Of a stretch of DNA of 64,000 nt, positions 1 through 64,000 are shown piece after piece (position 1 is the first letter of the stretch; every line of letters begins with the position of its first letter). The position numbers and the translations under genes were made by a program. The notes below the pieces were generated by a model. That model saw only the letters and a list, made by a program, of their open reading frames with translations, was not told where the DNA came from and searched no databases. The stretch is from NCBI RefSeq assembly GCF_058153355.1, contig NZ_CM177019.1. The stretch is one strand, 5' to 3'.

Positions 1-509
1 GATATCACCGTCTCAGCTCCTGTATAAGCAAGGACAGCAGATTTTCATTCACTGCCCCGTTCAACCGAAGGGTGCCGTTTCTGAACGTAATCTCACAGGA
101 GATGCTGTGTATTTCCGGTGTTACTGACGGTCTTGCGGTCAGTGGCTCATTAGCCGGAGCAGTTGGGAGTTGGGCATCAATAGTGACAGGAATTAACTGA
201 GATTCTCTGCCTGATTCTGATGATGGCAATTTTATCTTCCCCTGCCGCCATTTCTGACGCCATTTGAACAACAGATTGGCATTAATACCATTGTCCAGGG
301 CCAGTCTGGAAATTGAAACACCTGGCTGGAATGATGCTTCTATGAGTCGTTGTTTGAATTCAGGAGGATAATTCAGGCACCCTTTAGGCCTTCCCGGAGA
401 GGCATTTTTTTGTATATCTGACATTTTTATCACCCACTATTAATTTAGTGGTGGATACTTTGTCCAAAGCATCGGGAATTTGCCAGACGGTCCTGATAAG
501 ACGCTTACG
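1..509 (-). mobile_element. IS66-family insertion sequence, partial (continues beyond window start); putative terminal inverted repeat ends near 509
   Basis: tnpA-like ORF at 5..433; a GTG overlapping the tnpA stop at the window edge begins a second ORF (V-I-S..., tnpB-like overlap arrangement); minus-strand sequence at 503..509 reads GTAAGCG, the GTAA terminus typical of IS66-family inverted repeats. Confidence 0.4.
5..433 (-). CDS. IS66-family transposase accessory protein TnpA (orf1-like, HTH)
   Basis: 142-aa ORF; motif PEFKQRLIEASFQPGVSISRLALDNGINANLLFKWRQKWRQG matches the HTH_Tnp_1 pattern of IS66 orf1 proteins. Confidence 0.55.
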   Translation of the reverse strand: MIKMSDIQKNASPGRPKGCLNYPPEFKQRLIEASFQPGVSISRLALDNGINANLLFKWRQKWRQGKIKLPSSESGRESQLIPVTIDAQLPTAPANEPLTARPSVTPEIHSISCEITFRNGTLRLNGAVNENLLSLLIQELRR

Positions 510-1244
510 CTAATGACGCTTATTGTCACGCAGAAAAATGAATTGAATTTATTCAGGAAAAAGCATGGTGCTCGTGTCCAGGGGGATGGTTTTTTTGCCC
601 GCTGTCTGTGGTCTGTAACTACATCAACGCAGGGTATAAGAGCTCATCAACCTGATGTCCACGTAGATACCAGCGTTCTGGATAAATTTAACAAACGAGT
701 CGAGGAATTACTTGAACAAACGCTTGCCGGAACCACTCCCAGCGTTCTGCGCTTTTCTGTGGAAGCGGAACATCGCTTTGCTCAATATCAGAATGAAATT
801 GAGCAAAGAATATTAACAGAGAAAGGAGGGCATGAAGCACTGCCGGGAATTTTATCAAAGCTACCTGAGAATGCGGTAAGGCTGGCAGCATTAATGCACT
901 TTTTTTATGAATTTAAGGGTGATGAGATTGATGTAGCAACACTAAACTATATTTTTATGATTATGGAATATTATTACCAACAAGCAGTCAATATTTTGAC
1001 TGCCAGCCTGAGTTCCGATGAGGAGGACGCTAAAAGACTCTGGGAGTGGTTAATGACAGGCCATTTCTCGACGTCTACCTCAGTCGCGAAGTCAGAGATA
1101 AGACGTTATGCGCCCTACCAGCTGCGTGATGTAGTCCGCTATAACAAAGCGTTAAAATATCTTGAGGATATTGGTAGGATATATATAAAAAAGTACAAAA
1201 ACGGTAACGGTACTGTCAGTCAAGTGATTGATATCAATCGTTAA
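480..1244 (+). CDS. hypothetical protein, probably N-terminally truncated by the IS66-like element (possibly a DUF3987/YfjI-like C-terminal fragment)
   Basis: 254-aa ORF whose first codons lie inside the putative IS terminus; no recognisable catalytic motif. Confidence 0.3.
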   Translation: MPDGPDKTLTLMTLIVTQKNELNLFRKKHGARVQGDGFFARCLWSVTTSTQGIRAHQPDVHVDTSVLDKFNKRVEELLEQTLAGTTPSVLRFSVEAEHRFAQYQNEIEQRILTEKGGHEALPGILSKLPENAVRLAALMHFFYEFKGDEIDVATLNYIFMIMEYYYQQAVNILTASLSSDEEDAKRLWEWLMTGHFSTSTSVAKSEIRRYAPYQLRDVVRYNKALKYLEDIGRIYIKKYKNGNGTVSQVIDINR

Positions 1245-1301
1245 TGTAAGATATGCATAACTACTCCTCTGCTTTTCCTGCTCCGAAGAGCAGAAATCGC
1301 A

Positions 1302-1311
1302 GGGGGGGGGG
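1302..1311. repeat. G10 homopolymer tract in an intergenic region
   Basis: direct read: a followed by ten g at 1302..1311. Confidence 0.9.
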
Positions 1312-1508
1312 ATTGCCTGAAAATTTTCCTGCATGAAAAGCACACTTTGTATCCGTATAGGAAAAACCAGACGACAACAGTGTAAACCTTACGGTTAACA
1401 TTTTAACCCAGGTCTGACGACTGTCAGGTTCGTGCTGATGCTTTTTATTTTCTGTGAAGCAGAATGCTTTGCTGAATGACATTTTGAGTTTCTGTATTAC
1501 AGGAGTGA

Positions 1509-1790
1509 TTGATGATTAGGTGCCACCTGAACAGACTGATGGGTGAACGCAGATTAAAGGTTGCCGATGTGGTCCGCGATACCGGTCTTCCGCGTAGCAC
1601 TGTCACAGCGCTCTGGAAAGATAACGCCACCCGGATTGAGTTGCCAGTGCTAAGCATTCTCTGTCATTATTTTAATTGTGATGTCAGTGAGTTACTGGAG
1701 TTTACTTCTGATGAAAGTCACGTTGAGTTATCTCGTCCAGGAAAAGGTTTAAATAATTTTTCACATCGTGTCTGGTTTATGCGTAAATAA
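1509..1790 (+). CDS. small XRE/Cro-like helix-turn-helix protein
   Basis: 93-aa ORF; LKVADVVRDTGLPRSTVTALW ... DVSELLEF resembles XRE-family HTH. Confidence 0.4.
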   Translation: MMIRCHLNRLMGERRLKVADVVRDTGLPRSTVTALWKDNATRIELPVLSILCHYFNCDVSELLEFTSDESHVELSRPGKGLNNFSHRVWFMRK

Positions 1791-1886
1791 GACAAAATCA
1801 TTAGTGGGTTGTATTTTAATGTTAATGATTTTGTCATTATTAATTTTAGATTTGTTGCTTTTTACCAAAGTTTTGTTTATTCATAG

Positions 1887-2606
1887 CTACCATTTTAAAT
1901 AATTACAAGCAGCAGTGTCTGCTCTATATGAACAGTTTATTTTAGCTGCTTCGTAGCCGATTAAACCTATAATGGGGTTATTGTTCTCATTGTCGTTGTA
2001 AATATCTTTTAGGAGGTTATCTCCTTGTTGGCTGGCCCAGCTCTGAGAGTCATTATTAAAATCATAATAATATTTTGCTGAGAGCAGTTGGACGGGTTGC
2101 TCGGTATCTGGCAAAACGCTCCAGATAATAATTTGCTTAACTCTGATGATTTCATTTTCAGCCTGTTTTTTAGCTGCGCTTAAACCTTCTTTCAATTTTG
2201 AATTGTCTGGTTCTTTCTTAAAACAATAAGGATCACTTCCATTGGCGACACAGGCCTCATTGTATTGGTCTATAGAGCGCTTTGCGCTTTCTATCAAACT
2301 GGCGTAGCCATTAGCAAACCGAGTCATTTCCCTTTTCCAAATGCTATTTGTTGCAGATGCCGACATATCACACGTATAAGTAACAGTCTGGTGTCCTTGT
2401 TCATCGGTTCCATCTTCCCATTTAAACAATTCACATCGCTGGCGATGCTCTAATGCAGTCCCAAGGGTTCTGGTTGAGTCTATATTTGATAATACCTGTG
2501 ATTTTATAATTTCCTGATTGTCTGAAGCGGATACATTATCACAGCCAGTAAGAATAAATATTGAGCAACTGATAAACAATCCAATAAGTACTTTTCTTTT
2601 AGACAT
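1887..2606 (-). CDS. hypothetical lipoprotein
   Basis: 239-aa ORF; N-terminal signal peptide with lipobox LTGC. Confidence 0.5.
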   Translation of the reverse strand: MSKRKVLIGLFISCSIFILTGCDNVSASDNQEIIKSQVLSNIDSTRTLGTALEHRQRCELFKWEDGTDEQGHQTVTYTCDMSASATNSIWKREMTRFANGYASLIESAKRSIDQYNEACVANGSDPYCFKKEPDNSKLKEGLSAAKKQAENEIIRVKQIIIWSVLPDTEQPVQLLSAKYYYDFNNDSQSWASQQGDNLLKDIYNDNENNNPIIGLIGYEAAKINCSYRADTAACNYLKW

Positions 2607-2682
2607 GAGTGATTCCTTTTTAAGTTTTGGTAAATTACGTGACCTTGACTAAATCAGGTCTGATAAGATGGTTAATCTGGTT

Positions 2683-3153
2683 TTAATGAATGAAGGGCAT
2701 ATGTTCGATGCCTGTATAAAGTAAATTGCTCCTGGCATTGATCGTATTGGTCAGACAGGCGTGACTTTCAATTTCTTTACCCATAGAGTTCATGACACTG
2801 ATATGAGCATCAGGCTGACCTTTGTACTCTTCATAAGTGATAGCCATAGCGCCTTCTATATTCTCTCCAGTTCCTCGCAATACAAAGACTCTATTGTCAG
2901 TAACATCATTTGCGGTGATGGACTGCTGCGCTTGACCTGAATGAGTATTCAGTTTGATGACTACGCTGCCTTTATCAGAACTTTTATCCTGTGATTTATA
3001 GGTAATATATACGATGTCTTTTTTATGACTCAGTGTCATAACCCCACCAGTATCAAGTGTGCATTTTAGATCCCAGTTTTCCTGACCAGCCAGTGAAGAA
3101 CTGCTTAACAACATTAGTATATAAAAAGATGCTTTTATTTTTACAATATTCAT
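2683..3153 (-). CDS. hypothetical secreted protein
   Basis: 156-aa ORF with hydrophobic N-terminal signal sequence ending ...SSLAGQ. Confidence 0.45.
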   Translation of the reverse strand: MNIVKIKASFYILMLLSSSSLAGQENWDLKCTLDTGGVMTLSHKKDIVYITYKSQDKSSDKGSVVIKLNTHSGQAQQSITANDVTDNRVFVLRGTGENIEGAMAITYEEYKGQPDAHISVMNSMGKEIESHACLTNTINARSNLLYTGIEHMPFIH

Positions 3154-3189
3154 ATAGCCTGCTGATTAAGTGGGGCGACTATTCTTAAT

Positions 3190-3945
3190 TTATGAAGCTG
3201 CTCCTCTATTAATACTCTTTATCTGATGAGCAATATTTTTATATGAACGATGATTAGCCGAGTTCATTACATCATGGATATAAGGAAAATGAGGTAAGGA
3301 TGAGATGAACCGCTCACCCGCAGTGAGATGGCAGATGTCATCTCTGCGCACAAAACTCTCTGTGGTTAACTTCACCTGGATGATGCTGGCTACTGGAATA
3401 ACCCTGATTATTTCGGCCTGACAGGCAACTAAATACCATTTTCCTTCCGTGTGAATAAGACGATAAGGTTCAAAGACCGCGTGAGAATCATTGCCAGTCA
3501 GCAAATGAATACAGTTTTGTTGACAGATCGCCTGTATCAGCCGCTGAAAACATTCTGATGATACAACCGAGTCAGAATGCGATGAAGACCAGATAAGGCA
3601 GGGAGAATACGACGTTTCACCCGTGAGGTAATGCATCAACCTGCGATCAGGTGACGGAAATAATTGAGAGATTCCGGTGTTACGCATAAACGCCAGAACA
3701 TCTAATGAACTGTCTGTAAAGCGTTTCCCGTCAAGTCGCCAGCGCCCATTCTCACTAACGATATTAAGGTGGAGTAATCGCTGGTGGAAATCTCGCTGTA
3801 GCGTTCGTTCAGATACTCCAAACTCTTCTGCCAGGTTTTTTAGGTCAAGAGACTCTCCTGACAGTAACCGGCTAATAATCTGTGTCAGCCTGATGGCAAA
3901 CCGGTCATAACGAGTCGATGTAGTGTTCATCAGAAAAACGTCCAT
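3190..3945 (-). CDS. WYL-domain transcriptional regulator (YfjR/BrxR-like); start codon uncertain (ORF extends to 4068)
   Basis: motif EPYRLIHTEGKWYLVACQ (WYL signature) plus N-terminal HTH-like region LKNLAEEFGVSERTLQRD. Confidence 0.55.
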   Translation of the reverse strand: MDVFLMNTTSTRYDRFAIRLTQIISRLLSGESLDLKNLAEEFGVSERTLQRDFHQRLLHLNIVSENGRWRLDGKRFTDSSLDVLAFMRNTGISQLFPSPDRRLMHYLTGETSYSPCLIWSSSHSDSVVSSECFQRLIQAICQQNCIHLLTGNDSHAVFEPYRLIHTEGKWYLVACQAEIIRVIPVASIIQVKLTTESFVRRDDICHLTAGERFISSLPHFPYIHDVMNSANHRSYKNIAHQIKSINRGAAS

Positions 3946-4166
3946 GGATAACTTACTGTTTTTAATGATGTTATTATGAATCATGAGCACGACAGGATAT
4001 GTCGTAGTAACGGGAGGAATAGAGAAAAAACGTCCAGACAAATAACTAAGTAATATCCTGATTAACAATAACTATTTTTTCCAGAGACAGAACTGAAGCA
4101 GGTCGCGACATATCCTGTCGCTGAAACTCATAATTTTCAGGTGGCTTAACTCAGTGGGTAGATGTA

Positions 4167-5051
4167 TTAGAAAAACCAGTGCCATATTGCGGTAGCTGCA
4201 TTCTCCAGCCCTTCTCTGAGCACTCCCAACCCGTTGCGTATCATGTTGGGGAGAGGTATGGCCTCCAGAATCCTGCTCAATAATTCTCCCAACAAATCCG
4301 CGAAATCCTTTCGGGCCTTCGTCTCCGATTCTTTGGTGCGATGTTCTTTCCTGATCTGGCGAAAGACGCCACTGGTAGCCTCTGGTGGCAGGGCAAAAAT
4401 CATTGTTTCAACTATACGAGACATGTTGTAACCGGTTTTTGCTGAAACAGCATGCACCGGGTAAGGGGTAAAGAACTGGCGGGAAACGGCAGCACTTCTC
4501 GCTGTGAGCGTCATGAGTTGCTTCACTGAAGGAGATCCTTTTTCACGATCCCATTCCAGTGATGGCTCGGCTTTGTCAGCCTGGTTGATAACAAAAACAA
4601 TGCTGTCTGTCGATACGCCACAATCCAGTAGAAAACGGTGGAATTCTTCGTCTGTGGTACAGGCGCGGTCATCGGCTTTCATCACCCAGAGAATGAGATC
4701 CAGCTTCGGTAACTGTTCCTGATACATCTGGCGATATATCTCATCATGCTTCAGCGATTCACCTGCGCCCGGCAGATCGATCAGCGTCAGGCTGCGTCCT
4801 CCAGCGTTCAGGGTAAAATGCAAAGGTTTACGTGTGCAGCCTTCTGCATGGCTGACTGGGCTGAGAGGATGTTCAAAAAGAGCATTGCAAAGCGAGGATT
4901 TTCCGGCACCTGTTTTGCCCATGATGCCAATCACGGGTTCGTAATGAATACTCTGGCGTATATGCTCCAGAACCAAATCGGAGATATGTTCAGGAAGAAT
5001 GGATAAAGGTTGCTTCAGGACATTAATGCCCCGTTCAAAGGAATCAGACAT
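4167..5051 (-). CDS. YfjP/YkfA-family GTPase (P-loop GTP-binding protein)
   Basis: G1 motif GKTGAGKSS, DLPG (G3-like) and NQADK (G4 NKxD-like); GGAGG RBS upstream of the ATG at 5051; ORF extends to 5105. Confidence 0.6.
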   Translation of the reverse strand: MSDSFERGINVLKQPLSILPEHISDLVLEHIRQSIHYEPVIGIMGKTGAGKSSLCNALFEHPLSPVSHAEGCTRKPLHFTLNAGGRSLTLIDLPGAGESLKHDEIYRQMYQEQLPKLDLILWVMKADDRACTTDEEFHRFLLDCGVSTDSIVFVINQADKAEPSLEWDREKGSPSVKQLMTLTARSAAVSRQFFTPYPVHAVSAKTGYNMSRIVETMIFALPPEATSGVFRQIRKEHRTKESETKARKDFADLLGELLSRILEAIPLPNMIRNGLGVLREGLENAATAIWHWFF

Positions 5052-5215
5052 GTAGCCTCCGGAATGAAAAAATTCGATACAGCAACTTCGCTGCAATGTA
5101 TTCATTGCGGTAATACAGGTCTGTTTTTTTTTGCATTCGAATTACGGGGAGGAATGTGGTTTTGTGGAGCAAACCGGGGGCATTGCCCCGGTTCACTGAT
5201 ATGGTGAAATGATAT

Positions 5216-5455
5216 CTAACGTCGCATTACCCATTCATTCAGTTCTGACTCCAGCCAGCCAACGGATTGCCTTCCCAAGCGTTTTTGTTTTGGAAATGTT
5301 CCATCGTAGCGTGGCGATTTTGGATTAAGCCAGTCGTATATGGTTGAGCGTGAAATTCCCATTTTTTTCATTACATCTTTTAGCCTCAAGATCCTCGGTG
5401 AATCAGGAATATTTGCGTAACTGGATGTATGTAAGGAGGGAGGGTTCTGTAACAT
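5216..5455 (-). CDS. alpA: AlpA-family phage regulatory protein (HTH)
   Basis: 79-aa ORF; ISRSTIYDWLNPKSPRYDGTFPK matches the AlpA signature of P4/CP4-57-type elements. Confidence 0.65.
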   Translation of the reverse strand: MLQNPPSLHTSSYANIPDSPRILRLKDVMKKMGISRSTIYDWLNPKSPRYDGTFPKQKRLGRQSVGWLESELNEWVMRR

Positions 5456-5568
5456 CTAGGCTTCCTTAGTATGAGTTTGTTCGGGTGGGTCCATATTGCC
5501 AACCACGCTGGGGCTGTCATACACTGGAAGTAACATTAAAATAAAATCACTTTAGGGATTTACTTTTC

Positions 5569-6450
5569 ATGAAGGATGTGGGTGCGAATTTTTTTGATGA
5601 TTTCTATCTGCAAGTTTGTACCGCTTGTGAGGACAAACTTCTTGAGCTGGAATGGAAACTTGAAGTCGAAAAAAAGGAGAGCAACCAAGATGTTCTGCGC
5701 ACTTACAGGCAAAGAGCCTATGATAAAATTGAAGAATTTAAAATTATTGAGTATTCAAAAATACAATGTCAATATTTTGTAGATATGACTAATAGCGACA
5801 ATATACGCTACTCACAAGAGTTTATAAATGTTGATGGAATAATGGTTGAGAAACCTTTTATTTATAAGGAAACATATGCAGAATATCGGATTGAAATTCG
5901 AGGAAAAATGGACGGGTATAAACTGACAGGATTAGCAAGACTATATGATGCACATTATGAATATATATATCTATCTATGGCTTTAGAAGATTTTTACTGG
6001 GCGCAGTTCCAATATTCATTGGGCAATAAAAAAGAAAGTTGTAAGTTTCTTCTTGATGCTTATTCTTATATGAATGTCTGTATTTCGCGAGATGATAACC
6101 GAGACTCACCGAGTTTTCATCGATTAAGAAGTGGTTTTGATAAAGTATGCAGAAGAGCGCGCTCAAGCGCTGGAGGGAAAAATAAACTTGCAGAACTTGA
6201 ATATATTAAAGATACAGTTGTTATCTTACTTGAAGATATTCCTTCACATAGCGACTGGAAAAATAAACGTCAACTTCTTGAATATTTAATGCCCTATATT
6301 TGTAATAATGATAAAAAGGTCAATCCAGATAAATGGATAAATGATACAGGCGATAGAGAGGAAACTATCCGCCGCAGACTTAATAAATGGTTTACAGGTG
6401 ATCTAAAAGTAGAGATTGATAAAGTCCTAAAGAACAATACTAACAATTAA
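5569..6450 (+). CDS. hypothetical protein, AT-rich orphan
   Basis: 293-aa ORF, strongly AT-rich codon usage, transcribed divergently from alpA; no recognisable motif. Confidence 0.5.
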   Translation: MKDVGANFFDDFYLQVCTACEDKLLELEWKLEVEKKESNQDVLRTYRQRAYDKIEEFKIIEYSKIQCQYFVDMTNSDNIRYSQEFINVDGIMVEKPFIYKETYAEYRIEIRGKMDGYKLTGLARLYDAHYEYIYLSMALEDFYWAQFQYSLGNKKESCKFLLDAYSYMNVCISRDDNRDSPSFHRLRSGFDKVCRRARSSAGGKNKLAELEYIKDTVVILLEDIPSHSDWKNKRQLLEYLMPYICNNDKKVNPDKWINDTGDREETIRRRLNKWFTGDLKVEIDKVLKNNTNN

Positions 6451-6681
6451 TATTATTATGGTTTTGATATTTTTATGTCTATCAGGAGGGCTACTATACG
6501 ATCAGTCTTGATGGGTTTGAAATTACATCGCTATGAAAATACCCCACATAAATCTATTGGAAAACCAATCATTGTTAATATGACTATTGTTATGATGACT
6601 GTTGTAATTGTGTCTACACGAGAAATTGAATGAAATTTATAGGTTTGAAGTAGCCTTAGTGGTAGTCGAAAATAATTATGT

Positions 6682-6713
6682 AAATGGGCCTGCATTTTGC
6701 AAGAAGGCCCATT
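6682..6713. terminator. hairpin between convergent genes (aaatgggcc ... ggcccattt)
   Basis: 9-bp inverted repeat read directly. Confidence 0.3.
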
Positions 6714-6717
6714 TACG

Positions 6718-7047
6718 TCAGGGGTAAATTATATATCCCATAATCGCACAGATTAACCGGTAATCACTCACGTAGAAGATTTCCGGATTCTCAGTGCTTT
6801 GTTCACCGATAAAGAAGACTTGAGCTCTCTCTTTAGCTTTTTTATTTACTGCTTCTTTTGCTTCTTCCTGCACAGTTTCAAGCTCATTCAAAAGCATAGT
6901 CTTTTTGGCTTTTGACCAGTCTCCCCACTCAATGTGTAGTTTATAGCTACGCGAGGGCTTAAACTTACCAGATTCGTCTTTTGCCCATTCTCCCGAGAGC
7001 GGAATGACAATTCGGTTTTCGTCTTGCTCAAATTTCTGCCATAACAA
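6718..7047 (-). CDS. hypothetical protein (109 aa)
   Basis: ORF co-directional with and downstream of the STAND gene; no motif recognised. Confidence 0.4.
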   Translation of the reverse strand: MLWQKFEQDENRIVIPLSGEWAKDESGKFKPSRSYKLHIEWGDWSKAKKTMLLNELETVQEEAKEAVNKKAKERAQVFFIGEQSTENPEIFYVSDYRLICAIMGYIIYP

Positions 7048-7094
7048 CTGCGAATAAAAAACTCGGCGCTCAGGGTAGGGTTGAACCGGGTCTT

Positions 7095-7628
7095 TTAGTT
7101 TTTTAACACGGTCATGTAAGTATCGGCATTAATACCTGGGATAATTAATGACATACCACGGTCATACGGGAAGCGAATAAATGCCCTACAAATCTGGCGA
7201 ATAGCATTAACCGGGCGGCGGGATTGCCGCGCTGGAGCATTTCCCTCGCTGGATGCCGATGTTGTAGAACGTATTGGATTGGGTTTGTTGTTGTTACCAG
7301 TAGTGTCAGGATCAACAACGGGTCGATTTTCAATCAGTTTTAATCCTGCAGGCATCAAACCTGGTGCGCTATCTAACATGCGGCGGACGCTTTTCTTCTG
7401 CCCCTGTTTAACCACTGTGCTTTCTGCATCAGCATCGCAATTAATGTGCTCTTTTCCAGGCATTTTATTAAACGAAGGTCTTTTCTTACTTCCTTTTTGC
7501 CAAGCAGAAGGATACATCTCAATCCCACATCCCCAGCATACGTAACTGTTCGTATCTACAACATCAAGTAACCAAAGATCTTCTGCCTCAATAATCTCAC
7601 TGGTATATTTATCACGTGCAGATTCCAT
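7095..7628 (-). CDS. hypothetical protein (177 aa) with a CxxC motif
   Basis: good RBS (aaaggagaaatc then ATG); starts 45 bp after the STAND gene stop; contains C-W-G-C. Confidence 0.5.
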   Translation of the reverse strand: MESARDKYTSEIIEAEDLWLLDVVDTNSYVCWGCGIEMYPSAWQKGSKKRPSFNKMPGKEHINCDADAESTVVKQGQKKSVRRMLDSAPGLMPAGLKLIENRPVVDPDTTGNNNKPNPIRSTTSASSEGNAPARQSRRPVNAIRQICRAFIRFPYDRGMSLIIPGINADTYMTVLKN

Positions 7629-7673
7629 GATTTCTCCTTTAAACAGAATTCCTGTGAAGGCGGCTACTAGCCT

Positions 7674-10600
7674 TCATTCAAACCGTTGTTCCAATGCCTC
7701 ATCTTCCAATCGCTCGCGTTCTTTTTCCTTTTCAACCCAGTTAGTCAGTTTTTTATAAACAGCTCTAGCCGACTTAGAAATGTCTGCACGCTCGTGGGTG
7801 ACCAACCGGCCTATCGCTTCAACCCTGGGTTGCATCACGTTCGCACGACTACCGGACCATGATGAAGGTGCTACGTGTTCGGCAAAGATCTCAAGGACGG
7901 CTCGTGGCTCGGGTGAGGCTTCTAGAAATCTCAGAGCATCATCCTGCAAGCAAATAGGACTTTGCTCCCCGTCTTTTGACCATAGATTAATACCTGAAGC
8001 GACTGAAGCCCAAACCTGAGGGTCTTTAGTGGTCCCGCACCATTCAATCAAAATATCTACATCGATTTTCGCAATAGGAGACTGATGTGAATCATCATGA
8101 TTGATGAAATGCAGCCGCCTCTGTTGTTGATCCTCCGTACCATCAAAAATGCGACTGAGAAATTCTTTTGGCATCCATGCAGCGGTGATACCGATAGCGT
8201 CTTCGAAAGAAAAAATGTAGCCAAAATGCTCATCAACAACAGCAAAGATTGTATTCAGCCATTCTAGCTTTTCAGCCTCGTTGCCATCGAAGCGCAATGT
8301 GGCATCGATAACACGTTCCATTGCATAATCCAGATATCCGCCGAGATCGTTGTGATCTCTTTGGAACCTCTGGATTGCAGCGGATAGTCCAATTGTTCGT
8401 AGCGCAAGACCTAGTGTATCCGTAGCATCTCCTTTATCAGGTAGTTTCATACTCAATGCTTCCAATACTACTTCATCACCATTCGGTTTACTCAGCAGCC
8501 TTTGAGCAAGCTCGAGAACCCTGCTTTCTGGCAAATTAGAGAATTGCTCACCCCACAGAATTGCCCCATACATATGGGGCCGTATGTCAGAGTCATCCAG
8601 AAGCGACATGCAACGATCCAGATCGATTTCAGTAAACTCCTGCCAAGGATGTAGGTTGACTAATTCGAATCGAAGTTCGGAATGTTGTGCGCACTGATCG
8701 AGCAGTTCCTGCGCTAATGCTTTATCGATAGAATTCGTCTCTTCTATGAAACCTCGAATAACAGAAAAATCACTTTGAGATTTATGCTGTAGATTCATTT
8801 GAGTGATAAGTTTCTGCCAATAAACTCGTAGGTCAGGTGCTCCTTTAGCTAAGCCTTTACCGAATTCGACGCGATAGGGCATCCCATCTCGTAAGAATAA
8901 ATTAGGGCCTAACTCATCAAGTTCATGCGTGGATACTGCAAAGTCTTGCCCTAACTGGAACGCTTTTGCGTTAAGTATTTCCTTTATTTTTATGAATTTG
9001 TTAGGCCCCTCACGCTCAAAATCGGCATTCAGCGCCCAAAAATCACGCCCCTTACTGAGTACATAAGCCATAACTGCCGGAACCAAGTCATTAGGCTCCA
9101 ATTCTCGTTCCAATGTCACAAGTCCTTCCGGCAAAGGAGCTAAATCTTCGTTGTCATTTCTTTTGGTATGGGAAAAGTAAATTGTTGAGCGGACCGCTTT
9201 CCAGCCTTCACCCCAAGGACGATGGGCATGTAATTTGCGAGCCGCATCAATTAATTTTGACCTCATTCCTTCCTGACGCCAAATCCAGCGAAATTTATTA
9301 GCTAAGATCAGCCGAGCATCATCTTCAAGTTCGGGAACTCTTGAAGTTGCTAATCTCACCACAATGTCGATGAAGGTGATTAGCCACTCAACAAGCTCAT
9401 CGTAGCTGGGTCGAAATCCATAATCTCTTGGCCGAGCACCAAACTCATTAATCCCGAATCCTGTCCACGGTGGTCCGCCGAGAGCAGTTTCAAGCATTTC
9501 GAGCCCCAGCCTTCTACGTCCGGCCATACTTGAACCAATGCATTCATCCATGACCGCAACACGTTGTTCTAAAGAGGCATGGGTACCGGATAGATAAGGT
9601 TGGAAAAACCTCTTTATCTTATTTCGAGCCGAATCATAATTATTGCTCGCGCTTTCCTGATCTGCGATACGGATTAAGAGCTTAATGCATCGTTCAAAGT
9701 ATTTCGATTCATATGCAAGTAACTGCAACAATTTGATAATTGCTGTTCGTTGTGGGTTGTAGCGTGATTTAAAATGCTCAAAATTAGACGTAACAAGTGT
9801 TTCTTCAATCCGCTCAAGCAAAGCTCCCGGGGCGACTGGAGCGACATAATTCAGAATGCGTGTCGAAACATCATCTAGGTCTATTATTTTTCCAAGCAGC
9901 CCTTCGGGCTGTAACCAAGCTTCAACAATCTCTTTAGCCACAGCATGGCTGTGCAATAGTCCCAACCTGTGCGCGAACGACATCAATAATCGTTGTCGAT
10001 CCGGAGCTTCAAAGGTCGTCCTAAGTTGATCAATCGGAATACTATTAAGTGCAGATGCTGCCAACTTGTTAGCAATGGCATGGGGAAGGATGGCTCTCCA
10101 GTGGGATCTTTTCTGAACAACGTGACGTTCCATCAACTTCGTAACAGTTTTGAATAACTGGATTTTGGGATACCCAGAGAGCGCACCCAATATTTCCAGT
10201 TCATCGGTAGCTGCATCTGAACTAGATATTGAGAACGAATACACCAGTGACAATATTTCAGCTTGCTCCCGTAAATGGCCGTCGGGATGATTACGTTGTT
10301 CAAACAAGCGATTAAACAACTGCGCATCTGAAAGTAGGGCTAAACTCTCACCTTCCTCCACTCTTTCCGCTATAGCCAAAGCCACTCTTGCATTCCCATC
10401 TGCGAACTTTGCAATCCGACGGGCATTATTCTGACCAATAGAAGGGAAGCGACGGATAAGAAGTTGCTCTGCCACCTCTGGACCATCTGTCTCAATGTGG
10501 ATGACCTCAGTTGTCTGTGGTTTGTCATCCCTAATGTCGTACTCGATCGTGATGAGACTTACTTCTTTCCCTGCGGCTGATACTTTGCTGGCAAGCGAAG

Positions 10601-11525
10601 CATGGAGTTCTGATGGGCAATTATCAAGGATCATAATTGCTCGTCGGCCTTCAGCGAGCAGGTTATCAAGCATTGCTGTAGCCGACGGTACTGGCTCATA
10701 GCCAGTATCAACATAAATAGCTACTGTCCGGTCAAGCGCATCTGTTCCAACAGTATCATCAAAGAGCGCCTGAACGATTCGAGTCTTCCCAACACCAGAC
10801 AATCCTGTAATACGAACAGCCTTATTCGTCGAACGGATCAGTGCTCGCATTGGGTTAATTGCTTCATCAATTTTGAGTTTTTGCCCCTTTCCCGATGGTA
10901 AAGTAATGGTTACGCTTGGGGCTGAGATTAAAGTGTCTGTAACACCTTGTGGTGGATTGCTCCAGGCTCCGTAGGGTTGCCAACCGGAATACCCTTGCCC
11001 AAGCTTTGCTTTTACCCACAGCATGACTGATGGATGTTGGCGCAACCATTGGATGAGTTTGGAGCGGTCGTAGAAATCAAGATGAAGATAACTTTCGTTA
11101 GGATCATCTTTTACTGCATCTCTCATCGCTTTGAGACGATTCTTCTTTCCTGACGGCGAGCAATCATCACCCAGGCTGACAATGATGTAACTGCCTTGCT
11201 TTCTGGCTTGTTCAGAAATGATGGGAGAAAGTGCTTTTCCGGTGCCAATTTCCCTCTCGATTGCAGCCTTAGGCATCTTATGTTTCTTTGCCTGAAAGAC
11301 CGTATCAGGTCTTACAAGAAAGCCTGCTTTCAGTTGATCAACTGGAACCTGAACATGGATGTCAATTCCTCCGTCAGGGGCTGTAATTGAACCAGACCAA
11401 TTTACACATGCTGGGCTATGGCCGTGCATTGCCACTTCAGCTTCTGCTAGCCGAGCGATCAGCTCTTCCAACTGGATATCGGAGAGCCGAAGTAATTCGT
11501 CCTTTTCAATGTCAAAGATTGCCAC
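7674..11525 (-). CDS. Mrr-like (PD-(D/E)xK) nuclease / STAND P-loop NTPase / long helical C-terminal domain protein; Avs-like antiphage candidate
   Basis: 1283-aa ORF; N-terminal DGGID (residues 51-55) ... QAK (78-80) resembles the Mrr catalytic core; Walker A GLSGVGKT encoded at 10782..10805; Walker B-like AIMILDN; GNARVALAIA resembles the GxP motif of STAND NTPases. Confidence 0.7.
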   Translation of the reverse strand: MAIFDIEKDELLRLSDIQLEELIARLAEAEVAMHGHSPACVNWSGSITAPDGGIDIHVQVPVDQLKAGFLVRPDTVFQAKKHKMPKAAIEREIGTGKALSPIISEQARKQGSYIIVSLGDDCSPSGKKNRLKAMRDAVKDDPNESYLHLDFYDRSKLIQWLRQHPSVMLWVKAKLGQGYSGWQPYGAWSNPPQGVTDTLISAPSVTITLPSGKGQKLKIDEAINPMRALIRSTNKAVRITGLSGVGKTRIVQALFDDTVGTDALDRTVAIYVDTGYEPVPSATAMLDNLLAEGRRAIMILDNCPSELHASLASKVSAAGKEVSLITIEYDIRDDKPQTTEVIHIETDGPEVAEQLLIRRFPSIGQNNARRIAKFADGNARVALAIAERVEEGESLALLSDAQLFNRLFEQRNHPDGHLREQAEILSLVYSFSISSSDAATDELEILGALSGYPKIQLFKTVTKLMERHVVQKRSHWRAILPHAIANKLAASALNSIPIDQLRTTFEAPDRQRLLMSFAHRLGLLHSHAVAKEIVEAWLQPEGLLGKIIDLDDVSTRILNYVAPVAPGALLERIEETLVTSNFEHFKSRYNPQRTAIIKLLQLLAYESKYFERCIKLLIRIADQESASNNYDSARNKIKRFFQPYLSGTHASLEQRVAVMDECIGSSMAGRRRLGLEMLETALGGPPWTGFGINEFGARPRDYGFRPSYDELVEWLITFIDIVVRLATSRVPELEDDARLILANKFRWIWRQEGMRSKLIDAARKLHAHRPWGEGWKAVRSTIYFSHTKRNDNEDLAPLPEGLVTLERELEPNDLVPAVMAYVLSKGRDFWALNADFEREGPNKFIKIKEILNAKAFQLGQDFAVSTHELDELGPNLFLRDGMPYRVEFGKGLAKGAPDLRVYWQKLITQMNLQHKSQSDFSVIRGFIEETNSIDKALAQELLDQCAQHSELRFELVNLHPWQEFTEIDLDRCMSLLDDSDIRPHMYGAILWGEQFSNLPESRVLELAQRLLSKPNGDEVVLEALSMKLPDKGDATDTLGLALRTIGLSAAIQRFQRDHNDLGGYLDYAMERVIDATLRFDGNEAEKLEWLNTIFAVVDEHFGYIFSFEDAIGITAAWMPKEFLSRIFDGTEDQQQRRLHFINHDDSHQSPIAKIDVDILIEWCGTTKDPQVWASVASGINLWSKDGEQSPICLQDDALRFLEASPEPRAVLEIFAEHVAPSSWSGSRANVMQPRVEAIGRLVTHERADISKSARAVYKKLTNWVEKEKERERLEDEALEQRFE

Positions 11526-11972
11526 ATCCTAACCCTATTAAAGATACTGCGACTATATAAAAAGTTACCCTTATTCTAACCAATGACAGAAGGAATGTCC
11601 CTTAAACCGTTGCAATTAAAACCATTCTCATCAAGTAGTTAAGATTTTCTTACTCAGCACTATGATGTTGATCTTACCCACTTTGCGTCAAACTATTAGT
11701 ATGTATAAAGCACATTGCTGGCCTGATTAAGAAATGGATTGATATGTGAGTTAATGTCATTTATGAGCTTAAAGCTATTTTTAATCCCCTTTGCTTTACA
11801 ACTCTTTATATTATTTCATTCTTATTTACACCAATATTTATTGGTATGATGGTTTAATTTAATTCATTTTTGTTTTTTTGTTTGAAGCACATTGAAAGGA
11901 TATTATTATTTTCTCCTTCATGTTGAAAACAATTTAATTGGGCGGGTTTGGTTCGATATTATTAATATCTTT

Positions 11973-12000
11973 TTCAAAGAAATTATTTATATGGTATAAT
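11973..12000 (+). promoter_or_regulatory. putative sigma70 promoter with extended -10 (ttcaaa ... tggtataat)
   Basis: -35-like ttcaaa at 11973..11978, 16-bp spacer, TGnTATAAT at 11992..12000, within a long AT-rich tract upstream of the nuclease-helicase gene. Confidence 0.3.
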
Positions 12001-12032
12001 GCAATAAAATCGTATTGAGGTAAGAGGGTACT

Positions 12033-12227
12033 ATGAGTGGATCTTTTGATTTCTTAGCTGGTTCTTTGGCTCTTGAAAATAAACCTTTCCATATGCAGGT
12101 TGCAGAGCTAATAAAAAATAAGTTTCGTCATTGTGAGGGATATATTGGCTATAAGCTTGCAACTTTGGGACGGGCATCGGACTCCGATGTTCCAGATTTT
12201 ATCATTATACAAAAGAACATGGCATAA
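12033..12227 (+). pseudogene. 5' portion of nuclease-helicase gene (NERD/PD-(D/E)xK-like N-terminus), separated from the helicase frame by an apparent -1 frameshift
   Basis: 64-aa ORF with RBS gaggtaagaggg; ends ...SDVPDFIIIQKNMA; adding one A to the A4 run at 12211..12214 gives DFIIIQKEHGIILVDMVESK, continuous with the helicase ORF. Confidence 0.45.
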
Positions 12228-12238
12228 TTTTAGTTGAC

Positions 12239-14248
12239 ATGGTTGAAAGTAAGGTTTCTCGTGCGGATGAGGTGCAGGGGAATGAGGTTTGGTATTATGA
12301 GCATGGAGGTTCGAGTGTAGCAAGGAATTTTATTGTCGAGTTGTATGAGGAGGAGGTAAGAAGTAGATTAAAAAACGATGCAAATTTCTACAACAGAAGA
12401 AAAAAAACATGCACAGTTCCGATTACTAGCGCTGTTATTTTTTGTAAAAATAATAATAGTGAGATAGACAATTTCTATCAAGAGTATGCTGATTATGAAA
12501 GTTCAGCTATTGAATATGGCGAGATTGAGAATTGGTTAGATAGCGTTGAAGAAGGGTTCAATTGCGATTCTAAAGTTCTGGGGCGAATTTTTTCATTGTT
12601 AGAGGGGACGTTTATATATGAAAATAAAAAAATTCTCGATGAAGAACCACCCCTTAACACTGTGAATGATTATATCAAAAAATCTCTAAATATAACATTT
12701 AATCAAGATCACTCACAACGTATTGCTTCAATGCAACTAACCCCGGGCCCTCAGAGAATTCGTGGCTTGGCCGGAACAGGTAAGACGATAGTTCTTTCAT
12801 TAAAAGCTGCGATAACGCACAAAAAATTTCCAGATTATAAAATATTATATTTATTTAATACACAAAGCTTATATCAAAATGTGCAGAGTTCAATCGCCAG
12901 ATACTATACTTTAGAAGCCAAAAAAGCGCCAGATTTTGAATCGAATCTAAATGTCTTCCATGCGTGGGGTGGTAGGCAGAAACCGGGACTGTATTCATAT
13001 ATTTGCCAACAGTATGGATTAACTCCACTAACATTAGGAGATGTACGTGGAGCAAGTGATGCCTTAGCTGTCATATATGCAGAACTTCTCAAAAAAATCG
13101 GTGGTGATATAAAGCCTGAATATGATCTTATTTTAATAGATGAAGCCCAAGATTTTCCTAAAGAGTTGTTTGAAGTGGTCTTTAAACTAGCAAAGGGCAA
13201 ACCTCATGAGAAAAGGATCGTTTGGGCGTATGATGAATTCCAGTCATTGAAAGACACTCAAATTAAAGGTCCATCTGAGCTATTTGGTTTGGCCAAAGAT
13301 GGCACCCCAAATATGAGTGATGATGTTTTAGATGGATTCTATCCTGGTGACATAAAAAAAGATATTGTTTTATCCAATTGCTATAGGACTCCTCGTCCTG
13401 CTCTTATGACTGCTCACGGAGTAGCATTAGGACTTTATACTAATAAGCCGAATGAAATGTTTTATAACCATGATGAATGGAAAGCTATTGGCTATAAAGT
13501 TTTAAATCCTCAGACAAAAATCATTGCAAAAGGCAATGATGTGCAAATAGAGAGACCTAATGAAAATAGTCTAAATCTGTTGGAAGGAATTATGACAGAG
13601 CAGGGTAAGAGGGCCCTTAACCTTATCCAGACTAAGGTGGAAAATGATCGGGAAAGTCAATATGAATATATTGCAAGTAACATCAAACGTTTAATTGATG
13701 AGGAAAATGTCTCGCCTGAAGAAATAGTCATAATTAATTTGAAGTCCTCTAGTAACAAAGATGAGATGCTACGCATTCAATTCATCTTAAATAATTACGG
13801 TATTCACTCTGTAATTCCCGGTTACGTTGAAAGCTCAGATGTCTTTAAACCCAAGGGGTTCGTTACAATCACAACCCCTTTCAGGGCTAAAGGGAATGAA
13901 GCTAATATTGTATTTATTTTAAATAGCCAGTTAGTTGTTAATGATTTTTCATTAAGGATGCGTAATGCATTTTTTGTAGCAGTAACTCGAACAAGAGGAT
14001 GGTGTTATATTGTTGGTTATGGAGAAAAAATGCAAATGCTTGTGGACGAAATTTCAGGAATCAAAAGAGATTTCCCTATATTTAATTTCATTTGTCCTGA
14101 CCCTGATGATGTCAAAGCACGAAAAAGTTATCTCCACAAATCAGACTCTGAGATCAATGAGATGCAAAGAGTACTGGATTTAGTTAATAATAACGAAGAG
14201 TTAAGACGACTGCTACAGGAGCAGCTCATTGATAAGAAAGGAGATTAA
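12239..14248 (+). CDS. SF1 helicase (UvrD/RecD-like), probable C-terminal body of a nuclease-helicase fusion
   Basis: 669-aa ORF; Walker A GLAGTGKT at 12764..12787; Walker B LILIDEAQDF; FVAVTRTRGW motif VI-like. Confidence 0.7.
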   Translation: MVESKVSRADEVQGNEVWYYEHGGSSVARNFIVELYEEEVRSRLKNDANFYNRRKKTCTVPITSAVIFCKNNNSEIDNFYQEYADYESSAIEYGEIENWLDSVEEGFNCDSKVLGRIFSLLEGTFIYENKKILDEEPPLNTVNDYIKKSLNITFNQDHSQRIASMQLTPGPQRIRGLAGTGKTIVLSLKAAITHKKFPDYKILYLFNTQSLYQNVQSSIARYYTLEAKKAPDFESNLNVFHAWGGRQKPGLYSYICQQYGLTPLTLGDVRGASDALAVIYAELLKKIGGDIKPEYDLILIDEAQDFPKELFEVVFKLAKGKPHEKRIVWAYDEFQSLKDTQIKGPSELFGLAKDGTPNMSDDVLDGFYPGDIKKDIVLSNCYRTPRPALMTAHGVALGLYTNKPNEMFYNHDEWKAIGYKVLNPQTKIIAKGNDVQIERPNENSLNLLEGIMTEQGKRALNLIQTKVENDRESQYEYIASNIKRLIDEENVSPEEIVIINLKSSSNKDEMLRIQFILNNYGIHSVIPGYVESSDVFKPKGFVTITTPFRAKGNEANIVFILNSQLVVNDFSLRMRNAFFVAVTRTRGWCYIVGYGEKMQMLVDEISGIKRDFPIFNFICPDPDDVKARKSYLHKSDSEINEMQRVLDLVNNNEELRRLLQEQLIDKKGD

Positions 14249-14250
14249 AA

Positions 14251-14922
14251 TTGAATTTCTCATTAGTGCAGCAAAGCTTAAACCATGTCGAAGCACTTTT
14301 AAAACCTGTAACTCAACAAAAATTAATAGAGTTTAAAGAAAGAGAGAAGGTCATAAGTTGGACAAATAGGAAGCCAGGAATTTACAATGAAGTCTACTAT
14401 CCTATTGAATATCAATGTGTAATTGATGCAAGGCAGTACTCATTATTGCTTCGAGATGGCGATTTTTTTCAATTTTTTTATGAGTTTGATGCGAAAACTG
14501 GCAATCTGAAGAAAGCTAAGTTGGCTTTCTATCCCTCACCAATTGATTGTAGAAATTCGTTGGATGATCTCAATGAAGCAGCTGAATTTGCTTTTGATCA
14601 TAATGAAGAACTCTATAATCATCTTGATAATTGGATTTCGCTATTGGAAATAAAAAACTATTTTCCAGCAAATACATCTCAAGTTAGATTTGATTATGAT
14701 AGTACGGTTACTACACATGAGAAAGCACATCTGCAGTTTAGTAGTGTAAATAAACTTAGACTTCCGGCTGACTTTTTTCCTTTGCCATATGCATTTGTAT
14801 TAATGGTTTCTGATCTTATTAATGGATGCTCAAAGGTAGATGCTAGACATATAAGCTTTACTAAGAGAAACAGCCTAAGATCAAATGTTTCTAATAGAAT
14901 CATAACCTTGAAATCACAGTGA
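14251..14922 (+). CDS. hypothetical protein, helicase-coupled partner (223 aa)
   Basis: TTG start 3 bp after the helicase stop, AGGAG RBS 7 nt upstream; AT-rich; no motif recognised. Confidence 0.5.
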   Translation: MNFSLVQQSLNHVEALLKPVTQQKLIEFKEREKVISWTNRKPGIYNEVYYPIEYQCVIDARQYSLLLRDGDFFQFFYEFDAKTGNLKKAKLAFYPSPIDCRNSLDDLNEAAEFAFDHNEELYNHLDNWISLLEIKNYFPANTSQVRFDYDSTVTTHEKAHLQFSSVNKLRLPADFFPLPYAFVLMVSDLINGCSKVDARHISFTKRNSLRSNVSNRIITLKSQ

Positions 14923-14928
14923 ATTAAC

Positions 14929-14962
14929 AAGCCTCTTTTATAAGGATATAAGAGGCTTGTTA
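14929..14962. terminator. bidirectional hairpin terminator (aacaagcctctt ... aagaggcttgtt)
   Basis: perfect 12-bp inverted repeat between the convergent partner gene and integrase. Confidence 0.45.
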
Positions 14963-15372
14963 TTATTTCGCTAAATCTGATCACTGTCGAGAATTGATTG
15001 ATTTTTTGTGATTATTTATTCCATTCTGAGTTCATTGCCGATTTTATATGTATGTATTTTGTATCGGCTTATCTTGGCTTATTAAGTCTAGCATCACACA
15101 ATGCTTTTCAGGAAATCATCTTACCTATTAACCATATTATTACCGGCCCAACATTTCTCGCATTTACAGCTGGTAGCTCCTGTGTGTAAACGCTATTAAT
15201 CTCATACTCATTGGTTTAATATTAACTTTGAACTTCTGGAGTGCAGATCACCAATCCTAATATTACTACTAAATAGCTGCGCCTAATAACGCGACACCCG
15301 CCGTTTACTGTCTGGTGGCTTAACCTGCAAGGGCTGGCTGAAAGTGGGACACTATTCCGCGCAGCTATTTAG

Positions 15373-16614
15373 TCACCCAACTAGCTTCATTCCTTTTATC
15401 CCACCTTCAATCATGCTTCCACGATCCGCTGCCATCACAAAATTTGCCCACCATTGCATCATCGGGCGACGCTGTTCCAGGTAATCGCTGCGGTTATAAG
15501 CACGACGAACCTCATTCTTATCCACATGGGCCAATGCTGCCTCAATGACATCAGGCGGAAAGCCTTGTTCATTAAGAGCCGTACTGGCAATTGATCTCAG
15601 ACCATGCGAAACAAGCACACCACCAAAACCTGCGCGTTTTAGTGAGGCGTTAACAGTCTGACTGTTCATTGGCTGGTTGGGCTTGATACGGCTGGGAAAG
15701 ATAAATTCTCGGTTGCCGCTTAGCGGTTTCATCATCTCCAGCACAGCTATTGCTTCATCTGACAATGGAACAGTATGATCGCGGTTCATTTTCATGCGTG
15801 CTGCAGGAATCTTCCACTCTCGCGCTTCTATGTCTACCTCTTCCCAGCGAGCTTCAGCCGCTTCGGCAGGGCGGGTAATAGTAAGAAGTTGCCACATGAA
15901 CAGGCAGCGTGTGGAAAGGCTAATGCTGGCTGTTCGCATTGTCTGCATCAATTGAGGTAGCTGATCCGGTCGAATGCTGGGCATGTTCTTTTTCTGAGGC
16001 TTCTCGAAGGCTTTACCGATATTAACGCTGGGAACAGCATCAATCAGCCCTGTGTTTTGGGCATAGATCATGACCTCATTAATGCGCTGACACAGGCGAC
16101 GAACGGTTTCCAGTGCTCCTCTGGCCTGAACTGGTTGGACGGCCTGAACCAGTGTGTGTGCTTTAATATCTGTAACGCTAATGTCGCCAATTGCAGGAAA
16201 GACATCTCTCTCAAGAGAGCGCCAGATATCCTCTGCGTAGTCTTCGGTCACACTGGCTTTCTTCACATTCCACCAACGTTCAGCCACGAGCTGGAAAGTA
16301 TTGGTTTTAGCTTCCAGCGAACTGCGAAGTTGTTCTTGTTGATGTTCCTGGGGATCAATTTGTTTCGCCAGAAGAGAGCGGGACTCTGCCCGATAGTTTC
16401 GGGCATCGGCAAGGGTAACTGACGGGTAGGGGCCTATGCTCTTCTTCGCACGTTTCTTAGTGACAGGGCGAATGTAGCGAAACTGCCAGATTTTACTTCC
16501 GCTGGATTTGATGAGTAGCTCAAGGCCATCACCATCATAGAGAACGTAGTCCGCTTCTTTGGGTTTGGCGGATTCGATTTCTTTAACGGATAGAGGTTTG
16601 GTTTGTCTTGCCAT
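15373..16614 (-). CDS. intA: P4-type tyrosine integrase (IntA-like) next to ssrA
   Basis: 413-aa ORF; C-terminal catalytic region with HGLRS ... EAALAH ... RAY pattern; position immediately 5' of the tmRNA 3' end. Confidence 0.85.
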   Translation of the reverse strand: MARQTKPLSVKEIESAKPKEADYVLYDGDGLELLIKSSGSKIWQFRYIRPVTKKRAKKSIGPYPSVTLADARNYRAESRSLLAKQIDPQEHQQEQLRSSLEAKTNTFQLVAERWWNVKKASVTEDYAEDIWRSLERDVFPAIGDISVTDIKAHTLVQAVQPVQARGALETVRRLCQRINEVMIYAQNTGLIDAVPSVNIGKAFEKPQKKNMPSIRPDQLPQLMQTMRTASISLSTRCLFMWQLLTITRPAEAAEARWEEVDIEAREWKIPAARMKMNRDHTVPLSDEAIAVLEMMKPLSGNREFIFPSRIKPNQPMNSQTVNASLKRAGFGGVLVSHGLRSIASTALNEQGFPPDVIEAALAHVDKNEVRRAYNRSDYLEQRRPMMQWWANFVMAADRGSMIEGGIKGMKLVG

Positions 16615-16818
16615 TGCCGGGTTTCCATAGTTTTAGGCACCTCAAAAACAATAAAGCTTTATGAGGTGCCTAACAAGGTGCCTAAAAGGTTCGGATTTAA
16701 TTAGTTCTCTTCGGACTTCGCGGGACAAATTGAGGGCACAAAAAAGCCCGCAGGGCTTGCGCCGTGCGGACTCTTAGGACTTCATCGGATGACTCTGGTA
16801 ATCACCGATGGAGAATTT

Positions 16819-17181
16819 TGGTGGAGCTGGCGGGAGTTGAACCCGCGTCCGAAATTCCTACATCCTCGGTACTACATGCTTAGTCAGTCTTTACATTCGC
16901 TTGCCAGCTGCGGACGGACACGCCACTAACAAACTAGCCTGATTAAGTTTTAACGCTTCAACCCCAGGCAGGGCTTCCACGCGATCTCTTTTGGGTTTGA
17001 CCTCTCTTGATCCCCGTCCTAAGAGCGGAGGCTAGGGAGAGAGGGCTCTAAGCAGGTTATTAAGCTGCTAAAGCGTAGTTTTCGTCGTTTGCGACTATTT
17101 TTTGCGGCTTTTTACGAGGCCAACCGCCCCTCGGCATGCACCTTGGGTTTCGCAAATCCCGTCGAATCCAGAATCAGCCCC
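16819..17181 (-). ncRNA. ssrA: tmRNA (SsrA)
   Basis: reverse complement begins GGGGCTGATTCTGGATTCGACGGG and ends ...GTTCAACTCCCGCCAGCTCCACCA; tag-encoding region present. Confidence 0.92.
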
Positions 17182-17395
17182 AATGTGTAACGGTAAGTAT
17201 ACCAGATTCATGAGTGCCATGACCAGCATCAATGGCGTTATCGTTAAAGATTTAGCACCCATGTAGCCTGATTTTTATTCGATTAAGCAATGGGATGGCA
17301 ACATTTGTGCCGGATGTGATAGCCAATAAGATGTTCATTCGCGCCGCCGGAGAGGGGGGCGCGGTGAGGAACTGGTCAATAATTGGAGTGCAGAT

Positions 17396-17878
17396 TTAAC
17401 GGTGCGCGTTTTTCATGATACGCGCTTTATCCACCTGCCATTCGCGTTCTTTGATGTCTGAACGTTTATCGTGCTGTTTCTTACCTTTAGCGACGCCGAT
17501 TTTCACTTTGCACCAGGCATTTTTCCAGTACAGGGAGAGCGCCACTACGGTATAGCCTTCTCGATTGACGCGACCGTACAATGAGTCCAGTTCGCGCTGG
17601 TTGAGAAGTAACTTGCGGGTACGGGTAGGATCGCACACCACATGCGTGGATGCCACAGCCATTGGCGTGATGTTAGCGCCAAACAGAAATGCTTCTCCAT
17701 CACGTAGAAGGACGTAGCTGTCGCTGATATTGGCTTTTCCTGCGCGCAGGGATTTAACCTCCCAGCCTTGCAGGGCAAGTCCCGCTTCGAACTCTTCTTC
17801 GATAAAGTATTCGTGACGGGCGCGCTTGTTAAGCGCGATGGTCGCTGAACCAGGTTTATGTGCTTTTTTCTTCGTCAT
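17396..17878 (-). CDS. smpB: SsrA-binding protein SmpB
   Basis: 160-aa translation [25 protein letters not shown]... Confidence 0.9.
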
Positions 17879-18009
17879 AAGCGTCGTGAATCATCGGTAA
17901 TCTGAAATCGAAAACACCCCATATCAATCCTGCGGGGGACAAGGCTCTATCTTAGCATGAACCCGATGTTACCCAGCGCCGGGATAGCGTTTTTTTTACA
18001 GCAGGATAA

Positions 18010-18486
18010 ATGATATTATTTGTTGGATTTTTGTTGATGGAAATTGTTATGCCTCAGATTAGCCGGACCGCACTGGTACCCTACAGCGCGGAGCAAATGT
18101 ATCAGTTAGTGAATGACGTTCAGTCTTATCCTCAGTTTTTGCCGGGTTGTACCGGAAGTCGGATTCTGGAGTCCACCCCTGGGCAGATGACCGCGGCGGT
18201 AGATGTCTCTAAGGCTGGGATCAGCAAAACGTTTACTACCCGCAACCAGTTGACCAGTAACCAAAGTATTCTTATGAATCTGGTGGATGGGCCGTTCAAG
18301 AAATTGATCGGTGGATGGAAGTTTACGCCGCTGAGCCAGGAGGCGTGTCGTATCGAGTTTCATCTCGACTTTGAGTTTACCAATAAGTTGATTGAACTCG
18401 CCTTTGGCCGCGTGTTTAAAGAGCTGGCGGCTAATATGGTCCAGGCTTTTACGGTTCGTGCGAAAGAGGTTTACAGTGCCAGGTAA
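18010..18486 (+). CDS. ratA: ribosome association toxin RatA (YfjG/PasT)
   Basis: 158-aa ORF; conserved synteny next to smpB. Confidence 0.8.
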
Positions 18487-18766
18487 AATTGCCGTTGAGG
18501 TGGCTTATGCTCTACCTGAGAAGCAGTACCTGCAGCGCGTGACGCTGCAGGAGGGCGCGACGGTTGAAGAAGCTATTCGCACCAGTGGCTTGCTGGAATT
18601 GCGTACCGATATCGATTTAACTAAAAACAAAGTCGGCATTTACAGCCGTCCGGCAAAACTGAGCGATACCGTGCATGATGGCGATCGGGTGGAGATTTAT
18701 CGTCCTCTCATTGCCGATCCGAAAGAGCTTCGCAGGCAACGAGCAGAAAAATCAGCGAATAAATAA
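18476..18766 (+). CDS. ratB: RatB/YfjF family protein (GTG start; ORF track extends upstream to 18392)
   Basis: ~96-aa product from GTG at 18476 overlapping the ratA 3' end. Confidence 0.65.
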
Positions 18767-18781
18767 CAGACAGAAAAAGGT

Positions 18782-18792
18782 GCTCATTGAGC
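18782..18792. repeat. IS4 target-site duplication, left copy (gctcattgagc)
   Basis: identical 11-mer at 20219..20229. Confidence 0.7.
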
Positions 18793-20218
18793 TAATGCCG
18801 ATCAGTTAAGGATCAGTTGACCGATCCAGTGGCTGTGTAAGAATCCGGAAACGCTCACTTGTTTCCGGATTTTTTTATGCACATTGGACAGGCTCTTGAT
18901 CTGGTATCCCGTTACGATTCTCTGCGTAACCCACTGACTTCTCTGGGGGATTACCTCGACCCCGAACTCATCTCTCGTTGCCTTGCCGAATCAGGTACTG
19001 TAACGCTACGCAAGCGCCGTCTTCCCCTCGAAATGATGGTCTGGTGTATTGTTGGCATGGCGCTTGAGCGTAAAGAACCTCTTCACCAGATTGTGAATCG
19101 CCTGGACATCATGCTGCCGGGCAATCGCCCCTTCGTTGCCCCCAGTGCCGTTATTCAGGCCCGCCAGCGCCTGGGAAGTGAGGCTGTCCGCCGCGTGTTC
19201 ACGAAAACAGCGCAGCTCTGGCATAACGCCACGCCGCATCCGCACTGGTGCGGCCTGACCCTGCTGGCCATCGATGGTGTGTTCTGGCGCACACCGGATA
19301 CACCAGAGAACGATGCAGCCTTCCCCCGCCAGACACATGCCGGGAACCCGGCGCTCTACCCGCAGGTCAAAATGGTCTGCCAGATGGAACTGACCAGCCA
19401 TCTGCTGACGGCTGCAGCCTTCGGCACGATGAAGAACAGCGAAAATGAGCTTGCTGAGCAACTTATAGAACAAACCGGCGATAACACTCTGACGTTAATG
19501 GATAAAGGTTATTACTCACTGGGACTGTTAAATGCCTGGAGCCTGGCGGGAGAACACCGCCACTGGATGATACCTCTCAGAAAGGGAGCGCAATATGAAG
19601 AGATCAGAAAACTGGGTAAAGGCGATCATCTGGTGAAGCTGAAAACCAGCCCGCAGGCACGAAAAAAGTGGCCGGGACTGGGAAATGAAGTGACAGCCCG
19701 CCTGCTGACCGTGACGCGCAAAGGAAAAGTCTGCCATCTGCTGACGTCGATGACGGACGCCATGCGCTTCCCCGGAGGAGAAATGGCGGATCTGTACAGT
19801 CATCGCTGGGAAATCGAACTGGGATACAGGGAGATAAAACAGACGATGCAACTGAGCAGGCTGACGCTGAGAAGTAAAAAGCCGGAGCTTGTGGAGCAAG
19901 AGCTGTGGGGTGTCTTACTGGCTTATAATCTGGTGAGATATCAGATGATTAAAATGGCGGAACATCTGAAAGGTTACTGGCCGAATCAACTGAGTTTCTC
20001 AGAATCATGCGGAATGGTGATGAGAATGCTGATGACATTGCAGGGCGCTTCACCGGGACGTATACCGGAGCTGATGCGCGATCTTGCAAGTATGGGACAA
20101 CTTGTGAAATTACCGACAGGAAGGGAAAGGGCCTTCCCGAGAGTGGTAAAGGAGAGGCCCTGGAAATACCCCACAGCCCCGAAAAAGAGCCAGTCAGTTG
20201 CTTAACTGACTGGCATTA
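18793..20218 (+). mobile_element. insertion sequence IS4, complete (1426 bp)
   Basis: terminal inverted repeats taatgccgatcagttaag (left) and cttaactgactggcatta (right); encodes full-length transposase. Confidence 0.88.
18877..20205 (+). CDS. insG: IS4 transposase InsG
   Basis: 442-aa product from ATG at 18877 ([14 protein letters not shown]...). Confidence 0.88.
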
Positions 20219-20229
20219 GCTCATTGAGC
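20219..20229. repeat. IS4 target-site duplication, right copy (gctcattgagc)
   Basis: identical to 18782..18792. Confidence 0.7.
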
Positions 20230-20263
20230 ACCTTTTTTAACGTCTTTGAGAGCAACTTTATTA

Positions 20264-20605
20264 TTAGTTACCACTCAGCGCAGGTTTGTTATCAATGTTG
20301 GTCAACACCCCGCTACTGTTAAAGGTCAGCGTCAGCGTTTGCTGCGTTACACCTTCATGACCTGGTTGCTGGCGGAAGACATAGAACCAGGTATTCGTAC
20401 CAAATGGATCGGACATCAGCGGTGTACCCAATGCGTACGCAACTTGTTGTTGCGTCATGCCAACACGTATTTTGGATACGTCGTTAGCGGTCAGATAGTT
20501 CCCCTGGTTGATGTCAGGACGGTAAACCACTCGCTCCAGAGTGGAACAGCCTGCGGTCAACATCAATAGTACTGCTGCTGCAGCAGTCAGCGTTTTACAG
20601 CGCAT
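20264..20605 (-). CDS. bamE: outer membrane assembly lipoprotein BamE (SmpA)
   Basis: 113-aa ORF with lipobox LTAGCS. Confidence 0.9.
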
Positions 20606-20753
20606 AGTGATTTGATTCCTTTTCGGGCCCGAGCAGTACGTGGCTCATCTGTAATATGCCGATGATAATAGACCTTTCATCACTTTAAAACCTTTTGCTT
20701 TCCGGTCTTACGGCGTTTTGCTGTTTACTCTGACCGTGAAGCAGGAAAAAAGT

Positions 20754-22415
20754 TTACGCCGCAAGCAGTTCTTTCGCATTCGCCAGTGTGTTACGTGTGA
20801 CTTCACTGCCACCAAGCAGGCGCGCCAACTCTTGTAACCGCGCTTTTTTATCCAGGGATTGCATATGCGTTTCTGTCATCGCACCATCGGTTTCTTTGCT
20901 GACAAAATAGTGTTGATGACCACATCCCGCGACTTGTGGCAGGTGGGTAACACACATCACCTGAGTTGATTCGCCAAGTTGACGTAGCAGTTTGCCGACA
21001 ACTGCCGCTGTTGGGCCGCTAATCCCTACATCCACTTCATCAAAAATCAGTGCCGGGGTTTCCATTTTACGCGCGGTAATGACCTGGATTGCCAATGCGA
21101 TGCGGGACAACTCACCACCGGATGCGACTTTGGCAATAGGCTGCATTGGCTGACCTGGGTTGGTGGTTACCCGAAACTCAATACGATCAGCGCCGTCAGC
21201 GCCCAGGTGATGCTCGTCAAATTTAACATCGATCGTAAACTGCCCATGTGGCATAGAGAGTGCATGCATACTATCGGTGATCAGCTGTGCTAACTCATTT
21301 GCATAATGCTGGCGTTGCTGGTGTAACGCGCGCGCCGTTTCCAGTGCCTGCTGATGATGTTTCGTTACCGCCAGCGCGAGCGTTTCTTGTGAGTCGGCCT
21401 GATCGTCCAGTTGCTGCTGTTCTTCCAGTAGCGACTGGTAATACTGTGGCAATGCCTCAGGGCTGACGTGATGTTTACGTGCCAGCGAAATCTGTTTTGA
21501 GATACGCTGTTCAAGTTCAAACAGTCGGTTGGGATCGAGATCCAGACGATCGCAGTAGTGGCGCAGTTCGTCGCTGGCTTCAGCAATCTGGATGGTAGCT
21601 TCTTCCAGCATATCAAGTACGCCGGACAGTTTGCTGTCCATGCCAATCAATTCGCTCACCAGTTGTTTAGCCGTGTAAAGCTGACTTTGCAGGTTTGCGT
21701 CTTCACCGTCGGCCATTAATGCCAATGCATTCTGGCTGGTGGTCAGCAATTGACCGCTGTTCGCCAGACGTTTGTACTCTTCGTCGATTTGCTCAAACTC
21801 TCCGGGCTGAGGATTAAATTCGTTAAGTTCTTTTAATTGGTATTGCAGCAGCTCCGCACGAGCGGCGCGTTCCTGACTTAACTGTTGATGATGCGCGAGG
21901 TCGCGGCAGCTTTGATGCCACAACTGATAACGTGCGGTCATTTCCTGAAGCAGAGAGGTTTCATTAGCATAGCCATCAAGCAGGAATTTTTGGTGCTCGG
22001 GTTTGGTGAGTAATTGATGGGCGTGCTGACCATGGATCTGAATGAGCAACTGGCCCAGTTCGCGCAGTTGTGACAGTGGAACAGCTGTACCGTTGATAAA
22101 ACCACGAGAGCGACCATCGCTACTGATTACGCGACGAAGCAGGCATTCACGGCCATCTTCCAGTTGGTTTTCTTCCAGCCAGCGCAGTGCTGCGGGTGTA
22201 TCTTTCAGAGAAAAACGGGCGCACAGATCTGCGCGAGCAGCGCCGGTACGCACCATGTCGGCTTCAGCGCGACCGCCGAGACAAAGGCCCAGGGCATCTA
22301 TTGCAATAGATTTACCCGCGCCAGTCTCGCCGGTGATTACGGTCATGCCGCTGTGAAAATCAATCTCAAGCTCACGAACGATAGCAAAGTTGCTGATGGT
22401 CAGTTGTGCCAACAT
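20754..22415 (-). CDS. recN: DNA repair protein RecN
   Basis: 553-aa ORF; Walker A GETGAGKS; SMC-like coiled coil. Confidence 0.92.
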
Positions 22416-22500
22416 AGTTGTTTTCCTGTATGAAAAACCATTACTGTTATTGCGTACAGTATAAACTGGTTTTATATACAGTAAAGAGGCTGGCGTAAAA

Positions 22501-24096
<1,596 letters not shown>

Positions 24097-24150
24097 TTTC
24101 TGTTTTCGTCATAAGTCACGGCCCTGCATGCGAATGCCGGGCCGTTTTCG

Positions 24151-25413
24151 TTACTCCGCCACACTCTCACGCAGCGGTTTCACAGGAAAAACTTTTACCT
24201 GCTTAATCATATTGTCCTGTACATCGAGAATATCGATATCGTACTCGCCAATACGCACGCGAGTTCCTGCGACAGGAATCTCTTCCAGTGCCTCAAGAAT
24301 GACGCCATTAACCGTTCGTGCATCATCTTCCGGTAGATGCCAGTTAAAGGCTTTGTTGATTTCCCGCACGTTGGCAGTGCCATCGATAATCACCGAACCG
24401 TCGTTTTGCGGCGTGACCTCTTCGGCGAGCGTTGGCGACATCGACGTGGTGAAATCACCAACAATCTCTTCGAGAATATCTTCGACCGTCACCAGACCCT
24501 GAATATCTCCATACTCGTTGACGACCAGGCCGACTTTCTTTTTGTTGCGCTGAAACTTCACCAGCTGCGTGCTGAGCGGCGTACCTTCCGGGACAAAATA
24601 GATTTCGTCCGCGGCGCGTAGCATGGTTTCTTTGGTGAACTCTTTTTTCTCCGACATCAACCGCCAGGCTTCACGCACACGCAGCATACTGATGGCGTCG
24701 TCCAGCGAGTCACGGTAGAGCACGATGCGTCCGTGAGGTGAGTGGGAGAGTTGGCGGAGAATCGATTTCCAGTCATCGTTGATATCAATACCGATAATTT
24801 CACTGCGCGGCACCATGATGTCATCGACAGTCATTTTTTCCAGATCGAGTACCGACAACAGCATATCCTGATTGCGACGGGAAATTTGTGACCGCGATTC
24901 GTGCACAATGGTGCGTAATTCTTCTTTGCTTAAAGAGCCACTGACCATGATATCGGTTTTGATGCCCATCATGCGCATTAACATGCGGGTAATAGCGTTC
25001 AGCAACCAGACCAGCGGCATCATCAAAATTTGCAGCGGCGCCAGCAGAAAACTACTTGGATAGGCGACTTTTTCCGGGTACAGCGCGGCAATGGTTTTCG
25101 GCAATACTTCAGCAAAAACCAGTACGACAAAAGTTAGTACACCAGTCGCAATTGCCACGCCCGCATCCCCGTACAAACGCATCCCCACAATAGTACCGAG
25201 CGCGGAGGCAAGAATATTGACCAGGTTATTGCCGATTAACACCAGGCTTATCAGGCGGTCTGGCTTACGCAGCAATTTTTCGACACGTTTGGCCGAGCGA
25301 TTACCCTGTTTCGCCATATGCCGCAGACGATAGCGGTTGAGGGTCATCATTCCGGTTTCGGACCCGGAAAAATAGGCTGAAATGACCACCATGATGATCA
25401 GAATAATGATCAA
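24151..25413 (-). CDS. yfjD: UPF0053 inner membrane protein YfjD (CNNM/CBS-CorC family); start codon uncertain
   Basis: 420-aa ORF; membrane N-terminus, CBS pair, CorC C-terminus. Confidence 0.8.
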   Translation of the reverse strand: MIIILIIMVVISAYFSGSETGMMTLNRYRLRHMAKQGNRSAKRVEKLLRKPDRLISLVLIGNNLVNILASALGTIVGMRLYGDAGVAIATGVLTFVVLVFAEVLPKTIAALYPEKVAYPSSFLLAPLQILMMPLVWLLNAITRMLMRMMGIKTDIMVSGSLSKEELRTIVHESRSQISRRNQDMLLSVLDLEKMTVDDIMVPRSEIIGIDINDDWKSILRQLSHSPHGRIVLYRDSLDDAISMLRVREAWRLMSEKKEFTKETMLRAADEIYFVPEGTPLSTQLVKFQRNKKKVGLVVNEYGDIQGLVTVEDILEEIVGDFTTSMSPTLAEEVTPQNDGSVIIDGTANVREINKAFNWHLPEDDARTVNGVILEALEEIPVAGTRVRIGEYDIDILDVQDNMIKQVKVFPVKPLRESVAE

Positions 25414-25457
25414 CGTAGTAGTAGAAATGTGTTCCAGGGGAAACTCCTTTTCTGGGA

Positions 25458-26249
25458 TTAGCTGATTAACTGCTGGACAATTCGGCTACCGAAGTAGGCC
25501 AGTGTCAGAATGACCGCACCCGCAACGTTAAACCAGACGACGCGGCGTCCACGCCATCCTTCATGATAATGTCCCCACAGCAGCACAATATAGACAAACC
25601 ACGCCACGATAGAGAGCACGGCCTTGTCGATATTTTCCATGCTAAATAAGTTGTGCATGTAGAACAGACCAGTGCAAAGAGTGAGCGTTAACAGCACCAC
25701 GCCAATCTGCGTGATGTGGAACATTTTACGCTCAATACTCATCAACGGCGGCATTTCCTGGTTAAACGCCAGCTTCTTGTTCTTCAGTTGGTAATCAATC
25801 CACGCCAGTTGCAGCGCGTACAGGGCAGCGATAATCAGCGTGGCATAGGAAAAGAGCGATAAGCCAATGTGAACCAGCATCCCAGGCGTTGCTTCCAGAT
25901 GGGTGATGTATTCATTGGGCATAAAGGTTGCCAGCGCCAGGTTGATAAGCGCAAAGGCATAGACAATGGGTAGCAGTAACCAGCCACGATTGCGGGAAGC
26001 CACGATGGTCATTACCGTACAGATCATCAAACTGACCAGCGAACCAACGTTCAGTAAGCTGAGGTTTTGTCCGCTATCACCGTCGGGCAAGATGCGGGCT
26101 TCCAGAGCGATTGCGTGGCAGACCAGCGCGATGACCGCAGAAATAATAGCCATGCGCCGCCAGCCGCCGTTTTTTTGCAGCAGACCGGGAACAATCAGCG
26201 CAAGACTGACGGAGTAGGCGACAAGCGCGAGCAGAGCAAAAACGGGCAT
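25458..26249 (-). CDS. ypjD: inner membrane protein YpjD (CcmC/CcsA-like); ORF extends to 26324
   Basis: polytopic membrane ORF; start placed at MPVFALLALVAY... Confidence 0.75.
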   Translation of the reverse strand: MPVFALLALVAYSVSLALIVPGLLQKNGGWRRMAIISAVIALVCHAIALEARILPDGDSGQNLSLLNVGSLVSLMICTVMTIVASRNRGWLLLPIVYAFALINLALATFMPNEYITHLEATPGMLVHIGLSLFSYATLIIAALYALQLAWIDYQLKNKKLAFNQEMPPLMSIERKMFHITQIGVVLLTLTLCTGLFYMHNLFSMENIDKAVLSIVAWFVYIVLLWGHYHEGWRGRRVVWFNVAGAVILTLAYFGSRIVQQLIS

Positions 26250-26415
26250 AGTAATGTCGACAGTTTGAGCAATAAGAAAGAGAAGCAGTATAGCGTCAGG
26301 TGAACGCTGCTCCAACCGTTGCATAACAACAAAGACGCCTTCATGTTATACTGCGGCAAAATACTGATGATGTGTCGCGATTGCGGCCAACCGTTTCCAC
26401 CCCAGGCGAGAGACA

Positions 26416-27777
26416 ATGTTTGATAATTTAACCGATCGTTTGTCGCGCACGCTGCGCAATATCAGTGGCCGTGGACGCCTCACTGAAGACAACGTAAAAG
26501 ATACGCTGCGCGAAGTGCGCATGGCGCTGCTGGAGGCGGACGTCGCCCTGCCGGTAGTGCGTGAGTTTATCAATCGCGTAAAAGAGAAAGCGGTTGGTCA
26601 TGAAGTTAATAAGAGCCTGACGCCGGGGCAGGAGTTCGTCAAAATCGTCCGTAACGAACTGGTTGCGGCGATGGGCGAAGAGAACCAGACCCTGAACCTG
26701 GCTGCGCAACCGCCTGCGGTGGTGCTGATGGCGGGCCTGCAAGGTGCCGGTAAAACAACCAGCGTGGGTAAACTCGGTAAGTTCCTGCGTGAGAAGCACA
26801 AGAAAAAAGTGCTGGTGGTTTCTGCCGACGTTTATCGTCCGGCGGCAATCAAACAGCTGGAGACGCTGGCAGAGCAGGTGGGCGTTGATTTCTTCCCTTC
26901 TGATGTTGGTCAGAAGCCGGTAGATATCGTTAACGCGGCGCTGAAAGAAGCCAAACTGAAATTCTACGACGTGCTGCTGGTGGATACCGCCGGTCGTCTG
27001 CACGTTGACGAAGCGATGATGGACGAGATCAAACAGGTCCATGCATCGATTAATCCGGTTGAAACCCTGTTTGTGGTTGATGCCATGACTGGTCAGGATG
27101 CGGCCAATACGGCAAAAGCATTCAATGAAGCGTTACCGCTGACCGGTGTGGTACTGACTAAAGTCGACGGCGATGCTCGTGGCGGTGCGGCGCTCTCGAT
27201 TCGTCACATCACTGGCAAACCGATCAAATTCCTCGGCGTTGGCGAGAAAACCGAGGCGCTGGAGCCGTTCCATCCGGACCGTATCGCTTCCCGTATTCTC
27301 GGCATGGGCGACGTACTGTCGCTGATCGAAGATATCGAAAGCAAAGTTGACCGCGCGCAGGCAGAGAAATTAGCCAGCAAGCTGAAAAAAGGCGACGGCT
27401 TCGATCTCAACGACTTCCTTGAGCAACTGCGCCAGATGAAAAATATGGGCGGCATGGCTAGCCTGATGGGCAAACTGCCGGGTATGGGGCAGATCCCGGA
27501 TAACGTCAAGTCGCAGATGGACGATAAAGTGCTGGTGCGTATGGAAGCCATCATCAACTCGATGACGATGAAAGAGCGCGCTAAGCCAGAAATCATCAAA
27601 GGTTCGCGTAAACGCCGTATCGCTGCCGGTTGCGGTATGCAGGTGCAGGACGTTAACCGTCTTCTGAAACAGTTCGACGACATGCAGCGCATGATGAAGA
27701 AAATGAAGAAGGGCGGGATGGCGAAGATGATGAGAAGTATGAAGGGGATGATGCCGCCGGGATTTCCTGGTCGCTAA
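26416..27777 (+). CDS. ffh: signal recognition particle protein Ffh
   Basis: 453-aa ORF; GLQGAGKTT P-loop; methionine-rich C-terminus. Confidence 0.93.
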   Translation: MFDNLTDRLSRTLRNISGRGRLTEDNVKDTLREVRMALLEADVALPVVREFINRVKEKAVGHEVNKSLTPGQEFVKIVRNELVAAMGEENQTLNLAAQPPAVVLMAGLQGAGKTTSVGKLGKFLREKHKKKVLVVSADVYRPAAIKQLETLAEQVGVDFFPSDVGQKPVDIVNAALKEAKLKFYDVLLVDTAGRLHVDEAMMDEIKQVHASINPVETLFVVDAMTGQDAANTAKAFNEALPLTGVVLTKVDGDARGGAALSIRHITGKPIKFLGVGEKTEALEPFHPDRIASRILGMGDVLSLIEDIESKVDRAQAEKLASKLKKGDGFDLNDFLEQLRQMKNMGGMASLMGKLPGMGQIPDNVKSQMDDKVLVRMEAIINSMTMKERAKPEIIKGSRKRRIAAGCGMQVQDVNRLLKQFDDMQRMMKKMKKGGMAKMMRSMKGMMPPGFPGR

Positions 27778-27835
27778 ATGACCTTATGCGACAGAGTTAT
27801 TAACTGCTGATTGCATTTTCTCCAGAAATCAGTAA

Positions 27836-28162
<327 letters not shown>

Positions 28163-28180
28163 TCTGTCACGGTGGTCATG

Positions 28181-28729
28181 ATGAGCAAACAACTCACCGC
28201 GCAAGCACCTGTTGATCCCATCGTTTTGGGAAAAATGGGTTCGTCTTACGGTATTCGTGGGTGGCTCAGAGTGTTTTCTTCCACCGAAGACGCCGAAAGC
28301 ATTTTTGACTATCAGCCTTGGTTTATCCAGAAGGCGGGTCAGTGGCAGCAAGTCCAGCTGGAAAGCTGGAAGCACCACAATCAGGACATGATCATCAAGC
28401 TGAAAGGCGTTGACGATCGTGATGCGGCGAACCTGCTGACGAATTGTGAAATTGTCGTGGATTCATCGCAGCTGCCTCAGCTTGAAGAGGGTGACTACTA
28501 CTGGAAAGACCTGATGGGCTGCCAGGTAGTAACCACTGAAGGCTACGATCTCGGTAAAGTCGTCGATATGATGGAAACCGGATCTAATGACGTTCTCGTC
28601 ATTAAGGCAAACCTGAAAGATGCGTTTGGTATCAAGGAACGTCTCGTACCGTTCCTCGATGGGCAGGTTATCAAGAAAGTCGATCTCACTACTCGTTCAA
28701 TCGAAGTAGATTGGGATCCTGGTTTTTAA
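28181..28729 (+). CDS. rimM: ribosome maturation factor RimM
   Basis: 182-aa product from [10 protein letters not shown]... Confidence 0.88.
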
Positions 28730-28759
28730 ACCACCGGATAAACGGTAAAAGACGGCGCT

Positions 28760-29527
28760 ATGTGGATTGGCATAATTAGCCTGTTTCCTGAAATGTTCCG
28801 CGCAATTACCGATTACGGGGTAACTGGCCGGGCAGTTAAAAATGGCCTGCTGAGCATCCAGAGCTGGAGTCCTCGTGACTTCACGCATGACCGGCACCGT
28901 ACCGTGGACGATCGTCCTTACGGCGGCGGACCGGGGATGTTAATGATGGTGCAACCTTTACGGGACGCCATTCATGCAGCAAAAGCCGCGGCGGGTGAAG
29001 GCGCAAAGGTGATTTATCTGTCACCGCAGGGGCGCAAGCTTGATCAAGCAGGCGTCAGCGAACTGGCAACGAATCAAAAATTGATTCTGGTGTGCGGTCG
29101 CTACGAAGGTATAGATGAGCGCGTGATCCAAACCGAAATTGACGAAGAATGGTCAATCGGCGATTACGTTCTCAGTGGTGGTGAGTTACCAGCAATGACG
29201 CTGATTGACTCTGTTTCCCGGTTTATTCCGGGAGTACTGGGACATGAAGCTTCGGCAACGGAAGATTCCTTTGCTGAAGGATTGCTGGATTGCCCGCACT
29301 ATACGCGGCCTGAGGTGTTAGAAGGGATGGAAGTTCCGTCAGTGTTACTGTCGGGCAACCATGCTGAGATACGTCGCTGGCGTTTGAAACAGTCGCTGGG
29401 CCGTACCTGGCTTAGAAGACCTGAACTTCTGGAAAACCTGGCTCTGACTGAAGAGCAAGCAAGGTTGCTGGCGGAGTTCAAAACGGAACACGCACAACAG
29501 CAACATAAACATGATGGGATGGCGTAA
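28760..29527 (+). CDS. trmD: tRNA (guanine37-N1)-methyltransferase TrmD
   Basis: 255-aa [16 protein letters not shown]... Confidence 0.92.
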
Positions 29528-29565
29528 GCCCCCGAGATATCAGTTTACCCAGGATAAGAGATTAA

Positions 29566-29916
<351 letters not shown>

Positions 29917-29944
29917 GATTTCGCTTAAGCGACATCCTGTTAAG

Positions 29945-29976
29945 AAGGGCTGGCCAATTGGCTGGCCCTTTTTTTA
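29945..29976 (+). terminator. intrinsic terminator after rplS (GC hairpin then T7 run)
   Basis: agggctggccaattggctggccct followed by ttttttt. Confidence 0.45.
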
Positions 29977-29992
29977 TCTGTTTGATCGTGTT

Positions 29993-30475
29993 TTAAGGTG
30001 TAGTAATCACCACTGCGACGCGGCGGTTCTCGGCTCTGCCCTGAGCGGTCTTGTTACTGGCGATGGGATATTTTTTTCCTAAACCCTGTGTGGTGAGGTT
30101 GCTGCGCGGAATTTGTCCACCTATAGCCCATGCATCGGCCACAACATTCGCCCGTTTCAATGATAAGGCTTCGTTGTAACTGTCTTCACCATAGTTGTCG
30201 GTGTGTCCATCCATACGGGCATGCGTTAGCCCTGTCGAGGCCAATTTGGCTGCCATGGTTTGGATCTGTTGCTGGCTTTCCGGGAGCAATTTGTAGTCAT
30301 TTTTTGCGAACAGAATGGCATCTGATAATCCCAGCGACCAGTCGCCGGCGGATTCAGTAAATCCATAAGATTGCATAGCGGCAACTTGCTCAGGAGTAAA
30401 CTTTCCCTGAGGGAACTGGCAGCCAGTCAGTACTAGCGAGGTGAAAATCAGGGGTGCTACCAGGTGCTTTATCAT
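29993..30475 (-). CDS. yfiB: OmpA-family lipoprotein YfiB
   Basis: 160-aa ORF with lipobox LTGC and OmpA-like C-terminus. Confidence 0.85.
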   Translation of the reverse strand: MIKHLVAPLIFTSLVLTGCQFPQGKFTPEQVAAMQSYGFTESAGDWSLGLSDAILFAKNDYKLLPESQQQIQTMAAKLASTGLTHARMDGHTDNYGEDSYNEALSLKRANVVADAWAIGGQIPRSNLTTQGLGKKYPIASNKTAQGRAENRRVAVVITTP

Positions 30476-30490
30476 ATCGATATATCCTTG

Positions 30491-31717
30491 TTATCTCACC
30501 AGCTTTTCGGCACGCTGGTGTTTGGCCTGATACATATTGTGATCGGCCAGCTCTTGTAATTTTTCCGCAGAGGCATGCTCAATGGTCATCGCGTAACCAA
30601 TGCTTAATGTCATGGTGGTCTGATGACCATTATGAAGATCAAACGGGCGATTAAAGATTTGTGTCAGTGCTGAGCAAATCCGCTGCACTTCAGATTCCGA
30701 CTGTACACCATAGAGCACCATCGCGAATTCATCGCCGCCTATGCGGTATGCTTTATGTTGCAGCCCGCCAAATTCTGCTAACCGTTTTGCTACCTCAATC
30801 AAGACCCGATCGCCCGTCGCATGACCCCAGGTATCGTTGATATATTTAAAATTATCGCCATCAAGAAACAGTAACGCCGACGTTTTTCTGGCGTCGGAAC
30901 TGCTCATCAACGTGTTGATGCCGCTACGAAACGCAGCCCGGTTCGCCAGCCCGGTTAATGGGTCATGTAGCGCGGTACGTAGCAGCTGCGCATTTTTAGC
31001 CTGTAAGCGAAGCTGCCACTCTTCCATTTCATCCAGCAGACTGTTGAAGTCGAGAGCGAAGCGGTGAAACTCAGCGATACGTTCTTCCGAAACTCGTCGG
31101 GAAAAATTGCGGTTGGAACGCACATCATGTACGACATCGGTGATATTTTTCAGCGCTTCCACCAGGCCATTGTGCAAATGGCGGGTGAGGGTAATTGCGA
31201 TGCCTGATGCCAGCAGAATACAACCGGTCAGGACAGCGAGCGAAAACCAGATAAAATGGCTGATTGAACTGTCGCGAGCGGTTAAGCGTACTTCGCCAAT
31301 GGTTTCACCATTGTGACGAATCGGCTGAGTGATGGGGGCAGGGAAGAGCCAGTGGCTTATGAAATTGCTGAAAGTATCGCCTGGATCCTTACGGGTGTAA
31401 TGCCAGGATGCCAGAATATTTTGCTGCTTATCACGCACTTCTGCAGTTGAAAATTGCCCTTGCTTCCCCAGCGCTGCCAGTGTTTGAGTTGCTGCAGGGC
31501 CATCGGCAAAAACGACCGCTGCTTCCAGACTGTAAGTCATTGTTGCTGCTGTCAGTGCCAGGTTTTTTTGCGCGTACTGTTTCAGGGTCAGCACCGAGGT
31601 CACGGAAAGCAGCAACCAGATCAGCATCATAGTGATAAATATGCTGGTCATACTGATGTTGCGTAATGCTCTTTTAAACGTGGGGCGCTTATTAAGAGAA
31701 TTATCGTTATCCATCAT
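30491..31717 (-). CDS. dgcN: diguanylate cyclase DgcN (YfiN)
   Basis: 408-aa ORF; GGDEF motif (RIGGDEF). Confidence 0.88.
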
Positions 31718-32225
31718 TTTTCTTCCGTGCGAGCATTAAGACATCTGGGTTCACCTTTACACCGCTACGCGATAAGGCATCCAGGTTTACGGCAAATCTG
31801 ACGTCATTATTGTGGATGATCAGACAAAAGGCGCTGCCAATAATGCACTCGGCATTTTGTTCGGCAATTAATAATAACGCCTTTGACGGATATTGTTCGG
31901 TTAATTCCATCTGGAATGTTGGTGACTCGTTGCCAAAATAAAAACCATTGCAGCCTGATATCATCGCCTCTTGTTGAGAGTGAATGATGACAGGCAGATA
32001 AGGCAAAGATGTCGCGCCATTCTCTTGTAGGGCGGTACTAAAACGTGAAGATGAAAAGATACATAACTTTGGTAGGCCTGATAGCGCAGGCCAGCGAGTG
32101 TAACTGACAATACCGGAAACCATCGTACGCACGTTTTTCGCAACGTCTGAAGGTTCCTGAGCGAGTATTGGTGCTCCCGTCAGGAGGAGAATCAGTAGTA
32201 AGAACAGACGATGAGAAAAACGCAT
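31707..32225 (-). CDS. yfiR: periplasmic repressor of DgcN, YfiR
   Basis: 172-aa ORF with signal peptide; overlaps the dgcN start by 11 bp. Confidence 0.85.
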
Positions 32226-32375
32226 TCAGGGATCCTCACCATCTTCGCTTGCAATGCATCGATAATTTTTCAGAATGCTCATTAAAATATCATTTTTTTA
32301 TGCAGTCGTCATCAGAGTGGGAAATAAAAAATAATAAGTAAAATCTCATGTTTAATTTATTGTTGGGGAGGTTAA

Positions 32376-32741
32376 TTAATTTAATCGTATTGTGCTGGCA
32401 TTCTCATCAGCCCCTTTTTGCCATACTTCATGCAGTTGGCTGGCATTTTCAACATTGTTGCAGCTGGCAGGAAAGCTTTTACCGGAAAGTCCTCGGGCAT
32501 AAGTAAAATCGGTCTGGCAAGTTTTCTTTTGTCCTTCGGCATATCCTTTAAGGTATAGACCGCGATCCGCCTGTGAATCGCTAAATGCATCGTCATCTTT
32601 TATGGCGTTGCCCGATATCGCATCTTCCATACCAACATCATACCAGTCGGTGCTGGTCAAGGTTGGCGCGTGAGTATAAGGATCAATCTGACATCCGCTA
32701 ACCAGTAAAGCCAACAAGGGGGCGATAAACTTTTTCATCAT
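32376..32741 (-). CDS. yfiL: lipoprotein YfiL
   Basis: 121-aa product from MMKKFIAPLLALLVSGCQ; RBS aaaaggagaaagaa; ORF track extends upstream. Confidence 0.7.
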   Translation of the reverse strand: MMKKFIAPLLALLVSGCQIDPYTHAPTLTSTDWYDVGMEDAISGNAIKDDDAFSDSQADRGLYLKGYAEGQKKTCQTDFTYARGLSGKSFPASCNNVENASQLHEVWQKGADENASTIRLN

Positions 32742-32786
32742 TTCTTTCTCCTTTTTCAAAGCATAGCGGATTGTTTTCAAAGGCGA

Positions 32787-32856
32787 TGTAAATTTATTTA
32801 TACACAAACAAGGGTTAAAAGCGCGAATAAATTGCTTGTGTAAAGAAAAATGTACG
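32787..32856. promoter_or_regulatory. TyrR boxes of the aroF promoter region
   Basis: tgtaaatttatttataca (32787..32804) and tgtaaagaaaaatgtacg (32839..32856) fit TGTAAA-N6-TTTACA. Confidence 0.55.
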
Positions 32857-32950
32857 AAATATGGATTGAAAACTTTACTTTATGTGTTATCGTTACGTCA
32901 TCCTCGCTGAGGATCAACTATCGCAAACGAGCATAAACAGGATCGCCATC

Positions 32951-34021
32951 ATGCAAAAAGACGCGCTGAATAACGTACATATTACCGACGAACAAGTTTT
33001 AATGACTCCGGAACAACTGAAGGCCGCTTTTCCATTAAGCCTGCAACAGGAAGCCCAGATTGCTGACTCGCGTAAAACCATTTCAGATATTATCGCCGGG
33101 CGCGATCCTCGTCTGTTGGTAGTATGTGGTCCTTGTTCCATTCATGATCCGGAAACTGCTCTGGAATATGCTCGTCGATTTAAAGCCCTTGCCGCAGAGG
33201 TCAGCGATAGCCTCTATCTGGTAATGCGCGTCTATTTTGAAAAACCCCGTACCACTGTCGGTTGGAAAGGGTTGATTAACGATCCCCATATGGATGGCTC
33301 TTTTGATGTAGAAGCCGGGCTGCAGATCGCGCGTAAATTGCTGCTTGAGCTGGTGAATATGGGACTGCCACTGGCGACGGAAGCGTTAGATCCTAATAGC
33401 CCGCAATACCTGGGCGATCTGTTTAGCTGGTCAGCAATTGGTGCTCGTACAACGGAATCGCAAACACACCGTGAAATGGCCTCCGGGCTTTCCATGCCGG
33501 TTGGTTTTAAAAACGGCACCGATGGCAGTCTGGCAACGGCAATTAACGCTATGCGCGCCGCTGCCCAGCCGCACCGTTTTGTTGGCATTAACCAGGCAGG
33601 GCAGGTTGCGTTGCTACAAACTCAGGGGAATCCGGACGGGCATGTGATCCTGCGCGGTGGTAAAGCGCCAAACTATAGCCCTGCGGATGTTGCGCAATGT
33701 GAAAAAGAGATGGAACAGGCGGGACTGCGCCCGTCTCTGATGGTAGATTGCAGCCACGGTAATTCCAATAAAGATTATCGCCGTCAGCCTGCGGTGGCAG
33801 AATCCGTGGTTGCTCAAATCAAAGATGGAAATCGCTCAATTATTGGTCTGATGATCGAAAGTAATATCCACGAGGGCAATCAGTCTTCCGAGCAACCGCG
33901 CAGTGAAATGAAATACGGTGTATCCGTAACCGATGCCTGCATTAGCTGGGAAATGACCGATGCCTTGCTGCGTGAAATTCATCAGGATCTGAACGGGCAG
34001 CTGACGGCTCGCGTGGCTTAA
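32951..34021 (+). CDS. aroF: Tyr-sensitive DAHP synthase AroF
   Basis: 356-aa product from [15 protein letters not shown]... Confidence 0.92.
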
Positions 34022-34031
34022 GAGGTTTATT

Positions 34032-35153
34032 ATGGTTGCTGAGTTGACCGCATTACGCGATCAAATTGATGAAGTCGATAAAGCGCTGCTGAATTTATTA
34101 GCGAAGCGTCTGGAACTGGTTGCTGAAGTTGGCGAGGTGAAAAGCCGCTTTGGACTGCCTATTTATGTTCCGGAGCGCGAGGCATCTATGTTGGCCTCGC
34201 GTCGTGCAGAGGCGGAAGCTCTGGGTGTACCGCCAGATCTGATTGAGGATGTTTTGCGTCGGGTGATGCGTGAATCTTACTCCAGTGAAAACGACAAAGG
34301 ATTTAAAACACTTTGTCCGTCACTGCGTCCGGTGGTTATCGTCGGCGGTGGCGGTCAGATGGGACGCCTGTTCGAGAAGATGCTGACGCTCTCGGGTTAT
34401 CAGGTGCGGATTCTGGAGCAACATGACTGGGATCGAGCGGCTGATATTGTTGCCGATGCCGGAATGGTGATTGTTAGTGTGCCCATCCACGTTACTGAGC
34501 AAGTTATCGGCAAATTACCGCCTTTACCGAAAGATTGTATTCTGGTTGATCTGGCATCAGTGAAAAATGGACCATTACAGGCCATGCTGGCGGCGCACGA
34601 TGGCCCGGTGCTGGGGTTACACCCGATGTTCGGCCCGGACAGCGGTAGCCTGGCAAAGCAAGTTGTGGTCTGGTGTGATGGACGTAAGCCCGAAGCATAC
34701 CAATGGTTTCTGGAGCAAATTCAGGTCTGGGGCGCTCGGTTGCATCGTATTAGCGCTGTCGAGCACGATCAGAATATGGCGTTTATTCAGGCTTTGCGCC
34801 ACTTTGCTACTTTTGCTTATGGGCTGCACCTGGCAGAAGAAAATGTTCAGCTTGAGCAACTACTGGCGCTCTCTTCGCCGATTTACCGCCTTGAGCTGGC
34901 GATGGTCGGGCGACTGTTTGCTCAGGATCCGCAGCTTTATGCCGACATTATTATGTCGTCAGAGCGTAATCTGGCGTTAATCAAACGTTACTATAAGCGT
35001 TTCGGCGAGGCGATTGAGTTGCTGGAGCAGGGCGATAAGCAGGCGTTTATTGACAGTTTCCGCAAGGTGGAGCACTGGTTCGGCGATTACGCACAGCGTT
35101 TTCAGAGTGAAAGCCGCGTGTTATTGCGTCAGGCGAATGACAGTCGCCAGTAA
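34032..35153 (+). CDS. tyrA: chorismate mutase / prephenate dehydrogenase TyrA
   Basis: 373-aa [20 protein letters not shown]... Confidence 0.92.
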
Positions 35154-35160
35154 TAATCCA

Positions 35161-35188
35161 GTGCCGGGTGGCGTGTTTCACCCGGCAC
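35161..35188. terminator. bidirectional hairpin between convergent tyrA and pheA
   Basis: gtgccgggtg ... cacccggcac inverted repeat. Confidence 0.45.
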
Positions 35189-35195
35189 GATTTCA

Positions 35196-36356
35196 TTATG
35201 CCGGATCGACTGGTACCACATTCTCGCTTGGGTAACAGCCCAGGACTTTCATCGAGCGAGTGATTTCACCTAGCTCTTTCAACGCCTGTTGCATTTCCGC
35301 TGATTCCAGATTGGCCTGAATATCCAGATAAAACATCTCTTCCCACGGGTTTCCGTGAATCGGGCGTGATTCCAGACGGGTCATAATCAGATTGTGGTTG
35401 CGCAGTACCAGCAACGCTTCAACCAGCGCACCAGCTTGTTGTCCGGTCGCCATTAACAACGTCGTTTTCGCCGGAACCTGGTCAGAAACGTTAATGGCTT
35501 TACGTGCCAACACCACAAATCGGGTGAAGTTTTGTCGCTGATTCGCTTCAATATGCTCCAGTACCTGCAAACCGTACAAAGTGCCGCCAGCTTCGCTTCC
35601 CAACGCAGCAACATGCGGTGATTTTGCCTGTGCAACCTTTTCCATTGCCGCAGACGTACTTTCGGTATATTCAATCTTCCAGTGCGGATAACGATTAAGG
35701 AATTTGCTGCATTGCTGGAATGGCTGCGGATGGCTGTAGACCGTATTAATGGTGGATAAATCAGTAGTGCCGGAGACCAACAAACAATGATCGATAGTTA
35801 ACGTCATCTCGCCAACAATCGACAAACTGGTATGTTGCAGCAGATCGTAAACGTCGTTTATGGCACCGGAGCTGGTATTTTCAATCGGTACGACGGCATA
35901 GTCGGCCTGGCCGGTTTCCACCTGATTAAAAATATCGGCAAATTTGGCGCAGCCACTTTCAATGAATTGCTCAAAGTGACGCGCAGCGTACTGACGAGCG
36001 GCAAGATGTGAATAGGAGCCTTTGGGGCCGAGAAAAGCGATGCGTGCTGAGTGCGGATTAATTTTATTGAGATGTTGCTGGAGCAGTGCCTGCTGAGTTA
36101 ATACGGAATCTTCAATGATGAGCTGGAACAGGCGAGTAATGTAATGGGCGTCCAGATGGTGCGCTTTACCGAGCGTAATTAATCTTTCCAGCAAATCGCG
36201 TTCGCGATCAATATCACGTACCGGGCGATGAGAGAGCAGTTTGGCTTTTCCCACCTCGACGGCCAGTTCGCGCCGCTCTGCCAGTAATGCTAATAATTTT
36301 TCATCCAGCGCGCTGATTTTCTCTCGCAGCGCCAGTAACGGGTTTTCCGATGTCAT
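35196..36356 (-). CDS. pheA: chorismate mutase / prephenate dehydratase PheA
   Basis: 386-aa [25 protein letters not shown]... Confidence 0.92.
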
Positions 36357-36365
36357 AGTGTTGCC

Positions 36366-36400
36366 TTTTTGTTATCAATAAAAAAGGCCCCCCGGTTTGG
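36366..36400 (-). terminator. pheA attenuator terminator
   Basis: minus-strand aaggcctcccaaaccgggggccttttttatt hairpin plus U-run between pheL and pheA. Confidence 0.6.
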
Positions 36401-36454
36401 GAGGCCTTATTGTTCGTCTTCGCATTCTGTTTCACACGACGAAACGCCTCCCAT

Positions 36455-36502
36455 TCAGGGGAAGGTAAAAAAGAATGCGAAGAAAAACGGTGTGTGTTTC
36501 AT
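36455..36502 (-). CDS. pheL: pheA leader peptide PheL (Phe-rich)
   Basis: minus-strand ATG AAA CAC ACA CCG TTT TTC TTC GCA TTC TTT TTT ACC TTC CCC TGA = [15 protein letters not shown]. Confidence 0.75.
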   Translation of the reverse strand: [15 protein letters not shown]

Positions 36503-36605
36503 GTTTGTTTCCTTAAGTGACTTCAGTACAGTACCCGTACTGTTTTCACGCTGTCAACAAAAAACGCGCCCGAAGGCGCGTTGGCGATACACTCAATATA
36601 AAGGA

Positions 36606-37001
<396 letters not shown>

Positions 37002-37180
37002 TCAAAATGTGTGATGGAAATCTCATAATTTTGTCACTTTTTGTCAACGAATCTTTTTTGTGAGAAATCGCAGGAAGAGGTGTTTTTTTACTTGAGGAAT
37101 ATCTCAAAGCGAGCCATATTTGATGAGATCGATAGTGACTAAATCGCTTCAGTTTCACAACTAACAGAATAAAAAAACGG

Positions 37181-37193
37181 CAGCTCAAGGCTG
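37181..37193. repeat. target-site duplication of IS4 derivative, left copy (cagctcaaggctg)
   Basis: identical 13-mer at 38003..38015. Confidence 0.7.
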
Positions 37194-38002
37194 TAATGCC
37201 AGTCAGTTAAGCAACTGACTGGCTCTTTTTCGGGGCTGTGGGGTATTTCCAGGGCCTCTCCTTTACCACTCTCGGGAAGGCCCTTTCCCTTCTTGTCGGT
37301 AATTTCACTGGTTGTCCCATACTTGCAAGATCGCGCATCAGCTCCGGTATACGTCCCGGTGAAGCGCATGGCGTCCGTCATCGACGTCAGCAGATGGCTG
37401 GTCAGTTCCATCTGGCAGACCATTTTGACCTGCGGGTAGAGCGCCGGGTTCTCGGCATGTGTCTGGCGGGGGAAGGCTGCATCGTTCTCTGGTGTATCCG
37501 GTGTGCGCCAGAACACACCATCGATGGCCAGCAGGGTCAGGCCGCACCAGTGCGGATGCGGCGTGGCGTTATGCCAGAGCTGCGCTGTTTTCGTGAACAC
37601 GCGGCGGACAGCCTCACTTCCCAGGCGCTGGCGGGCCTGAATAACGGCACTGGGGGCAACGAAGGGGCGATTGCCCGGCAGCATGATGTCCAGGCGATTC
37701 ACAATCTGGTGAAGAGGTTCTTTACGCTCAAGCGCCATGCCAACAATACACCAGACCATCATTTCGAGGGGAAGACGGCGCTTGCGTAGCGTTACAGTAC
37801 CTGATTCGGCAAGGCAACGAGAGATGAGTTCGGGGTCGAGGTAATCCCCCAGAGAAGTCAGTGGGTTACGCAGAGAATCGTAACGGGATACCAGATCAAG
37901 AGCCTGTCCAATGTGCATAAAAAAATCCGGAAACGAGTGAGCGTTTCCGGATTCTTACACAGGCACTGGATCGGTCAACTGATCCTTAACTGATCGGCAT
38001 TA
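37194..38002 (-). mobile_element. internally deleted IS4 derivative (809 bp) with both terminal inverted repeats intact; transposase truncated
   Basis: ends taatgccagtcagttaag and cttaactgatcggcatta; aligned to the full IS4 at 18793..20218 it lacks two internal segments. Confidence 0.8.
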
Positions 38003-38015
38003 CAGCTCAAGGCTG
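38003..38015. repeat. target-site duplication of IS4 derivative, right copy (cagctcaaggctg)
   Basis: identical to 37181..37193. Confidence 0.7.
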
Positions 38016-38038
38016 CCGTTTTGTGTTTCAGGTTTCTG

Positions 38039-38776
38039 TTATGTATTGCTGCTGTTTGCGGCGATGATTTTCGCTACTTTTTCAGCTTGCGCATTCATCT
38101 GCATCTGACGGTATGCATTTTCCATCAGCGGCAGCGCATCACGCGTAGCCTGGGTATCCGGATAGTCGCGCAACATGCCTTCTACGCGGTTAACGACAGC
38201 AACCCATGCACCACGTTCTGTATAATACTCGGCAACGGAGTATTCATATTTCGCCAGACGATCTTTCAGGAATACCAGACGTTTGGTGGCATCGGTGGTG
38301 TACTGACTGTTCGGATAGCCGCGCACCAGTTTGGAAAAGTCACTAAACGCAGCTCGTGCATGTTGAGGATCGCGATCGCTACGGTCAACGCCAAAGAACC
38401 CTTGCAGCGCACTGTCATCCAGCGCCATATTGGTCAGGCCACGCATGTACATGACATAATCGATATTCGGATGGGTCGGGTTAAGGCGAATAAAACGATC
38501 GATGGCAGCCTGTGCTAACGGCAAATCGGCGTTTTTATAGTAGGCGTAGATGAGATCCAGCTGCACCTGCTGCGAATACGGACCAAACGGATAGCGATTA
38601 TCTAACGCTTCCAGTTGCGTTATTGCCTGTCTCCAGTTACCGTCCTGCAGCTTTTGTTGTGCAGTCGCGTAAATTTCATTTGGCGGATTATCAGGTACTT
38701 CTTCCTTTGACCCCGAGCAACCCGCCAAAAACAGGCTTAGTGTGGCGGCTGCCACCAGATATTTCATGCGCGTCAT
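38039..38776 (-). CDS. bamD: outer membrane assembly lipoprotein BamD (YfiO)
   Basis: 245-aa ORF with lipobox LAGCS; TPR-like. Confidence 0.92.
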
Positions 38777-38910
38777 GACGTTTTGACTTTCCTCAAAATG
38801 TAATACGGGAGATTCTCTGTTCCTGCTCCCGGTTAAGACCAGCTACAATAGCACACTATATTAAACGGCAAAGCCGTAAAACCCCAACGATAAACGAAGA
38901 AGCAGTATAT

Positions 38911-39891
38911 ATGGCACAACGAGTACAGCTCACTGCAACGGTGTCCGAAAACCAACTCGGTCAACGCTTAGATCAGGCTTTGGCCGAAATGTTCCCGGAT
39001 TATTCACGTTCGCGAATAAAAGAATGGATCCTCGACCAGCGCGTGCTGGTTAACGGCAAAGTTTGTGATAAGCCGAAAGAAAAAGTATTGGGTGGCGAGC
39101 AGGTGGCCATCAACGCTGAGATTGAAGAAGAAGCGCGTTTTGAACCGCAGGATATCCCGCTGGATATCGTCTATGAAGATGAAGATATCATCGTCATTAA
39201 TAAACCACGCGACCTGGTGGTACATCCTGGCGCGGGTAACCCGGATGGCACGGTACTGAATGCGTTGCTTCATTATTATCCGCCCATTGCCGATGTACCG
39301 CGTGCGGGCATCGTCCATCGTCTGGATAAAGACACCACCGGCCTGATGGTTGTGGCAAAAACCGTTCCGGCTCAGACGCGTTTAGTCGAATCTTTGCAAC
39401 GGCGTGAAATTACTCGTGAGTATGAAGCGGTGGCAATTGGTCATATGACCGCTGGCGGTACAGTAGATGAACCAATCAGCCGCCACCCGACCAAACGTAC
39501 TCACATGGCGGTGCATCCGATGGGTAAACCGGCGGTCACTCACTATCGCATCATGGAACACTTCCGTGTGCACACGCGTCTGCGGTTGCGTCTGGAAACC
39601 GGACGTACGCACCAGATCCGCGTGCATATGGCCCATATCACTCATCCGCTCGTGGGCGATCCGGTTTATGGCGGCCGTCCGCGTCCGCCAAAAGGTGCTT
39701 CGGAAGCGTTTATCTCCACGCTGCGTAAGTTTGACCGCCAGGCGCTTCATGCAACCATGCTGCGTCTTTATCACCCGATCTCCGGCATCGAAATGGAATG
39801 GCATGCGCCTATTCCACAAGATATGGTGGAGCTGATTGAGGTGATGCGCGCCGATTTCGAAGAGCATAAGGATGAAGTGGACTGGTTATGA
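38911..39891 (+). CDS. rluD: 23S rRNA pseudouridine synthase RluD
   Basis: 326-aa ORF; S4 domain plus HRLDKDTTG motif. Confidence 0.92.
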   Translation: MAQRVQLTATVSENQLGQRLDQALAEMFPDYSRSRIKEWILDQRVLVNGKVCDKPKEKVLGGEQVAINAEIEEEARFEPQDIPLDIVYEDEDIIVINKPRDLVVHPGAGNPDGTVLNALLHYYPPIADVPRAGIVHRLDKDTTGLMVVAKTVPAQTRLVESLQRREITREYEAVAIGHMTAGGTVDEPISRHPTKRTHMAVHPMGKPAVTHYRIMEHFRVHTRLRLRLETGRTHQIRVHMAHITHPLVGDPVYGGRPRPPKGASEAFISTLRKFDRQALHATMLRLYHPISGIEMEWHAPIPQDMVELIEVMRADFEEHKDEVDWL

Positions 39892-40619
39892 GTAAGCTGA
39901 TTGTCCCGCAGTGGCCGCTGCCAAAAGGTGTTGCGGCCTGTAGCTCTACCCGTATCGGCGGCGTGAGCTTGCCGCCGTATGACTCGCTCAACCTCGGTGC
40001 CCATTGTGGCGATAACCCGGATCACGTCGAGGAAAATCGTAAGCGACTTTTTGCTGCGGGCAATTTGCCTTCAAAACCGGTCTGGCTTGAGCAGGTACAC
40101 GGCAAAGATGTGCTTAAGCTTACTGGCGAACCTTATGCCTCAAAACGAGCGGATGCCTCTTATAGCAATACGCCCGGCACGGTTTGCGCCGTGATGACGG
40201 CTGACTGCCTCCCTGTGCTGTTTTGCAATCGAGCGGGAACGGAAGTCGCCGCCGCTCATGCTGGCTGGCGTGGACTGTGCGCAGGCGTGCTGGAAGAGAC
40301 GGTTTCCTGTTTTGCTGATAATCCCGAAAACATTCTCGCCTGGTTAGGGCCGGCAATTGGTCCACGCGCGTTTGAAGTGGGAGCGGAGGTTCGCGAGGCG
40401 TTTATGGCAGTAGACGCCAAAGCGAGTGCAGCTTTCATTCAGCATGGAGATAAATATCTGGCGGATATTTATCAGCTTGCCCGGCAGCGTCTGGCGAACG
40501 TTGGTGTTGAGCAAATTTTCGGCGGTGATCGCTGTACATACACAGAAAATGAGACATTCTTCTCTTATCGTCGCGACAAGACCACTGGTCGTATGGCAAG
40601 TTTCATTTGGCTGATATAA
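39888..40619 (+). CDS. yfiH: purine nucleoside phosphorylase / polyphenol oxidase YfiH
   Basis: 243-aa ORF overlapping the rluD stop by 4 bp. Confidence 0.85.
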   Translation: MSKLIVPQWPLPKGVAACSSTRIGGVSLPPYDSLNLGAHCGDNPDHVEENRKRLFAAGNLPSKPVWLEQVHGKDVLKLTGEPYASKRADASYSNTPGTVCAVMTADCLPVLFCNRAGTEVAAAHAGWRGLCAGVLEETVSCFADNPENILAWLGPAIGPRAFEVGAEVREAFMAVDAKASAAFIQHGDKYLADIYQLARQRLANVGVEQIFGGDRCTYTENETFFSYRRDKTTGRMASFIWLI

Positions 40620-40748
40620 CCTAAAGAATCAAGACGATCCGGTACGCGTGATTTTCTTTTCACATTAATCTGGTCAATAACCTTGAATAATTGAGGGATG
40701 ACCTCATTTAATCTCCAGTAGCAACTTTGATCCGTTATGGGAGGAGTT

Positions 40749-43322
40749 ATGCGTCTGGATCGTCTTACTAATAAATTCCAGCTTGCTCTTGCCGATGCCC
40801 AATCACTTGCACTCGGGCACGACAACCAATTCATCGAACCACTTCATTTAATGAGCGCCCTGCTGAATCAGGAAGGGGGTTCGGTTAGTCCTTTATTAAC
40901 ATCCGCCGGCATCAATGCTGGTCAGTTGCGCACAGATATCAATCAGGCATTAAATCGTTTACCGCAGGTTGAAGGCACTGGCGGTGATGTCCAGCCCTCA
41001 CAGGATCTGGTGCGCGTTCTTAATCTTTGCGACAAGCTGGCGCAAAAACGTGGTGATAACTTTATCTCGTCAGAACTGTTCGTTCTGGCGGCACTTGAGT
41101 CTCGCGGCACGCTGGCCGACATCCTGAAAGCAGCAGGGGCGACCACCGCCAACATTACTCAAGCGATTGAACAAATGCGTGGAGGTGAAAGCGTGAACGA
41201 TCAAGGAGCTGAAGACCAACGTCAGGCTTTGAAAAAATACACCATCGACCTCACCGAACGAGCCGAACAAGGCAAACTCGATCCGGTGATTGGCCGTGAT
41301 GAAGAAATTCGCCGTACCATTCAGGTACTGCAACGTCGTACTAAAAATAACCCGGTGCTGATTGGTGAACCAGGCGTTGGTAAAACAGCCATCGTTGAAG
41401 GTCTGGCTCAGCGTATTATCAATGGCGAGGTACCGGAAGGGCTGAAAGGCCGCCGCGTACTGGCGCTGGATATGGGCGCGCTGGTGGCCGGGGCGAAATA
41501 TCGCGGTGAGTTTGAAGAACGTTTAAAAGGCGTGCTTAACGATCTCGCCAAACAGGAAGGCAACGTCATCCTGTTTATCGACGAATTACATACCATGGTC
41601 GGTGCGGGTAAAGCCGATGGCGCAATGGACGCCGGCAACATGCTGAAACCGGCGCTGGCGCGTGGTGAATTGCACTGCGTAGGTGCCACGACACTGGACG
41701 AATATCGCCAGTACATCGAAAAAGATGCTGCGCTGGAACGTCGTTTCCAGAAAGTGTTTGTTGCCGAGCCAACCGTGGAAGACACCATTGCTATTCTGCG
41801 TGGCCTGAAAGAACGTTACGAGCTGCACCACCATGTGCAAATTACTGACCCGGCAATTGTTGCAGCGGCGACGTTGTCTCATCGCTACATTGCGGACCGT
41901 CAGCTGCCGGATAAAGCCATCGACCTGATCGATGAAGCAGCATCCAGCATTCGTATGCAGATTGACTCAAAACCAGAGGAACTCGATCGACTCGATCGTC
42001 GTATCATCCAGCTCAAACTGGAACAACAGGCGTTAATGAAAGAGTCTGATGAAGCCAGTAAAAAACGCCTGGATATGCTTAACGAAGAACTGAGCGACAA
42101 AGAACGTCAGTACTCCGAGTTAGAAGAAGAGTGGAAAGCAGAGAAAGCCTCGCTCTCTGGTACGCAGACCATTAAAGCGGAACTGGAACAGGCGAAAATC
42201 GCTATTGAACAGGCTCGCCGTGTGGGTGACTTGGCGCGGATGTCTGAACTGCAATACGGCAAAATCCCGGAACTGGAAAAGCAACTGGAAGCCGCAACGC
42301 AGCTCGAAGGCAAAACTATGCGTCTGTTGCGTAATAAAGTGACCGACGCCGAAATTGCTGAAGTGCTGGCGCGTTGGACGGGGATTCCGGTTTCTCGCAT
42401 GATGGAAAGCGAGCGCGAAAAACTGCTGCGTATGGAGCAAGAGCTGCACCATCGCGTTATTGGTCAGAACGAAGCGGTTGATGCGGTATCTAACGCTATT
42501 CGTCGTAGCCGTGCGGGGCTTGCTGACCCGAATCGCCCGATTGGTTCATTCCTGTTCCTCGGCCCAACGGGTGTGGGGAAAACTGAGCTTTGTAAGGCGC
42601 TGGCGAACTTTATGTTTGATAGCGACGAGGCGATGGTCCGTATCGATATGTCCGAGTTTATGGAGAAACACTCGGTGTCTCGTCTGGTTGGTGCGCCTCC
42701 GGGATATGTCGGTTATGAAGAAGGTGGCTACCTGACCGAAGCAGTGCGTCGTCGTCCGTATTCCGTCATCCTGCTGGATGAAGTGGAAAAAGCGCATCCG
42801 GATGTCTTCAACATTCTGTTGCAGGTACTGGATGATGGGCGTCTGACTGACGGGCAGGGGAGAACGGTCGACTTCCGTAATACGGTTGTCATTATGACCT
42901 CTAACCTCGGTTCCGATTTGATTCAGGAACGCTTCGGTGAACTGGATTATGCGCACATGAAAGAGCTGGTACTCGGTGTGGTAAGCCATAACTTCCGTCC
43001 GGAATTCATTAACCGTATCGATGAAGTGGTGGTCTTCCATCCGCTGGGTGAACAGCACATTGCGTCGATTGCGCAGATTCAGTTGAAACGTCTGTACAAA
43101 CGTCTGGAAGAACGTGGTTATGAAATCCACATTTCTGACGAGGCGCTGAAACTGCTGAGCGAGAACGGTTACGATCCGGTCTATGGTGCACGTCCTCTGA
43201 AACGTGCTATCCAGCAGCAGATCGAAAACCCGCTGGCACAGCAAATACTGTCTGGTGAATTGGTTCCGGGTAAAGTTATTCGCCTGGAGGTTAATGAAGA
43301 CAGGATTGTCGCCGTCCAGTAA
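40749..43322 (+). CDS. clpB: chaperone disaggregase ClpB
   Basis: 857-aa product from [11 protein letters not shown]...; two AAA+ modules ([16 protein letters not shown]). Confidence 0.93.
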
Positions 43323-43326
43323 TGAT

Positions 43327-43353
43327 AAAACGAGTCCTTCGGGGCTCGTTTTT
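43327..43353 (+). terminator. intrinsic terminator after clpB
   Basis: aaacgagtccttcggggctcgttttt hairpin plus T-run. Confidence 0.5.
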
Positions 43354-43436
43354 GTCTATAAATTAGACGGAAAAGACTATATTCAAGATGTTTTGCCTGA
43401 AAAATGAGCGAACGATAAAGTTTTTATATTTTTCGC

Positions 43437-43464
43437 TTGTCAGGCCGGAATAACTCCCTATAAT
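43437..43464 (+). promoter_or_regulatory. rrn P1 promoter (-35 ttgtca, -10 tataat) with upstream AT-rich UP-like element
   Basis: ttgtca at 43437..43442, tataat at 43459..43464. Confidence 0.6.
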
Positions 43465-43554
43465 GCGCCACCACTGACACGGAACAACGGCAAACACGCC
43501 GCCGGGTCAGCGGGGTTCTCCTGAGAATCTCGACAGAGAAAAGCAAAAAAATGC

Positions 43555-43582
43555 TTGACTCTGTAGCGGGAAAGCGTATTAT
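43555..43582 (+). promoter_or_regulatory. rrn P2 promoter (-35 ttgact, -10 tattat)
   Basis: ttgact at 43555..43560, tattat at 43577..43582. Confidence 0.55.
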
Positions 43583-43620
43583 GCACACCCCGCGCCGCTG
43601 AGAAAAAGCGAAGCGGCACT

Positions 43621-43632
43621 GCTCTTTAACAA
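43621..43632 (+). promoter_or_regulatory. rrn leader boxA antitermination element (gctctttaacaa)
   Basis: exact boxA consensus read directly. Confidence 0.6.
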
Positions 43633-43763
43633 TTTATCAGACAATCTGTGTGGGCACTCGAAGATACGGATTCTTAACGTCGCAAGACGAAAAATGAATA
43701 CCAAGTCTCAAGAGTGAACACGTAATTCATTACGAAGTTTAATTCTTTGAGCATCAAACTTTT

Positions 43764-45305
<1,542 letters not shown>

Positions 45306-45390
45306 CCTTAAAGAACTGTTCTTTGCAGTGCTCACACAGATTGTCTGATAGAAAGTGAAAAGCAAGGCGTCTTGCGAAGCAGACTGATAC

Positions 45391-45466
45391 GTCCCCTTCG
45401 TCTAGAGGCCCAGGACACCGCCCTTTCACGGCGGTAACAGGGGTTCGAATCCCCTAGGGGACGCCA
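45391..45466 (+). tRNA. gltW: tRNA-Glu (spacer tRNA)
   Basis: gtccccttcgtctagaggcccaggacaccgccctttcacggcggtaacaggggttcgaatcccctaggggacgcca; 76 nt. Confidence 0.92.
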
Positions 45467-45660
45467 CTTGCTGGTTTGTGAGTGAAAGTCGCCGACCTTA
45501 ATATCGTTAAAGATGACTTACGAGTCATGTTTAAGATATTTGCTCTTTAAAAATCTGGATCAAGCTGAAAATTGAAACACTGAACAACGAAAGTTGTTCG
45601 TGAGTCTCTCAAATTTTCGCAACACGATGATGAATCGAAAGAAACATCTTCGGGTTGTGA

Positions 45661-48565
<2,905 letters not shown>

Positions 48566-48658
48566 ACAACGCCGAAGGTGTTTTGGCGGATTGAGAGAAG
48601 ATTTTCAGCCTGATACAGATTAAATCAGAACGCAGAAGCGGTCTGATGAAACAGAATT

Positions 48659-48778
48659 TGCCTGGCGGCCTTAGCGCGGTGGTCCCACCTGACCCCATGC
48701 CGAACTCAGAAGTGAAACGCCGTAGCGCCGATGGTAGTGTGGGGTCTCCCCATGCGAGAGTAGGGAACTGCCAGGCAT
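48659..48778 (+). rRNA. rrfG: 5S ribosomal RNA
   Basis: TGCCTGGCGGCCTTAGCGCGGTGGTCCCACCTGACCCCATGCC ... GAACTGCCAGGCAT; 120 nt. Confidence 0.93.
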
Positions 48779-48790
48779 CAAATTAAGCAG

Positions 48791-48817
48791 AAGGCCATCC
48801 GTCAGGATGGCCTTTTT
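48791..48817 (+). terminator. rrn operon intrinsic terminator
   Basis: aaggccatccgtcaggatggccttttt. Confidence 0.65.
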
Positions 48818-48835
48818 GCGCTGGTGCGGAAAAAA

Positions 48836-48875
48836 TGCCGGATGCGACGCTGGCTGCATCTTATCCGTCCTACGC
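48836..48875. repeat. REP-like palindromic element
   Basis: gccggatgcgacgctggctgcatcttatccgtcctac resembles REP consensus. Confidence 0.35.
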
Positions 48876-49102
48876 TCCCACATAAGCCAGATTCAACAGC
48901 GAATACGGCTTCCCCAACTTGCCCACTTCTATACGTCCTCCATACCTGAATTCTATACTGAAGATCCTCAATAACTATTCCCCTGCTAACTAAATTCATG
49001 GTTAAGGTTGCATAATTACATGCAACAAATGTATAACATTTTCTTTGCTAAAAAATAACGATAACCGATAAAGCATCGGATTACGGCAGGAGACATAATG
49101 GC

Positions 49103-50401
49103 ATGGCTGAAAGTACTGTAACGGCAGACAGCAAACTGACAAGTAGTGATACTCGTCGCCGCATTTGGGCAATTGTGGGGGCCTCTTCAGGTAATTTGGT
49201 CGAGTGGTTCGATTTCTATGTCTACTCGTTCTGTTCACTCTACTTCGCCCACATCTTCTTCCCTTCCGGGAACACGACGACTCAACTACTGCAAACAGCA
49301 GGTGTTTTTGCTGCGGGATTTCTGATGCGCCCAATAGGCGGTTGGCTATTTGGCCGCATAGCCGATAAACATGGTCGCAAAAAATCGATGCTATTATCGG
49401 TGTGTATGATGTGTTTCGGCTCACTGGTTATCGCCTGTTTGCCAGGCTACGAAACAATCGGTACCTGGGCTCCGGCATTATTGCTTCTCGCTCGTTTATT
49501 CCAGGGATTATCCGTTGGCGGAGAATATGGCACCAGCGCCACCTATATGAGTGAAGTTGCCGTTGAAGGGCGCAAAGGTTTTTACGCATCATTTCAGTAT
49601 GTGACGTTGATCGGCGGGCAACTGCTAGCTCTACTGGTTGTCGTGGTTTTACAACACACCATGGAAGACGCTGCACTCAGAGAGTGGGGATGGCGTATTC
49701 CTTTCGCGTTAGGAGCTGTGTTAGCTGTTGTGGCGTTGTGGTTACGTCGTCAGTTAGATGAAACTTCACAACAAGAAACACGCGCTTTAAAAGAAGCTGG
49801 ATCTCTAAAAGGATTATGGCGCAATCGCCGTGCATTCATCATGGTTCTCGGTTTTACCGCTGCGGGCTCCCTTTGTTTCTATACCTTCACCACTTATATG
49901 CAGAAGTATCTGGTAAATACTGCGGGAATGCATGCCAACGTGGCGAGTGGCATTATGACTGCCGCATTGTTTGTATTCATGCTTATTCAACCACTTATTG
50001 GCGTGCTGTCGGATAAGATTGGTCGTCGTACCTCAATGTTATGTTTCGGTTCTCTGGCAACCATTTTTACCGTTCCTATTCTCTCAGCATTGCAGAACGT
50101 TTCTTCGCCTTATGCCGCTTTTGGTCTAGTGATGTGCGCCCTGCTGATAGTGAGTTTTTATACTTCAATCAGTGGAATACTGAAGGCTGAAATGTTCCCG
50201 GCCCAGGTTCGCGCATTAGGCGTTGGTCTGTCATATGCGGTCGCCAATGCTATATTTGGTGGTTCGGCGGAGTACGTAGCGTTGTCACTGAAATCAATAG
50301 GAATGGAAACAGCCTTCTTCTGGTATGTGACCTTGATGGCCGTGGTGGCGTTTCTGGTTTCACTAACATTGCACCGTAAAGGAAAAGGGATGCGTCTTTA
50401 G
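49103..50401 (+). CDS. kgtP: alpha-ketoglutarate permease KgtP (MFS)
   Basis: 432-aa [34 protein letters not shown]... Confidence 0.92.
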
Positions 50402-50721
50402 TGATGCGCCAGTTGCCAGACGGTATAGCCAGTAGTTGCACCGGCGACATCCCAGGTAAAATCTTTCCAGCTCCAGCCGCTCCCCTAGGGGCGGCTATCC
50501 CAAAGTTCTTTTGACGCGCCCAGCCCAACAGAGAACATCAGCCCGAAAGTGGCACTGCGATCGCGACTCATCCCCTGATGCTGTGCATATTCATTTCCGG
50601 CGGCGGAAAGCATCGCCGAGGCGATAAAGTGTTGAGCTTTATCCTGCCCGCTCCAGCTATCGTTAGCCATATGGCTGCATCCAGAAAGTAACAATAGCGA
50701 ACAGACAAAAAGAATACGCAA
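50398..50721 (-). pseudogene. yfiM: yfiM lipoprotein gene with an in-frame amber (TAG) codon after codon 78
   Basis: ORF 50485..50721 stops at TAG inside cccctagggg; the same frame continues [28 protein letters not shown] to a stop at 50398..50400. Confidence 0.6.
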
Positions 50722-50765
50722 AACGTGGCCTCCAAAAACAAACCCCGTACAGGACGGGGTTGTGA

Positions 50766-52124
50766 TTACAGGATGCGGCTAATTAATCGGTCGATGCGGA
50801 TACGGCGCAAACGGCGAATGAGTTTACGAACCTTCACCGGATAATCGGCAATACTTTGCAGATCGCGATAGTGCTTAACGATGGTGGTATGCTCGCGGAT
50901 CAGCTCCAGTTCTTTCTCTCGCTGTGGCGCAAGCTCCAGTTGCGGATCGTGAATCAAAATAGCGTTTTCCAGATCCAGACGCCAGGCGCGCGGGTTCAGG
51001 TTATTACCGGTGAGCAACATCCACTTATCATCAACCCACATCCCTTTCAGGTGATAGGTGTTGTCGTCATCTTTCCATAACCGAACCACTAACTGGTCAG
51101 TGTTGACGTAATACTGTAAACGGCTCAGGAAACGACGCAGATTGATCTCATAGAGATAAGGCAATGCGCCAATTATCTTGAAAGGTTCATCTTCCGGAAT
51201 GTAGAAGTCATTCGCGGTTTTATCACCAACAATAATTTCGACCTTTTTCCCTTCGCGCAGCAACTGGATGATATTGCGCACAAGGATTGCTGGCAGGTTG
51301 AAGTATGGCGTACAGATGGTTAGTTTCTGCTCGGCACAAGGCATAAGGTGGAAAATGGTCTTGTTCAACAGACTCGATTTCCCCAGACCTACCAACGGCG
51401 TTACGGAAAGCTGATCGTTGTCAGCATCGCCCTGGAAATGATAAGCGGCATCACGCAGCTCCTGGCGGAACAGACGAATATCGTTCTTGATTTCCGGGCT
51501 TTTTGGCCGATTAACATCATCCAGACGATTAACGCCGCGGCCATTCATAATATTCTGTGTAACCCATTCAAACATAATGTCTGACATCTTACGGTTACGG
51601 ATCAGATGATAACGGTCGTAGCGATATTTATCGTGCTGATGCAGGTAAACATCGTTCAGGCTGGCACCGCTATAAAGTACGCTATCGTCGATGATAAAGC
51701 CTTTAAAGTGCAGAACACCAAGGGCCTCACGGGTATTGATTGGAACGCCATAAACTGGAACATCTACGCCCGGATTTTCCTGTGCCATGCGGCAGTACCA
51801 GTCAGCGTTAGTGTTAGATGCCGCAGCGCCAATGCGTCCACGTTGTGCACGATGCCAGTCGACCAGCACCCGTACATCCAGTTCCGGACGCTGCCGTTTA
51901 GCCTCATACAACGCGTTCAGAATGCCTTTGCCACCGTCATCCTGTTCGAGATACAGGGCGACAATGCAAATGCGCTGCTTCGCGCTGGCTATTTTTTCCA
52001 GCAGCGTCTCCCGGAAGTCGGCGGGAGCGTAAAAGAAATCGACATCATCAACTGATTGAGAAATCTTGGGTAGTTGGGCAAGGTGTTGTTGATGTTTATT
52101 ACGCTTAAATTTTGACAACATCAC
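50766..52124 (-). CDS. pssA: phosphatidylserine synthase PssA
   Basis: 452-aa ORF (M)[16 protein letters not shown]...; two HKD-like regions. Confidence 0.92.
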
Positions 52125-52234
52125 AGTGCATTTCTTCTCTGTTCATTGAAGGGTCCTCTGTGCAATGCAGACGACATAAGCGGGCAATAATAACACCAGT
52201 CCCGATTAAGTGGTCAACATTTCCAGTACCTTAC

Positions 52235-54895
52235 TCATGATTCCTCGCGTTGGGCAAGATTTAGCGTAAGCCCAACGATCCCCTCTTCGAGCTGGATATC
52301 AACGTTAAACCCGAGCTTGCGGGCCAGCGCCACCATGCCACGATTGTTTGGCATCGTAATACCATTCAGACGTTGCAGTCCGTGATCTCGCGTATAGGTA
52401 ATCAACTTTTCCATTAAGCGTCGACCTAAGCCTAACCCTTTGAGATCCGAGCGAACCAGCACGGCAAATTCGGCATCGATGTTATCAGGATCGGAGATCG
52501 CACGCGTGACGCCGAGGATCTCTTCCGTTTGATCAATACGTCGTACCGCTACAAATGCCATTTCCCGATCGTAGTCGATCTGCGTCATGTTGGCTAAATC
52601 TTCATGGGTAAATTCGTTGATCTCGCTAAAGTAGCGGTAATAAAGATCTTCTTTGGTGACTCGCGAAATGAACTGCTGAAGTTGTGGCTCATCTTCTGGC
52701 AAAATCGGGCGGAACAAGCAGCGTTCACCGTTTTTCAATTCTACCCACTCTTCCAGCTGATGTGGATAAGGGCGCACTGCCAGCCGGCTCTCGTTATCGC
52801 CTTCAAACGGCGCGATATCCAGCGTGACATCCAGCGCGGTAAATTCACTGCCAGAAGCCAGCAAAGGATGAATATCCAGACGTTGAATCTCCGGACAATC
52901 GACAATCAAGTTAGAAACCTGCACCAGTAACTGGCTTAATCCCGCCACATCCAGCGGGCGTAGCGCACTACGCGCACGAATCTTTTTACTTTTGATCCCC
53001 TGAATGACCAGATAACGTGCCAGGTTCATGTTCAGCGGCGGTAGTGCGACGACGGCTTGATCTTCAGGACGCCACTCCACACCGCCTTCGCCCAGCATGA
53101 TCAACGGTCCGAAAACCGGATCGTGCTCAACCACTACTCGCAACTCCTGAGCGCCAGCACGGTTAGCCATACTTTGTACCAACAGGCCGTGGATACGCGC
53201 CTGCGGCCAGGCCATTTTTACGCGATCGAAAATAGCATTTGCGGCTTGCTGGACTTCATTGGCTGTACGCAAGTAGAGCATGACGCCCTGAACTTCTGAT
53301 TTATGTGGAATATCCGGCGAGCGTAATTTTAGTGCCACCGGATAACCAATCTGTTCGGCAATATGCACAGCCTCGGTGCTGTCAGTGGCAATCCAGGTGG
53401 GAAGTGTGTTCATGCCGTACGCTTGCAGGATAGGCTGAACTTCATGGGTATCGAGCGAAGTAGCCCCTTCGACAATGGCCTGTTGCAACAGAAGATGCGC
53501 TTCTGCGGTATTAGAGGTCAGATTGCTGGGCAACGCCGGCGTTTCGCGTAGTTGCTTCTGATTACGCCGGTACTCCACCATATGCATAAAAGCGGTGATG
53601 GTTCCTTCCGGGGTGCGGTAGGTCGGCAGCCCGGCTTCGCTGAATAATCGTCGTGCCTCTTGCGAGGAGTGCTCGCCACACCAGTTCGTCAGCAGAGAAA
53701 CATACTTGCTGCGGGGATGATGCTTTACCGCTTCAATTAATGCATGCGCGCTTTCTGTTGCGGGAGCAGCGGCGCTGGGCGAATGAATAACCATCAGCGC
53801 ATCAAAATCCTGACTGTGGAGCAGAATATCCAGCGTTTTAATATAATGCTCGCTGCTGGCGTCATCGCGCAGATCGAGCGGGTTAGAGATTGCTACATGT
53901 TCTGGCAGCGTATCGCGTAGCTTCTGGCAGGTTTCTTCGCTTAGCGTTGCCAGCTTGCCATTGCGTGACCATAAGGCATCCAGCGCCAGCGCGGCAGGCG
54001 CGGCACCGTTGCTGATAATCATCAGCCGATCGCCACGCAGCGGGCGCATATGGCTAAGGGTTTCCACTGCCGAAAACAGTTCGTGGGTATCCTGTACCCG
54101 CAACAAACCGGCGCGCTGAATAGCTGCATCCCAGGCAGGATCCATTCCTGCAGTGGTGTTCAGTAGTCGTTGCGCAGCCGGGCTACGTCCACTTTTAATC
54201 ACCAGAATAGGTTTATTACGTGAGGCGCTACGTGCAGCCGAAACAAAACGTCGCGCATCACTTAATTGTTCGAGGTAGAGCAGGATTGCACTGGTTTTGC
54301 TGTCGCGCGCCAGATAATCGAGCAATTCATCAACGTCGATATCCAGGCTGTCGCCGAGAGCAATAAAGTAGGAAAAGCCCATTTCCCGCTGTTGTGCCCA
54401 GTCGAGGATGGTATTGGAGACGGCGGCAGACTGCGAAATAAACGCCAGTTTGCCGCGTTTAATCGGTACAGGCGAAAAGCTGGCATTCAGGCCTTGCCAG
54501 GGGGCCAGTAATCCCAGACTGTTTGGCCCCAGCAGACGCATGTTATGGCGCAGGGCGCAGGCGCGGAGATCTTCGTGTTGCGATGCCGGGGCGGAAAGAA
54601 TAATGCAGGTTTTACAGCCTTTCTCGCCGAGCTCTTCCAGAAGCGCCAGATTGCGGCTGGCATTGGTACACAGTACAGCAAGGTCGGGTGTAAATGGCAG
54701 ACTGGCGATATCCGGCCAGGCCAACACACCCAACACCGCTTTCCAGGCTGGCGTCACCGGTAACACCGGTCCGTTAAAGCCTCCCGCCAGCAGGTTACGC
54801 ATCATCAGGTAACCAGCGCGATTAGGTTTCATCGATGCGCCAATTACCGCTATTGATTTTGGTCGCAGTAGTGCTTCCAGTCCTCGCTGACTCAT
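52235..54895 (-). CDS. patZ: protein lysine acetyltransferase PatZ (YfiQ/Pka)
   Basis: 886-aa ORF; CoA-ligase-like N-region plus C-terminal GNAT. Confidence 0.92.
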   Translation of the reverse strand: MSQRGLEALLRPKSIAVIGASMKPNRAGYLMMRNLLAGGFNGPVLPVTPAWKAVLGVLAWPDIASLPFTPDLAVLCTNASRNLALLEELGEKGCKTCIILSAPASQHEDLRACALRHNMRLLGPNSLGLLAPWQGLNASFSPVPIKRGKLAFISQSAAVSNTILDWAQQREMGFSYFIALGDSLDIDVDELLDYLARDSKTSAILLYLEQLSDARRFVSAARSASRNKPILVIKSGRSPAAQRLLNTTAGMDPAWDAAIQRAGLLRVQDTHELFSAVETLSHMRPLRGDRLMIISNGAAPAALALDALWSRNGKLATLSEETCQKLRDTLPEHVAISNPLDLRDDASSEHYIKTLDILLHSQDFDALMVIHSPSAAAPATESAHALIEAVKHHPRSKYVSLLTNWCGEHSSQEARRLFSEAGLPTYRTPEGTITAFMHMVEYRRNQKQLRETPALPSNLTSNTAEAHLLLQQAIVEGATSLDTHEVQPILQAYGMNTLPTWIATDSTEAVHIAEQIGYPVALKLRSPDIPHKSEVQGVMLYLRTANEVQQAANAIFDRVKMAWPQARIHGLLVQSMANRAGAQELRVVVEHDPVFGPLIMLGEGGVEWRPEDQAVVALPPLNMNLARYLVIQGIKSKKIRARSALRPLDVAGLSQLLVQVSNLIVDCPEIQRLDIHPLLASGSEFTALDVTLDIAPFEGDNESRLAVRPYPHQLEEWVELKNGERCLFRPILPEDEPQLQQFISRVTKEDLYYRYFSEINEFTHEDLANMTQIDYDREMAFVAVRRIDQTEEILGVTRAISDPDNIDAEFAVLVRSDLKGLGLGRRLMEKLITYTRDHGLQRLNGITMPNNRGMVALARKLGFNVDIQLEEGIVGLTLNLAQREES

Positions 54896-54926
54896 ACCAG
54901 CCTCCCGCAGAAGTGACTGAATGATT

Positions 54927-55625
54927 TTAAATGCTTTCTAACTGTTCTGCTGTGATGCTACCCAGATGTTGCGTTTTTCCTGCCAGATAGCGTGTTTTAA
55001 AGCGAGTGAAATGCTCGCCTAAGCTAGCCGCAGCTCCAGTATCGCCGGCCATATCTAACAGTGCGATGGCTACCTCGGCAGTACAATATTGGCCTTCAGC
55101 CTGGGCTTCACGCAGGCGATAGGCAGAAAGCCGGGAAAGATCGACGGAAATGACGGGAAGATTATCCAGATACGGACTTTTACGAAACATCTTGCGAGCT
55201 TCAGGCCAGGTACCATCGAGCATGATAAATAGCGGAGGCTTACCGGCAGGTGGTGTGAAGATCACTTCCCGTTGCTCATCAGCATACGAGGCGGGAAAGA
55301 CCACCATTGGCTGATAGTCCGGGTTTTGTACCAGATCCAGCAAATCTAGCGAGGGTTCGGTACGCGACCATTGAAACGCAACGGTATCAGGCAAAATATC
55401 AGCAATCAGACGCCCGGTATTACTGGGCTTCATTGGCTCGGTGTCGAACATCAGCAAACAGAAGCGACTTTTTGCTTGTGCTGGGGTAATTGTCGAACAG
55501 AGACATAATTTCTCTGGTAAAAGGCAGCGTTGGCAGCGACGAACGCGATTACCGCGGGCAAGAAAAGGACGTGTTGCGCGCGCAATACGCTCGGCGCGTA
55601 ACTGGAGAACAGCGTTTTCGGTCAT
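54927..55625 (-). CDS. yfiP: tRNA-uridine aminocarboxypropyltransferase (YfiP/TapT, DTW domain)
   Basis: 232-aa ORF with CxxC...C region and DTW motif (MLDGTW). Confidence 0.85.
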   Translation of the reverse strand: MTENAVLQLRAERIARATRPFLARGNRVRRCQRCLLPEKLCLCSTITPAQAKSRFCLLMFDTEPMKPSNTGRLIADILPDTVAFQWSRTEPSLDLLDLVQNPDYQPMVVFPASYADEQREVIFTPPAGKPPLFIMLDGTWPEARKMFRKSPYLDNLPVISVDLSRLSAYRLREAQAEGQYCTAEVAIALLDMAGDTGAAASLGEHFTRFKTRYLAGKTQHLGSITAEQLESI

Positions 55626-55694
55626 AAGAGAGCGTCGAAAAAAACGCCATTGTCGCAGAGGAGAAAACGGGGCACAAGATGCACCCCGACAAGA

Positions 55695-56114
55695 TTAAAG
55701 CGATTCGTTCAGCCAGCTATCGAAAGGTGCTTTTGGTACTGCGCCATTAAGCATGTCGACAACCTGACCGTTTTTGAAAATCATGATTGTCGGAATGCTA
55801 CGAATACCAAAGCGGCTGCTTAATTCACGTTCAGCTTCGGTATTCACTTTCACAAAGCGCACTTTACCGCTACGCTCTTGCGCAACATCTTCAAAAATTG
55901 GTGCGAAATTACGGCAGGGGCCGCACCACGGTGCCCAGAAGTCGATCACCACAGGCAGATCATCTTTCAGCAATTTATCGAGCGTTTCACCGGTCGCATT
56001 AATCACCTCTCCGTCAAACAAGTCGTGACCGCAGCGTCCGCATTTTGCCGCATCTTCGATCCGATCGTCGGGAATGCGATTGATGGCCTGACAATGGGTA
56101 CAAACGGTATTCAT
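55695..56114 (-). CDS. trxC: thioredoxin 2
   Basis: 139-aa ORF; N-terminal zinc-finger cysteines; WCGPC active site. Confidence 0.92.
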
Positions 56115-56320
56115 AACTAACCTCGGGATGAGTAAGGAGACTTATCGGCAACGACGCCGGTATGTTTCTAATATGTTACATATTATCGGGGACATTGTTC
56201 CAGACAACAATCTGTTTTATTCAATAGGTATGATAGTCGCAGGCTTTGGTACGAAATCATGGCGAACCGCGCGCACTTCGGGTAATCTGCGCGCTTCGCG
56301 CAGCGCTGGTGGAGAAAAGC

Positions 56321-57358
56321 ATGAACGATGAGATGAAAGGTAAAAGCGGCAAGGTCAAAGTGATGTATGTCCGCAGTGATGATGATTCTGATAAACGTAC
56401 CCACAACCCGCGTACCGGGAAAGGGGGCGGGCGTCCAGGAAAATCTCGTGCTGACGGTGGCCGTCGCCCCGCCCGCGATGACAAACAAAGTCAGCCCCGT
56501 GACCGCAAGTGGGAAGAGTCTCCGTGGCGCACGGTTTCCCGCGCACCGGGTGATGAGACGCCGGAAAAGGCCGATCACGGTGGCATCAGTGGTAAAAGTT
56601 TTATTGATCCGGAAGTTTTGCGTCGTCAGCGTGCGGAAGAAACCCGCGTCTACGGCGAAAACGCCTGTCAGGCACTGTTCCAGAGCCGCCCCGAAGCGAT
56701 TGTTCGCGCCTGGTTTATTCAGAGCGTAACGCCACGTTTTAAAGAAGCATTGCGCTGGATGGCGGCAAACCGCAAAGCGTATCATGTGGTGGATGAAGCG
56801 GAACTGACCAAAGCGTCAGGCACGGAACATCACGGCGGCGTTTGCTTCCTGATCAAAAAGCGTAACGGTACAACCGTGCAGCAGTGGGTAAGTCAGGCAG
56901 GTGCGCAGGATTGTGTACTGGCACTGGAAAACGAATCTAACCCGCATAACCTGGGCGGCATGATGCGCAGTTGCGCACACTTCGGCGTGAAAGGCGTTGT
57001 GGTGCAGGATGCGGCGTTGCTGGAATCCGGTGCGGCTATCCGTACCGCAGAAGGCGGTGCAGAGCATGTCCAGCCGATTACTGGCGACAACATTGTTAAC
57101 GTGCTGGATGACTTCCGCCAGGCGGGTTACACCGTAGTGACCACCTCCAGCGAGCAGGGTAAACCGCTGTTCAAAACCAGTCTGCCAGAGAAAATGGTGC
57201 TGGTGCTGGGTCAGGAATATGAAGGGTTACCGGATGCCGCACGCGATCCGAACGATTTGCGCGTGAAGATTGACGGAACTGGGAATGTTGCCGGGCTGAA
57301 TATCTCTGTTGCAACCGGCGTTTTGCTTGGCGAATGGTGGCGTCAGAACAAAGCCTGA
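56321..57358 (+). CDS. yfiF: SpoU-family RNA methyltransferase YfiF
   Basis: 345-aa product from [17 protein letters not shown]...; ORF track extends upstream. Confidence 0.85.
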
Positions 57359-57405
57359 TAAATCAGCCGGGTGGCAATTCTGCCATCCGGCGTTTTCCCT
57401 CAAAT

Positions 57406-58095
57406 TTACTCACTCTCTGCCGGTAATACTGGCATCCAGTCAATCGGTTTCTCGCCACGTTGTTCCAGCCACTGATTTGCCAGCACAAAATGATTGCAGC
57501 CAAAGAATCCACGATGTGCAGAAAGCGGCGATGGATGCGGCGCTTTCAGTACGTGATGGCGTTGCTTATCTATAATCGCCCCTTTCTTTTGCGCATGTGA
57601 TCCCCACAACAAAAACACCACGCCTTCGCGGTGCTGGTTAATCAGGCTGATGACTTTGTCGGTGAAGGTCTCCCAACCGAGGCTGGCGTGGGAATGCGCC
57701 TGACCTGCGCGAACCGTCAAGACGGTATTGAGCAGCAAAACGCCCTGACGCGCCCAGCTCTCAAGATAACCATGACCAGGGCGGGTAAAGCCGGGAATGG
57801 TATTTTCCAACTCTTTATACATATTCAGTAATGACGGAGGAATAGCGATTCCGGGACGAACAGAAAATGCCAGACCATGCGCTTGTCCGGGGCCATGATA
57901 GGGGTCCTGACCGAGGATCACGACTTTGACATCGCCCAACTCGGTAAAGCGAAAGGCGTTAAAGACATCTTTTTGTGGTGGATAGATAGTGATGCCGGAC
58001 TGCCGCTCGCTGGCGACGGTTTGAAGGGTATTAAGGAAATAGGGTTGCTGCTTCTCTTCAGCCAGCACGTCATGCCAGGTTAATTCGTTAGCCAT
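57406..58095 (-). CDS. ung: uracil-DNA glycosylase
   Basis: 229-aa ORF; ILGQDPYH motif. Confidence 0.93.
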
Positions 58096-58399
58096 CTCGC
58101 TCTCCTGCGAATCTTCAATCCGCCTAGCTTAACTGCTTCTTTCTACAGAACAAAACCAGGCTCGTTTTTTAGCCAAAAACACGTGAAAAAAAATGTAAAT
58201 TGGTAAAATTTCACACCCGTATAAGTTGATGTAAAACAATAAAATCCATTTGCGACCACACTTGATGCGTGGTTTTTATTGATTTAAATCAAAGAATCAA
58301 GGGTGTTTGAGGAGTATATATACACTCAAGCAACAATGGTTTTACCAATTGGCCGCGACAGGCTAATCAAATCAAATAATTTTGCCGGGGAGGCATCAC

Positions 58400-58783
58400 A
58401 TGATTACAGGTATCCAGATTACTAAAGCTGCTAATGACGATCTGCTGAACTCTTTCTGGCTGCTGGACAGCGAAAAAGGCGAAGCGCGTTGCATCGTTGC
58501 GAAAGCAGGTTTTGCAGAAGACGAAGTGGTTGCAGTAAGCAAACTGGGTGACATTGAATACCGTGAAGTTCCAGTAGAAGTTAAACCAGAAGTTCGCGTT
58601 GAAGGTGGTCAGCACCTGAACGTAAACGTTCTGCGTCGTGAAACTCTGGAAGATGCAGTTAAGCATCCGGAAAAATATCCGCAGCTGACCATCCGTGTAT
58701 CCGGTTATGCAGTTCGCTTTAACTCTCTGACTCCGGAACAGCAGCGCGATGTTATTGCTCGTACCTTTACTGAAAGCCTGTAA
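58400..58783 (+). CDS. grcA: autonomous glycyl radical cofactor GrcA (YfiD)
   Basis: 127-aa product from [16 protein letters not shown]...; RVSGY glycyl-radical motif. Confidence 0.92.
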
Positions 58784-58838
58784 GGTTTAAGTAGCAAGTT
58801 ACTAAGCGGAAGAGGGCGACCTCTTCCGCTTTTTTTCA

Positions 58839-59426
58839 TTAACAGAAAATGCGCACTGCGCAATAGACCAGCAACAACGCCAGCACGATATTTAACTGGC
58901 GACCATACTGGCGAAACAATCGCTGAAACAGATGCCCCGCCAGCGCCCAGCACACATTGCCAAAGGTCCCAATCATTGCCAGCAAAACGCTGACGCCAAT
59001 CACCCAGCTTAACGCCTGCGTTTGTGGCAGGACAAATGTCGACAGTGCTGTAATGCCGTACAAAATAATTTTGACGTTCACAAACTGCAAAGCAAAGCTG
59101 GCCCAGAAGCTGATCGGTTTGGCCTGAAGTCCGTCTTCCTTAGTTGGACTGGTAGCGATTTTCCATGCCAGCCAGACAATATATGCTGCTCCTGCCCAAC
59201 TCAAAAGGTGCACCGCTGCCGGGTCGATAACAGCCAGTGAAAATGAAATTCCTGCACACAGTAACATCACAATCAAAAATCCCAGACTCATCCCTGCCAG
59301 CACGCGGGTACTCCGACGAAATCCATGCGACGTGGCAGAGCTAAGAGCGAGTATATTGTTTGGTCCTGGCGTCAGGGCGGTAATCAGGGTGTAGGTCCAA
59401 AAAGCACTTAAAAGGGTCGGTGTCAC
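58839..59426 (-). CDS. eamB: cysteine/O-acetylserine exporter EamB (YfiK, LysE family)
   Basis: 195-aa hydrophobic ORF. Confidence 0.85.
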   Translation of the reverse strand: MTPTLLSAFWTYTLITALTPGPNNILALSSATSHGFRRSTRVLAGMSLGFLIVMLLCAGISFSLAVIDPAAVHLLSWAGAAYIVWLAWKIATSPTKEDGLQAKPISFWASFALQFVNVKIILYGITALSTFVLPQTQALSWVIGVSVLLAMIGTFGNVCWALAGHLFQRLFRQYGRQLNIVLALLLVYCAVRIFC

Positions 59427-59483
59427 TTGTTATCTCCTCTGTTTTGGTAGACAGTACCCGACACGAAACATTTAAAAAAATGA

Positions 59484-60410
59484 ATGTTTTCACATTCTAA
59501 ATTCGATATTTTCGATAGGTTTGGAGTTATTGATCTGCGCCGTTTTATTACGCTTAAAACCGTGGTGGAAGAGGGTTCCTTTTTGCGAGCTTCGCAAAAA
59601 TTGTGTTGCACACAATCGACGGTGACTTTTCATATTCAACAGCTTGAACAGGAGTTCTCAGTACAATTGTTTGAGAAAATTGGCCGACGGATGTGCCTCA
59701 CTCGCGAAGGCAAAAAGTTGCTGCCGCACATCTATGAACTCACCAGAGTGATGGATACGCTTCGTGAGGCTGCCAAAAAAGAGTCTGATCCGGACGGAGA
59801 ACTGCGCGTTGTTTCAGGCGAAACGCTGCTCTCTTACCGAATGCCGCAGGTGTTGCAGCGTTTTCGGCAACGTGCACCAAAAGTGCGTTTATCACTGCAG
59901 TCGCTGAACTGTTACGTGATCCGTGATGCTCTACTGAATGATGAGGCCGACGTCGGTGTTTTTTATCGCGTAGGAAATGATGATGCTCTGAATCGACGAG
60001 AATTGGGTGAACAATCGCTGGTGCTGGTGGCTTCACCGCAAATTGCAGATGTCGATTTTACCCAGCCGGGAAGACATAACGCCTGTAGTTTTATTATCAA
60101 CGAACCGCAATGTGTCTTCCGGCAGATATTTGAGAGCACGCTGCGCCAGCGGCGGATCACGGTGGAAAATACCATTGAGCTTATAAGTATCGAAAGCATA
60201 AAGCGTTGTGTCGCGGCGAATATCGGAGTTAGCTATCTGCCGCGTTTTGCGGTGGCAAAAGAGTTGGAGTGCGGAGAATTAATCGAATTGCCTTTTGGCG
60301 AACAGTCGCAGACCATTACGGCAATGTGCGCTCACCATGCCGGGAAAGCGGTTAGCCCGGCGATGCACACTTTTATTCAGTGTGTTGAAGAGTGTTTTTT
60401 GCCGGGATAA
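59484..60410 (+). CDS. yfiE: LysR-family transcriptional regulator YfiE; start codon uncertain
   Basis: 308-aa ORF; N-terminal LysR HTH (RRFITLKTVVEEGSFLRASQKL). Confidence 0.75.
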   Translation: MFSHSKFDIFDRFGVIDLRRFITLKTVVEEGSFLRASQKLCCTQSTVTFHIQQLEQEFSVQLFEKIGRRMCLTREGKKLLPHIYELTRVMDTLREAAKKESDPDGELRVVSGETLLSYRMPQVLQRFRQRAPKVRLSLQSLNCYVIRDALLNDEADVGVFYRVGNDDALNRRELGEQSLVLVASPQIADVDFTQPGRHNACSFIINEPQCVFRQIFESTLRQRRITVENTIELISIESIKRCVAANIGVSYLPRFAVAKELECGELIELPFGEQSQTITAMCAHHAGKAVSPAMHTFIQCVEECFLPG

Positions 60411-60416
60411 AAATAA

Positions 60417-60615
60417 TGCCGGGCTTAAACCCGGCACCCAACTTGTCGACGAAGTGCGTTTTGTTCATGCCGGATGCGGCGTGAACGCCTTATCCGGCCT
60501 ACAAGATCGTGCAAATTCAATATATTGCATGAGCCATGTAGGCCTGATAAGCGTAGCGCATCAGGCAGTTTTGCGTTTGCCAGCACTTTTAATTCCGGGC
60601 TTAAACCCGGAATTA
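60417..60615. repeat. REP/BIME cluster between convergent yfiE and srmB
   Basis: gccggatgcggcgtgaacgccttatccggcctac and inverted partner gtaggcctgataagcgtagcgcatcaggc, flanked by gccgggcttaaacccggc hairpins. Confidence 0.5.
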
Positions 60616-60618
60616 AGA

Positions 60619-61953
60619 TCACTCTTCTGTCGTTTGCGGTGGCACGCCCGTTCCGCTTGGTTTACGGCGCTTACCAATATTTTTGGTATCGCGATGGCGT
60701 TTTTTCACCCGTGGCTTCTCTTTCTCTTTAGCCTTTTTCTTCTCGGCGCGTTTTGCCAGTACTTTCTTCGATGGCTTGCCGGTCTGCTTCTCACTTGGCG
60801 CACGCGTTTTCGGGCGTAACTCATCAATTACGCGAGCTTTAATTGGCTCTTCAATATAACGGCCTACTTTGCCCAGCAGCAGATGGTCATGAGCTTCAAC
60901 CAGTGAAATCGCGGTTCCCTTACGACCAGCGCGAGCAGTACGTCCGATACGGTGTAAATAAGTATCGCCACTGCGTGGCATATCGAAGTTAAAGACATGG
61001 CTGACATCCGGAATGTCGATACCGCGCGCGGCAACATCGGTGGCAACCAGTACGTTAACGCGACCTTCGGTCAGACGCTTGATCGCTTCGTTACGCTTGC
61101 CTTGTACCATCTCACCTTCGAGATAGCAGTTGTTGATGCCCGCTTCGCGCAGCCAGTTTGCCAGTTCATGCACACGCTCACGCTTACGCACAAATACAAT
61201 TGAGCGGGTCGCTTCCGGTTGTTTTAACAGATGCACCAGTAATGCGGTTTTATGCTCAAGATCATCAGCACGGTAATACCACTGATGAATCTTTTTGCGC
61301 TCACGGGTGGATGGATTCGCAGAAACTTCCACCGGATCTTCAAGCAGACGCTCGGCAAAATCCTGAATGGCATCGCCTTCAAGCGTTGCCGAGAAGAGCA
61401 GGGTCTGTTTACGCCAGCGCGTTTCGCCTGCAATATGTTCGATATCCTGAGCAAAACCCATATCCAGCATACGGTCTGCTTCGTCGAGGATCAGCGTTTC
61501 AACCGCGCGGCAATCGAAGTTCTCTTCTTTTATGTATTGCAGCAGACGTCCGGTCGTGGCAACCACGATATCCTGGTTTTCGCTGAATACTTCCGCGTGG
61601 TTCATATAGGCTACGCCGCCGGTGATGGTGGCGATATCCAGATGCGTATGTTTCGCCAGTTCGCGGGCATGATCGGCCACCTGCATCGCCAGTTCGCGAG
61701 TCGGGGTGAGGATCAAAATACGCGGCGGACCGGATTTCTTACGGGGGAAATCGAGCAGGTGCTGCAACGCTGGCAGCAGATACGCCGCCGTTTTACCGGT
61801 GCCTGTCGGCGCAGAACCGAGTACATCACGGCCATCGAGCGCAGGCGGAATGGCGGCAGCCTGAATGGCGGTCGGGCGAGTGAAACCTTTATCCTGGAGG
61901 GCTTCCAGCAGGCTTTCGTCGAGTTCAAGTTCGGAAAAAGTCGTTACAGTCAT
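60619..61953 (-). CDS. srmB: DEAD-box RNA helicase SrmB
   Basis: 444-aa ORF; [14 protein letters not shown] (LILDEADRM), SAT motifs. Confidence 0.93.
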
Positions 61954-62084
61954 GTTCTACCTCTGTGTGGGGCGCTGATTATAGACGTTACGGCTGCAAT
62001 CTTCATCTGTTTGTATGGATATCGCTTCTCGGGTATTGTTCTCACCCGGTGCTATCGCCGTTTTTCCTGCAAGGTTTTATTTTC

Positions 62085-62822
62085 ATGTCACAGTCTACAT
62101 CCGTGCTTCGTCGTAATGGATTTACTTTTAAACAGTTTTTTGTTGCTCACGATCGCTGTGCGATGAAAGTGGGAACGGATGGCATTTTGCTGGGCGCATG
62201 GGCACCGGTGGCTGGGGTAAAACGTTGCCTTGATATCGGCGCGGGTAGCGGGTTGCTGGCATTAATGCTGGCGCAGCGAACCGATGACAGCGTGATGATT
62301 GATGCCGTTGAACTGGAAAGTGAAGCTGCGACTCAGGCGCAGGAAAATATCAACCAGTCCCCGTGGGCAGAGCGGATTAATATCTATCCGGCGGATATTC
62401 AGCAGTGGATCACACAGCAGACAGCACGCTTTGATTTAATCATCAGTAACCCGCCTTATTATCAGCAGGGCGTTGAGTGCGCTACGCCGCAGAGGGAACA
62501 GGCACGCTATACCACTACGCTTGATCATCAATCGTTGCTAACCTGCGCGGCGGAGTGCATTACTGAAGAGGGATTTTTTTGCGTGGTGTTGCCAGAGCAG
62601 ATTGGTAATGGTTTTACTGAACTGGCATTAAGAATGGGCTGGCATTTACGTTTACGGACGGATGTGGCGGAAAACGAAACGCGACAGCCGCATCGGGTGC
62701 TGCTGGCATTCTCCCCACAGGCGGGAGAATGCTATAGCGATCGCTTAGTGATTCGTGGGCCAGACCAGAACTATTCCGAAGCGTATACGGCGCTGACCCA
62801 GGCTTTTTATCTGTTTATGTAA
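62085..62822 (+). CDS. trmN6: tRNA (adenine37-N6)-methyltransferase TrmN6 (YfiC)
   Basis: 245-aa product from [17 protein letters not shown]...; NPPY motif. Confidence 0.82.
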
Positions 62823-64000
62823 TGATTGCTGGGGGAAAGGAACGATGGACCGGAATGCGTGAGTAGCTGTGGGTAATCCAGCGTAAAATGCAGGCCACGG
62901 CTCTCTTTGCGCACCATCGCACAGCGAACAATCAACTCGGCAACCTGTACCAGATTACGCAGCTCCAGCAAATTATTTGATACGCGGAAATGGGCGTAAT
63001 ATTCGTCTATTTCCTGCTGAAGCATATTGATTCGCCGCAGGGCGCGTTCCAGACGTTTCGTTGTGCGCACAATGCCGACGTAATCCCACATAAACAGACG
63101 TAGCTCGTGCCAGTTATGTTGAATCACCACCAGTTCGTCAGGGTTCTCAACACGGCTTTCATCCCACGGCGGTAACGTACTGACGTCGTGGGCATAAGGC
63201 ATACGCCTGGTAATATCCTCCGCCGCCGACCAGCCGTAAACCAGACACTCCAGTAATGAATTCGAGGCCATGCGGTTAGCGCCGTGTAAGCCGGTATAAC
63301 TCACTTCGCCAATGGCGTACAAACCTTCGACGTCCGTACGCCCATGATCATCAACCATTACGCCACCGCAGGTATAGTGTGCAGCAGGCACAATCGGCAC
63401 CGGTTCTTTCGTGAGATCTATCCCCAGCCCGAGCAACTTTTCATAAATCATCGGGAAATGTTGACGAATAAAATCGGCGGGCTTATGGCTGATATCGAGG
63501 AACATACAATCTGCGCCGAGGCGTTTCATTTCGTGATCAATAGCACGAGCGACAATATCGCGCGGAGCCAGTTCGCCGCGCTCGTCAAAATCAGGCATGA
63601 AACGCGTGCCATCCGGTCGCTTGAGATAAGCGCCTTCGCCGCGCAGTGCTTCCGTTAACAGAAAATTGCGTGCCTGCGGATGATACAGCGCGGTAGGATG
63701 GAACTGATTAAATTCGAGATTGGCGACCCGGCAGCCCGCGCGCCACGCCATAGCAATACCATCGCCAGAAGAAATATCCGGATTGGTAGTGTACTGGTAA
63801 ACTTTTGACGCACCGCCGGTTGCCAGCACCACTGCTTTTGCGTGGCAGGTTTCCACCGTTTCTTTATTTCGGTTCCATACCCACGCGCCAACAACTCGTC
63901 GCGTGCCCGGCAGGCCAATTTTGTCAGAAACAATCAGATCAACCGCGTTGCTGCACTCCAGCACACGAATATTCGGATGGTTCTGCGCCTTGCTCACTAG
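62807..64000 (-). CDS. nadB: L-aspartate oxidase NadB, 3'-proximal ~397 codons; N-terminus lies beyond the window end
   Basis: C-terminal translation ...[27 protein letters not shown]; the ORF runs to the window end. Confidence 0.88.

What the first reader, a model, noticed from the sequence alone, without database searches (positions are those of the whole stretch)
1..17181. Window opens inside an ssrA-integrated island with a cargo different from K-12 CP4-57
Seen: a P4-type integrase (15373..16614) abuts the 3' end of tmRNA (16819..17181). Everything to the left is visibly AT-rich compared with the core to the right, and encodes the STAND protein, the helicase pair, regulators and orphans rather than K-12 CP4-57 genes such as rnlAB or yfjK. 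Established: ssrA is a hotspot for P4-like integrative elements. Inference: this is a strain-specific defence island; its distal boundary is outside the window.
Basis: partly seen in the sequence, partly recalled or inferred. Interest (0 to 1): 0.6.

Follow-up and report, generated by a model that had tools for sequence, protein, structure and literature searches.

The report
Decaying ssrA defence island, known systems
The first 16.8 kb of the window is the tmRNA-proximal part of a CP4-57-type integrative island in E. coli that carries two already described anti-phage systems, Avs8/PD-lambda-4 and helicase+DUF2290, in a rare combination and partly broken by frameshifts and an IS element, so it is an ordinary example of a known defence hotspot.

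Summary
A complete tmRNA gene lies at 16819..17181 (-). A full-length IntA-type integrase lies 204 bp away at 15373..16614 (-). DNA to its left is 41.4% GC against 50.8% for the core.

This is a horizontally acquired, strain-restricted defence island whose far end lies outside the window.

- **Backbone:** it is still CP4-57-like, with homologues of intA (84.5% aa), alpA (64%), yfjP, yfjR, yfjI and yfjH.
- **Cargo:** abpAB (yfjLK) and rnlAB are absent. Two published systems sit between int and the yfjH/alpA pair.
  - Avs8/PD-lambda-4 is a STAND NTPase that senses HK97-fold capsid protein. Its avs8A is intact and 94% identical to the characterised ECOR07 protein.
  - The second system is the Rousset "helicase+DUF2290" anti-T7 system.
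- **Decay:** there is a 1-nt deletion in avs8B, a 1-nt deletion in the helicase, and an IS66-family element inside yfjI at the window edge.
- **Rarity:** the Avs8 locus occurs in 131 of 5426 complete E. coli genomes. The helicase-DUF2290 module occurs in 1.
- **Mosaicism:** the island has sharp module breakpoints at 11709/11710 and at the int stop codon.

Nothing here is categorically new, so interest is low.

The parts
1..508 (-). End of an IS66-family insertion sequence (accessory gene tnpA at 5..433, -). The terminal repeat ends ...GTAAGCG at 502..508 as read on the - strand. The rest of the IS lies outside the window.
   Evidence: NCBIfam IS66-like TnpA at 88.8 bits against a cut-off of 74. 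PHROG transposase. Homology to the uninterrupted islands of FEX669 and R32_14_1F starts exactly at 509. Sequence read.
509..1244 (+). 3' part of a yfjI-like (DUF3987, P4 alpha-like) gene, truncated by the IS66 insertion.
   Evidence: 99.6% aa identity to the C-terminal 244 aa of the 470-aa YfjI-family protein of R32_14_1F, and 26-28% to K-12 YfjI. PF13148 DUF3987 on the same ORF in L006.
1509..1790 (+). Small XRE/HTH_26 transcriptional regulator (backbone gene).
   Evidence: PF13443 HTH_26. PHROG transcriptional regulator. 100% identical in R32_14_1F.
1887..3153 (-). Two exported proteins of unknown function. The 239-aa protein has a lipoprotein-type signal (LTGC). The 156-aa protein has a signal peptide. 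Both are backbone genes.
   Evidence: Translations. No hit in PADLOC, NCBIfam or PHROGs. Conserved in FEX669 and R32_14_1F.
3190..3930 (-). YfjR-like HTH/WYL transcriptional regulator.
   Evidence: PADLOC WYL model, E 1e-17. 38.6% aa identity to K-12 YfjR.
4167..5051 (-). YfjP-like GTPase.
   Evidence: NCBIfam small_GTP domain at 44.9 bits against a cut-off of 42.5. PF01926. 42% aa identity to K-12 YfjP.
5216..5455 (-). AlpA-like excisionase / activator of int; intact.
   Evidence: 64.4% aa identity to K-12 AlpA. PF05930 Phage_AlpA. PHROG excisionase and transcriptional regulator.
5569..6450 (+). YfjH-like protein (293 aa, unknown function), divergent from alpA as in K-12.
   Evidence: Weak similarity to K-12 YfjH, 26.8% over 127 aa, E 7e-5. 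Same position relative to alpA as in K-12.
6718..7628 (-). avs8B (PD-Lambda-4_B) pseudogene, split into 177-aa and 109-aa ORFs by a 1-nt deletion at about 7104.
   Evidence: The intact 303-aa orthologue of FEX669 matches PADLOC PD-Lambda-4_B at 653 bits over 1-303/303. The deletion (AAA to AA) was located. The same split is seen in two independent draft assemblies.
7674..11525 (-). avs8A (PD-Lambda-4_A), intact, 1283 aa. It has an N-terminal Mrr-like nuclease motif, a STAND P-loop NTPase (Walker A GLSGVGKT at aa 241-248) and a C-terminal repeat sensor. A divergent tract spans aa ~700-1000 (window ~8500-9500).
   Evidence: PADLOC at 2499.9 bits over 1-1283/1283. 94.1% aa identity to WP_000963924.1, the ECOR07 Avs8A characterised in bioRxiv 10.1101/2025.07.02.662641.
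11710..15371 (.). Exchangeable cargo module next to int. It is 99-100% identical to FEX669. In R32_14_1F and O104:H4 a different module encoding a 1248-aa protein sits at the same place.
   Evidence: Breakpoints come from blastn against L001, L002 and L004.
12033..14248 (+). SF1 (UvrD/Schlafen-group-3-like) helicase of the helicase+DUF2290 system. It is frameshifted by a 1-nt deletion at about 12208, giving 64-aa and 669-aa ORFs where FEX669 has 738 aa.
   Evidence: For the intact orthologue: PADLOC 'Helicase' PDLC03002 at 368 bits; Pfam UvrD_C_2 at E 1.3e-8; AF2 model with pLDDT 84.8, best Foldseek matches SLFN11/14, UvrD/PcrA and Upf1. Frameshift located. The same split is seen in L005 and L006.
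14251..14922 (+). DUF2290 protein (223 aa), intact, starting 2 nt after the helicase stop.
   Evidence: Pfam PF10053 at E 5.3e-11. PADLOC DUF2290 models. 100% identical in FEX669.
15373..16614 (-). IntA-type (P4-like) tyrosine integrase, intact.
   Evidence: NCBIfam PRK09692 at 934.6 bits over 1-413/413. 84.5% aa identity to K-12 IntA.
16633..16685 (.). Three exact copies of AGGTGCCTAA (one inverted) between int and ssrA. These are inferred arm-type integrase binding sites.
   Evidence: three exact copies within 53 bp and no other exact copy in 64 kb. A GGTGCCTA pair also lies next to the attR remnant of FEX669 and R32_14_1F. The function is inferred, not tested.
16819..16833 (.). attL core, TGGTGGAGCTGGCGG, which is the last 15 nt of ssrA.
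   Evidence: K-12 annotates CP4-57 as starting 15 nt inside ssrA. Its attR duplicate psaA is TGGTGGGCTGGCGG when read in window orientation.
16819..17181 (-). ssrA (tmRNA), complete.

Best explanation
Window 1..16833 is the ssrA-proximal ~16.3 kb of a CP4-57-family integrative element, about 21 kb in its closest intact relative. It entered by IntA-type site-specific recombination into the last ~15 nt of the tmRNA gene, with AlpA as the excision and int-activating factor.

Between the integrase and the yfjH/alpA pair it carries two anti-phage systems.

1. Avs8 (PD-lambda-4). By near-identity to the characterised protein, Avs8A is expected to bind the HK97-fold major capsid protein through its C-terminal repeat sensor, oligomerise through its STAND NTPase, and switch on its N-terminal Mrr-type DNase, aborting the infection.
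2. Helicase+DUF2290, an anti-T7 system whose mechanism is unknown.

The integrase-adjacent module is exchanged among island variants by recombination, so the island is a mosaic.

In this strain the element is decaying. An IS66-family element interrupts yfjI. A 1-nt deletion truncates avs8B, which is reported to be dispensable. Another 1-nt deletion splits the helicase inside its conserved N-terminal domain, which probably inactivates the helicase+DUF2290 system. The one defence function still expected to work is Avs8A.

Shown here: identity of the parts, location, rarity, mosaicism and lesions. Inferred: activity of Avs8A, inactivity of helicase+DUF2290, and the arm-site role of AGGTGCCTAA.
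For: - Location and recombination genes.
- att core, by comparison with K-12 CP4-57 and its psaA duplicate.
- Backbone homologues of yfjH, alpA, yfjI, yfjP and yfjR.
- Avs8: PADLOC full-length match and 94% identity to WP_000963924.1, which sits at the same ssrA-int position in O104:H4.
- Published Avs8A mechanism (binds lambda gpE with KD ~127 nM, DNase activity, Avs8B dispensable): bioRxiv 10.1101/2025.07.02.662641. Independent confirmation of capsid-protein sensing: bioRxiv 10.64898/2026.01.04.697583.
- Helicase+DUF2290; described as an anti-T7 system of P4-satellite hotspots in PMC9122126.
- The tmRNA locus is E. coli defence hotspot #9: PMC10121019.
- Foreign composition.
- Rarity.
- Mosaic structure with breakpoints at 11709/11710 and 15371/15372.
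- Lesions. They are reproduced in two independent assemblies and sit in AA/AAA runs, not long homopolymers.
Against: - The far end and attR are not in the window, so completeness and excision competence cannot be judged.
- In the closest relatives attR is eroded to 8-10 nt, so the family may be largely immobile.
- Pfam does not recognise a nuclease or STAND domain in Avs8A (best hit AAA_16, E 0.019). The domain assignment therefore rests on motifs and on the literature.
- The window's Avs8A differs from every E. coli allele by ~11% of nucleotides across aa ~700-1000, so its trigger range could differ from the published one.
- A 669-aa helicase could still be translated from the ATG at 12239, so loss of function is an inference.
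Confidence: 0.85

Rival explanations
1. A fully functional two-system defence island: both Avs8 and helicase+DUF2290 are active and the apparent frameshifts are sequencing errors or are bypassed.
For: All four genes are otherwise >92% identical to intact orthologues. DUF2290 and the 669-aa helicase core ORF are intact.
Against: The same two 1-nt deletions occur in the window and in two independent assemblies, Logan SRR31441161 and GCA_015332025.1. They lie in AA/AAA runs, not in error-prone long homopolymers. The helicase break removes residues 1-69, including invariant P54, F56, G64 and D69.
Confidence: 0.08
2. A P4-like phage satellite that is mobilised by a helper phage, with the defence genes in the satellite hotspot described by Rousset et al.
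For: The integrase is P4-type, there is an AlpA homologue, YfjI is a remnant of a P4-alpha-like protein (PHROG 'DNA helicase'), and helicase+DUF2290 was first found in P4 hotspots.
Against: No psu, delta, sid or epsilon homologues were found among the window ORFs. None appear in the annotated distal parts of the relatives, which instead carry Gp2-family, DUF932, RadC, DUF987 and YeeU/CbtA genes. That is the CP4-type island backbone shared with K-12 CP4-57.
Confidence: 0.05
3. Not a mobile island: an ancestral, AT-rich but vertically inherited segment of the chromosome.
For: Flanking core genes are syntenic with other E. coli. attR in relatives is eroded.
Against: The segment is present in a small minority of genomes. 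There is a 9-point GC deficit. It has an integrase, AlpA and an att core at ssrA. It is mosaic between unrelated strains, and one copy sits in tandem with a prophage at the same att.
Confidence: 0.02

Closest known systems
E. coli K-12 cryptic prophage CP4-57 (intA-alpA element at ssrA)
   Same: The integration site is the same, the last ~15 nt of ssrA. The backbone is shared: IntA 84.5%, AlpA 64%, YfjP 42%, YfjR 39%, YfjI 26-28%, YfjH 27% aa identity. In the relatives, the distal YfjQ/RadC/DUF987/YeeU-CbtA block and the chromosomal junction at attR also match.
   Different: Gene order differs. K-12 carries its defence cargo (abpAB, rnlAB) between yfjJ and yfjP and has nothing between intA and yfjH. 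Here abpAB and rnlAB are absent, and ~8.9 kb of cargo lies between int and the yfjH-like gene. DNA identity is detectable only over int and ssrA.
Avs8 / PD-lambda-4 of E. coli ECOR07 (Vassallo et al. 2022; bioRxiv 10.1101/2025.07.02.662641; 10.64898/2026.01.04.697583)
   Same: Avs8A has the same length (1283 aa), 94% aa identity, a full-length PADLOC match, and the same genomic position next to the ssrA integrase as the identical protein in O104:H4.
   Different: A ~300-aa tract of the sensor (aa ~700-1000) holds 49 of the 76 amino-acid differences, with ~1:1 synonymous:non-synonymous codon changes. avs8B is broken at a different place, -1 at codon ~175, whereas the ECOR07/O104:H4 allele has a +1 at codon 242.
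Helicase+DUF2290 system (DefenseFinder 'Rst_Helicase+DUF2290'; Rousset et al. 2022, PMC9122126)
   Same: An SF1 helicase is directly followed by a PF10053 protein. Both match the PADLOC models. It lies next to a P4-type integrase in a variable slot.
   Different: It sits in a CP4-57-type island, not a P4 satellite. The helicase is frameshifted.
E. coli defence hotspot #9 at the tmRNA locus (Hochhauser et al. 2023, PMC10121019)
   Same: A defence-carrying mobile element integrated at tmRNA.
   Different: None in kind; this is one more occupant.

Membership tests
CP4-57-family ssrA integrative element | IntA-type tyrosine integrase adjacent to the attachment site | tested here: met
   413 aa. 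PRK09692 at 934.6 bits full length. 84.5% identity to K-12 IntA. 204 bp from ssrA.
CP4-57-family ssrA integrative element | Insertion in the 3' end of ssrA with the tmRNA gene kept complete | tested here: met
   Rfam tmRNA model positions 1-374/374. The att core TGGTGGAGCTGGCGG at 16819..16833 corresponds to the K-12 CP4-57 boundary.
CP4-57-family ssrA integrative element | AlpA excisionase/activator | tested here: met
   5216..5455 (-), 64% identity to K-12 AlpA. PF05930.
CP4-57-family ssrA integrative element | Direct repeat of the att core (attR) at the far end | not testable with these tools
   No second copy in the window. Draft contigs of the same lineage end at the IS66. In relatives the repeat is 14 nt (K-12), 10 nt (FEX669) and 8 nt (R32_14_1F).
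Avs8 / PD-lambda-4 | Avs8A: full-length homology to the characterised STAND protein | tested here: met
   PADLOC PDLC03991 at 2499.9 bits over 1-1283. 94.1% aa identity to WP_000963924.1.
Avs8 / PD-lambda-4 | P-loop NTPase Walker A and N-terminal Mrr-type nuclease motif | tested here: inconclusive
   GLSGVGKT at aa 241-248 and PDGGIDI...FQAKK at aa ~50-81 are present. Pfam gives only AAA_16 at E 0.019 and no nuclease family. No PDB relative by sequence.
Avs8 / PD-lambda-4 | Intact avs8B downstream of avs8A | tested here: not met
   A 1-nt deletion at ~7104 splits it. The gene is reported to be dispensable for lambda defence, so this does not argue against function.
Avs8 / PD-lambda-4 | Activation by HK97-fold major capsid protein and DNase activity | not testable with these tools
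   Known only from the literature for the ECOR07 allele.
Helicase+DUF2290 (Rst) | DUF2290 (PF10053) protein | tested here: met
   E 5.3e-11. PADLOC PDLC02998/02999.
Helicase+DUF2290 (Rst) | Adjacent co-oriented SF1 helicase matching the system's helicase model, with an intact reading frame | tested here: not met
   The FEX669 orthologue (98-100% identical) scores 368 bits on PDLC03002. In the window the gene is split at ~12208 into 64-aa and 669-aa ORFs. Adjacency is met, with a 2-nt gap.
Helicase+DUF2290 (Rst) | Protection against phage T7 | not testable with these tools
   Literature only. A lactococcal homologue gave no protection against the lactococcal phages tested.
P4-like phage satellite | Capsid-hijacking genes (psu, delta, sid), epsilon, cos | tested here: not met
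   No such hits among the window ORFs in PHROGs, NCBIfam or PADLOC. None are annotated in the distal parts of relatives. The unseen part of this strain's element was not tested.

The most novel reading that the evidence does not exclude
The integrase-adjacent slot of this island family, bounded by the int stop codon and a point ~185 bp upstream of avs8A, may be a discrete cassette-exchange site. If so, its uncharacterised occupants, such as the 1248-aa phrog_18693 protein of O104:H4 and R32_14_1F, would be unrecognised defence genes.

Separately, the recombined ~300-aa tract of the window's Avs8A sensor may retarget the receptor to a different set of capsid proteins. That would be a natural example of specificity switching by tract exchange in a bacterial NLR-like receptor.
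Probability: 0.25. Interest if true: 0.4.

Novelty: new member of a known kind. Interest (0 to 1): 0.2.

Why it matters
It matters little beyond cataloguing. It adds one more mosaic variant to the known tmRNA defence hotspot of E. coli.

It shows that Avs8, including the exact ECOR07 proteins used in the published work, lives in the integrase-adjacent slot of a CP4-57-type island. It also gives a clean example of module swapping with base-pair breakpoints.

Two small leads could be useful to people working on Avs8. First, the 'dispensable' Avs8B tested so far is itself a frameshifted 248-aa allele of a 303-aa protein. Second, natural Avs8A alleles differ mainly in one sensor tract.

Tried and rejected
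- **attR or any second copy of the ssrA 3' end.** Fuzzy search of 20-30-mers with up to 3 mismatches, 10-14-mer exact search in relatives and a repeat finder found nothing in the window. Relatives have only an 8-10-nt remnant.
- **Left flank outside the window.** I looked up contigs encoding the exact 239-aa lipoprotein. All contigs stop at the IS66 repeat.
- **Sequence search of the PDB** with Avs8A, the helicase and DUF2290 gave no significant hits.
- **Pfam on Avs8A** (first 1000 aa) gave no significant domain. The first attempt failed on the length limit.
- **N-terminal domain of the helicase.** An alpha-beta-beta-beta-alpha-beta arrangement and conserved VP(S/D)F...LxDxxE suggest a PD-(D/E)xK/NERD-like domain. 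However, the aspartate of 'PD' and the lysine of 'ExK' are not conserved across homologues, and the whole-model Foldseek search is dominated by the helicase core. I leave this as an unconfirmed lead.
- **Origin of the divergent Avs8A tract.** A word-indexed protein search returned only fragments at <=62% identity and not even the E. coli alleles, so it was uninformative.
- **Phase variation as an explanation of the frameshifts.** Rejected, because the deletions are in AA and AAA, not in long tracts.
- **Extra RNA genes in the island.** None were found at E <= 0.1.
- **Promoter and terminator consensus scans.** Counts were not above shuffled expectation.

Full report
**1. Observation**

ARAGORN and Rfam both place a complete tmRNA gene at 16819..17181 on the minus strand. 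The ORF at 15373..16614 (-) encodes a 413-aa tyrosine integrase. It matches NCBIfam PRK09692 over its whole length at 934.6 bits and is 84.5% identical to IntA of K-12 CP4-57. It starts 204 bp from the 3' end of ssrA.

The DNA from 509 to 16818 is 41.4% GC, against 50.8% for 17182..64000. In 1-kb windows the island averages 0.412 +/- 0.049 and the core 0.508 +/- 0.026. GC3 falls to 0.25-0.30 in the DUF2290, helicase and yfjH-like genes. The integrase gene itself is core-like at 49.6%.

**2. What the genes are**

PADLOC identifies the 1283-aa protein (7674..11525, -) as PD-Lambda-4_A over its full length, at 2499.9 bits. The gene downstream is PD-Lambda-4_B; the intact FEX669 orthologue scores 653 bits over 1-303/303.

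PD-lambda-4 has been renamed Avs8. Avs8A is a STAND NTPase with an Mrr nuclease N-terminus. It binds HK97-fold major capsid proteins directly (lambda gpE, KD ~127 nM) and then degrades DNA. Avs8B was dispensable (bioRxiv 10.1101/2025.07.02.662641). Capsid-protein sensing was found independently in bioRxiv 10.64898/2026.01.04.697583.

The accession numbers that paper gives for ECOR07 Avs8A and Avs8B (WP_000963924.1, WP_000443183.1) are exactly the CDSs beside the ssrA integrase in E. coli O104:H4. The characterised system therefore sits in this same island slot. The window's Avs8A is 94.1% identical to it. Walker A (GLSGVGKT, aa 241-248) and a PDGGIDI...FQAKK motif are present. Pfam itself sees no significant domain, and no solved relative exists by sequence.

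The second system is an SF1 helicase (12033..14248, +) followed 2 nt later by a 223-aa PF10053/DUF2290 protein (14251..14922, +). This pair is the 'helicase+DUF2290' system that Rousset et al. found in P4-satellite hotspots and showed to inhibit T7 (PMC9122126). It is catalogued as Rst_Helicase+DUF2290. Its mechanism is unknown.

- An AlphaFold model of the intact FEX669 helicase (pLDDT 84.8) resembles Schlafen group-3 helicases, UvrD/PcrA and Upf1.
- A model of DUF2290 (pLDDT 78.8) has no informative structural neighbour in the PDB.
- Both proteins have homologues across Proteobacteria.

**3. The backbone**

All 23 K-12 CP4-57 proteins were compared with the window by tblastn. Hits were intA, alpA (64%), yfjP (42%), yfjR (39%), yfjI (26%) and yfjH (27%, weak). 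There was no abpA, abpB (yfjL/yfjK), yfjM, rnlA or rnlB.

In the closest relative with an uninterrupted island, R32_14_1F, the element continues with a complete yfjI and homologues of yfjJ, yfjQ, radC/yfjY, ypjJ, yfjZ and ypjF. It ends about 21.3 kb from ssrA at the same chromosomal junction as K-12 CP4-57. So the element belongs to the CP4-57 family.

The placement of the cargo differs. K-12 has nothing between intA and yfjH and keeps abpAB and rnlAB further in. Here ~8.9 kb of defence cargo sits between int and the yfjH-like gene.

The att core is the last 15 nt of ssrA, TGGTGGAGCTGGCGG. K-12 duplicates 14 nt of it as psaA, while FEX669 and R32_14_1F keep only 10 and 8 nt. Three exact AGGTGCCTAA repeats lie between int and ssrA, and a similar pair lies near attR of the relatives. 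These are probably integrase arm sites, but that is an inference.

**4. Distribution and mosaicism**

The core of the window is ordinary E. coli, 99.1-99.5% identical to R32_14_1F over 16938..45370. Counts among 5426 complete E. coli genomes were as follows.

| Feature | Genomes | Source |
|---|---|---|
| Whole 17.2-kb stretch, >=80% covered | 1 (FEX669, in tandem with a prophage that separates it from ssrA) | |
| Avs8 locus, near full length | 131, all ~95.7% identical to the window | |
| Helicase-DUF2290 module | 1 | |
| IntA-family integrase region | 717 (253 at >=90%) | |

Identity profiles show that the window's island is a mosaic.

- 509..7000 is 99.6-100% identical to R32_14_1F.
- 11710..15371 is absent from R32_14_1F and O104:H4. 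Both carry a different module there, encoding a 1248-aa protein with no PADLOC hit that matches phrog_18693.
- 11710..15371 is 99-100% identical to FEX669.
- The breakpoints fall at 11709/11710 and at the int stop codon.
- Within avs8A, aa ~700-1000 is only ~88% identical in nucleotides to every other allele. It carries 49 of the 76 amino-acid differences, with about as many non-synonymous as synonymous codon changes.

The tmRNA locus is a documented E. coli defence hotspot, #9 in PMC10121019.

**5. Decay in this strain**

Window 1..508 is the end of an IS66-family element (TnpA at 5..433) inserted in yfjI. Compared with FEX669, the window has two single-base deletions in coding sequence.

- One at ~7104 splits avs8B.
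- One at ~12208 splits the helicase after codon ~59. It lies between the conserved VP(S/D)F and LxDxxE motifs of its N-terminal domain.

Both lie in AA/AAA runs and recur in two independent draft assemblies, so they are real. avs8A, DUF2290, int and alpA are intact.

**6. Verdict**

Two refinements apply: only the cargo, not the backbone, differs from CP4-57, and half of the defence genes are pseudogenes here. Both defence systems, the island family and the hotspot are already published. This is a new mosaic member of a known kind, of low interest.

The most novel readings left open are that the int-adjacent slot is a cassette site whose unknown occupants are new defence genes, and that the divergent Avs8A tract changes capsid specificity. 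Neither could be tested here.

Noticed in passing
L004 13952..14864 (O104:H4) versus L001 18210..19121 and L002 21209..22120: The Avs8B allele of ECOR07/O104:H4 (WP_000443183.1, 248 aa), reported as dispensable, carries a +1 A insertion at nt 724 relative to the 303-aa form in FEX669 and R32_14_1F. The tested protein therefore lacks the last ~60 residues. Most E. coli hits list three CDSs under the locus, which suggests the truncated form is the common one.
   Followed up: partly
window 8500..9500 (Avs8A aa ~700-1000): This tract of the sensor region is ~88% identical in nucleotides to all other E. coli alleles, while the rest of the gene is 97-99%. Synonymous and non-synonymous codon changes are roughly equal (51 versus 49). 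It looks like a recombined or diversifying tract.
   Followed up: partly
L002 26485..30231 and L004 19229..22975: In R32_14_1F and O104:H4 the int-adjacent slot holds a 1248-aa protein (WP_000871158.1 in O104:H4). It matches phrog_18693 (unknown function) full length and has no PADLOC or NCBIfam family. It is a candidate uncharacterised defence gene.
   Followed up: partly
window 18787..20238 and 37172..38010: A full IS4 copy (448-aa transposase ORF 18859..20205) is inserted between yfjF and bamE and is absent from R32_14_1F. A partial IS4 remnant between raiA and bamD is shared with R32_14_1F.
   Followed up: yes
L001 28314..28345 (FEX669): In FEX669 the island is separated from ssrA by a lambdoid prophage. 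A 32-nt copy of the ssrA 3' end with 1 mismatch lies at the junction, so two elements are integrated in tandem at the tmRNA site.
   Followed up: partly
window 3990..4120: A perfect 15-nt inverted repeat (CGACAGGATATGTCG / CGACATATCCTGTCG) with 101 nt between its arms lies between the yfjP-like and yfjR-like genes. It is a possible operator and was not examined further.
   Followed up: no
window 14925..14962 and 15268..15373: A 17-nt-arm hairpin lies directly after the DUF2290 stop. A 21-nt inverted repeat pair lies directly after the int stop, at the right-hand module breakpoint.
   Followed up: no
window 45391..45466: A tRNA-Glu(UUC) lies inside an rRNA operon, corresponding to the 16S-tRNA-Glu-23S-5S operon of R32_14_1F. 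Identity to R32_14_1F drops from 99.1% to 97.4% to the right of this point.
   Followed up: no

What the first reader, a model, noticed from the sequence alone, without database searches (positions are those of the whole stretch)
1..1244. IS66-family element at the window edge appears to have truncated a neighbouring island gene
Seen: an IS66-type tnpA (5..433, minus) with an overlapping GTG start of a tnpB-like frame at the window edge, and a GTAAGCG terminus at 503..509 on the minus strand. The 254-aa ORF at 480..1244 starts inside this putative terminus, so its N-terminus is probably IS-derived and the gene truncated. Inference only for the truncation.
Basis: partly seen in the sequence, partly recalled or inferred. 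Interest (0 to 1): 0.35.

Follow-up and report, generated by a model that had tools for sequence, protein, structure and literature searches.

The report
IS66 insertion truncating island helicase gene
The left edge of the window is the end of an ordinary IS66-family insertion sequence that sits inside a yfjI (DUF3987 helicase-like) gene of a CP4-57-type genomic island, leaving only the gene's last 244 of 470 codons. This is a routine gene knock-out by a mobile element.

Summary
Window 1..508 (minus strand) is 100% identical to the first 508 nt of a complete 2469-bp IS66-family element found elsewhere. It also holds tnpA (139 aa from ATG 424; 142 aa from GTG 433) and the first 8 nt of tnpB (GTGA overlap).

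From base 509 the sequence is 99.9% identical to nt 678..1413 of a 1413-nt yfjI/DUF3987 gene. That gene is intact (470 aa) in six complete E. coli genomes with the same gene neighbourhood. Residues 11-254 of the 254-aa ORF equal YfjI residues 227-470 (243/244). Its first nine and two-thirds codons come from the IS. The lost half holds the Walker A-like and Walker B-like motifs, so the remnant is most likely a dead pseudogene.

Complete copies of the same IS have a matching right repeat and 8-bp target duplications. The window's own left junction lies outside the window, and I could not recover it. Simple insertion (predicted duplication GCTAATGA) and an IS-bordered deletion or rearrangement therefore both remain possible.

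This is an ordinary, already known kind of event. Interest is low.

The parts
1..508 (-). Left 508 nt of a 2469-bp IS66-family insertion sequence (IRL, tnpA, first 8 nt of tnpB). The rest of the element lies beyond the window edge.
   Evidence: 100% identity over 508 nt to positions 1..508 of the complete copy L004:5017-7485. 93-96% identity to tnpA/tnpB-annotated IS66 copies in about 14 E. coli records.
482..508 (-). Left terminal inverted repeat, GTAAGCGTCTTATCAGGACCGTCTGGC, with the outermost base at 508.
   Evidence: The element boundary is fixed by 8-bp target duplications around complete copies (L004 CACCGGAC, L013 GAATAAGG). 19 of the first 27 bases match the right repeat GTAAGCGGCTCGCCAGAACCGTATTGA. 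GTAAGCG is located at 502..508 (-).
5..424 (-). tnpA, the IS66 accessory protein (139 aa from ATG 424). The maximal ORF from GTG 433 gives 142 aa.
   Evidence: NCBIfam NF047595 IS66_ISRel24_TnpA, 88.8 bits against a cut-off of 74. Pfam HTH_Tnp_1, E=6.8e-11. The exact 139-aa protein is encoded next to tnpB and tnpC in L004.
1..8 (-). First 8 nt of tnpB (GTG at 8..6), overlapping the tnpA stop by 4 nt (GTGA).
   Evidence: Sequence. tnpB starts at IS position 501 in L004 (5517) with the same overlap. The same arrangement is annotated in L002, L003 and L013.
509..516 (+). GCTAATGA, the 8 bp of yfjI directly next to the IS tip. This is the predicted copy of the target-site duplication if the event was a simple insertion.
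   Evidence: Inference from the 8-bp duplications seen around other copies. The second copy would lie outside the window and was not observed.
509..1244 (+). 3' remnant of yfjI (DUF3987, SF6/MCM-like helicase family). It consists of nt 678..1413 of the 1413-nt gene: the last base of codon 226, codons 227-470 and the stop.
   Evidence: 99.86% identity over 736 nt to L001:6001-6736. 243/244 aa identical to residues 227-470. Pfam DUF3987 matches profile positions 197-363 only.
480..1244 (+). Mechanical 254-aa chimeric ORF. Codons 1-9 and two bases of codon 10 come from the IS end; the rest is yfjI.
   Evidence: The same-lineage draft contig has the gene called from ATG 513 (243 aa).
509..17181 (.). 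Context: the retained part of a CP4-57-type integrative island. It runs from the yfjI remnant through HTH, WYL regulator, GTPase, AlpA, PD-Lambda-4 and helicase+DUF2290 genes to the integrase (15373..16614, -) and the tmRNA gene ssrA (16819..17181, -).
   Evidence: tmRNA. Integrase domains. Gene order matches annotated islands in E. coli R32_14_1F and FEX669. Core genes recN and nadK follow.

Best explanation
An IS66-family insertion sequence transposed into codon 226 of yfjI. yfjI is the DUF3987 helicase-like gene of a CP4-57-type island integrated at ssrA. In complete copies the IS is 2469 bp, encodes tnpA, tnpB and the DDE transposase tnpC, has GTAAGCG-type inverted repeats and makes 8-bp target duplications.

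The IS points leftward, and only its first 508 nt are inside the window. To its right lie the last 244 codons of yfjI. These happen to be in frame with 29 nt of the IS end, which creates a spurious 254-aa ORF. The remnant lacks the N-terminal half with the Walker A-like (aa 73-80) and Walker B-like (aa 182-188) motifs. It should therefore have no ATPase or helicase activity, and any replication function of the island that depends on YfjI is lost.

Shown: the IS identity and boundary, the yfjI identity, and the exact breakpoint. Inferred: that the 5' half of yfjI plus a GCTAATGA duplication lies directly beyond the other IS end, and that the remnant is non-functional.
For: - IS side: 100% identity of window 1..508 to a complete IS copy. 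That copy encodes TnpA, TnpB and TnpC (Pfam; NCBIfam IS66_TnpB and transpos_IS66). It has an IRL/IRR pair and 8-bp duplications in two of three complete copies.
- Gene side: window 509..1244 equals nt 678..1413 of an intact 1413-nt yfjI. Protein residues 227-470 are 243/244 identical.
- The intact gene has identical neighbours in six complete genomes.
- The three-way alignment shows the switch of homology at 508/509.
- A draft assembly 99.99% identical to window 511..11245 has its contig end at that junction, as expected where a multi-copy IS breaks a short-read assembly.
- DUF3987 proteins are SF6/MCM-like helicases with Walker A/B motifs and a C-terminal wHTH. One has been shown to be a 5'-3' helicase (PMC4889955, PMC11724360).
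- Classic IS66 members have tnpA/tnpB/tnpC and GTAAGCG-type repeats (PMC12888890).
Against: - The other IS end and the 5' 677 nt of yfjI are not in the window.
- They could not be found in any searchable collection. The junction 39-mer is absent from genome contigs and metagenome contigs. The predicted N-terminal fusion and partial proteins are not on record.
- One of three complete reference copies (L014) lacks a target duplication, so rearranged copies of this IS do exist.
- Non-function of the remnant rests on motif positions read by eye from the sequence, not on an assay.
Confidence: 0.65

Rival explanations
1. The IS marks a larger IS-mediated rearrangement (adjacent deletion, or recombination or inversion between two IS copies). 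In that case the 5' half of yfjI and the leftward island genes (yfjJ-like, DUF932, radC, cbeA/cbtA, ypjA) are deleted or moved, and do not sit just beyond the IS.
For: - The 5' part of yfjI is nowhere in the 64-kb window.
- One complete copy of this IS (L014) has no target duplication, which shows post-insertion rearrangement at such copies.
- ISCro1-related elements are multi-copy in E. coli, with up to 33 places per genome, so they offer substrates for recombination.
- The predicted simple-insertion fusion protein is not on record.
Against: - No positive evidence. The absence of the 5' part from the window is expected anyway, because the IS alone extends about 1.96 kb beyond the window edge.
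- The negative look-ups are uninformative, because the source genome itself is not in those collections.
Confidence: 0.3
2. The 254-aa (or 243-aa) ORF is a functional shortened protein. It would be a stand-alone C-terminal wHTH-containing fragment of YfjI expressed from the IS end, for example as a regulator or a dominant-negative inhibitor.
For: - The frame stays open for 254 codons with only one amino-acid change from the intact gene.
- DUF3987 proteins carry a C-terminal wHTH (PMC4889955).
Against: - Near-identity to the intact gene (1 mismatch in 736 nt) points to a recent event with no time for decay, so an open frame says nothing about selection.
- No sigma-70-like promoter was found on the + strand between 1 and 600.
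- Only two short contigs in the large assembly collection carry this product.
- The island holds another fresh inactivation, the PD-Lambda-4_B frameshift.
Confidence: 0.04
3. There is no real IS boundary here. The GTAAGCG motif and the ORF overlap are coincidental, and the 254-aa ORF is a complete gene.
For: The 7-mer GTAAGCG occurs at chance frequency in the window (7 found, 6.5 expected).
Against: - 508 nt of 100% identity to a complete IS whose ends are defined by target duplications.
- Homology to the intact yfjI starts exactly at 509.
- The ORF covers only residues 227-470 of its homologues.
Confidence: 0.01

Closest known systems
IS66 family insertion sequences, ISCro1 group (classic three-ORF tnpA-tnpB-tnpC type; IS679/IS66 of Han et al. 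2001, J Bacteriol 183:4296, cited from my own knowledge and from the reference list seen)
   Same: - tnpA with an HTH, overlapping tnpB by GTGA.
- A DDE TnpC in the complete reference copy.
- Inverted repeats starting with GTAAGCG.
- 8-bp target duplications.
- The tnpB-tnpC-IRR part is about 97% identical at the nucleotide level to copies annotated as ISCro1 family.
   Different: - The first ~500 nt (IRL plus a short 139-aa TnpA) are not ISCro1-like. ISCro1-type TnpA is 216 aa and only 36% identical.
- The short-tnpA module is rare. About 14 of the 20 matching E. coli records carry it, all at 93-96% identity, and full-length copies are seen on E. albertii plasmids and one plasmid contig.
- I could not check ISfinder, so the element's registered name is unknown.
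yfjI of the E. coli K-12 cryptic prophage/island CP4-57 (YfjI family; Pfam DUF3987, SF6/MCM-like helicases of mobile elements)
   Same: - NCBI names the intact homologues 'YfjI family protein'.
- The intact protein matches DUF3987 along the whole profile.
- The island sits at ssrA and carries integrase, AlpA, GTPase, WYL regulator, YfjJ-like, RadC and CbtA/CbeA genes. This matches CP4-57 as I know it from K-12.
   Different: - Only the C-terminal 244 of 470 residues are present here.
- The cargo differs from K-12 CP4-57 (PD-Lambda-4 and helicase+DUF2290).
- No function has been shown for YfjI itself. Helicase activity has been shown only for a distant PriCT-DUF3987 protein (PMC11724360).

Membership tests
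IS66 family (classic type) | Accessory gene tnpA (HTH protein) as the first ORF | tested here: met
   NCBIfam NF047595 IS66_ISRel24_TnpA, 88.8 bits against a cut-off of 74. Pfam HTH_Tnp_1.
IS66 family (classic type) | tnpB directly downstream, overlapping tnpA | tested here: inconclusive
   Only 8 nt (the GTG start with a GTGA overlap) lie inside the window. The copy that is 100% identical over the shared 508 nt has a 115-aa TnpB (NF033819, 127.8 bits).
IS66 family (classic type) | DDE transposase TnpC (DDE_Tnp_IS66) | not testable with these tools
   It lies outside the window. It is present in the reference copy L004 (523 aa; NF033517, 479 bits), but the window's own copy cannot be read.
IS66 family (classic type) | Terminal inverted repeats beginning GTAAGCG | tested here: met
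   IRL at 508..482 (-). The IRL/IRR pair in complete copies shares 19 of 27 bases. The IRR of the window's own copy was not seen. A literature example is the ISPsk01 repeat GTAAGCGTCCGG... (PMC12888890).
IS66 family (classic type) | 8-bp target-site duplication | not testable with these tools
   The window holds only one junction (the candidate is GCTAATGA at 509..516). Duplications of 8 bp are seen at L004 and L013 but not at L014. The source genome was not found.
YfjI family / DUF3987 | Match to Pfam PF13148 above the gathering score | tested here: met
   96.7 bits against a cut-off of 27, but only profile positions 197-363 of 364. The intact homologue scores 254.8 bits over positions 2-363.
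YfjI family / DUF3987 | [quoted passage not shown] | tested here: not met
   The remnant starts at residue 227. The Walker-like motifs AESGERKT (73-80) and LISDEGG (182-188) of the intact protein are absent. It is a gene fragment, not a functional family member.

The most novel reading that the evidence does not exclude
The IS may be a modular recombinant: a rare IRL+short-tnpA module joined exactly at the tnpA/tnpB boundary to an ISCro1-type tnpB-tnpC-IRR. It is still active, as shown by the fresh 100%-identical copies on a plasmid and in this chromosome, and the target duplications at two other sites. That would imply that IS66 TnpA modules and left ends can be swapped without loss of transposition, which bears on the poorly understood roles of TnpA and TnpB. 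A second possibility is that the IS-fused C-terminal YfjI fragment is expressed and acts on island replication.
Probability: 0.1. Interest if true: 0.3.

Novelty: already known. Interest (0 to 1): 0.1.

Why it matters
It matters mainly for annotation. The 254-aa ORF should be recorded as an IS-disrupted yfjI pseudogene, not as a gene, and the window edge should be flagged as lying inside an IS.

Biologically it is one more example of IS-driven decay of a CP4-57-type island. The putative replicative helicase is knocked out, and in the same island PD-Lambda-4_B is frameshifted. This suggests the element is being immobilised and eroded in this lineage. No open question becomes testable through it.

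Tried and rejected
- **Recovering the left junction.** The 39-mer across the 508/509 junction was searched in genome contigs and metagenome contigs and gave no hits.
- **Exact-protein look-ups for the left fragment.** I tried the predicted simple-insertion fusion product (264 aa) and N-terminal partial products of 228, 227 and 226 aa. None is on record.
- **Look-up of the 254-aa ORF**: not on record. The 243-aa version from ATG 513 is found, but only on two 10-20 kb draft contigs that end at the junction.
- **Look-up of the upstream neighbour YfjJ**: returned only loci with an intact yfjI.
- **Homologue search with the N-terminal 228 aa**: returned only unrelated partial or truncated YfjI clusters. 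None carries an IS-derived tail.
- **PDB sequence search with the intact YfjI**: no hit.
- **Reading Han et al. 2001** (PMC95320): not held.
- **The GTAAGCG 7-mer as evidence:** rejected on its own, because it occurs at chance frequency.
- **An IS-end outward promoter for the remnant:** none was found by the consensus scan.

Full report
**What is in the sequence**

The window starts inside a mobile element. On the minus strand, ORF 5..433 (142 aa from GTG; 139 aa from ATG 424) is an IS66-type TnpA. It scores 88.8 bits against NCBIfam IS66_ISRel24_TnpA (cut-off 74) and matches Pfam HTH_Tnp_1. Its stop codon (TGA at 7..5) overlaps a GTG at 8..6. Annotated IS66 copies show the same GTGA tnpA/tnpB overlap. 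The 7-mer alone means nothing, since 7 copies occur in the window against 6.5 expected.

**The IS boundary**

- The exact 139-aa TnpA is encoded on a plasmid contig (L004, GCA_047897835.1). There it is followed by TnpB (115 aa) and a 523-aa DDE transposase TnpC.
- That element runs from 5017 to 7485 (2469 bp). It starts with GTAAGCGTCTTATCAGGACCGTCTGGC and ends with the complement of GTAAGCGGCTCGCCAGAACCGTATTGA. It is flanked by the 8-bp direct repeat CACCGGAC.
- A 95.8%-identical complete copy on an Escherichia albertii plasmid (L013) is flanked by GAATAAGG. A third copy (L014) has no duplication.
- Window 1..508 is 100% identical to positions 1..508 of the L004 element. The IS tip is therefore base 508.

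**The gene on the other side**

- A megablast against complete E. coli genomes splits the first 1400 bases cleanly. Bases 1..505-512 hit IS66 tnpA/tnpB regions. Bases 509..1400 hit 'YfjI family protein' genes in six chromosomes, at up to 99.7% identity.
- In strain R32_14_1F the gene is 1413 nt, or 470 aa. Window 509..1244 equals its nt 678..1413 at 99.86% identity.
- A three-way alignment shows the switch of homology at 508/509.
- At protein level, residues 11-254 of the 254-aa ORF equal YfjI residues 227-470, with 243 of 244 identical.
- The ORF's first nine codons and two bases of the tenth come from the IS. The upstream in-frame stop (441..443) is also inside the IS.
- The intact protein matches Pfam DUF3987 over the whole profile (2-363 of 364). 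The remnant matches only positions 197-363.
- The missing half contains AESGERKT (73-80) and LISDEGG (182-188), which I read as the Walker A-like and Walker B-like motifs (this is my inference from the sequence).
- DUF3987 proteins are regarded as SF6/MCM-like replicative helicases of mobile elements, with Walker motifs and a C-terminal wHTH. A PriCT-DUF3987 protein has been shown to be a 5'-3' helicase (PMC4889955 and PMC11724360).
- The remnant is therefore most likely inactive.

**Context**

The gene belongs to a CP4-57-type island. To the right lie:
- an HTH gene, two hypothetical genes and a WYL/HTH regulator;
- a YfjP-like GTPase and an AlpA-family gene;
- a PD-Lambda-4 pair and a UvrD-like helicase with DUF2290;
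- a tyrosine integrase (15373..16614) and the tmRNA gene ssrA (16819..17181);
- then core genes such as recN and nadK.

The same gene order with an intact yfjI occurs in R32_14_1F and FEX669. To the left of yfjI those strains have a YfjJ-like gene, DUF932, radC, DUF987, cbeA/cbtA and ypjA.

**What could not be settled**

This cannot be done for the window's own copy.
- The 5' 677 nt of yfjI are not elsewhere in the window.
- The junction 39-mer is absent from the species-representative genomes and from the metagenome collection.
- No complete E. coli RefSeq genome carries the junction.
- A draft assembly (GCA_015332025.1, L006) is 99.99% identical to window 511..11245, and its contig ends right at the junction. 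This fits a repeated IS at that point, but nothing further can be read from it.
- Exact look-ups of the predicted fusion protein and of N-terminal partial products failed. A homologue search with the N-terminal half gave only unrelated fragments.

I therefore rate simple insertion (predicted duplication GCTAATGA, 509..516) at about two in three. An IS-bordered deletion or rearrangement takes about three in ten, and the two minor rivals (a functional shortened protein; no real IS boundary) take the rest.

**Comparison with known elements**

The element meets the IS66-family features that can be tested here: TnpA, the tnpA/tnpB overlap and a GTAAGCG-type repeat. Literature support for three ORFs and GTAAGCG repeats comes from PMC12888890. 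Support for 8-bp duplications and the three-ORF organisation comes from Han et al. 2001, cited from my own knowledge and seen in the reference list. TnpC, the right repeat and the duplication are seen only in the reference copies.

One detail goes beyond the finding. Positions 502..2469 of the element (tnpB, tnpC, IRR) are about 97% identical to ISCro1-family copies present in thousands of E. coli records. The first ~500 nt (IRL plus the short tnpA) are rare, and the TnpA is only 36% identical to the 216-aa ISCro1 TnpA. The element thus looks like a mosaic joined at the tnpA/tnpB boundary. I could not consult ISfinder to see whether it is already named.

**Verdict**

This is an ordinary IS66-family disruption of an island gene, a known kind of event of low interest. 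Its main value is correct annotation: the ORF is a yfjI pseudogene fragment, and the window edge lies inside an IS.

Noticed in passing
window 6717..7628 (-), with 7674..11525 (-): The island carries a PD-Lambda-4 defence pair. The A gene (1283 aa) is intact. The B gene has a 1-nt deletion relative to E. coli R32_14_1F and stops after 177 of 303 aa. The same lesion is in the near-identical draft L006. This is a second fresh inactivation in the same island.
   Followed up: partly
window 12239..14922 (+): A UvrD-like helicase (669 aa) is followed directly by a DUF2290 protein (223 aa). Both match PADLOC 'Helicase' and 'DUF2290' candidate-defence models. They lie next to the island integrase.
   Followed up: no
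window 1302..1311: A poly-G tract lies in the yfjI-HTH intergenic region. It is G10 in the window, G9 in the otherwise identical draft L006, and G8 in R32_14_1F, L008 and L009. It is the only difference between the window and L006 over 10.7 kb. It could be slipped-strand variation or a homopolymer sequencing error.
   Followed up: partly
window 1..508; L004:5017-7485; L013; L014: The IS is a mosaic. The IRL plus the short 139-aa tnpA are rare (93-96% matches in about 14 of the 20 matching E. coli records) and the TnpA is only 36% identical at protein level to the ISCro1 TnpA. tnpB-tnpC-IRR is about 97% identical to the very common ISCro1-family copies, and the break falls at the tnpA/tnpB boundary.
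   Followed up: partly
L004:7516..7550: Thirty bases beyond the right end of the complete IS copy on the plasmid contig there is a second IS66-type terminus (GTAAGCGTACAGCCTGAACCGTCTGG). It is followed by IS3-family genes and looks like the remnant of another IS66 element.
   Followed up: no
window 3190..4068 (-): The mechanical ORF of the WYL/HTH regulator is 292 aa here. The homologous genes are annotated or called at 240-258 aa in other strains. This is probably only an upstream alternative start in the ORF listing.
   Followed up: no

What the first reader, a model, noticed from the sequence alone, without database searches (positions are those of the whole stretch)
1302..1311. G10 homopolymer in an island intergenic region
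Seen: ten consecutive G residues between the truncated ORF ending at 1244 and the XRE-like gene starting at 1509. Established: long homopolymers are rare in E. coli and prone to slipped-strand mispairing. Inference: possible phase-variable promoter spacing or 5'UTR, or a homopolymer sequencing artefact.
Basis: partly seen in the sequence, partly recalled or inferred. Interest (0 to 1): 0.4.

Follow-up and report, generated by a model that had tools for sequence, protein, structure and literature searches.

The report
Slippage-expanded G-run in yfjI hairpin arm
The ten-G run is real, but it is the over-grown end of one arm of a conserved hairpin that sits just after the yfjI gene of a mobile island; it has lengthened by replication slippage in this lineage, shows no sign of being a promoter switch, and is therefore ordinary.

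Summary
G10 is at 1302-1311 exactly and is the only G/C run of 7 or more in the 64-kb window. It is probably not an assembly artefact: an independently assembled Logan contig is identical to the window over 14,148 bp, G10 included. It is not a free-standing tract. Gs 1-6 form the 3' arm (GCAGGGGGG) of a stem-loop that begins 20 nt after the stop codon of the IS66-truncated yfjI (DUF3987) gene and pairs with CTCCTCTGC (1264-1272). The stem-loop is present behind every YfjI homologue sampled, down to 51% protein identity, even where the downstream HTH gene is absent. It shows compensatory changes (82% of cells paired against 43-60% in shifted registers). In strain FEX669 it is a perfect 22-bp hairpin. 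Relatives carry GAG3T, GAG4T, G6T, G6A, G7T, G7C, GAG6, G8, G8C and G10, and these alleles follow flank haplotypes. G10 is the G8 haplotype plus two Gs. No promoter-like hexamer pair above background spans the tract at any length from 5 to 12. The tract lies 200 nt upstream of the HTH start codon, outside that gene's conserved upstream block. Verdict: a mutational by-product in a terminator-like hairpin. Low interest.

The parts
1302..1311 (+). G10 homopolymer. Gs 1-6 (1302-1307) are the conserved purine end of the hairpin's 3' arm. Gs 7-10 (1308-1311) are a lineage-specific extension.
   Evidence: sequence. (pair-by-pair register). (probability of pairing with the 5' arm is 0.74-1.0 for Gs 1-6 and 0.08 or less for Gs 7-10).
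1264..1307 (+). Conserved yfjI 3' stem-loop. Outer helix CTCCTCTGC (1264-1272) pairs with GCAGGGGGG (1299-1307). Internal loop TTTTC/AAATC (1273-1277 and 1294-1298). Inner helix CTGCTC (1278-1283) pairs with GAGCAG (1288-1293). Loop CGAA (1284-1287).
   Evidence: The hairpin is present in all 15 distinct YfjI 3' flanks, with 82% of cells paired against 43-60% in shifted registers and 12 of 22 pair positions showing two-sided changes against 2-7. It is a perfect 22-bp stem in FEX669 (dG -46.3 kcal/mol, z -8.6).
509..1244 (+). 3' remnant of yfjI (DUF3987 family), truncated by an IS66-family insertion. The hairpin belongs to this gene's module.
   Evidence: homology to intact yfjI starts at about 509. 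(PF13148, E 2e-27). (RefSeq relatives annotated as YfjI family protein, 470 aa).
1..508 (-). End of an IS66-family element (TnpA accessory protein ORF 5-433) that interrupts yfjI.
   Evidence: NF047595 IS66_ISRel24_TnpA, 88.8 bits against a cut-off of 74. (loss of homology left of about 509).
1369..1511 (+). Conserved block upstream of the HTH gene and left end of the downstream module. It holds operator-like palindromes at 1381-1408 and 1414-1427. The G tract lies outside it.
   Evidence: columns invariant across 7 strains. (identity to FEX669/A3 rises from about 80% to 95-99% at about 1369). (palindromes and a minus-strand promoter-like site).
1512..1790 (+). HTH_26 (Cro/C1, XRE-type) regulator gene, 92 aa. 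Its start codon is 200 nt downstream of the tract.
   Evidence: PF13443, E 5.8e-18. (RefSeq annotation of homologues). (the tract-to-ATG distance is 200-201 nt in all alleles).

Best explanation
The G-run is the purine-rich base of the 3' arm of a conserved stem-loop that lies immediately downstream of yfjI. The stem-loop is most likely the gene's terminator-like or 3'-end-protecting RNA hairpin. The older form of the arm is GCAGAGGGG(T), pairing with CCCCTCTGC. In the window's clade an A-to-G change (tolerated as a G.U pair in the + strand RNA) fused the Gs into a G6 run. Slippage and a T-to-G change at the stem/tail junction gave G7T and then G8, and a further +2 slippage in this IS-bearing lineage gave G10. 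Gs 1-6 pair with the 5' arm, and Gs 7-10 are surplus. The length differences are by-products of run-length-dependent replication slippage and are neutral or nearly neutral. They are not a regulatory switch. Shown: the anatomy, the conservation and covariation of the hairpin, the allele series, and the absence of a promoter. Inferred: the order of the mutational steps, the RNA-level terminator or stabiliser role, and neutrality.
For: Hairpin: FEX669 has a perfect 22-bp stem right after the yfjI stop (dG -46.3, z -8.6). The window has a 9 + 6 bp version (z -2.9). The hairpin is present behind YfjI homologues of 97% to 51% identity, including loci where the downstream module is different and has no HTH gene (L017/L018, L020/L021, L023). 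In a loop-centred alignment of 15 distinct flanks, 82% of cells are paired against 43-60% in shifted registers, and 12 of 22 positions show two-sided changes against 2-7. All changes in the outer 9-bp helix are T-A to T.G or C-G to T.G, which keeps pairing only on the + strand, the yfjI sense strand. The homologous hairpin in L020 meets the intrinsic-terminator criteria (16-bp stem, tail GGATATTGTT). Tract: alleles are GAG3T, GAG4T, G6T, G6A, G7T, G7C, GAG6, G8, G8C and G10. Alleles follow flank haplotypes. G8 occurs in at least 2 haplotypes and 5 samples. G6T occurs in at least 4 haplotypes, including Photorhabdus and Intestinirhabdus. G10 has the flanks of the G8 strain R32_14_1F with no SNP in about 900 bp. 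Gs 7-10 do not pair with the 5' arm. No promoter spans the tract. In E. coli the indel rate depends on homopolymer run length, and 8-bp G.C runs located in tRNA genes are outliers that the authors treat as indel hotspots (PMC8510543).
Against: The window's hairpin lacks a canonical U tract (tail AUUGCCUG), and the scanner calls no terminator there or in L017 or L023. The terminator role therefore rests on position, conservation and one relative. No transcript data were available. Neutrality is inferred, not measured. G10 also creates a predicted second small hairpin with AAUUUUCC downstream, which could have an effect. The wobble-only pattern comes from few independent events.
Confidence: 0.72

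Rival explanations
1. The tract is a phase-variable regulatory element for the downstream HTH gene. Slippage either sets the spacing of a weak promoter (ATCGCA-N17-GAAAAT, 17 nt only at G10), or inserts unpaired Gs between the terminator stem and its tail. Either way it would change transcription or read-through into the HTH regulator.
For: Run length varies among relatives, and G10 differs from G8 on an otherwise identical background. At G10 the hexamers ATCGCA and GAAAAT are 17 nt apart. The surplus Gs are unpaired and change the predicted local fold. yfjI and the HTH gene are on the same strand, 267 nt apart, with no canonical terminator between them.
Against: The hexamer pair scores only 7/12, which is background level (9 such pairs in the 285 bp scanned). 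Nothing scores 8/12 or better at any length from 5 to 12. The tract is 200 nt from the start codon and outside the conserved upstream block. The hairpin and its G-rich arm occur where no HTH gene follows. Alleles are stably shared across distinct haplotypes and even genera, rather than scrambled as in contingency loci. In the window yfjI is decapitated by an IS, so read-through from its native promoter is moot.
Confidence: 0.08
2. The tract length is a sequencing or assembly artefact, and the true length in this strain is G8 or G9, miscalled in a homopolymer.
For: The only difference from the closest complete genome over the flanks is the run length. The same assembly also has a 1-bp indel beside a T6 run that frameshifts PD-Lambda-4 B relative to that genome. 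No reads could be inspected.
Against: A contig assembled by a different pipeline from SRA run SRR31441161 is identical to the window over 14,148 bp, including G10, a T9 run and the frameshift. Four contigs in the collection encode exactly the frameshifted 177-aa product. Other strains show a graded series of real alleles, including substitutions.
Confidence: 0.08
3. The palindrome acts at the DNA level, as a protein-binding or single-strand origin or recombination site of the yfjJ (inovirus Gp2-like) and yfjI (DUF3987) replication-like module. The G-run would then be part of that site.
For: Each arm carries CTGCT-N5-CTGCT, about one helical turn apart, and this is conserved in sequence down to 51% YfjI identity. 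The stem is a perfect 22-bp palindrome in some strains. It lies beside replication-like genes (PF11726 and a weak PF23343 REP_ORF2-G2P hit, PF13148) and about 60-100 bp from a mosaic junction at about 1369.
Against: The motif occurs only at the hairpin in each locus, with no iteron array elsewhere in the 12.7-kb loci. Loop sequences are not conserved, so there is no candidate nick site. Arm changes are wobble-compatible on one strand only, which is not expected for a duplex DNA palindrome recognised by a dimer. The position directly after the stop codon is typical of a terminator.
Confidence: 0.1

Closest known systems
Rho-independent (intrinsic) terminators and 3'-end-protecting stem-loops of bacterial mRNAs
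   Same: A stable stem-loop starts 20 nt after a stop codon on the sense strand. It is conserved in structure with compensatory changes across homologues. One relative (L020) meets the stem plus T-rich tail criteria.
   Different: In the window and several relatives the tail has only 2-3 U in the first 8 nt, and the scanner does not call a terminator. The stem is unusually long (up to 22 bp) and carries a conserved CTGCT-N5-CTGCT motif.
Simple-sequence contingency loci with homopolymers in promoter spacers (Neisseria porA/opc poly-G/C, Bordetella fim poly-C, Haemophilus hif; from my own knowledge and the reviews listed)
   Same: A long G/C homopolymer sits in an intergenic region upstream of a gene, and its length differs between strains.
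   Different: No -35/-10 pair flanks the tract. It is 200 nt from the start codon. Alleles are stably inherited across haplotypes. The tract is an arm of a hairpin that belongs to the upstream gene.
8-bp G.C runs in E. coli leuP/Q/V/T tRNA genes and 7-bp runs in serW/X, reported as indel hotspots (PMC8510543)
   Same: A G.C run that forms part of an RNA stem (stated in the paper for the serW/X runs) acts as a local indel hotspot in E. coli because of its length.
   Different: Those runs are in essential tRNA genes and their length is held by selection. Here the surplus Gs lie at the open end of a non-coding hairpin, so length changes are tolerated and accumulate.
Lambda sib / int retroregulation hairpin (RNase III target 3' of a mobile-element gene; from my own knowledge)
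   Same: A long, near-perfect stem (about 22 bp, two helical turns) lies 3' of a gene in an integrative element.
   Different: There is no evidence here for RNase III cleavage or for read-through-dependent extension of the stem. Not tested.

Membership tests
SSR phase-variable promoter (contingency locus) | Homopolymer or short repeat long enough to slip at high rate (G/C of about 7-8 or more) | tested here: met
   G10 at 1302-1311.
SSR phase-variable promoter (contingency locus) | Tract lies between the -35 and -10 hexamers, or otherwise inside a recognisable promoter or the 5' coding region of the regulated gene | tested here: not met
   No promoter-like pair of 8/12 or better spans the tract at lengths 5-12 on either strand. 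The best pair scores 7/12, which is background. The tract is non-coding and 200 nt upstream of the ATG.
SSR phase-variable promoter (contingency locus) | Tract length varies among closely related isolates, largely independently of phylogeny | tested here: inconclusive
   Length varies (G6 to G10), but alleles track flank haplotypes. Only the G8 to G10 step occurs on an identical background.
SSR phase-variable promoter (contingency locus) | Within-culture length heterogeneity and length-dependent expression | not testable with these tools
   No reads or expression data were available.
Intrinsic (Rho-independent) terminator | G+C-containing stem-loop shortly after the stop codon on the sense strand | tested here: met
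   The stem spans 1264-1307 and begins 20 nt after the stop at 1244. Single-sequence fold z-scores run from -2.7 to -8.6.
Intrinsic (Rho-independent) terminator | U-rich tract (at least 5 of 8) directly after the stem | tested here: not met
   The window tail is ATTGCCTG and no terminator is called. The criterion is met only in relative L020 and not in L017 or L023.
Intrinsic (Rho-independent) terminator | Structure conserved with covariation among homologues | tested here: met
   82% of cells paired against 43-60% in shifted registers. 12 of 22 pairs show two-sided changes against 2-7.
Intrinsic (Rho-independent) terminator | Transcript 3' ends at the site in vivo or in vitro | not testable with these tools
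   No transcriptome data.
REP/BIME or MITE-type repeated extragenic palindrome | Many dispersed copies per genome | tested here: not met
   One place per genome in only 6 of 5,426 complete E. coli genomes, even in distant mode. The arm motif is single-copy per locus.
Known structured RNA family (Rfam) | Match to a curated covariance model | tested here: not met
   No match at E of 1 or below in window 1-5000.

The most novel reading that the evidence does not exclude
The surplus Gs make a heritable, slippage-adjustable junction between the yfjI 3' hairpin and its tail, or a 17-nt spacer for a weak ATCGCA/GAAAAT promoter. Run length would then tune how much transcription enters the XRE-type regulator gene of this CP4-57-like defence island. 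That would be a homopolymer switch acting through a terminator arm, a kind of contingency locus I have not seen described for E. coli.
Probability: 0.06. Interest if true: 0.5.

Novelty: new member of a known kind. Interest (0 to 1): 0.12.

Why it matters
It matters little beyond housekeeping. The result shows how a long G-run can arise in E. coli without selection. A pyrimidine/purine hairpin arm (CCCCTC/GAGGGG) tolerates A-to-G changes as G.U pairs. That fuses short G blocks into a run long enough to slip, and the run then grows at the open end of the stem. For annotation, the tract should be read as part of the yfjI 3' stem-loop, not as a promoter element of the HTH gene. For typing, the run length is a lineage marker (G10 goes with the IS66-interrupted yfjI lineage). 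The conserved hairpin with its CTGCT-N5-CTGCT arms, behind a gene of a putative replication module, is the more interesting object, but nothing here shows that it is more than a terminator.

Tried and rejected
1. Promoter-spacer switch. A consensus scan, a scan of synthetic G5-G12 alleles at 8/12 or better and a looser 7/12 scan gave only one background-level pair.
2. Known RNA family. Rfam at E of 1 or below over window 1-5000 gave nothing.
3. Coding tract. The minus-strand ORFs crossing the tract (1261-1482, 1241-1345, 1152-1343) were rejected because the segment between the conserved flanks differs in length by non-multiples of three among relatives (6, 7, 8, 9 and 10 nt) and the divergent clade has a further 1-nt indel just downstream.
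4. Repeated element (REP or MITE). The locus is single-copy and present in 6 of 5,426 genomes.
5. Iteron array or origin. CTGCT-N(4-6)-CTGCT occurs only at the hairpin in each locus.
6. IMG/VR scan for YfjI relatives. No confirmed hit.
7. RNAalifold on the MAFFT alignment recovered only the inner 6 bp, because MAFFT placed the tract gaps on the wrong side. This was replaced by a loop-centred gap-free alignment.
8. The 100% conserved block at 1369-1511 first looked like evidence of constraint close to the tract. The identity profile shows a mosaic junction at about 1369, and the tract lies in the more divergent yfjI module.

Full report
**Observation.** Window 1302-1311 is ten consecutive Gs. 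It lies between the stop codon (1242-1244) of an ORF that is the 3' remnant of a DUF3987/YfjI gene (PF13148, E 2e-27) and an HTH_26 (Cro/C1, XRE-type) gene. The HTH ORF opens at TTG 1509, but its likely start is ATG 1512, which is the RefSeq start in relatives and sits 6 nt after AGGAG. Homology to intact yfjI begins at about 509. To the left is an IS66-family TnpA gene at 5-433 on the minus strand. The run is the only G or C run of 7 or more in the 64-kb window, and the iid expectation for a run of 10 or more is 0.07. G/C tracts are about 11.6-fold rarer than A/T tracts in Escherichia (PMC8928963).

**Context.** The locus is the left part of a CP4-57-like island integrated at ssrA. The tmRNA gene is at 16819-17181 and the integrase at 15373-16614. 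Only 6 of 5,426 complete E. coli genomes carry the locus, once each, on the chromosome. In them the gene order is inovirus-Gp2-family (YagK/YfjJ), YfjI, HTH, two hypothetical genes, a WYL regulator and a GTPase.

**Artefact check.** A contig that the Logan project assembled from SRA run SRR31441161 is identical to window 481-14628 (14,148 bp). It includes G10, a T9 run and a frameshift in a defence gene, and it ends at the same IS junction. Four contigs in the collection encode this lineage's marker protein. The G10 is therefore reproducible in an independently built assembly. I could not see reads, so a shared read-level bias of one base cannot be excluded.

**What the tract is part of.** Folding the yfjI 3' flank of the divergent strain FEX669 gave a perfect 22-bp hairpin that starts about 17 nt after the stop codon: TACCCCTCTGCTTTCACTGCTCC/GGAGCAGTGAAAGCAGAGGGGTA (dG -46.3 kcal/mol, z -8.6). 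The G-rich segment homologous to the window's tract is the base of its 3' arm. In the window the same hairpin survives in a weaker form:
- Outer helix: CTCCTCTGC (1264-1272) pairs with GCAGGGGGG (1299-1307).
- Internal loop: TTTTC (1273-1277) and AAATC (1294-1298).
- Inner helix: CTGCTC (1278-1283) pairs with GAGCAG (1288-1293).
- Loop: CGAA (1284-1287).
- The fold scores z -2.9.

In the partition function, Gs 1-6 pair with the 5' arm (P 0.74-1.0) and Gs 7-10 do not (P 0.08 or less).

**The hairpin is conserved and belongs to yfjI.** I fetched the 3' flanks of YfjI homologues from 97% down to 51% protein identity. Every one has a stem-loop in the same place. This includes L017/L018, L020/L021 and L023, where the downstream module is different and no HTH gene follows. 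It also includes Photorhabdus, Lelliottia and Intestinirhabdus. MAFFT misplaced the tract gaps, so RNAalifold saw only the inner 6 bp. Because the hairpins are symmetric, I built a gap-free, loop-centred alignment of 15 distinct flanks instead. In it 82% of cells are paired against 43-60% in registers shifted by 1-3, and 12 of 22 pair positions show two-sided changes against 2-7.

Within the outer 9-bp helix, every change is T-A to T.G or C-G to T.G. Pairing is therefore kept only on the + strand, the sense strand of yfjI. This favours a single-stranded + strand structure, most simply the yfjI transcript. The hairpin in L020 meets the intrinsic-terminator criteria (16-bp stem, tail GGATATTGTT). 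Those in the window, L017 and L023 do not, for lack of a U-rich tail. I therefore call it a terminator-like or 3'-end-protecting stem-loop and mark the function as inferred.

**Allele series.** The alleles found fall into three groups:
- With window-type flanks: G6T (ETEC6335, a gut metagenome, Intestinirhabdus alba), G7T (two gut metagenomes), G8 (five sources in two flank haplotypes), G8C (two sources), GAG6 (PapM-32-1) and G10 (the window and the Logan contigs).
- With related but diverged flanks: G6T in Photorhabdus viridis (L014) and G6A in two metagenome contigs (L016, L024).
- In more divergent clades: GAG4T, GAG3T and G7C.

Alleles track flank haplotypes. G6T is shared by at least four haplotypes in three genera. 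G8 is shared by two haplotypes. G10 sits on the haplotype of the G8 strain R32_14_1F with no SNP in about 900 bp of flank.

The most economical history is as follows. GCAGAGGGG(T) underwent an A-to-G change, tolerated as G.U, to give G6T. A +1 slip gave G7T, a T-to-G change at the stem/tail junction gave G8, and a +2 slip gave G10. The order is an inference. The steep dependence of E. coli indel rate on run length, and the hotspot behaviour of 8-bp G.C runs located in tRNA genes, are documented (PMC8510543). This fits a pattern in which the short alleles are old and stable and the longest allele changed on an otherwise identical background.

**Is it a switch?** The evidence is against it:
- The consensus scan finds no promoter over the tract.
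- Synthetic alleles G5-G12 give no pair of 8/12 or better on either strand.
- The single spanning pair, ATCGCA-17-GAAAAT, has a 17-nt spacer only at G10. It scores 7/12, like eight other pairs in the 285 bp scanned.
- The tract is 200 nt from the ATG in all alleles.
- It lies outside the block at 1369-1511, which is invariant among the seven E. coli sequences aligned.

That block is the left end of a separate module. Identity to FEX669 and A3 jumps from about 80% to 95-99% at about 1369. The block carries operator-like palindromes, so the HTH gene's control region is most likely there. The tract is not coding, because the segment between the conserved flanks varies in length by non-multiples of three and the divergent clade has a further indel just downstream. 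Rfam finds nothing. A DNA-level role for the palindrome is suggested by the conserved CTGCT-N5-CTGCT motif in each arm and by the neighbouring replication-like genes. Against this, the motif is single-copy per locus, the loops are not conserved, and the arm changes are strand-asymmetric.

**Verdict.** The G10 is real and is a slippage hotspot. It is best explained as the over-grown end of a hairpin arm that belongs to the upstream gene, not as a promoter-spacing device for the downstream gene. Confidence in this reading is about 0.72. The rivals are a regulatory switch (0.08), an artefact (0.08) and a DNA-level site (0.10). The finding is ordinary: a new example of known things (homopolymer slippage and a 3' stem-loop), of low interest. 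The residual novel reading is that run length tunes read-through or a weak promoter into the XRE-type regulator. I give it about 6%. It could be settled with read pile-ups, RACE or Term-seq, and reporter fusions carrying G6T to G11.

Noticed in passing
window 1-508 (TnpA ORF 5-433, minus strand): An IS66-family element (NF047595, 88.8 bits) interrupts yfjI. Homology to intact yfjI starts at about 509. The same junction is present in Logan contig SRR31441161_19, so the insertion marks this lineage.
   Followed up: partly
window ~1369: Mosaic junction. To the left (yfjI and its hairpin) identity to strains FEX669 and A3 is about 80%. To the right (the HTH gene and onwards) it is 95-99%. The yfjI module and the HTH module have different histories.
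   Followed up: partly
window 1381-1427: The block upstream of the HTH gene is invariant among the aligned E. coli sequences. It holds overlapping palindromes TGTAAACC-N4-GGTTAACA (1381-1400), GGTTAA-N4-TTAACC (1393-1408) and CTGAC-GACT-GTCAG (1414-1427). It also holds a minus-strand promoter-like site, CTGACA-16-TAAAAT (1427 to 1400, 10/12). This is probably the operator and divergent-promoter region of the XRE-type regulator. A minus-strand transcript from here would run through the C10 and the hairpin.
   Followed up: no
window 7095-7628 and 7674-11525 (minus strand): PD-Lambda-4 anti-phage system. Protein A (1283 aa) matches the profile end to end. Protein B is frameshifted to 177 aa, against 303 aa in R32_14_1F, by a 1-bp indel at about 7104 beside a T6 run. 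The truncated product is encoded identically in 4 public contigs, so the frameshift appears real.
   Followed up: partly
window 12239-14248 and 14251-14922 (+ strand): A helicase (PADLOC 'Helicase', E 2e-108) and a DUF2290 protein form an adjacent gene pair between PD-Lambda-4 and the integrase. This is a second candidate defence cargo of the island.
   Followed up: no
window 15373-17181: Integrase (NF007246, full length) lies next to the tmRNA gene ssrA (16819-17181, tag ANDENYALAA). The island occupies the CP4-57 site.
   Followed up: no
window 1269-1282 and 1289-1301; L020 2645-2680; L022 2630-2644; L023 2633-2647: Each hairpin arm carries CTGCT-N5-CTGCT (degenerate on the window's 3' arm). 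The motif is conserved in sequence down to 51% YfjI identity, although the bases between and outside the motifs covary. It occurs once per locus. It could be a recognition motif rather than mere structure.
   Followed up: partly
L014 (Photorhabdus viridis), L028 (Intestinirhabdus alba), L022 (Lelliottia wanjuensis): The yfjI and HTH module, hairpin included, is nearly identical in Photorhabdus and Intestinirhabdus to the E. coli version (the 26-nt left arm matches exactly in I. alba). This indicates recent transfer between genera.
   Followed up: no
window 5124-5132: A T9 run is the longest A/T homopolymer in the window. It lies just past the 5' end of the minus-strand GTPase ORF (4167-5105), between it and the + strand ORF at 5569-6450. 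It is identical in the Logan contig. Its position relative to promoters was not examined.
   Followed up: no

What the first reader, a model, noticed from the sequence alone, without database searches (positions are those of the whole stretch)
3190..5455. CP4-57-like regulatory module (WYL regulator, YfjP-like GTPase, AlpA) embedded in the defence cargo
Seen: three consecutive minus-strand genes with a WYL signature (KWYLVACQ), a GTPase P-loop (GKTGAGKSS) and an AlpA HTH. Established: homologues of alpA, yfjP and yfjR occur in the K-12 CP4-57 element at ssrA, and WYL-domain regulators (for example BrxR) control defence islands. Inference: these may regulate excision or expression of the neighbouring defence genes. 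alpA lies ~10 kb from the integrase rather than adjacent to it.
Basis: partly seen in the sequence, partly recalled or inferred. Interest (0 to 1): 0.45.

Follow-up and report, generated by a model that had tools for sequence, protein, structure and literature searches.

The report
Backbone regulator genes of ssrA island
The three genes are real relatives of E. coli K-12 alpA, yfjP and yfjR, but they are conserved backbone genes next to a swappable defence-gene slot, and nothing indicates that they regulate the defence genes.

Summary
Observation confirmed. Three consecutive minus-strand genes encode an AlpA-family HTH (5216-5455), a YfjP-family GTPase (true start 5051) and a YfjR-family wHTH-WYL regulator (true start 3930). 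They are 64%, 42% and 39% identical to K-12 CP4-57 AlpA, YfjP and YfjR.

Interpretation partly supported. The block is not embedded in the cargo. It is conserved backbone bordering a variable slot between the integrase and yfjH-like/alpA. E. coli islands with a 96-99.7% identical block carry at least four different slot contents.

In 80 species, 61 of the 76 loci with enough flank link the WYL gene to the GTPase. The collinear alpA-GTPase-WYL order is confined to this sub-lineage.

The WYL gene has two conserved 13-bp sites, G(A/T)CA-N3-CCTGTC, at about -185 and -75. The proximal site lies exactly 12 nt before a conserved -10, with no -35. That is the geometry of PafBC/DriD activator promoters, not of BrxR. 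No such site occurs near the defence genes, which agrees with published gSELEX data (YfjR's only target is its own operon).

The GTPase has its own promoter plus a conserved leader terminator.

Verdict: an ordinary known gene set. The by-products are testable predictions for the uncharacterised YfjR and YfjP families.

The parts
5216..5455 (-). alpA: AlpA-family wHTH protein, 79 aa; putative excisionase / int regulator
   Evidence: Pfam Phage_AlpA 3.4e-21. 64% identical to K-12 AlpA. PHROG 'excisionase and transcriptional regulator'.
5168..5197 (-). GC-rich hairpin directly after alpA; probable (weak) alpA terminator
   Evidence: The 71-nt fold has MFE -20.8 kcal/mol, z = -3.8. The hairpin is kept in four genera, with a compensatory GGAGG/CCTCC change in L022.
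5110..5115 (-). -10 hexamer (TATTAC) of the GTPase gene's own promoter; conserved CAGA(C/T) element in the spacer just upstream
   Evidence: The promoter block is conserved across lineages. The K-12 equivalent, TTGAAA-15-TATCAT, binds RpoD holoenzyme in gSELEX (PMC3946193).
5068..5095 (-). Leader hairpin plus T-run (intrinsic-terminator-like), starting 41 nt before the GTPase start codon
   Evidence: Found by the terminator scan. All 56 unique own-leader sequences gave a candidate under a lenient detector that also fires on 90% of shuffled leaders. At a strict score the rate is 62% versus 4% in shuffles. Leader MFE is -19.4 versus -10.8 kcal/mol. Most start at -33 to -56; four weak outliers lie at -62 to -106.
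4167..5051 (-). YfjP/YeeP/YkfA-family GTPase, 294 aa (real start M19; SD GGAGG at 5056-5060)
   Evidence: MMR_HSR1 8.3e-17. 42% identical to YfjP. G motifs are invariant. AF2 pLDDT 87. The best full-length fold matches are IRG GTPases (TM about 0.55); Era/EngB match on the G domain.
4106..4120 (.). Distal predicted YfjR-family operator (CGACAGGATATGTCG on the gene strand), about -189 from the WYL start
   Evidence: It forms a perfect 15-nt inverted pair with 3990-4004. Sites at the same position are present in 65 of 80 species loci.
3990..4004 (.). Proximal predicted operator (CGACATATCCTGTCG), about -73 from the WYL start; it occupies the place of a -35 element
   Evidence: It is followed by exactly 12 nt and then a -10 hexamer in 48 of 48 unique promoters. 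The best -35 match is 3 of 6 or fewer in all of them.
3973..3978 (-). -10 hexamer (CATAAT) of the WYL-gene promoter
   Evidence: Its distance from the proximal site is fixed. 47 of 48 unique promoters match TATAAT at 4 of 6 or more positions, with A2 and T6.
3190..3930 (-). YfjR-family wHTH-WYL regulator, 246 aa (real start M47); no WCX domain
   Evidence: Pfam WYL and HTH_11. PADLOC WYL 5.9e-18. 38.6% identical to YfjR. AF2 pLDDT 80.7. The top 26 Foldseek hits are PafBC, CapW, DriD and BrxR.
1887..3153 (-). Two genes downstream of the WYL gene, probably in its operon: a 156-aa protein with a signal peptide (2683-3153) and a 239-aa lipoprotein with lipobox LTGC (1887-2606)
   Evidence: 36-nt gap on the same strand. 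No Pfam, PHROG or NCBIfam match. Other lineages carry different small exported proteins (YfjT, IrmA, DUF4234) at this position.
5569..6450 (+). yfjH-like gene, divergent from alpA; marks the inner border of the cargo slot
   Evidence: Weak similarity to K-12 YfjH (E 3e-5), which has the same divergent position next to alpA.
6718..14922 (.). Variable defence cargo: PD-Lambda-4 B (6718-7628, frameshifted), PD-Lambda-4 A (7674-11525), Helicase+DUF2290 (12033-14922, helicase frameshifted)
   Evidence: PADLOC full-length matches. The slot content differs among islands that share the same backbone. Frameshifts.
15373..16614 (-). IntA-type tyrosine integrase next to ssrA; the presumed partner of AlpA
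   Evidence: 85% identical to K-12 IntA. NCBIfam PRK09692, 935 bits.
16634..16684 (.). Three copies of TAGGCACC (two direct, one inverted) just upstream of int; candidate AlpA or Int-arm binding sites
   Evidence: These are the only copies in the window. K-12 has TAGGCCCA three times at the same positions.

Best explanation
The three genes are conserved backbone genes of a CP4-57 / SRL-PAI-type integrative island at ssrA. They border a variable cargo slot (int - cargo - yfjH-like/alpA) rather than lying inside it. They are best read as three separately controlled units, not one defence-regulating module.

1. AlpA. It is the island's trans-acting excision factor (recombination directionality factor and/or int activator). 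It works on the int/att region 10 kb away, which still carries its own triple 8-bp repeats. This step is inferred from homologues.

2. The YfjP-family GTPase. It is an intact G protein whose G domain is flanked by helical extensions; the whole-chain fold is closest to IRG GTPases. It has its own sigma-70 promoter, followed by an intrinsic-terminator-like hairpin in the 5' leader. Expression therefore probably depends on conditional read-through. Its function is unknown.

3. The YfjR-family wHTH-WYL protein. It is a single-target autoregulator.
- A dimer is predicted to bind two 13-bp G(A/T)CA-N3-CCTGTC sites, about 116 bp apart, upstream of its own gene.
- The proximal site sits where a -35 element would be, exactly 12 nt from a conserved -10.
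- This is the layout of PafBC- and DriD-dependent promoters. The protein therefore most likely acts as a ligand-dependent activator of its own operon, here the WYL gene plus two exported-protein genes. Single-stranded DNA is the ligand of all characterised relatives.
- A classical autorepressor remains possible.

What is shown: homology, synteny statistics, motif conservation and promoter geometry. What is inferred: DNA binding, the sign of regulation, the ligand, and the roles of AlpA and the GTPase.
For: Homology and domains.

Backbone versus cargo:
- The block is 96-99.7% identical in 9 complete E. coli genomes.
- The int-to-yfjH slot in those genomes holds PD-Lambda-4 plus Helicase/DUF2290; PD-Lambda-4 plus a 3.7-kb gene; Eco57I-type RM plus an ABC-three-component system; or almost nothing.
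- Other genera show int-[RM/CBASS]-alpA.

Linkage: 61 of 76 informative species loci link the WYL gene to the GTPase, in three architectures.

Operator:
- A perfect 15-nt inverted pair lies at 3990-4004 and 4106-4120. These are the only exact matches in 64 kb; the single 1-mismatch hit lies far outside the island at 47595.
- 65 of 80 loci have two or more sites at about -185 and -75.
- 48 of 48 unique promoters have a -10-type hexamer exactly 12 nt after CCTGTC, and none has a -35 match above 3 of 6.

Literature on related promoters:
- PafBC motif tGTCgg(N10)tA(N3)T, at promoters lacking a -35 (PMC8635444).
- DriD sites lie at the -35 position, at a fixed distance from the -10 (PMC13004042).
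- The BrxR operator instead lies downstream of the -10 (PMC9122601).

WYL protein fold: the top 26 PDB hits are PafBC, CapW, DriD and BrxR.

K-12 experimental data:
- gSELEX gives YfjR's single target as its own operon, and AlpA's as the intA operon (PMC8249747).
- No YfjR ChIP-exo peaks were found in standard growth, which is compatible with ligand-dependent binding (PMC8464067).

No operator-like site or promoter occurs in the defence region.

GTPase promoter and leader terminator.

AlpA homologue as excisionase: PMC5148205.
Against: - No experiment was done on this locus. DNA binding to the predicted sites is inferred only from conservation.
- A repressor site overlapping the -35 region would produce the same footprint. 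BrxR and CapW, both relatives, are repressors.
- The family lacks the WCX domain of all characterised wHTH-WYL regulators, so its mechanism may differ.
- Weak or non-canonical WYL-protein sites in the cargo promoters cannot be excluded by a motif scan.
- Indirect effects on defence genes, for example through excision or copy number, remain possible.
- 15 of 76 loci have no GTPase nearby, and some GTPase loci have no WYL gene. The pair is therefore not obligatory.
- The 80 loci are related sequences, not independent samples.
Confidence: 0.7

Rival explanations
1. First reader's model. The WYL regulator, with AlpA and the GTPase, is a BrxR/CapW-like controller of the neighbouring defence cargo (PD-Lambda-4, Helicase+DUF2290).
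For: wHTH-WYL regulators such as BrxR and CapW do control defence islands (PMC9122601). The protein's fold matches them. It lies within 4-9 kb of defence genes.
Against: - The module stays constant while the cargo varies, and in some islands the slot is almost empty.
- The regulator is transcribed away from the cargo and is separated from it by three genes.
- The operator motif is found only at its own promoter.
- The family has no WCX domain.
- The operator position differs from BrxR's.
- gSELEX lists it as a single-target factor.
Confidence: 0.08
2. The YfjR-family protein is a plain autorepressor. It occludes its own promoter, possibly by looping between the two sites, and is released by a ligand as in CapW and BrxR. 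It is not an activator.
For: The proximal site overlaps the RNA-polymerase binding region. Two sites about 108-121 bp apart suit looping. CapW and BrxR are repressors, and CapW is released by ssDNA.
Against: - All 48 unique promoters lack a usable -35, with no evident extended -10, so a derepressed promoter would be weak.
- The GTC-to-(-10) spacing of 12 nt equals that of the PafBC activator motif.
- In a large clade only the promoter-proximal half-site (CCTGTC) is invariant, while the upstream half degenerates to TCCA. This asymmetry fits an activator better than a symmetric repressor.
- The RpoD-holoenzyme gSELEX lists promoters for yfjP and yfjX, but that paper does not mention yfjR.
Confidence: 0.35
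3. The GTPase and the WYL protein form a two-component sensor-effector system of their own, for example a cryptic anti-phage or anti-defence module. The WYL protein would sense ssDNA and the IRG-like GTPase would act as effector.
For: - The two genes are linked in 61 of 76 species loci. In 7 of these the WYL gene directly precedes and overlaps the GTPase gene, as in an operon.
- The full-length fold is closest to immunity-related GTPases.
- There are weak PADLOC hits to the bacterial dynamin-like LeoA/LeoBC.
Against: - No defence-system model matches the pair.
- In the commonest layouts the GTPase lies upstream of the WYL promoter and has its own promoter and leader, so it is not under the predicted operator.
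- DUF932 is often inserted between the two genes.
- Either gene occurs without the other.
- The fold similarity is moderate (TM 0.55, rmsd about 6.5 A).
Confidence: 0.12
4. alpA-GTPase-WYL is a single operon devoted to excision control, transcribed from the alpA promoter.
For: The three genes are collinear and on the same strand in this window and in three other genera (L022, L023, L036).
Against: - The collinear order is confined to this sub-lineage. Only 5 of the 43 loci that contain alpA have it on the WYL strand, and only 3 of those 5 have it directly upstream of the GTPase.
- Two hairpin/terminator-like elements and a separate conserved promoter lie between alpA and the GTPase.
- A 236-bp spacer with its own promoter and operators precedes the WYL gene.
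Confidence: 0.07

Closest known systems
E. coli K-12 CP4-57 cryptic element at ssrA (intA, yfjH, alpA, ... yfjP, yfjQ, yfjR, ypjK-yfjS-yfjT)
   Same: - Same integration site, with an integrase 85% identical.
- A yfjH-like/alpA divergent pair.
- Homologues of alpA (64%), yfjP (42%) and yfjR (39%).
- The yfjR homologue is followed by small exported or lipoprotein genes.
- Two conserved operator-like sites upstream of yfjR, and a promoter plus leader terminator upstream of yfjP.
   Different: - Gene order. In K-12, alpA is next to int, and the defence genes (abpAB, rnlAB) lie further in. yfjQ (DUF932) separates yfjP from yfjR.
- In the window the cargo sits between int and yfjH-like/alpA, and alpA-GTPase-WYL are contiguous on one strand.
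- The genes downstream of the regulator are unrelated in sequence.
BrxR / CapW family (wHTH-WYL-WCX repressors of BREX, CBASS and other defence islands)
   Same: An N-terminal winged HTH plus a WYL domain, supported by fold matches with probability 1.0. Both bind, or are predicted to bind, inverted repeats upstream of their own gene. Both lie on mobile islands that carry defence genes.
   Different: - About 50 aa shorter, with no WCX domain in the model.
- Not placed at the head of a defence operon.
- The operator sits at the -35 position, not downstream of the -10.
- No second operator near the defence genes.
- The regulator is conserved independently of the cargo.
PafBC (mycobacteria) and DriD (Caulobacter): ssDNA-activated WYL transcription activators
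   Same: - wHTH-WYL fold; these are the top fold hits.
- A profile hit to the PafBC WYL domain, E 3e-7.
- Target promoters have a conserved -10 and no -35.
- The regulator site lies at a fixed distance: GTC-N12-(-10) here, versus tGTCgg(N10)tA(N3)T for PafBC.
   Different: - A small protein of 229-246 aa, presumably a homodimer, without WCX.
- A predicted single-target autoregulator on a mobile island, not a DNA-damage regulon master.
- Ligand and activation are untested.
Int-proximal defence hotspots of integrative elements (P4-like satellites psu-int hotspot; E. coli tmRNA hotspot #9)
   Same: A variable slot next to the integrase holding different anti-phage systems, including Helicase+DUF2290, in otherwise conserved elements at ssrA (PMC9122126; PMC10121019).
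   Different: - This element is not a P4-like satellite. No psu, sid or delta genes or cos site were seen.
- Its backbone is the CP4-57/SRL-PAI set: Gp2/YfjJ, YfjI, GTPase, DUF932, RadC, DUF987, CbeA/CbtA.
- Its slot is bounded by int and yfjH-like/alpA.
Pseudomonas aeruginosa AlpA (21Q-like processive antiterminator)
   Same: The name. Its targets also have a promoter with a factor-binding element in the spacer and a terminator just before the first ORF, which resembles the GTPase leader seen here.
   Different: No detectable sequence relationship. The window's AlpA is a 79-aa Phage_AlpA wHTH, whereas the P. aeruginosa protein is much larger, with a C-terminal HTH around residues 128-142. A PDB sequence search with the window AlpA returns only a 73-aa 'AlpA family phage regulatory protein' at E 0.25. 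The shared name must not be read as a shared mechanism.

Membership tests
Phage_AlpA (PF05930) / CP4-57 AlpA | Profile match to the AlpA-family winged HTH | tested here: met
   Pfam Phage_AlpA i-Evalue 3.4e-21, covering model positions 2-51 of 51.
Phage_AlpA (PF05930) / CP4-57 AlpA | Sequence homology to K-12 AlpA, and location in an integrase-bearing island at ssrA | tested here: met
   64% identity over 59 aa. An IntA-type integrase lies next to the tmRNA gene.
Phage_AlpA (PF05930) / CP4-57 AlpA | Promotes int expression and/or excision | not testable with these tools
   Known only from homologues (PMC8249747; PMC5148205).
YfjP/YeeP/YkfA island GTPases | Intact P-loop GTPase domain with G1-G4 motifs | tested here: met
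   MMR_HSR1 8.3e-17. GKTGAGKSS, CTR, DLPGxGE and NQAD(K) are invariant or nearly so in 34 sequences.
YfjP/YeeP/YkfA island GTPases | Full-length homology to YfjP, and residence in the CP4-like backbone | tested here: met
   42% identity over 284 aa, E 5e-73. The same backbone neighbours occur in Serratia, Erwinia, Citrobacter and Providencia.
wHTH-WYL regulators, YfjR subfamily | N-terminal winged HTH plus WYL domain | tested here: met
   Pfam HTH_11 6.7e-5 and WYL 5.7e-5. PADLOC WYL 5.9e-18. AF2 model and Foldseek. W165, Y166 and L167 are conserved.
wHTH-WYL regulators, YfjR subfamily | Homology to K-12 YfjR over the full length | tested here: met
   38.6% identity over 223 aa, E 2e-43.
BrxR/CapW defence-island regulators | Three-domain wHTH-WYL-WCX architecture (about 270-300 aa) | tested here: not met
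   The family is 226-250 aa long. The model shows only helices (197-203, 206-242) after the WYL beta domain. BrxR-Efer is 295 aa.
BrxR/CapW defence-island regulators | Heads, or is embedded in, the defence operon it regulates, with operators at that operon's promoter(s) | tested here: not met
   The downstream genes encode exported proteins. Across 80 species loci the recognisable downstream genes are island backbone (DUF932, ArdB, RadC, CbtA), although defence families were not screened there. No operator-like site occurs in the cargo.
BrxR/CapW defence-island regulators | Represses defence-gene transcription | not testable with these tools
   Needs reporter or RNA measurements.
PafBC/DriD-type WYL activators | Binding site replaces the -35 element, at a fixed distance from a canonical -10 | tested here: met
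   CCTGTC-N12-TAnAAT in 48 of 48 unique promoters, with a best -35 match of 3 of 6 or fewer. Compare PMC8635444 and PMC13004042. This is sequence geometry only; binding was not shown.
PafBC/DriD-type WYL activators | ssDNA binding to the WYL domain switches on DNA binding or activation | not testable with these tools
   Inferred from relatives only.

The most novel reading that the evidence does not exclude
YfjR-family proteins are a minimal, WCX-less class of WYL transcription activators in Enterobacterales islands. They would use a PafBC/DriD-like -35-replacement mechanism: half-site CCTGTC, 12 nt, then the -10. In response to single-stranded DNA they would switch on a variable set of exported-protein genes. 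The co-inherited IRG-like GTPase would be held behind a leader terminator as a second, conditionally expressed arm of the same response.
Probability: 0.25. Interest if true: 0.55.

Novelty: new member of a known kind. Interest (0 to 1): 0.33.

Why it matters
As a finding, it corrects a tempting over-reading. A WYL regulator near defence genes is not automatically a BrxR-type defence regulator. Here the regulator belongs to the island backbone and appears to control only its own operon. This matters for anyone who uses WYL genes as flags for regulated defence islands.

The follow-up also gives concrete, cheap tests for three K-12 y-genes that have stayed uncharacterised for decades:
- a predicted YfjR operator and an activator-type promoter;
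- a conserved leader terminator in front of yfjP, ykfA and yeeP;
- an int-proximal cargo slot bounded by yfjH/alpA, which can be mined for new defence systems.

Tried and rejected
1. AlpA as antiterminator of the GTPase leader. The leader layout (promoter, conserved spacer element, terminator before the ORF) resembles P. aeruginosa AlpA targets. However, the P. aeruginosa protein is a large 21Q-like factor with no detectable similarity to the 79-aa Phage_AlpA protein here. I dropped the homology argument. The read-through factor remains unknown.

2. Deciding whether the TAGGCACC repeats upstream of int are AlpA sites or Int arm sites. Both AlpA (64% identical) and the Int N-terminal arm-binding region (the most divergent part of the integrase) differ between the window and K-12, where the repeats are TAGGCCCA. 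With only two variants this cannot be resolved.

3. Looking for the WYL operator or a CTGTC-N11-13-(-10) promoter elsewhere in the window. There were 8 loose hits against 6.6 +/- 2.4 expected by chance. Only the WYL promoter has the full motif. A weak hit at 5514 (+), facing the yfjH-like gene, is not above chance.

4. Family assignment of the two genes downstream of the WYL gene. Pfam, NCBIfam and PHROGs gave nothing, and BLAST against YfjS, YfjT and IrmA-family neighbours from other islands gave nothing.

5. Rfam scan of 1-18000. Only tmRNA was found, so the GTPase leader is not a described RNA family.

6. Whether the distal operator drives a divergent promoter. There is no conserved -10 at a fixed distance across lineages.


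Full report
**What is there**

The window holds an integrative island at the tmRNA gene. ssrA lies at 16819-17181 (-) and an IntA-type integrase at 15373-16614 (-).

- AlpA: Pfam Phage_AlpA 3.4e-21.
- GTPase: MMR_HSR1 8.3e-17, with the P-loop GKTGAGKSS.
- Regulator: an HTH_11 plus WYL protein. Pfam gives 6.7e-5 and 5.7e-5, and the PADLOC WYL model gives 5.9e-18.

BLASTP against K-12 CP4-57 gives 64% identity to AlpA, 42% to YfjP (E 5e-73) and 38.6% to YfjR (E 2e-43). The integrase is 85% identical to IntA.

The mechanical ORFs overrun the real starts.
- The GTPase begins at ATG 5051, with GGAGG 5 nt upstream (294 aa).
- The WYL protein begins at ATG 3930 (246 aa).
- Both starts agree with RefSeq annotation of near-identical loci and with the family alignments.

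**Backbone, not cargo**

PADLOC identifies the genes between the integrase and alpA as two systems:
- PD-Lambda-4: A at 7674-11525, B at 6718-7628.
- Helicase+DUF2290: 12033-14922.

A megablast of 3100-5600 against 5,426 complete E. coli genomes finds the whole block in 9 genomes at 96-99.7% identity, always at ssrA. The stretch between the integrase and the yfjH-like/alpA pair differs among them:

| Strain(s) | Slot content |
|---|---|
| FEX669 | same cargo as the window |
| R32_14_1F | PD-Lambda-4 plus a different 3.7-kb gene |
| A3, PapM-32-1 | Eco57I-type enzyme plus an ABC-three-component system |
| ES5, 1504D004 | almost nothing |

About 149 further genomes keep only alpA and the 5' part of the GTPase. 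In the example examined (GE3) the GTPase is cut by an IS3-family element; several other listed hits also show an IS element at the break.

Related islands in Providencia show int-RM-alpA and RM+CBASS-alpA. The 10-kb gap between alpA and int is therefore the normal int-cargo-alpA layout of this element family. The three genes mark the inner edge of a swappable slot.

This fits published descriptions of int-proximal defence hotspots and of the tmRNA locus as an E. coli defence hotspot (PMC9122126; PMC10121019). The remaining backbone (YfjI, Gp2/YfjJ, DUF932, RadC, DUF987, CbeA/CbtA) is the set known from CP4-57 and the Shigella SRL island.

**How tightly are the three genes linked?**

I fetched 80 loci from 80 species of Enterobacterales that encode a YfjR relative. 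I then scored the neighbouring genes with HMMs built here.

| Arrangement | Loci |
|---|---|
| GTPase directly upstream of WYL, same strand | 35 |
| GTPase-DUF932-WYL (the K-12 order) | 18 |
| GTPase upstream of WYL across a longer gap | 1 |
| WYL directly preceding and overlapping the GTPase | 7 |
| No GTPase within reach | 15 |
| Too little flank to tell | 4 |

From the GTPase side, two of five lineages examined lack a WYL gene.

alpA lies on the opposite strand, paired with Gp2/YfjJ, in 38 of the 43 loci that contain it. Only Intestinirhabdus, Photorhabdus tasmaniensis and Chimaeribacter share the window's collinear alpA-GTPase-WYL order, and they do so at 87-94% protein identity.

The GTPase-WYL pair is therefore a frequent but not obligatory backbone association. 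The three-gene 'module' is a feature of one recently spread sub-lineage.

**The WYL regulator and its predicted operator**

The AlphaFold model has mean pLDDT 80.7. It shows a winged HTH (residues 1-66), linker helices, a WYL beta domain (125-192) and then only a long helix. There is no WCX domain.

All 26 PDB matches with E below 1e-3 are wHTH-WYL regulators: PafBC, CapW, DriD and BrxR. A profile search also hits the PafBC WYL domain at 2.9e-7.

The 236-bp spacer upstream of the gene carries a perfect 15-nt inverted pair: CGACAGGATATGTCG at 4106-4120 and its complement at 3990-4004. These are the only exact matches to CGACA-N5-TGTCG in the 64-kb window. The single 1-mismatch hit lies at 47595, far outside the island.

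The same arrangement recurs in K-12, Serratia, Providencia, Klebsiella, Enterobacter and Yersinia. Across the 80 species loci, 65 have two or more sites matching G(A/T)CA-N3-CCTGTC, and 10 have one. The sites lie at about -176 to -203 and -66 to -80 from the start codon, whichever gene lies upstream. Chance would give roughly 0.07 such sites per locus.

A weight matrix built from these sites finds nothing comparable elsewhere in the window, including the defence region, or in six other islands. This agrees with gSELEX work that lists YfjR as a single-target factor acting on its own operon (PMC8249747).

**Promoter geometry**

I aligned 48 unique promoters on the proximal site.
- All 48 have a hexamer with A2 and T6 exactly 12 nt after CCTGTC.
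- 47 of 48 match TATAAT at 4 or more positions. In the window the hexamer is CATAAT at 3973-3978.
- None has a -35 match better than 3 of 6.
- The site occupies the place of the -35 element.

This is the published layout of promoters driven by the WYL activators.
- PafBC: motif tGTCgg(N10)tA(N3)T, which also puts 12 nt between GTC and the -10. There is no -35, and two arginines of one HTH read the GTC (PMC8635444).
- DriD: the site overlaps the -35 position at a fixed distance from the -10 (PMC13004042).
- BrxR, by contrast, binds inverted repeats downstream of the -10 and has a second operator at the defence operon (PMC9122601).

In a large clade the upstream half-site has decayed to TCCA, while the promoter-proximal CCTGTC is invariant. 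This asymmetry fits an activator better than a symmetric repressor.

I therefore favour a ligand-dependent activator, at roughly 55:35 over a plain autorepressor. Single-stranded DNA is the likeliest ligand, because it is the ligand of PafBC, DriD and CapW.

Two K-12 observations are compatible with this reading but prove nothing:
- No YfjR ChIP-exo peaks were found under standard growth (PMC8464067).
- The RpoD-holoenzyme promoter catalogue lists yfjP and yfjX but does not mention yfjR.

**What the regulator would control**

In the window the WYL gene is followed, after 36 nt, by two genes. One encodes a 156-aa protein with a signal peptide; the other, after a further gap, a 239-aa lipoprotein. 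Neither matches any family.

Other lineages carry unrelated small exported proteins at this position: YfjT, IrmA, DUF4234 or unknowns. The DUF932-RadC-CbeA/CbtA block follows them. The position behaves like a second, small variable slot under the regulator's promoter.

**The GTPase**

The family has invariant G1-G4-type motifs and is widespread in Enterobacterales, with 3,638 clusters at E of 1e-10 or better.

The model has pLDDT 87. It shows a G domain flanked by N- and C-terminal helices. The best whole-chain fold matches are the immunity-related GTPases Irga6/IIGP1 and relatives (TM about 0.55). Era and EngB match the G domain alone, and Toc34 and GIMAP also appear.

Upstream there is a conserved promoter block. 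In K-12 it reads TTGAAA-15-TATCAT, found by RpoD gSELEX upstream of both yfjP and ykfA (PMC3946193). In the window the -10 is TATTAC at 5110-5115. A conserved (T)TCAGA motif lies in the spacer.

A hairpin plus T-run follows, mostly starting 33-56 nt before the start codon; four weak outliers lie at -62 to -106.
- All 56 unique own-leader sequences gave a candidate under a lenient detector, but that detector also fires on 90% of shuffled leaders.
- At a strict score the rate is 62% against 4% in shuffles.
- Leader MFE is -19.4 against -10.8 kcal/mol.
- The stems differ in sequence between clades.
- The window copy is at 5078-5095.
- The six leaders without a hairpin are those in which the GTPase follows the WYL gene in an operon.

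The GTPase is thus probably controlled by conditional read-through of a leader terminator. The read-through factor is unknown.

I considered AlpA, by analogy with the P. aeruginosa antiterminator of that name. That protein is a large 21Q-like factor with no detectable similarity to the 79-aa protein here, so the analogy rests only on a shared name.

**AlpA and the integrase**

K-12 AlpA's listed target is the intA operon. A 47%-identical homologue is the excisionase required for excision of the Shewanella ssrA island (PMC5148205).

In the window, alpA is followed by a conserved GC-rich hairpin at 5168-5197, which carries a compensatory change in one genus.

Just upstream of int there are three copies of TAGGCACC. 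These are the only copies in the window. K-12 has TAGGCCCA three times at the same positions. They are good candidates for AlpA or Int-arm sites. Both proteins differ between the two elements, so I cannot say which protein binds them.

**Verdict**

The interpretation needs correcting.
- The block is island backbone beside a cargo slot.
- AlpA plausibly serves excision.
- The WYL protein most likely regulates only its own operon.
- Nothing links the block to expression of the defence genes.

The gene set is known, so this is a new member of a known kind. The added value lies in testable predictions for the uncharacterised YfjR and YfjP families.

Noticed in passing
window 7095-7125 (about 7107), 12190-12225 (about 12208), 3225-3250 (about 3238): There are three single-base contractions in short homopolymer runs, relative to near-identical E. 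coli loci. One frameshifts PD-Lambda-4 B (177 + 109 aa instead of 303). One frameshifts the defence helicase (64 + 669 aa instead of 738). One changes the last 14 or so residues of the WYL protein. They could be real pseudogenisation of both defence systems or homopolymer sequencing errors.
   Followed up: partly
window 16634-16641, 16665-16672, 16677-16684: Three copies of TAGGCACC (two direct, one inverted) lie just upstream of int and occur nowhere else in the window. K-12 has TAGGCCCA three times at the same positions, so all three copies changed together. They are candidate AlpA or Int-arm binding sites.
   Followed up: partly
window 5068-5115; also L003 about 15120-15200 and 50+ other loci: A conserved promoter plus an intrinsic-terminator-like leader hairpin lies in front of YfjP-family GTPase genes across Enterobacterales. 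A conserved (T)TCAGA element sits in the promoter spacer. This suggests regulation by antitermination or attenuation by an unknown factor. It matches no Rfam family.
   Followed up: partly
window 4167-5051: The predicted whole-chain fold of the GTPase is closest to eukaryotic immunity-related GTPases (Irga6/IIGP1, Irgb6, Irgb10; TM about 0.55). The C-terminus ends in a conserved W-x-(F/L)-F tail.
   Followed up: partly
window 1887-3153 and the equivalent positions in L006, L012, L014, L018, L020: The genes directly downstream of YfjR-family regulators differ between lineages, but most encode small exported proteins or lipoproteins (YfjT, IrmA, DUF4234, unknowns). This looks like a second small variable slot under the regulator's promoter.
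   Followed up: partly
window 5-433 and 480-1244: An IS66-family TnpA accessory gene lies at the window's left edge, next to what looks like the C-terminal part of a YfjI (DUF3987) gene (254 aa, versus about 470 aa in intact relatives). The island backbone may therefore be interrupted here. The junction itself was not examined.
   Followed up: partly
window 5168-5197: The hairpin after alpA is conserved in four genera, with a compensatory G-to-A / C-to-U change in Intestinirhabdus. Its U-tract is short, so it may be a leaky terminator.
   Followed up: partly
window 3901-3919: A third, weaker operator-like sequence (CCGGTCATAACGAGTCGAT, matrix score 13.7 versus 18-22 for the two main sites) lies just inside the WYL coding region, 87 bp from the proximal site.
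   Followed up: no
window 18859-20205: An IS4-family transposase gene lies just beyond yfjF on the chromosomal side of ssrA/smpB.
   Followed up: no
L102 and L103 (E. coli ES5, 1504D004), locus 14336-14848: In islands whose cargo slot is nearly empty, the WYL gene itself is annotated as truncated, and an IS3 element has replaced the region further in. Backbone decay therefore accompanies cargo loss.
   Followed up: no

What the first reader, a model, noticed from the sequence alone, without database searches (positions are those of the whole stretch)
5569..6450. AT-rich 293-aa orphan gene divergent from alpA
Seen: a well-formed ORF with markedly AT-rich codon usage (K, N, Y, D, E, I rich) and no recognisable domain, sitting between the AlpA regulator and the STAND cluster. 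Inference: it is horizontally acquired cargo; defence islands often hold uncharacterised abortive-infection or anti-defence proteins in such positions.
Basis: inference. Interest (0 to 1): 0.5.

Follow-up and report, generated by a model that had tools for sequence, protein, structure and literature searches.

The report
YfjH-family gene flanking a defence slot
The AT-rich 293-aa ORF is a real gene of unknown function, a distant relative of E. coli K-12 YfjH, that always sits head-to-head with the excision regulator gene alpA in islands inserted at the tmRNA gene and marks the edge of the slot where those islands swap anti-phage systems.

Summary
The ORF (5569-6450, +, 293 aa, 33.6% GC) is real and under purifying selection (dN/dS 0.23-0.47). 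It has no Pfam, NCBIfam, PADLOC, PHROG, PDB or fold match of known function.

It is not an orphan. It belongs to a small enterobacterial family, and profile-profile comparison links that family to K-12 YfjH (b2623, phrog_19089).

In all 18 distinct genomic contexts examined, the gene lies head-to-head with alpA at a fixed 113-125 bp. It lies between alpA and a P4-type integrase.

The stretch between its stop codon and the integrase is a variable slot. It holds PD-lambda-4/Avs8 plus helicase-DUF2290 here, and Hachiman, other cassettes, or nothing elsewhere.

The gene therefore belongs to the int-yfjH-alpA module. It is not part of the neighbouring STAND system, which works without it.

Its alleles are anciently diverged (dS about 1, versus 0.1-0.3 for backbone neighbours). 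One recombination junction lies inside the gene, so its 3' third travels with the cassette.

The mechanism is only inferred. My best guess is an accessory or regulatory partner of the AlpA/Int excision switch. An anti-defence role is the main rival, because K-12 YfjH was a retron-toxin "blocker" hit.

Interest is moderate to low.

The parts
5569..6450 (+). ORF293, a YfjH-family protein. It has an acidic N-terminal half (helical hairpin plus beta-hairpin) and a basic C-terminal helical half carrying the two conserved G[GW]KxK motifs.
5456..5568 (.). 113-bp divergent control region between alpA and ORF293. It is conserved even among loci whose ORF is only 36-59% identical. It contains a promoter-like TTGCCA-18-TACACT at 5496..5525 (+) that would drive ORF293.
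   Evidence: consensus matches only; function not shown
5216..5455 (-). alpA (Phage_AlpA excisionase/activator family), the invariant head-to-head partner of ORF293.
5743..5772 (-). Promoter-like TTGACA-18-AATAAT (11/12) inside the ORF, pointing towards alpA. A match at the same or nearly the same position is kept in 8 of the 12 ORF293-subfamily loci scanned. It overlaps conserved codons, so the conservation may be protein-driven.
   Evidence: speculative
6451..15372 (.). Variable defence-cargo slot at the 3'-3' junction between ORF293 and int. Here it holds PD-lambda-4/Avs8 B (6718..7628, frameshifted) and A (7674..11525), plus a helicase (12239..14248) and a DUF2290 protein (14251..14922).
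6680..6716 (.). Perfect 12-bp inverted repeat (13-nt loop) between the convergent ORF293 and PD-lambda-4 B. It looks like a terminator hairpin.
15373..16614 (-). P4-type tyrosine integrase, the third member of the int-yfjH-alpA module.
16819..17181 (-). tmRNA gene (ssrA), the integration site of the island.

Best explanation
SHOWN: ORF293 is a genuine protein-coding gene. It is a divergent subfamily of the uncharacterised YfjH family (E. coli K-12 b2623, phrog_19089). It is the third conserved gene of the int - yfjH-like - alpA integration/excision module of CP4-57-type integrative islands, most of them at ssrA. The junction between its 3' end and the 3' end of int is where these islands accumulate and exchange anti-phage cassettes. 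The gene is the inner flank of that slot. Its alleles are as anciently diverged as the integrases, and recombination junctions lie at its 5' end and inside it at the conserved SSxGGxNK motif, so its 3' third travels with the cassette. INFERRED (about 35-40% likely): the protein is an accessory or regulatory partner of the AlpA/Int excision-induction switch. It would be expressed from a conserved promoter back-to-back with alpA. Its basic C-terminal half (two G[GW]KxK loop-helix motifs) would contact nucleic acid, and its acidic N-terminal coiled hairpin would contact a protein partner. It is not a defence effector and not part of Avs8.
For: Real gene: conserved in-frame homologues at 20-99% identity with dN/dS 0.23-0.47. 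YfjH link: BLASTP 27% over 127 aa, E 3e-6. hhalign of the two family alignments gives 96.5% probability, E 7e-10, 208 columns. Intermediate members P0026 and P0021 hit phrog_19089 at 5.5e-8 and 0.003. Family-wide invariant or nearly invariant (at least 90%) residues are G90, K95, Y99, W144, G202, G203, K206, W230 and W274. Synteny: in every locus examined, alpA lies head-to-head 113-125 bp away (window; L001-L016, L018-L024, L028-L031; K-12 gives 124 bp with the family-consistent start). This holds across different backbones and a 33%-identical integrase. The slot between the gene and int holds PD-lambda-4 (window, L001, L009), Hachiman (L004-8), MBL + HamA-protease + helicase + TPR (L014, L026), CTD2/MComp1/SMC/KAP (L013, L021), and TIR/patatin (L024). 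It holds nothing in K-12 (243 bp), L020 (17 bp) or L028 (62 bp). Divergence step: nucleotide identity is 90-100% through alpA, about 70-80% across the ORF, and random after its stop. dS is 0.85-1.25 for the ORF versus 0.08-0.30 for GTPase, WYL and AlpA, and int dS is 0.46 to saturated. L004 and L021 are 98-100% identical up to nt +460 of the ORF, and identity collapses after nt +610. The intergenic region is better conserved than the ORF. Charge is bipartite family-wide. AlpA overexpression induces CP4-57 excision (PMC10107115). Avs8AB is sufficient without this gene.
Against: No DNA-binding or any other domain was detected by sequence or fold. The whole protein is mildly acidic (pI 5.8). Conserved synteny may reflect common descent of a compact module rather than functional coupling. 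Promoter assignments are consensus matches only. There are no expression or phenotype data for this gene. For an immunity-type repressor one would expect the operator region to diverge together with the protein, and it does not.
Confidence: 0.45

Rival explanations
1. Anti-defence (counter-immunity) protein of the island. YfjH-like proteins would neutralise host toxin or abortive-infection effectors so the mobile element can establish or excise.
For: K-12 yfjH was among the prophage-gene 'blockers' of the retron-Sen2 toxin RcaT in the TIC/TAC overexpression screen (bioRxiv 10.1101/2020.06.22.160242). The same island family carries antirestriction, RadC and CbtA/CbeA genes at its other end. Constraint is relatively relaxed: dN/dS is about 2x that of its neighbours and 10x that of int.
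Against: This is a single screen hit on a homologue that is only about 19% identical, and I did not see individual validation of it. Other blockers in that screen were chaperones and generic factors. The gene is kept at a fixed regulatory position next to alpA rather than in the leading-region-like block. dN/dS is below 1 throughout, and no region shows excess non-synonymous change.
Confidence: 0.2
2. Stand-alone defence or abortive-infection gene, or a cassette-specific accessory or regulator of the adjacent defence system.
For: It is located at the edge of a defence-rich slot and is AT-rich. Its C-terminal third co-varies with the cassette: P0012 has the N-terminus of P0016 but the C-terminus and cargo of P0014. 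In several loci the cargo is co-directional downstream.
Against: There is no PADLOC hit for any member. The gene is present and intact where there is no cargo at all (K-12, L020, L028-31). One family is paired with at least five unrelated cassettes. Avs8AB works alone in MG1655, and the ECOR07 transposon screen gave no insertion in this gene. The C-terminal co-variation is explained by linkage to a recombination junction.
Confidence: 0.1
3. Functionally dispensable hitch-hiker. The ORF would persist mainly as a block of homology that anchors cassette exchange and would be slowly decaying.
For: The window allele differs from the common E. coli allele by 4 non-synonymous changes versus 1 synonymous. 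Pseudogenised or truncated copies exist (L027/P0019, L003). Most E. coli carriers have a degraded island.
Against: dN/dS is 0.23-0.47 over saturated dS. The reading frame is intact across genera from E. coli to Photorhabdus, Chimaeribacter and Lelliottia. Residues are invariant across subfamilies that are only about 20% identical.
Confidence: 0.1

Closest known systems
E. coli K-12 YfjH (b2623, CP4-57 prophage; phrog_19089), uncharacterised
   Same: Same position: between intA and alpA, head-to-head with alpA, about 124 bp from the family-consistent start. Same length (about 291 aa). Shared motifs (N-terminal DxFYxQxC, F[YW]WG, GGKxK, GWKxK, C-terminal W...LK). hhalign probability 96.5%.
   Different: Only about 19% identical. 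ORF293 itself does not reach the phrog_19089 HMM. In YfjH-type islands the gene abuts int with no cargo. In the ORF293 subfamily 4.5-9.4 kb of defence genes are inserted there.
Defence hotspots of P4-like satellites (psu-int region) and the E. coli tmRNA-locus defence hotspot #9
   Same: Variable anti-phage cassettes lie next to a P4-type integrase, flanked by conserved element genes and exchanged by recombination (PMC9122126; PMC10121019).
   Different: This element lacks psu, delta and sid. It has a CP4-57-type backbone (GTPase, WYL-HTH, DUF3987, YfjJ, DUF932, RadC, CbtA/CbeA). The inner flank is the YfjH-like gene, and one junction lies inside it.
Divergently transcribed master regulators of integrative elements (SaPI Stl opposite str/xis; phage CI opposite cro) - analogy only, from general knowledge
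   Same: The gene sits back-to-back with the excision/activator gene across a short conserved control region. It is much more divergent between related elements than the surrounding backbone.
   Different: No helix-turn-helix or any DNA-binding domain was detected. The control region does not co-diverge with the protein. No experimental link exists.
RacC (Rac prophage), blocker of retron toxin RcaT
   Same: YfjH appeared in the same blocker list of the same screen.
   Different: RacC is a 91-aa protein with direct follow-up. No sequence relation to ORF293 was tested or is expected.

Membership tests
YfjH family (K-12 b2623 / phrog_19089) | Detectable sequence homology to YfjH | tested here: met
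   BLASTP E 3e-6 over 127 aa. hhalign of family alignments gives 96.5% probability, E 7.4e-10, 208 columns.
YfjH family (K-12 b2623 / phrog_19089) | Direct match of this protein to the phrog_19089 HMM | tested here: not met
   No PHROG hit for ORF293 at E<=0.01. Only the intermediate members P0026 (5.5e-8) and P0021 (0.003) reach it. ORF293 is therefore a separate subfamily of a wider superfamily.
YfjH family (K-12 b2623 / phrog_19089) | Position between a P4-type int and alpA, head-to-head with alpA | tested here: met
   Window and all loci examined.
PD-lambda-4 / Avs8 defence system | Match to a PADLOC PD-Lambda-4 model, or obligatory co-occurrence with Avs8A/B | tested here: not met
   No PADLOC hit. 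Homologues sit next to Hachiman, TIR/patatin, SMC-type and other cassettes, or no cassette. Published work shows the AB operon suffices.
Any catalogued anti-phage defence protein (PADLOC v2) | HMM match of any family member | tested here: not met
   0 families for ORF293 and 8 other members; one chance-level hit at E 0.022.
Transcriptional repressor/activator of mobile elements (HTH, RHH, WYL etc.) | Recognisable DNA-binding domain by sequence or fold | tested here: not met
Transcriptional repressor/activator of mobile elements (HTH, RHH, WYL etc.) | Binding to the alpA-ORF293 control region, or an effect on alpA/int expression | not testable with these tools
   Needs EMSA, reporter fusions or an excision assay.
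Abortive-infection or toxin protein | Toxicity on expression or phage-dependent growth arrest | not testable with these tools
   No toxin domain was found. The gene is carried intact in 140 or more E. coli genomes without an obvious antitoxin partner.
Anti-defence protein (retron RcaT blocker) | Relief of a defence or toxin phenotype by this protein | not testable with these tools
   There is only a screen hit for the remote homologue YfjH.

The most novel reading that the evidence does not exclude
YfjH-like proteins are a previously unrecognised third component of P4-type int/AlpA recombination modules. They would have two parts. The acidic N-terminal half would stay with the backbone. The basic C-terminal third would be exchanged together with the defence cassette. 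On this reading they act as a sensor or adaptor that couples the state of the cassette (or an incoming phage or toxin) to island excision and induction, or they neutralise activated immune toxins so the island can move.
Probability: 0.12. Interest if true: 0.7.

Novelty: new member of a known kind. Interest (0 to 1): 0.33.

Why it matters
The result gives a y-ome gene (yfjH) and its relatives a defined genomic role. They are the fixed partner of alpA and the landmark for a defence-cassette slot in tmRNA-associated islands. This landmark can be used to mine new anti-phage systems: anything between a YfjH-like gene and the P4-type integrase is a candidate. It also points to a simple genetic test in K-12 (yfjH versus alpA-driven CP4-57 excision) that could reveal a new regulator or anti-defence factor. 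It also shows that the ORF should not be counted as part of Avs8/PD-lambda-4.

Tried and rejected
Domain and family scans on ORF293 and up to 32 family members gave nothing of known function (Pfam, NCBIfam, PADLOC, PHROGs).

Sequence searches of the PDB with the protein and with both family profiles gave nothing.

Two AlphaFold2 models were made (pLDDT 74 and 81).
- Foldseek against AFDB50 returned only uncharacterised enterobacterial homologues.
- Foldseek against BFVD viral proteins returned no hit at E<=0.001.

tblastn against the phage and plasmid collections found no match.

The IMG/VR scan returned one identical copy only. The species-representative genome scan returned 3 loci. The first attempt with alignment A3 failed for lack of a conserved stretch.

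Rfam found no RNA family in 5000-7200.

The literature search for b2623, WP_000655916 and phrog_19089 returned only irrelevant papers.

I considered an immunity-type repressor with co-diverging operators. I rejected it as the leading model because the intergenic region is better conserved than the protein.

I considered the gene as a component of Avs8 and rejected this.

I considered a membrane or secreted protein and rejected this: the maximum Kyte-Doolittle 19-residue mean is 0.73.

Full report
OBSERVATION. It is 33.6% GC (GC3 26%). Other island genes are 38-50% GC and the core chromosome to the right of 17 kb is about 51%. With this composition a stop-free run of 293 codons has a probability of about 6e-12 per start, or about 8e-7 for the whole window. 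Competing ORFs in other frames are 68 aa or shorter. The gene lies head-to-head with an AlpA-family gene (5216..5455, -) across 113 bp. It converges on the two genes of PD-lambda-4 (6718..11525, -), which PADLOC recognises with E=0 for gene A. No Pfam, NCBIfam, PADLOC or PHROG family matches the protein.

SETTING. The left 17 kb of the window is a CP4-57-type integrative island at the tmRNA gene.
- The tmRNA gene is at 16819..17181 and a P4-type integrase at 15373..16614.
- Two defence cassettes follow. One is a helicase plus DUF2290 candidate pair at 12239..14922. The other is PD-lambda-4, now called Avs8, a STAND sensor of major capsid proteins.
- Then come ORF293, alpA, a YfjP-like GTPase, a WYL-HTH regulator, two hypothetical genes, an HTH_26 gene, and a truncated yfjI-like gene next to an IS-type ORF.

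The same island, 97.7% identical over 11.2 kb, is annotated in E. coli R32_14_1F between ypjA and ssrA. ORF293 at 95% identity or more (148 of 149 at 99% or more) occurs in 149 of 5426 complete E. coli genomes, always chromosomal. In most of them, including O104:H4, the island is a remnant. In two carriers examined (L002, L003) an IS3 element truncates the GTPase. Most of the others stop matching at the same point in that gene. What is left is alpA, ORF293 and PD-lambda-4.

NOT AN ORPHAN. A search of 5.8e9 proteins found 19 clusters at 54-99% identity in E. coli, Citrobacter koseri, Photorhabdus and metagenomes. A profile search of 1.84e9 representatives added full-length members down to about 20% identity, with only 23 hits in all. 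AFDB matches come from Leminorella, Lelliottia, Budvicia, Pantoea and Yersinia, all uncharacterised. Species-representative genomes added Intestinirhabdus, Chimaeribacter and a disrupted Photorhabdus copy.

E. coli K-12 has a gene in the same place, yfjH (b2623), between intA and alpA. ORF293 and YfjH align at 27% identity over 127 residues (E 3e-6). The two family alignments match by hhalign with 96.5% probability (E 7e-10, 208 columns). Intermediate members hit the YfjH HMM phrog_19089 (5.5e-8 and 0.003). The merged alignment leaves a signature of G90, K95, Y99, W144, G202-G203-x-x-K206, W230 and W274. The two motifs GGKNKLAELEY and (D)WKNKRQLLEY are an internal repeat that is also visible at the DNA level. 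ORF293 itself does not reach phrog_19089, so it is a distinct subfamily of a wider YfjH superfamily.

WHAT THE CONTEXT SHOWS. In every locus I could read, the homologue is head-to-head with alpA. The spacing is 113 bp in the window, L004, L013, L014, L018, L021 and L024. It is 114 bp in L019, and 125 bp in L020 and L028-L031. In K-12 it is 124 bp if the family-consistent start MISLNDFY is used. This holds even where the rest of the backbone differs (L019, L020, the K-12 type) and where the integrase is only 33% identical.

On the other side of the gene lies, sooner or later, the integrase, convergent with it. Between them the loci hold:
- PD-lambda-4 (window, L001, Citrobacter L009);
- Hachiman HamA/HamB (L004-8);
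- a metallo-beta-lactamase + trypsin-HamA + helicase + TPR + DUF4365 set (L014, L026);
- a CTD2/MComp1/SMC/KAP-NTPase set (L013, L021-23);
- ThsB-like TIR, TIR_2 and patatin genes (L024);
- nothing at all: 17 bp in L020, 62 bp in L028, 243 bp in K-12.

The conserved unit is therefore int - yfjH-like - alpA. The 3'-3' junction between int and the yfjH-like gene is a cargo slot that is filled with anti-phage systems in the ORF293 subfamily. The tmRNA locus is already known as E. coli defence hotspot #9 (PMC10121019). The finer anatomy described here is, as far as I could find, not described.

EVOLUTIONARY PATTERN. Between the window and islands with other cassettes, the backbone proteins are 93-96% identical (GTPase, WYL) and AlpA is 81-92% identical. 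ORF293 is 54-59% identical. This is old divergence, not fast protein evolution. dS is 0.85-1.25 for ORF293 against 0.08-0.30 for its neighbours, with dN/dS 0.23-0.47. The integrase shows the same deep dS (0.46 to saturation) with dN/dS 0.03.

Sliding-window identity stays at 90-100% through alpA. It steps down to about 70-80% at the alpA start codon and across the ORF. It becomes random immediately after the ORF stop. A second junction lies inside the gene. L004 (Hachiman) and L021 (SMC-type cassette) are 98-100% identical up to nt +460 of the ORF. They are unrelated after about nt +610, at the conserved SSxGGxNK motif. L013 and L021, which share a cassette, are nearly identical in the last 90 codons (dS 0.07) but not in the first 70 (dS 0.30). 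The gene thus straddles the boundary of the exchanged segment, and conserved stretches within it serve as crossover points. The apparent co-variation of its C-terminus with the cargo is most simply linkage.

CONTROL REGION. The 113-bp spacer is better conserved than the ORF, even in loci where the protein is 36-44% identical. It contains a promoter-like TTGCCA-18-TACACT (5496..5525, +) about 44 nt upstream of the ATG. No comparable minus-strand promoter for alpA lies within the spacer. The best candidate (TTGACA-18-AATAAT, 11/12) lies inside the ORF at 5772..5743 and recurs at the same or nearly the same position in 8 of the 12 ORF293-subfamily loci scanned. It overlaps conserved codons. If both promoters are real, the two transcripts overlap back-to-back, as in a genetic switch. 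This is a consensus-match inference only. For K-12 yfjH, in-vitro run-off arrays reported sigma-S-favoured transcription (PMC3141248).

MECHANISM. What is shown is the identity and genomic role above. What the protein does is inferred.

- Most likely (about 35-40%): an accessory or regulatory partner of the AlpA/Int excision-induction switch. The support is as follows. It is the only gene besides int and alpA that is retained across all backbones. It keeps a fixed head-to-head geometry with alpA over a conserved control region. AlpA is the known inducer of CP4-57 excision. The protein's acidic/basic two-part build suits an adaptor that touches both a protein and nucleic acid. Against this are the absence of any recognisable DNA-binding fold and the lack of co-divergence of the control region.
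- Main rival (about 20%): an anti-defence role. K-12 yfjH was listed among prophage 'blockers' of the retron-Sen2 toxin RcaT. I found no individual validation of it.
- About 10%: a defence or abortive-infection role, or an Avs8 accessory role. The gene occurs with unrelated cassettes and without any. No PADLOC model matches any member. Avs8AB is sufficient in MG1655, and a transposon screen for loss of Avs8 function hit only gene A.
- About 10%: a decaying hitch-hiker. This is contradicted by purifying selection over saturated dS and by residues invariant between subfamilies.

VERDICT. It is wrong in treating the gene as cargo, because the gene is a backbone landmark. It is a new subfamily of an already catalogued but uncharacterised family. 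Interest is moderate to low. The gene is useful as a marker for mining the int/yfjH slot and as a cheap K-12 experiment, with a modest chance of revealing a new regulator or anti-defence factor.

Noticed in passing
window 6718-7628 (-): The PD-lambda-4/Avs8 B gene is split into 177-aa and 109-aa ORFs by a 1-nt deletion in a T-run near 7105, relative to the intact 303-aa gene of E. coli R32_14_1F. In two other E. coli genomes B is annotated as 248 aa plus a small ORF. The accessory gene may therefore often be broken, or this may be a homopolymer sequencing error.
   Followed up: partly
window 11710-15371: This stretch is not homologous to the otherwise 97.7%-identical island of R32_14_1F, which has a 1248-aa protein there. 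The window instead carries a helicase (12239-14248, PADLOC PDLC03002, 1.8e-108) and a DUF2290 protein (14251-14922). This is a candidate defence pair, so the slot holds two systems.
   Followed up: partly
window 6680-6716: A perfect 12-bp inverted repeat with a 13-nt loop lies directly after the PD-lambda-4 B stop, between the convergent genes. It is a likely terminator. IS66 and IS3/group-II-intron insertions occur in this same junction in other E. coli genomes (L002, L003).
   Followed up: partly
window 6176-6204 and 6257-6285: A 29-nt direct repeat inside the ORF (79% identical) encodes the two family-wide motifs GKNKLAELEY and WKNKRQLLEY. This is an internal duplication of a G[GW]KxK loop-helix unit.
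   Followed up: partly
window 1-1250: The left end of the island is degraded. A yfjI-like (DUF3987) gene survives only as its C-terminal 254 aa (480-1244), next to an IS-type ORF (5-433, -).
   Followed up: no
L002, L003 and one search hits (E. coli incl. O104:H4): In two carriers examined (L002, L003) the island is reduced by an IS3 insertion inside the GTPase gene to a remnant: truncated GTPase, alpA, ORF293, PD-lambda-4. Most other carriers stop matching at the same point of the GTPase gene. The alpA-ORF293 pair is retained together with the defence system.
   Followed up: partly
L017 (K-12) 4645-5601: The annotated 318-aa YfjH start is probably 27 codons too far upstream. All homologues are about 291 aa and begin at the MISLNDFY-equivalent position, which restores a 124-bp spacer to alpA.
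   Followed up: partly
L013, L021-L023: A cassette of about 9 kb with CTD2, MComp1, SMC/AAA_23 and KAP-NTPase proteins occupies the slot in Photorhabdus and E. coli. I did not check it against PADLOC.
   Followed up: no
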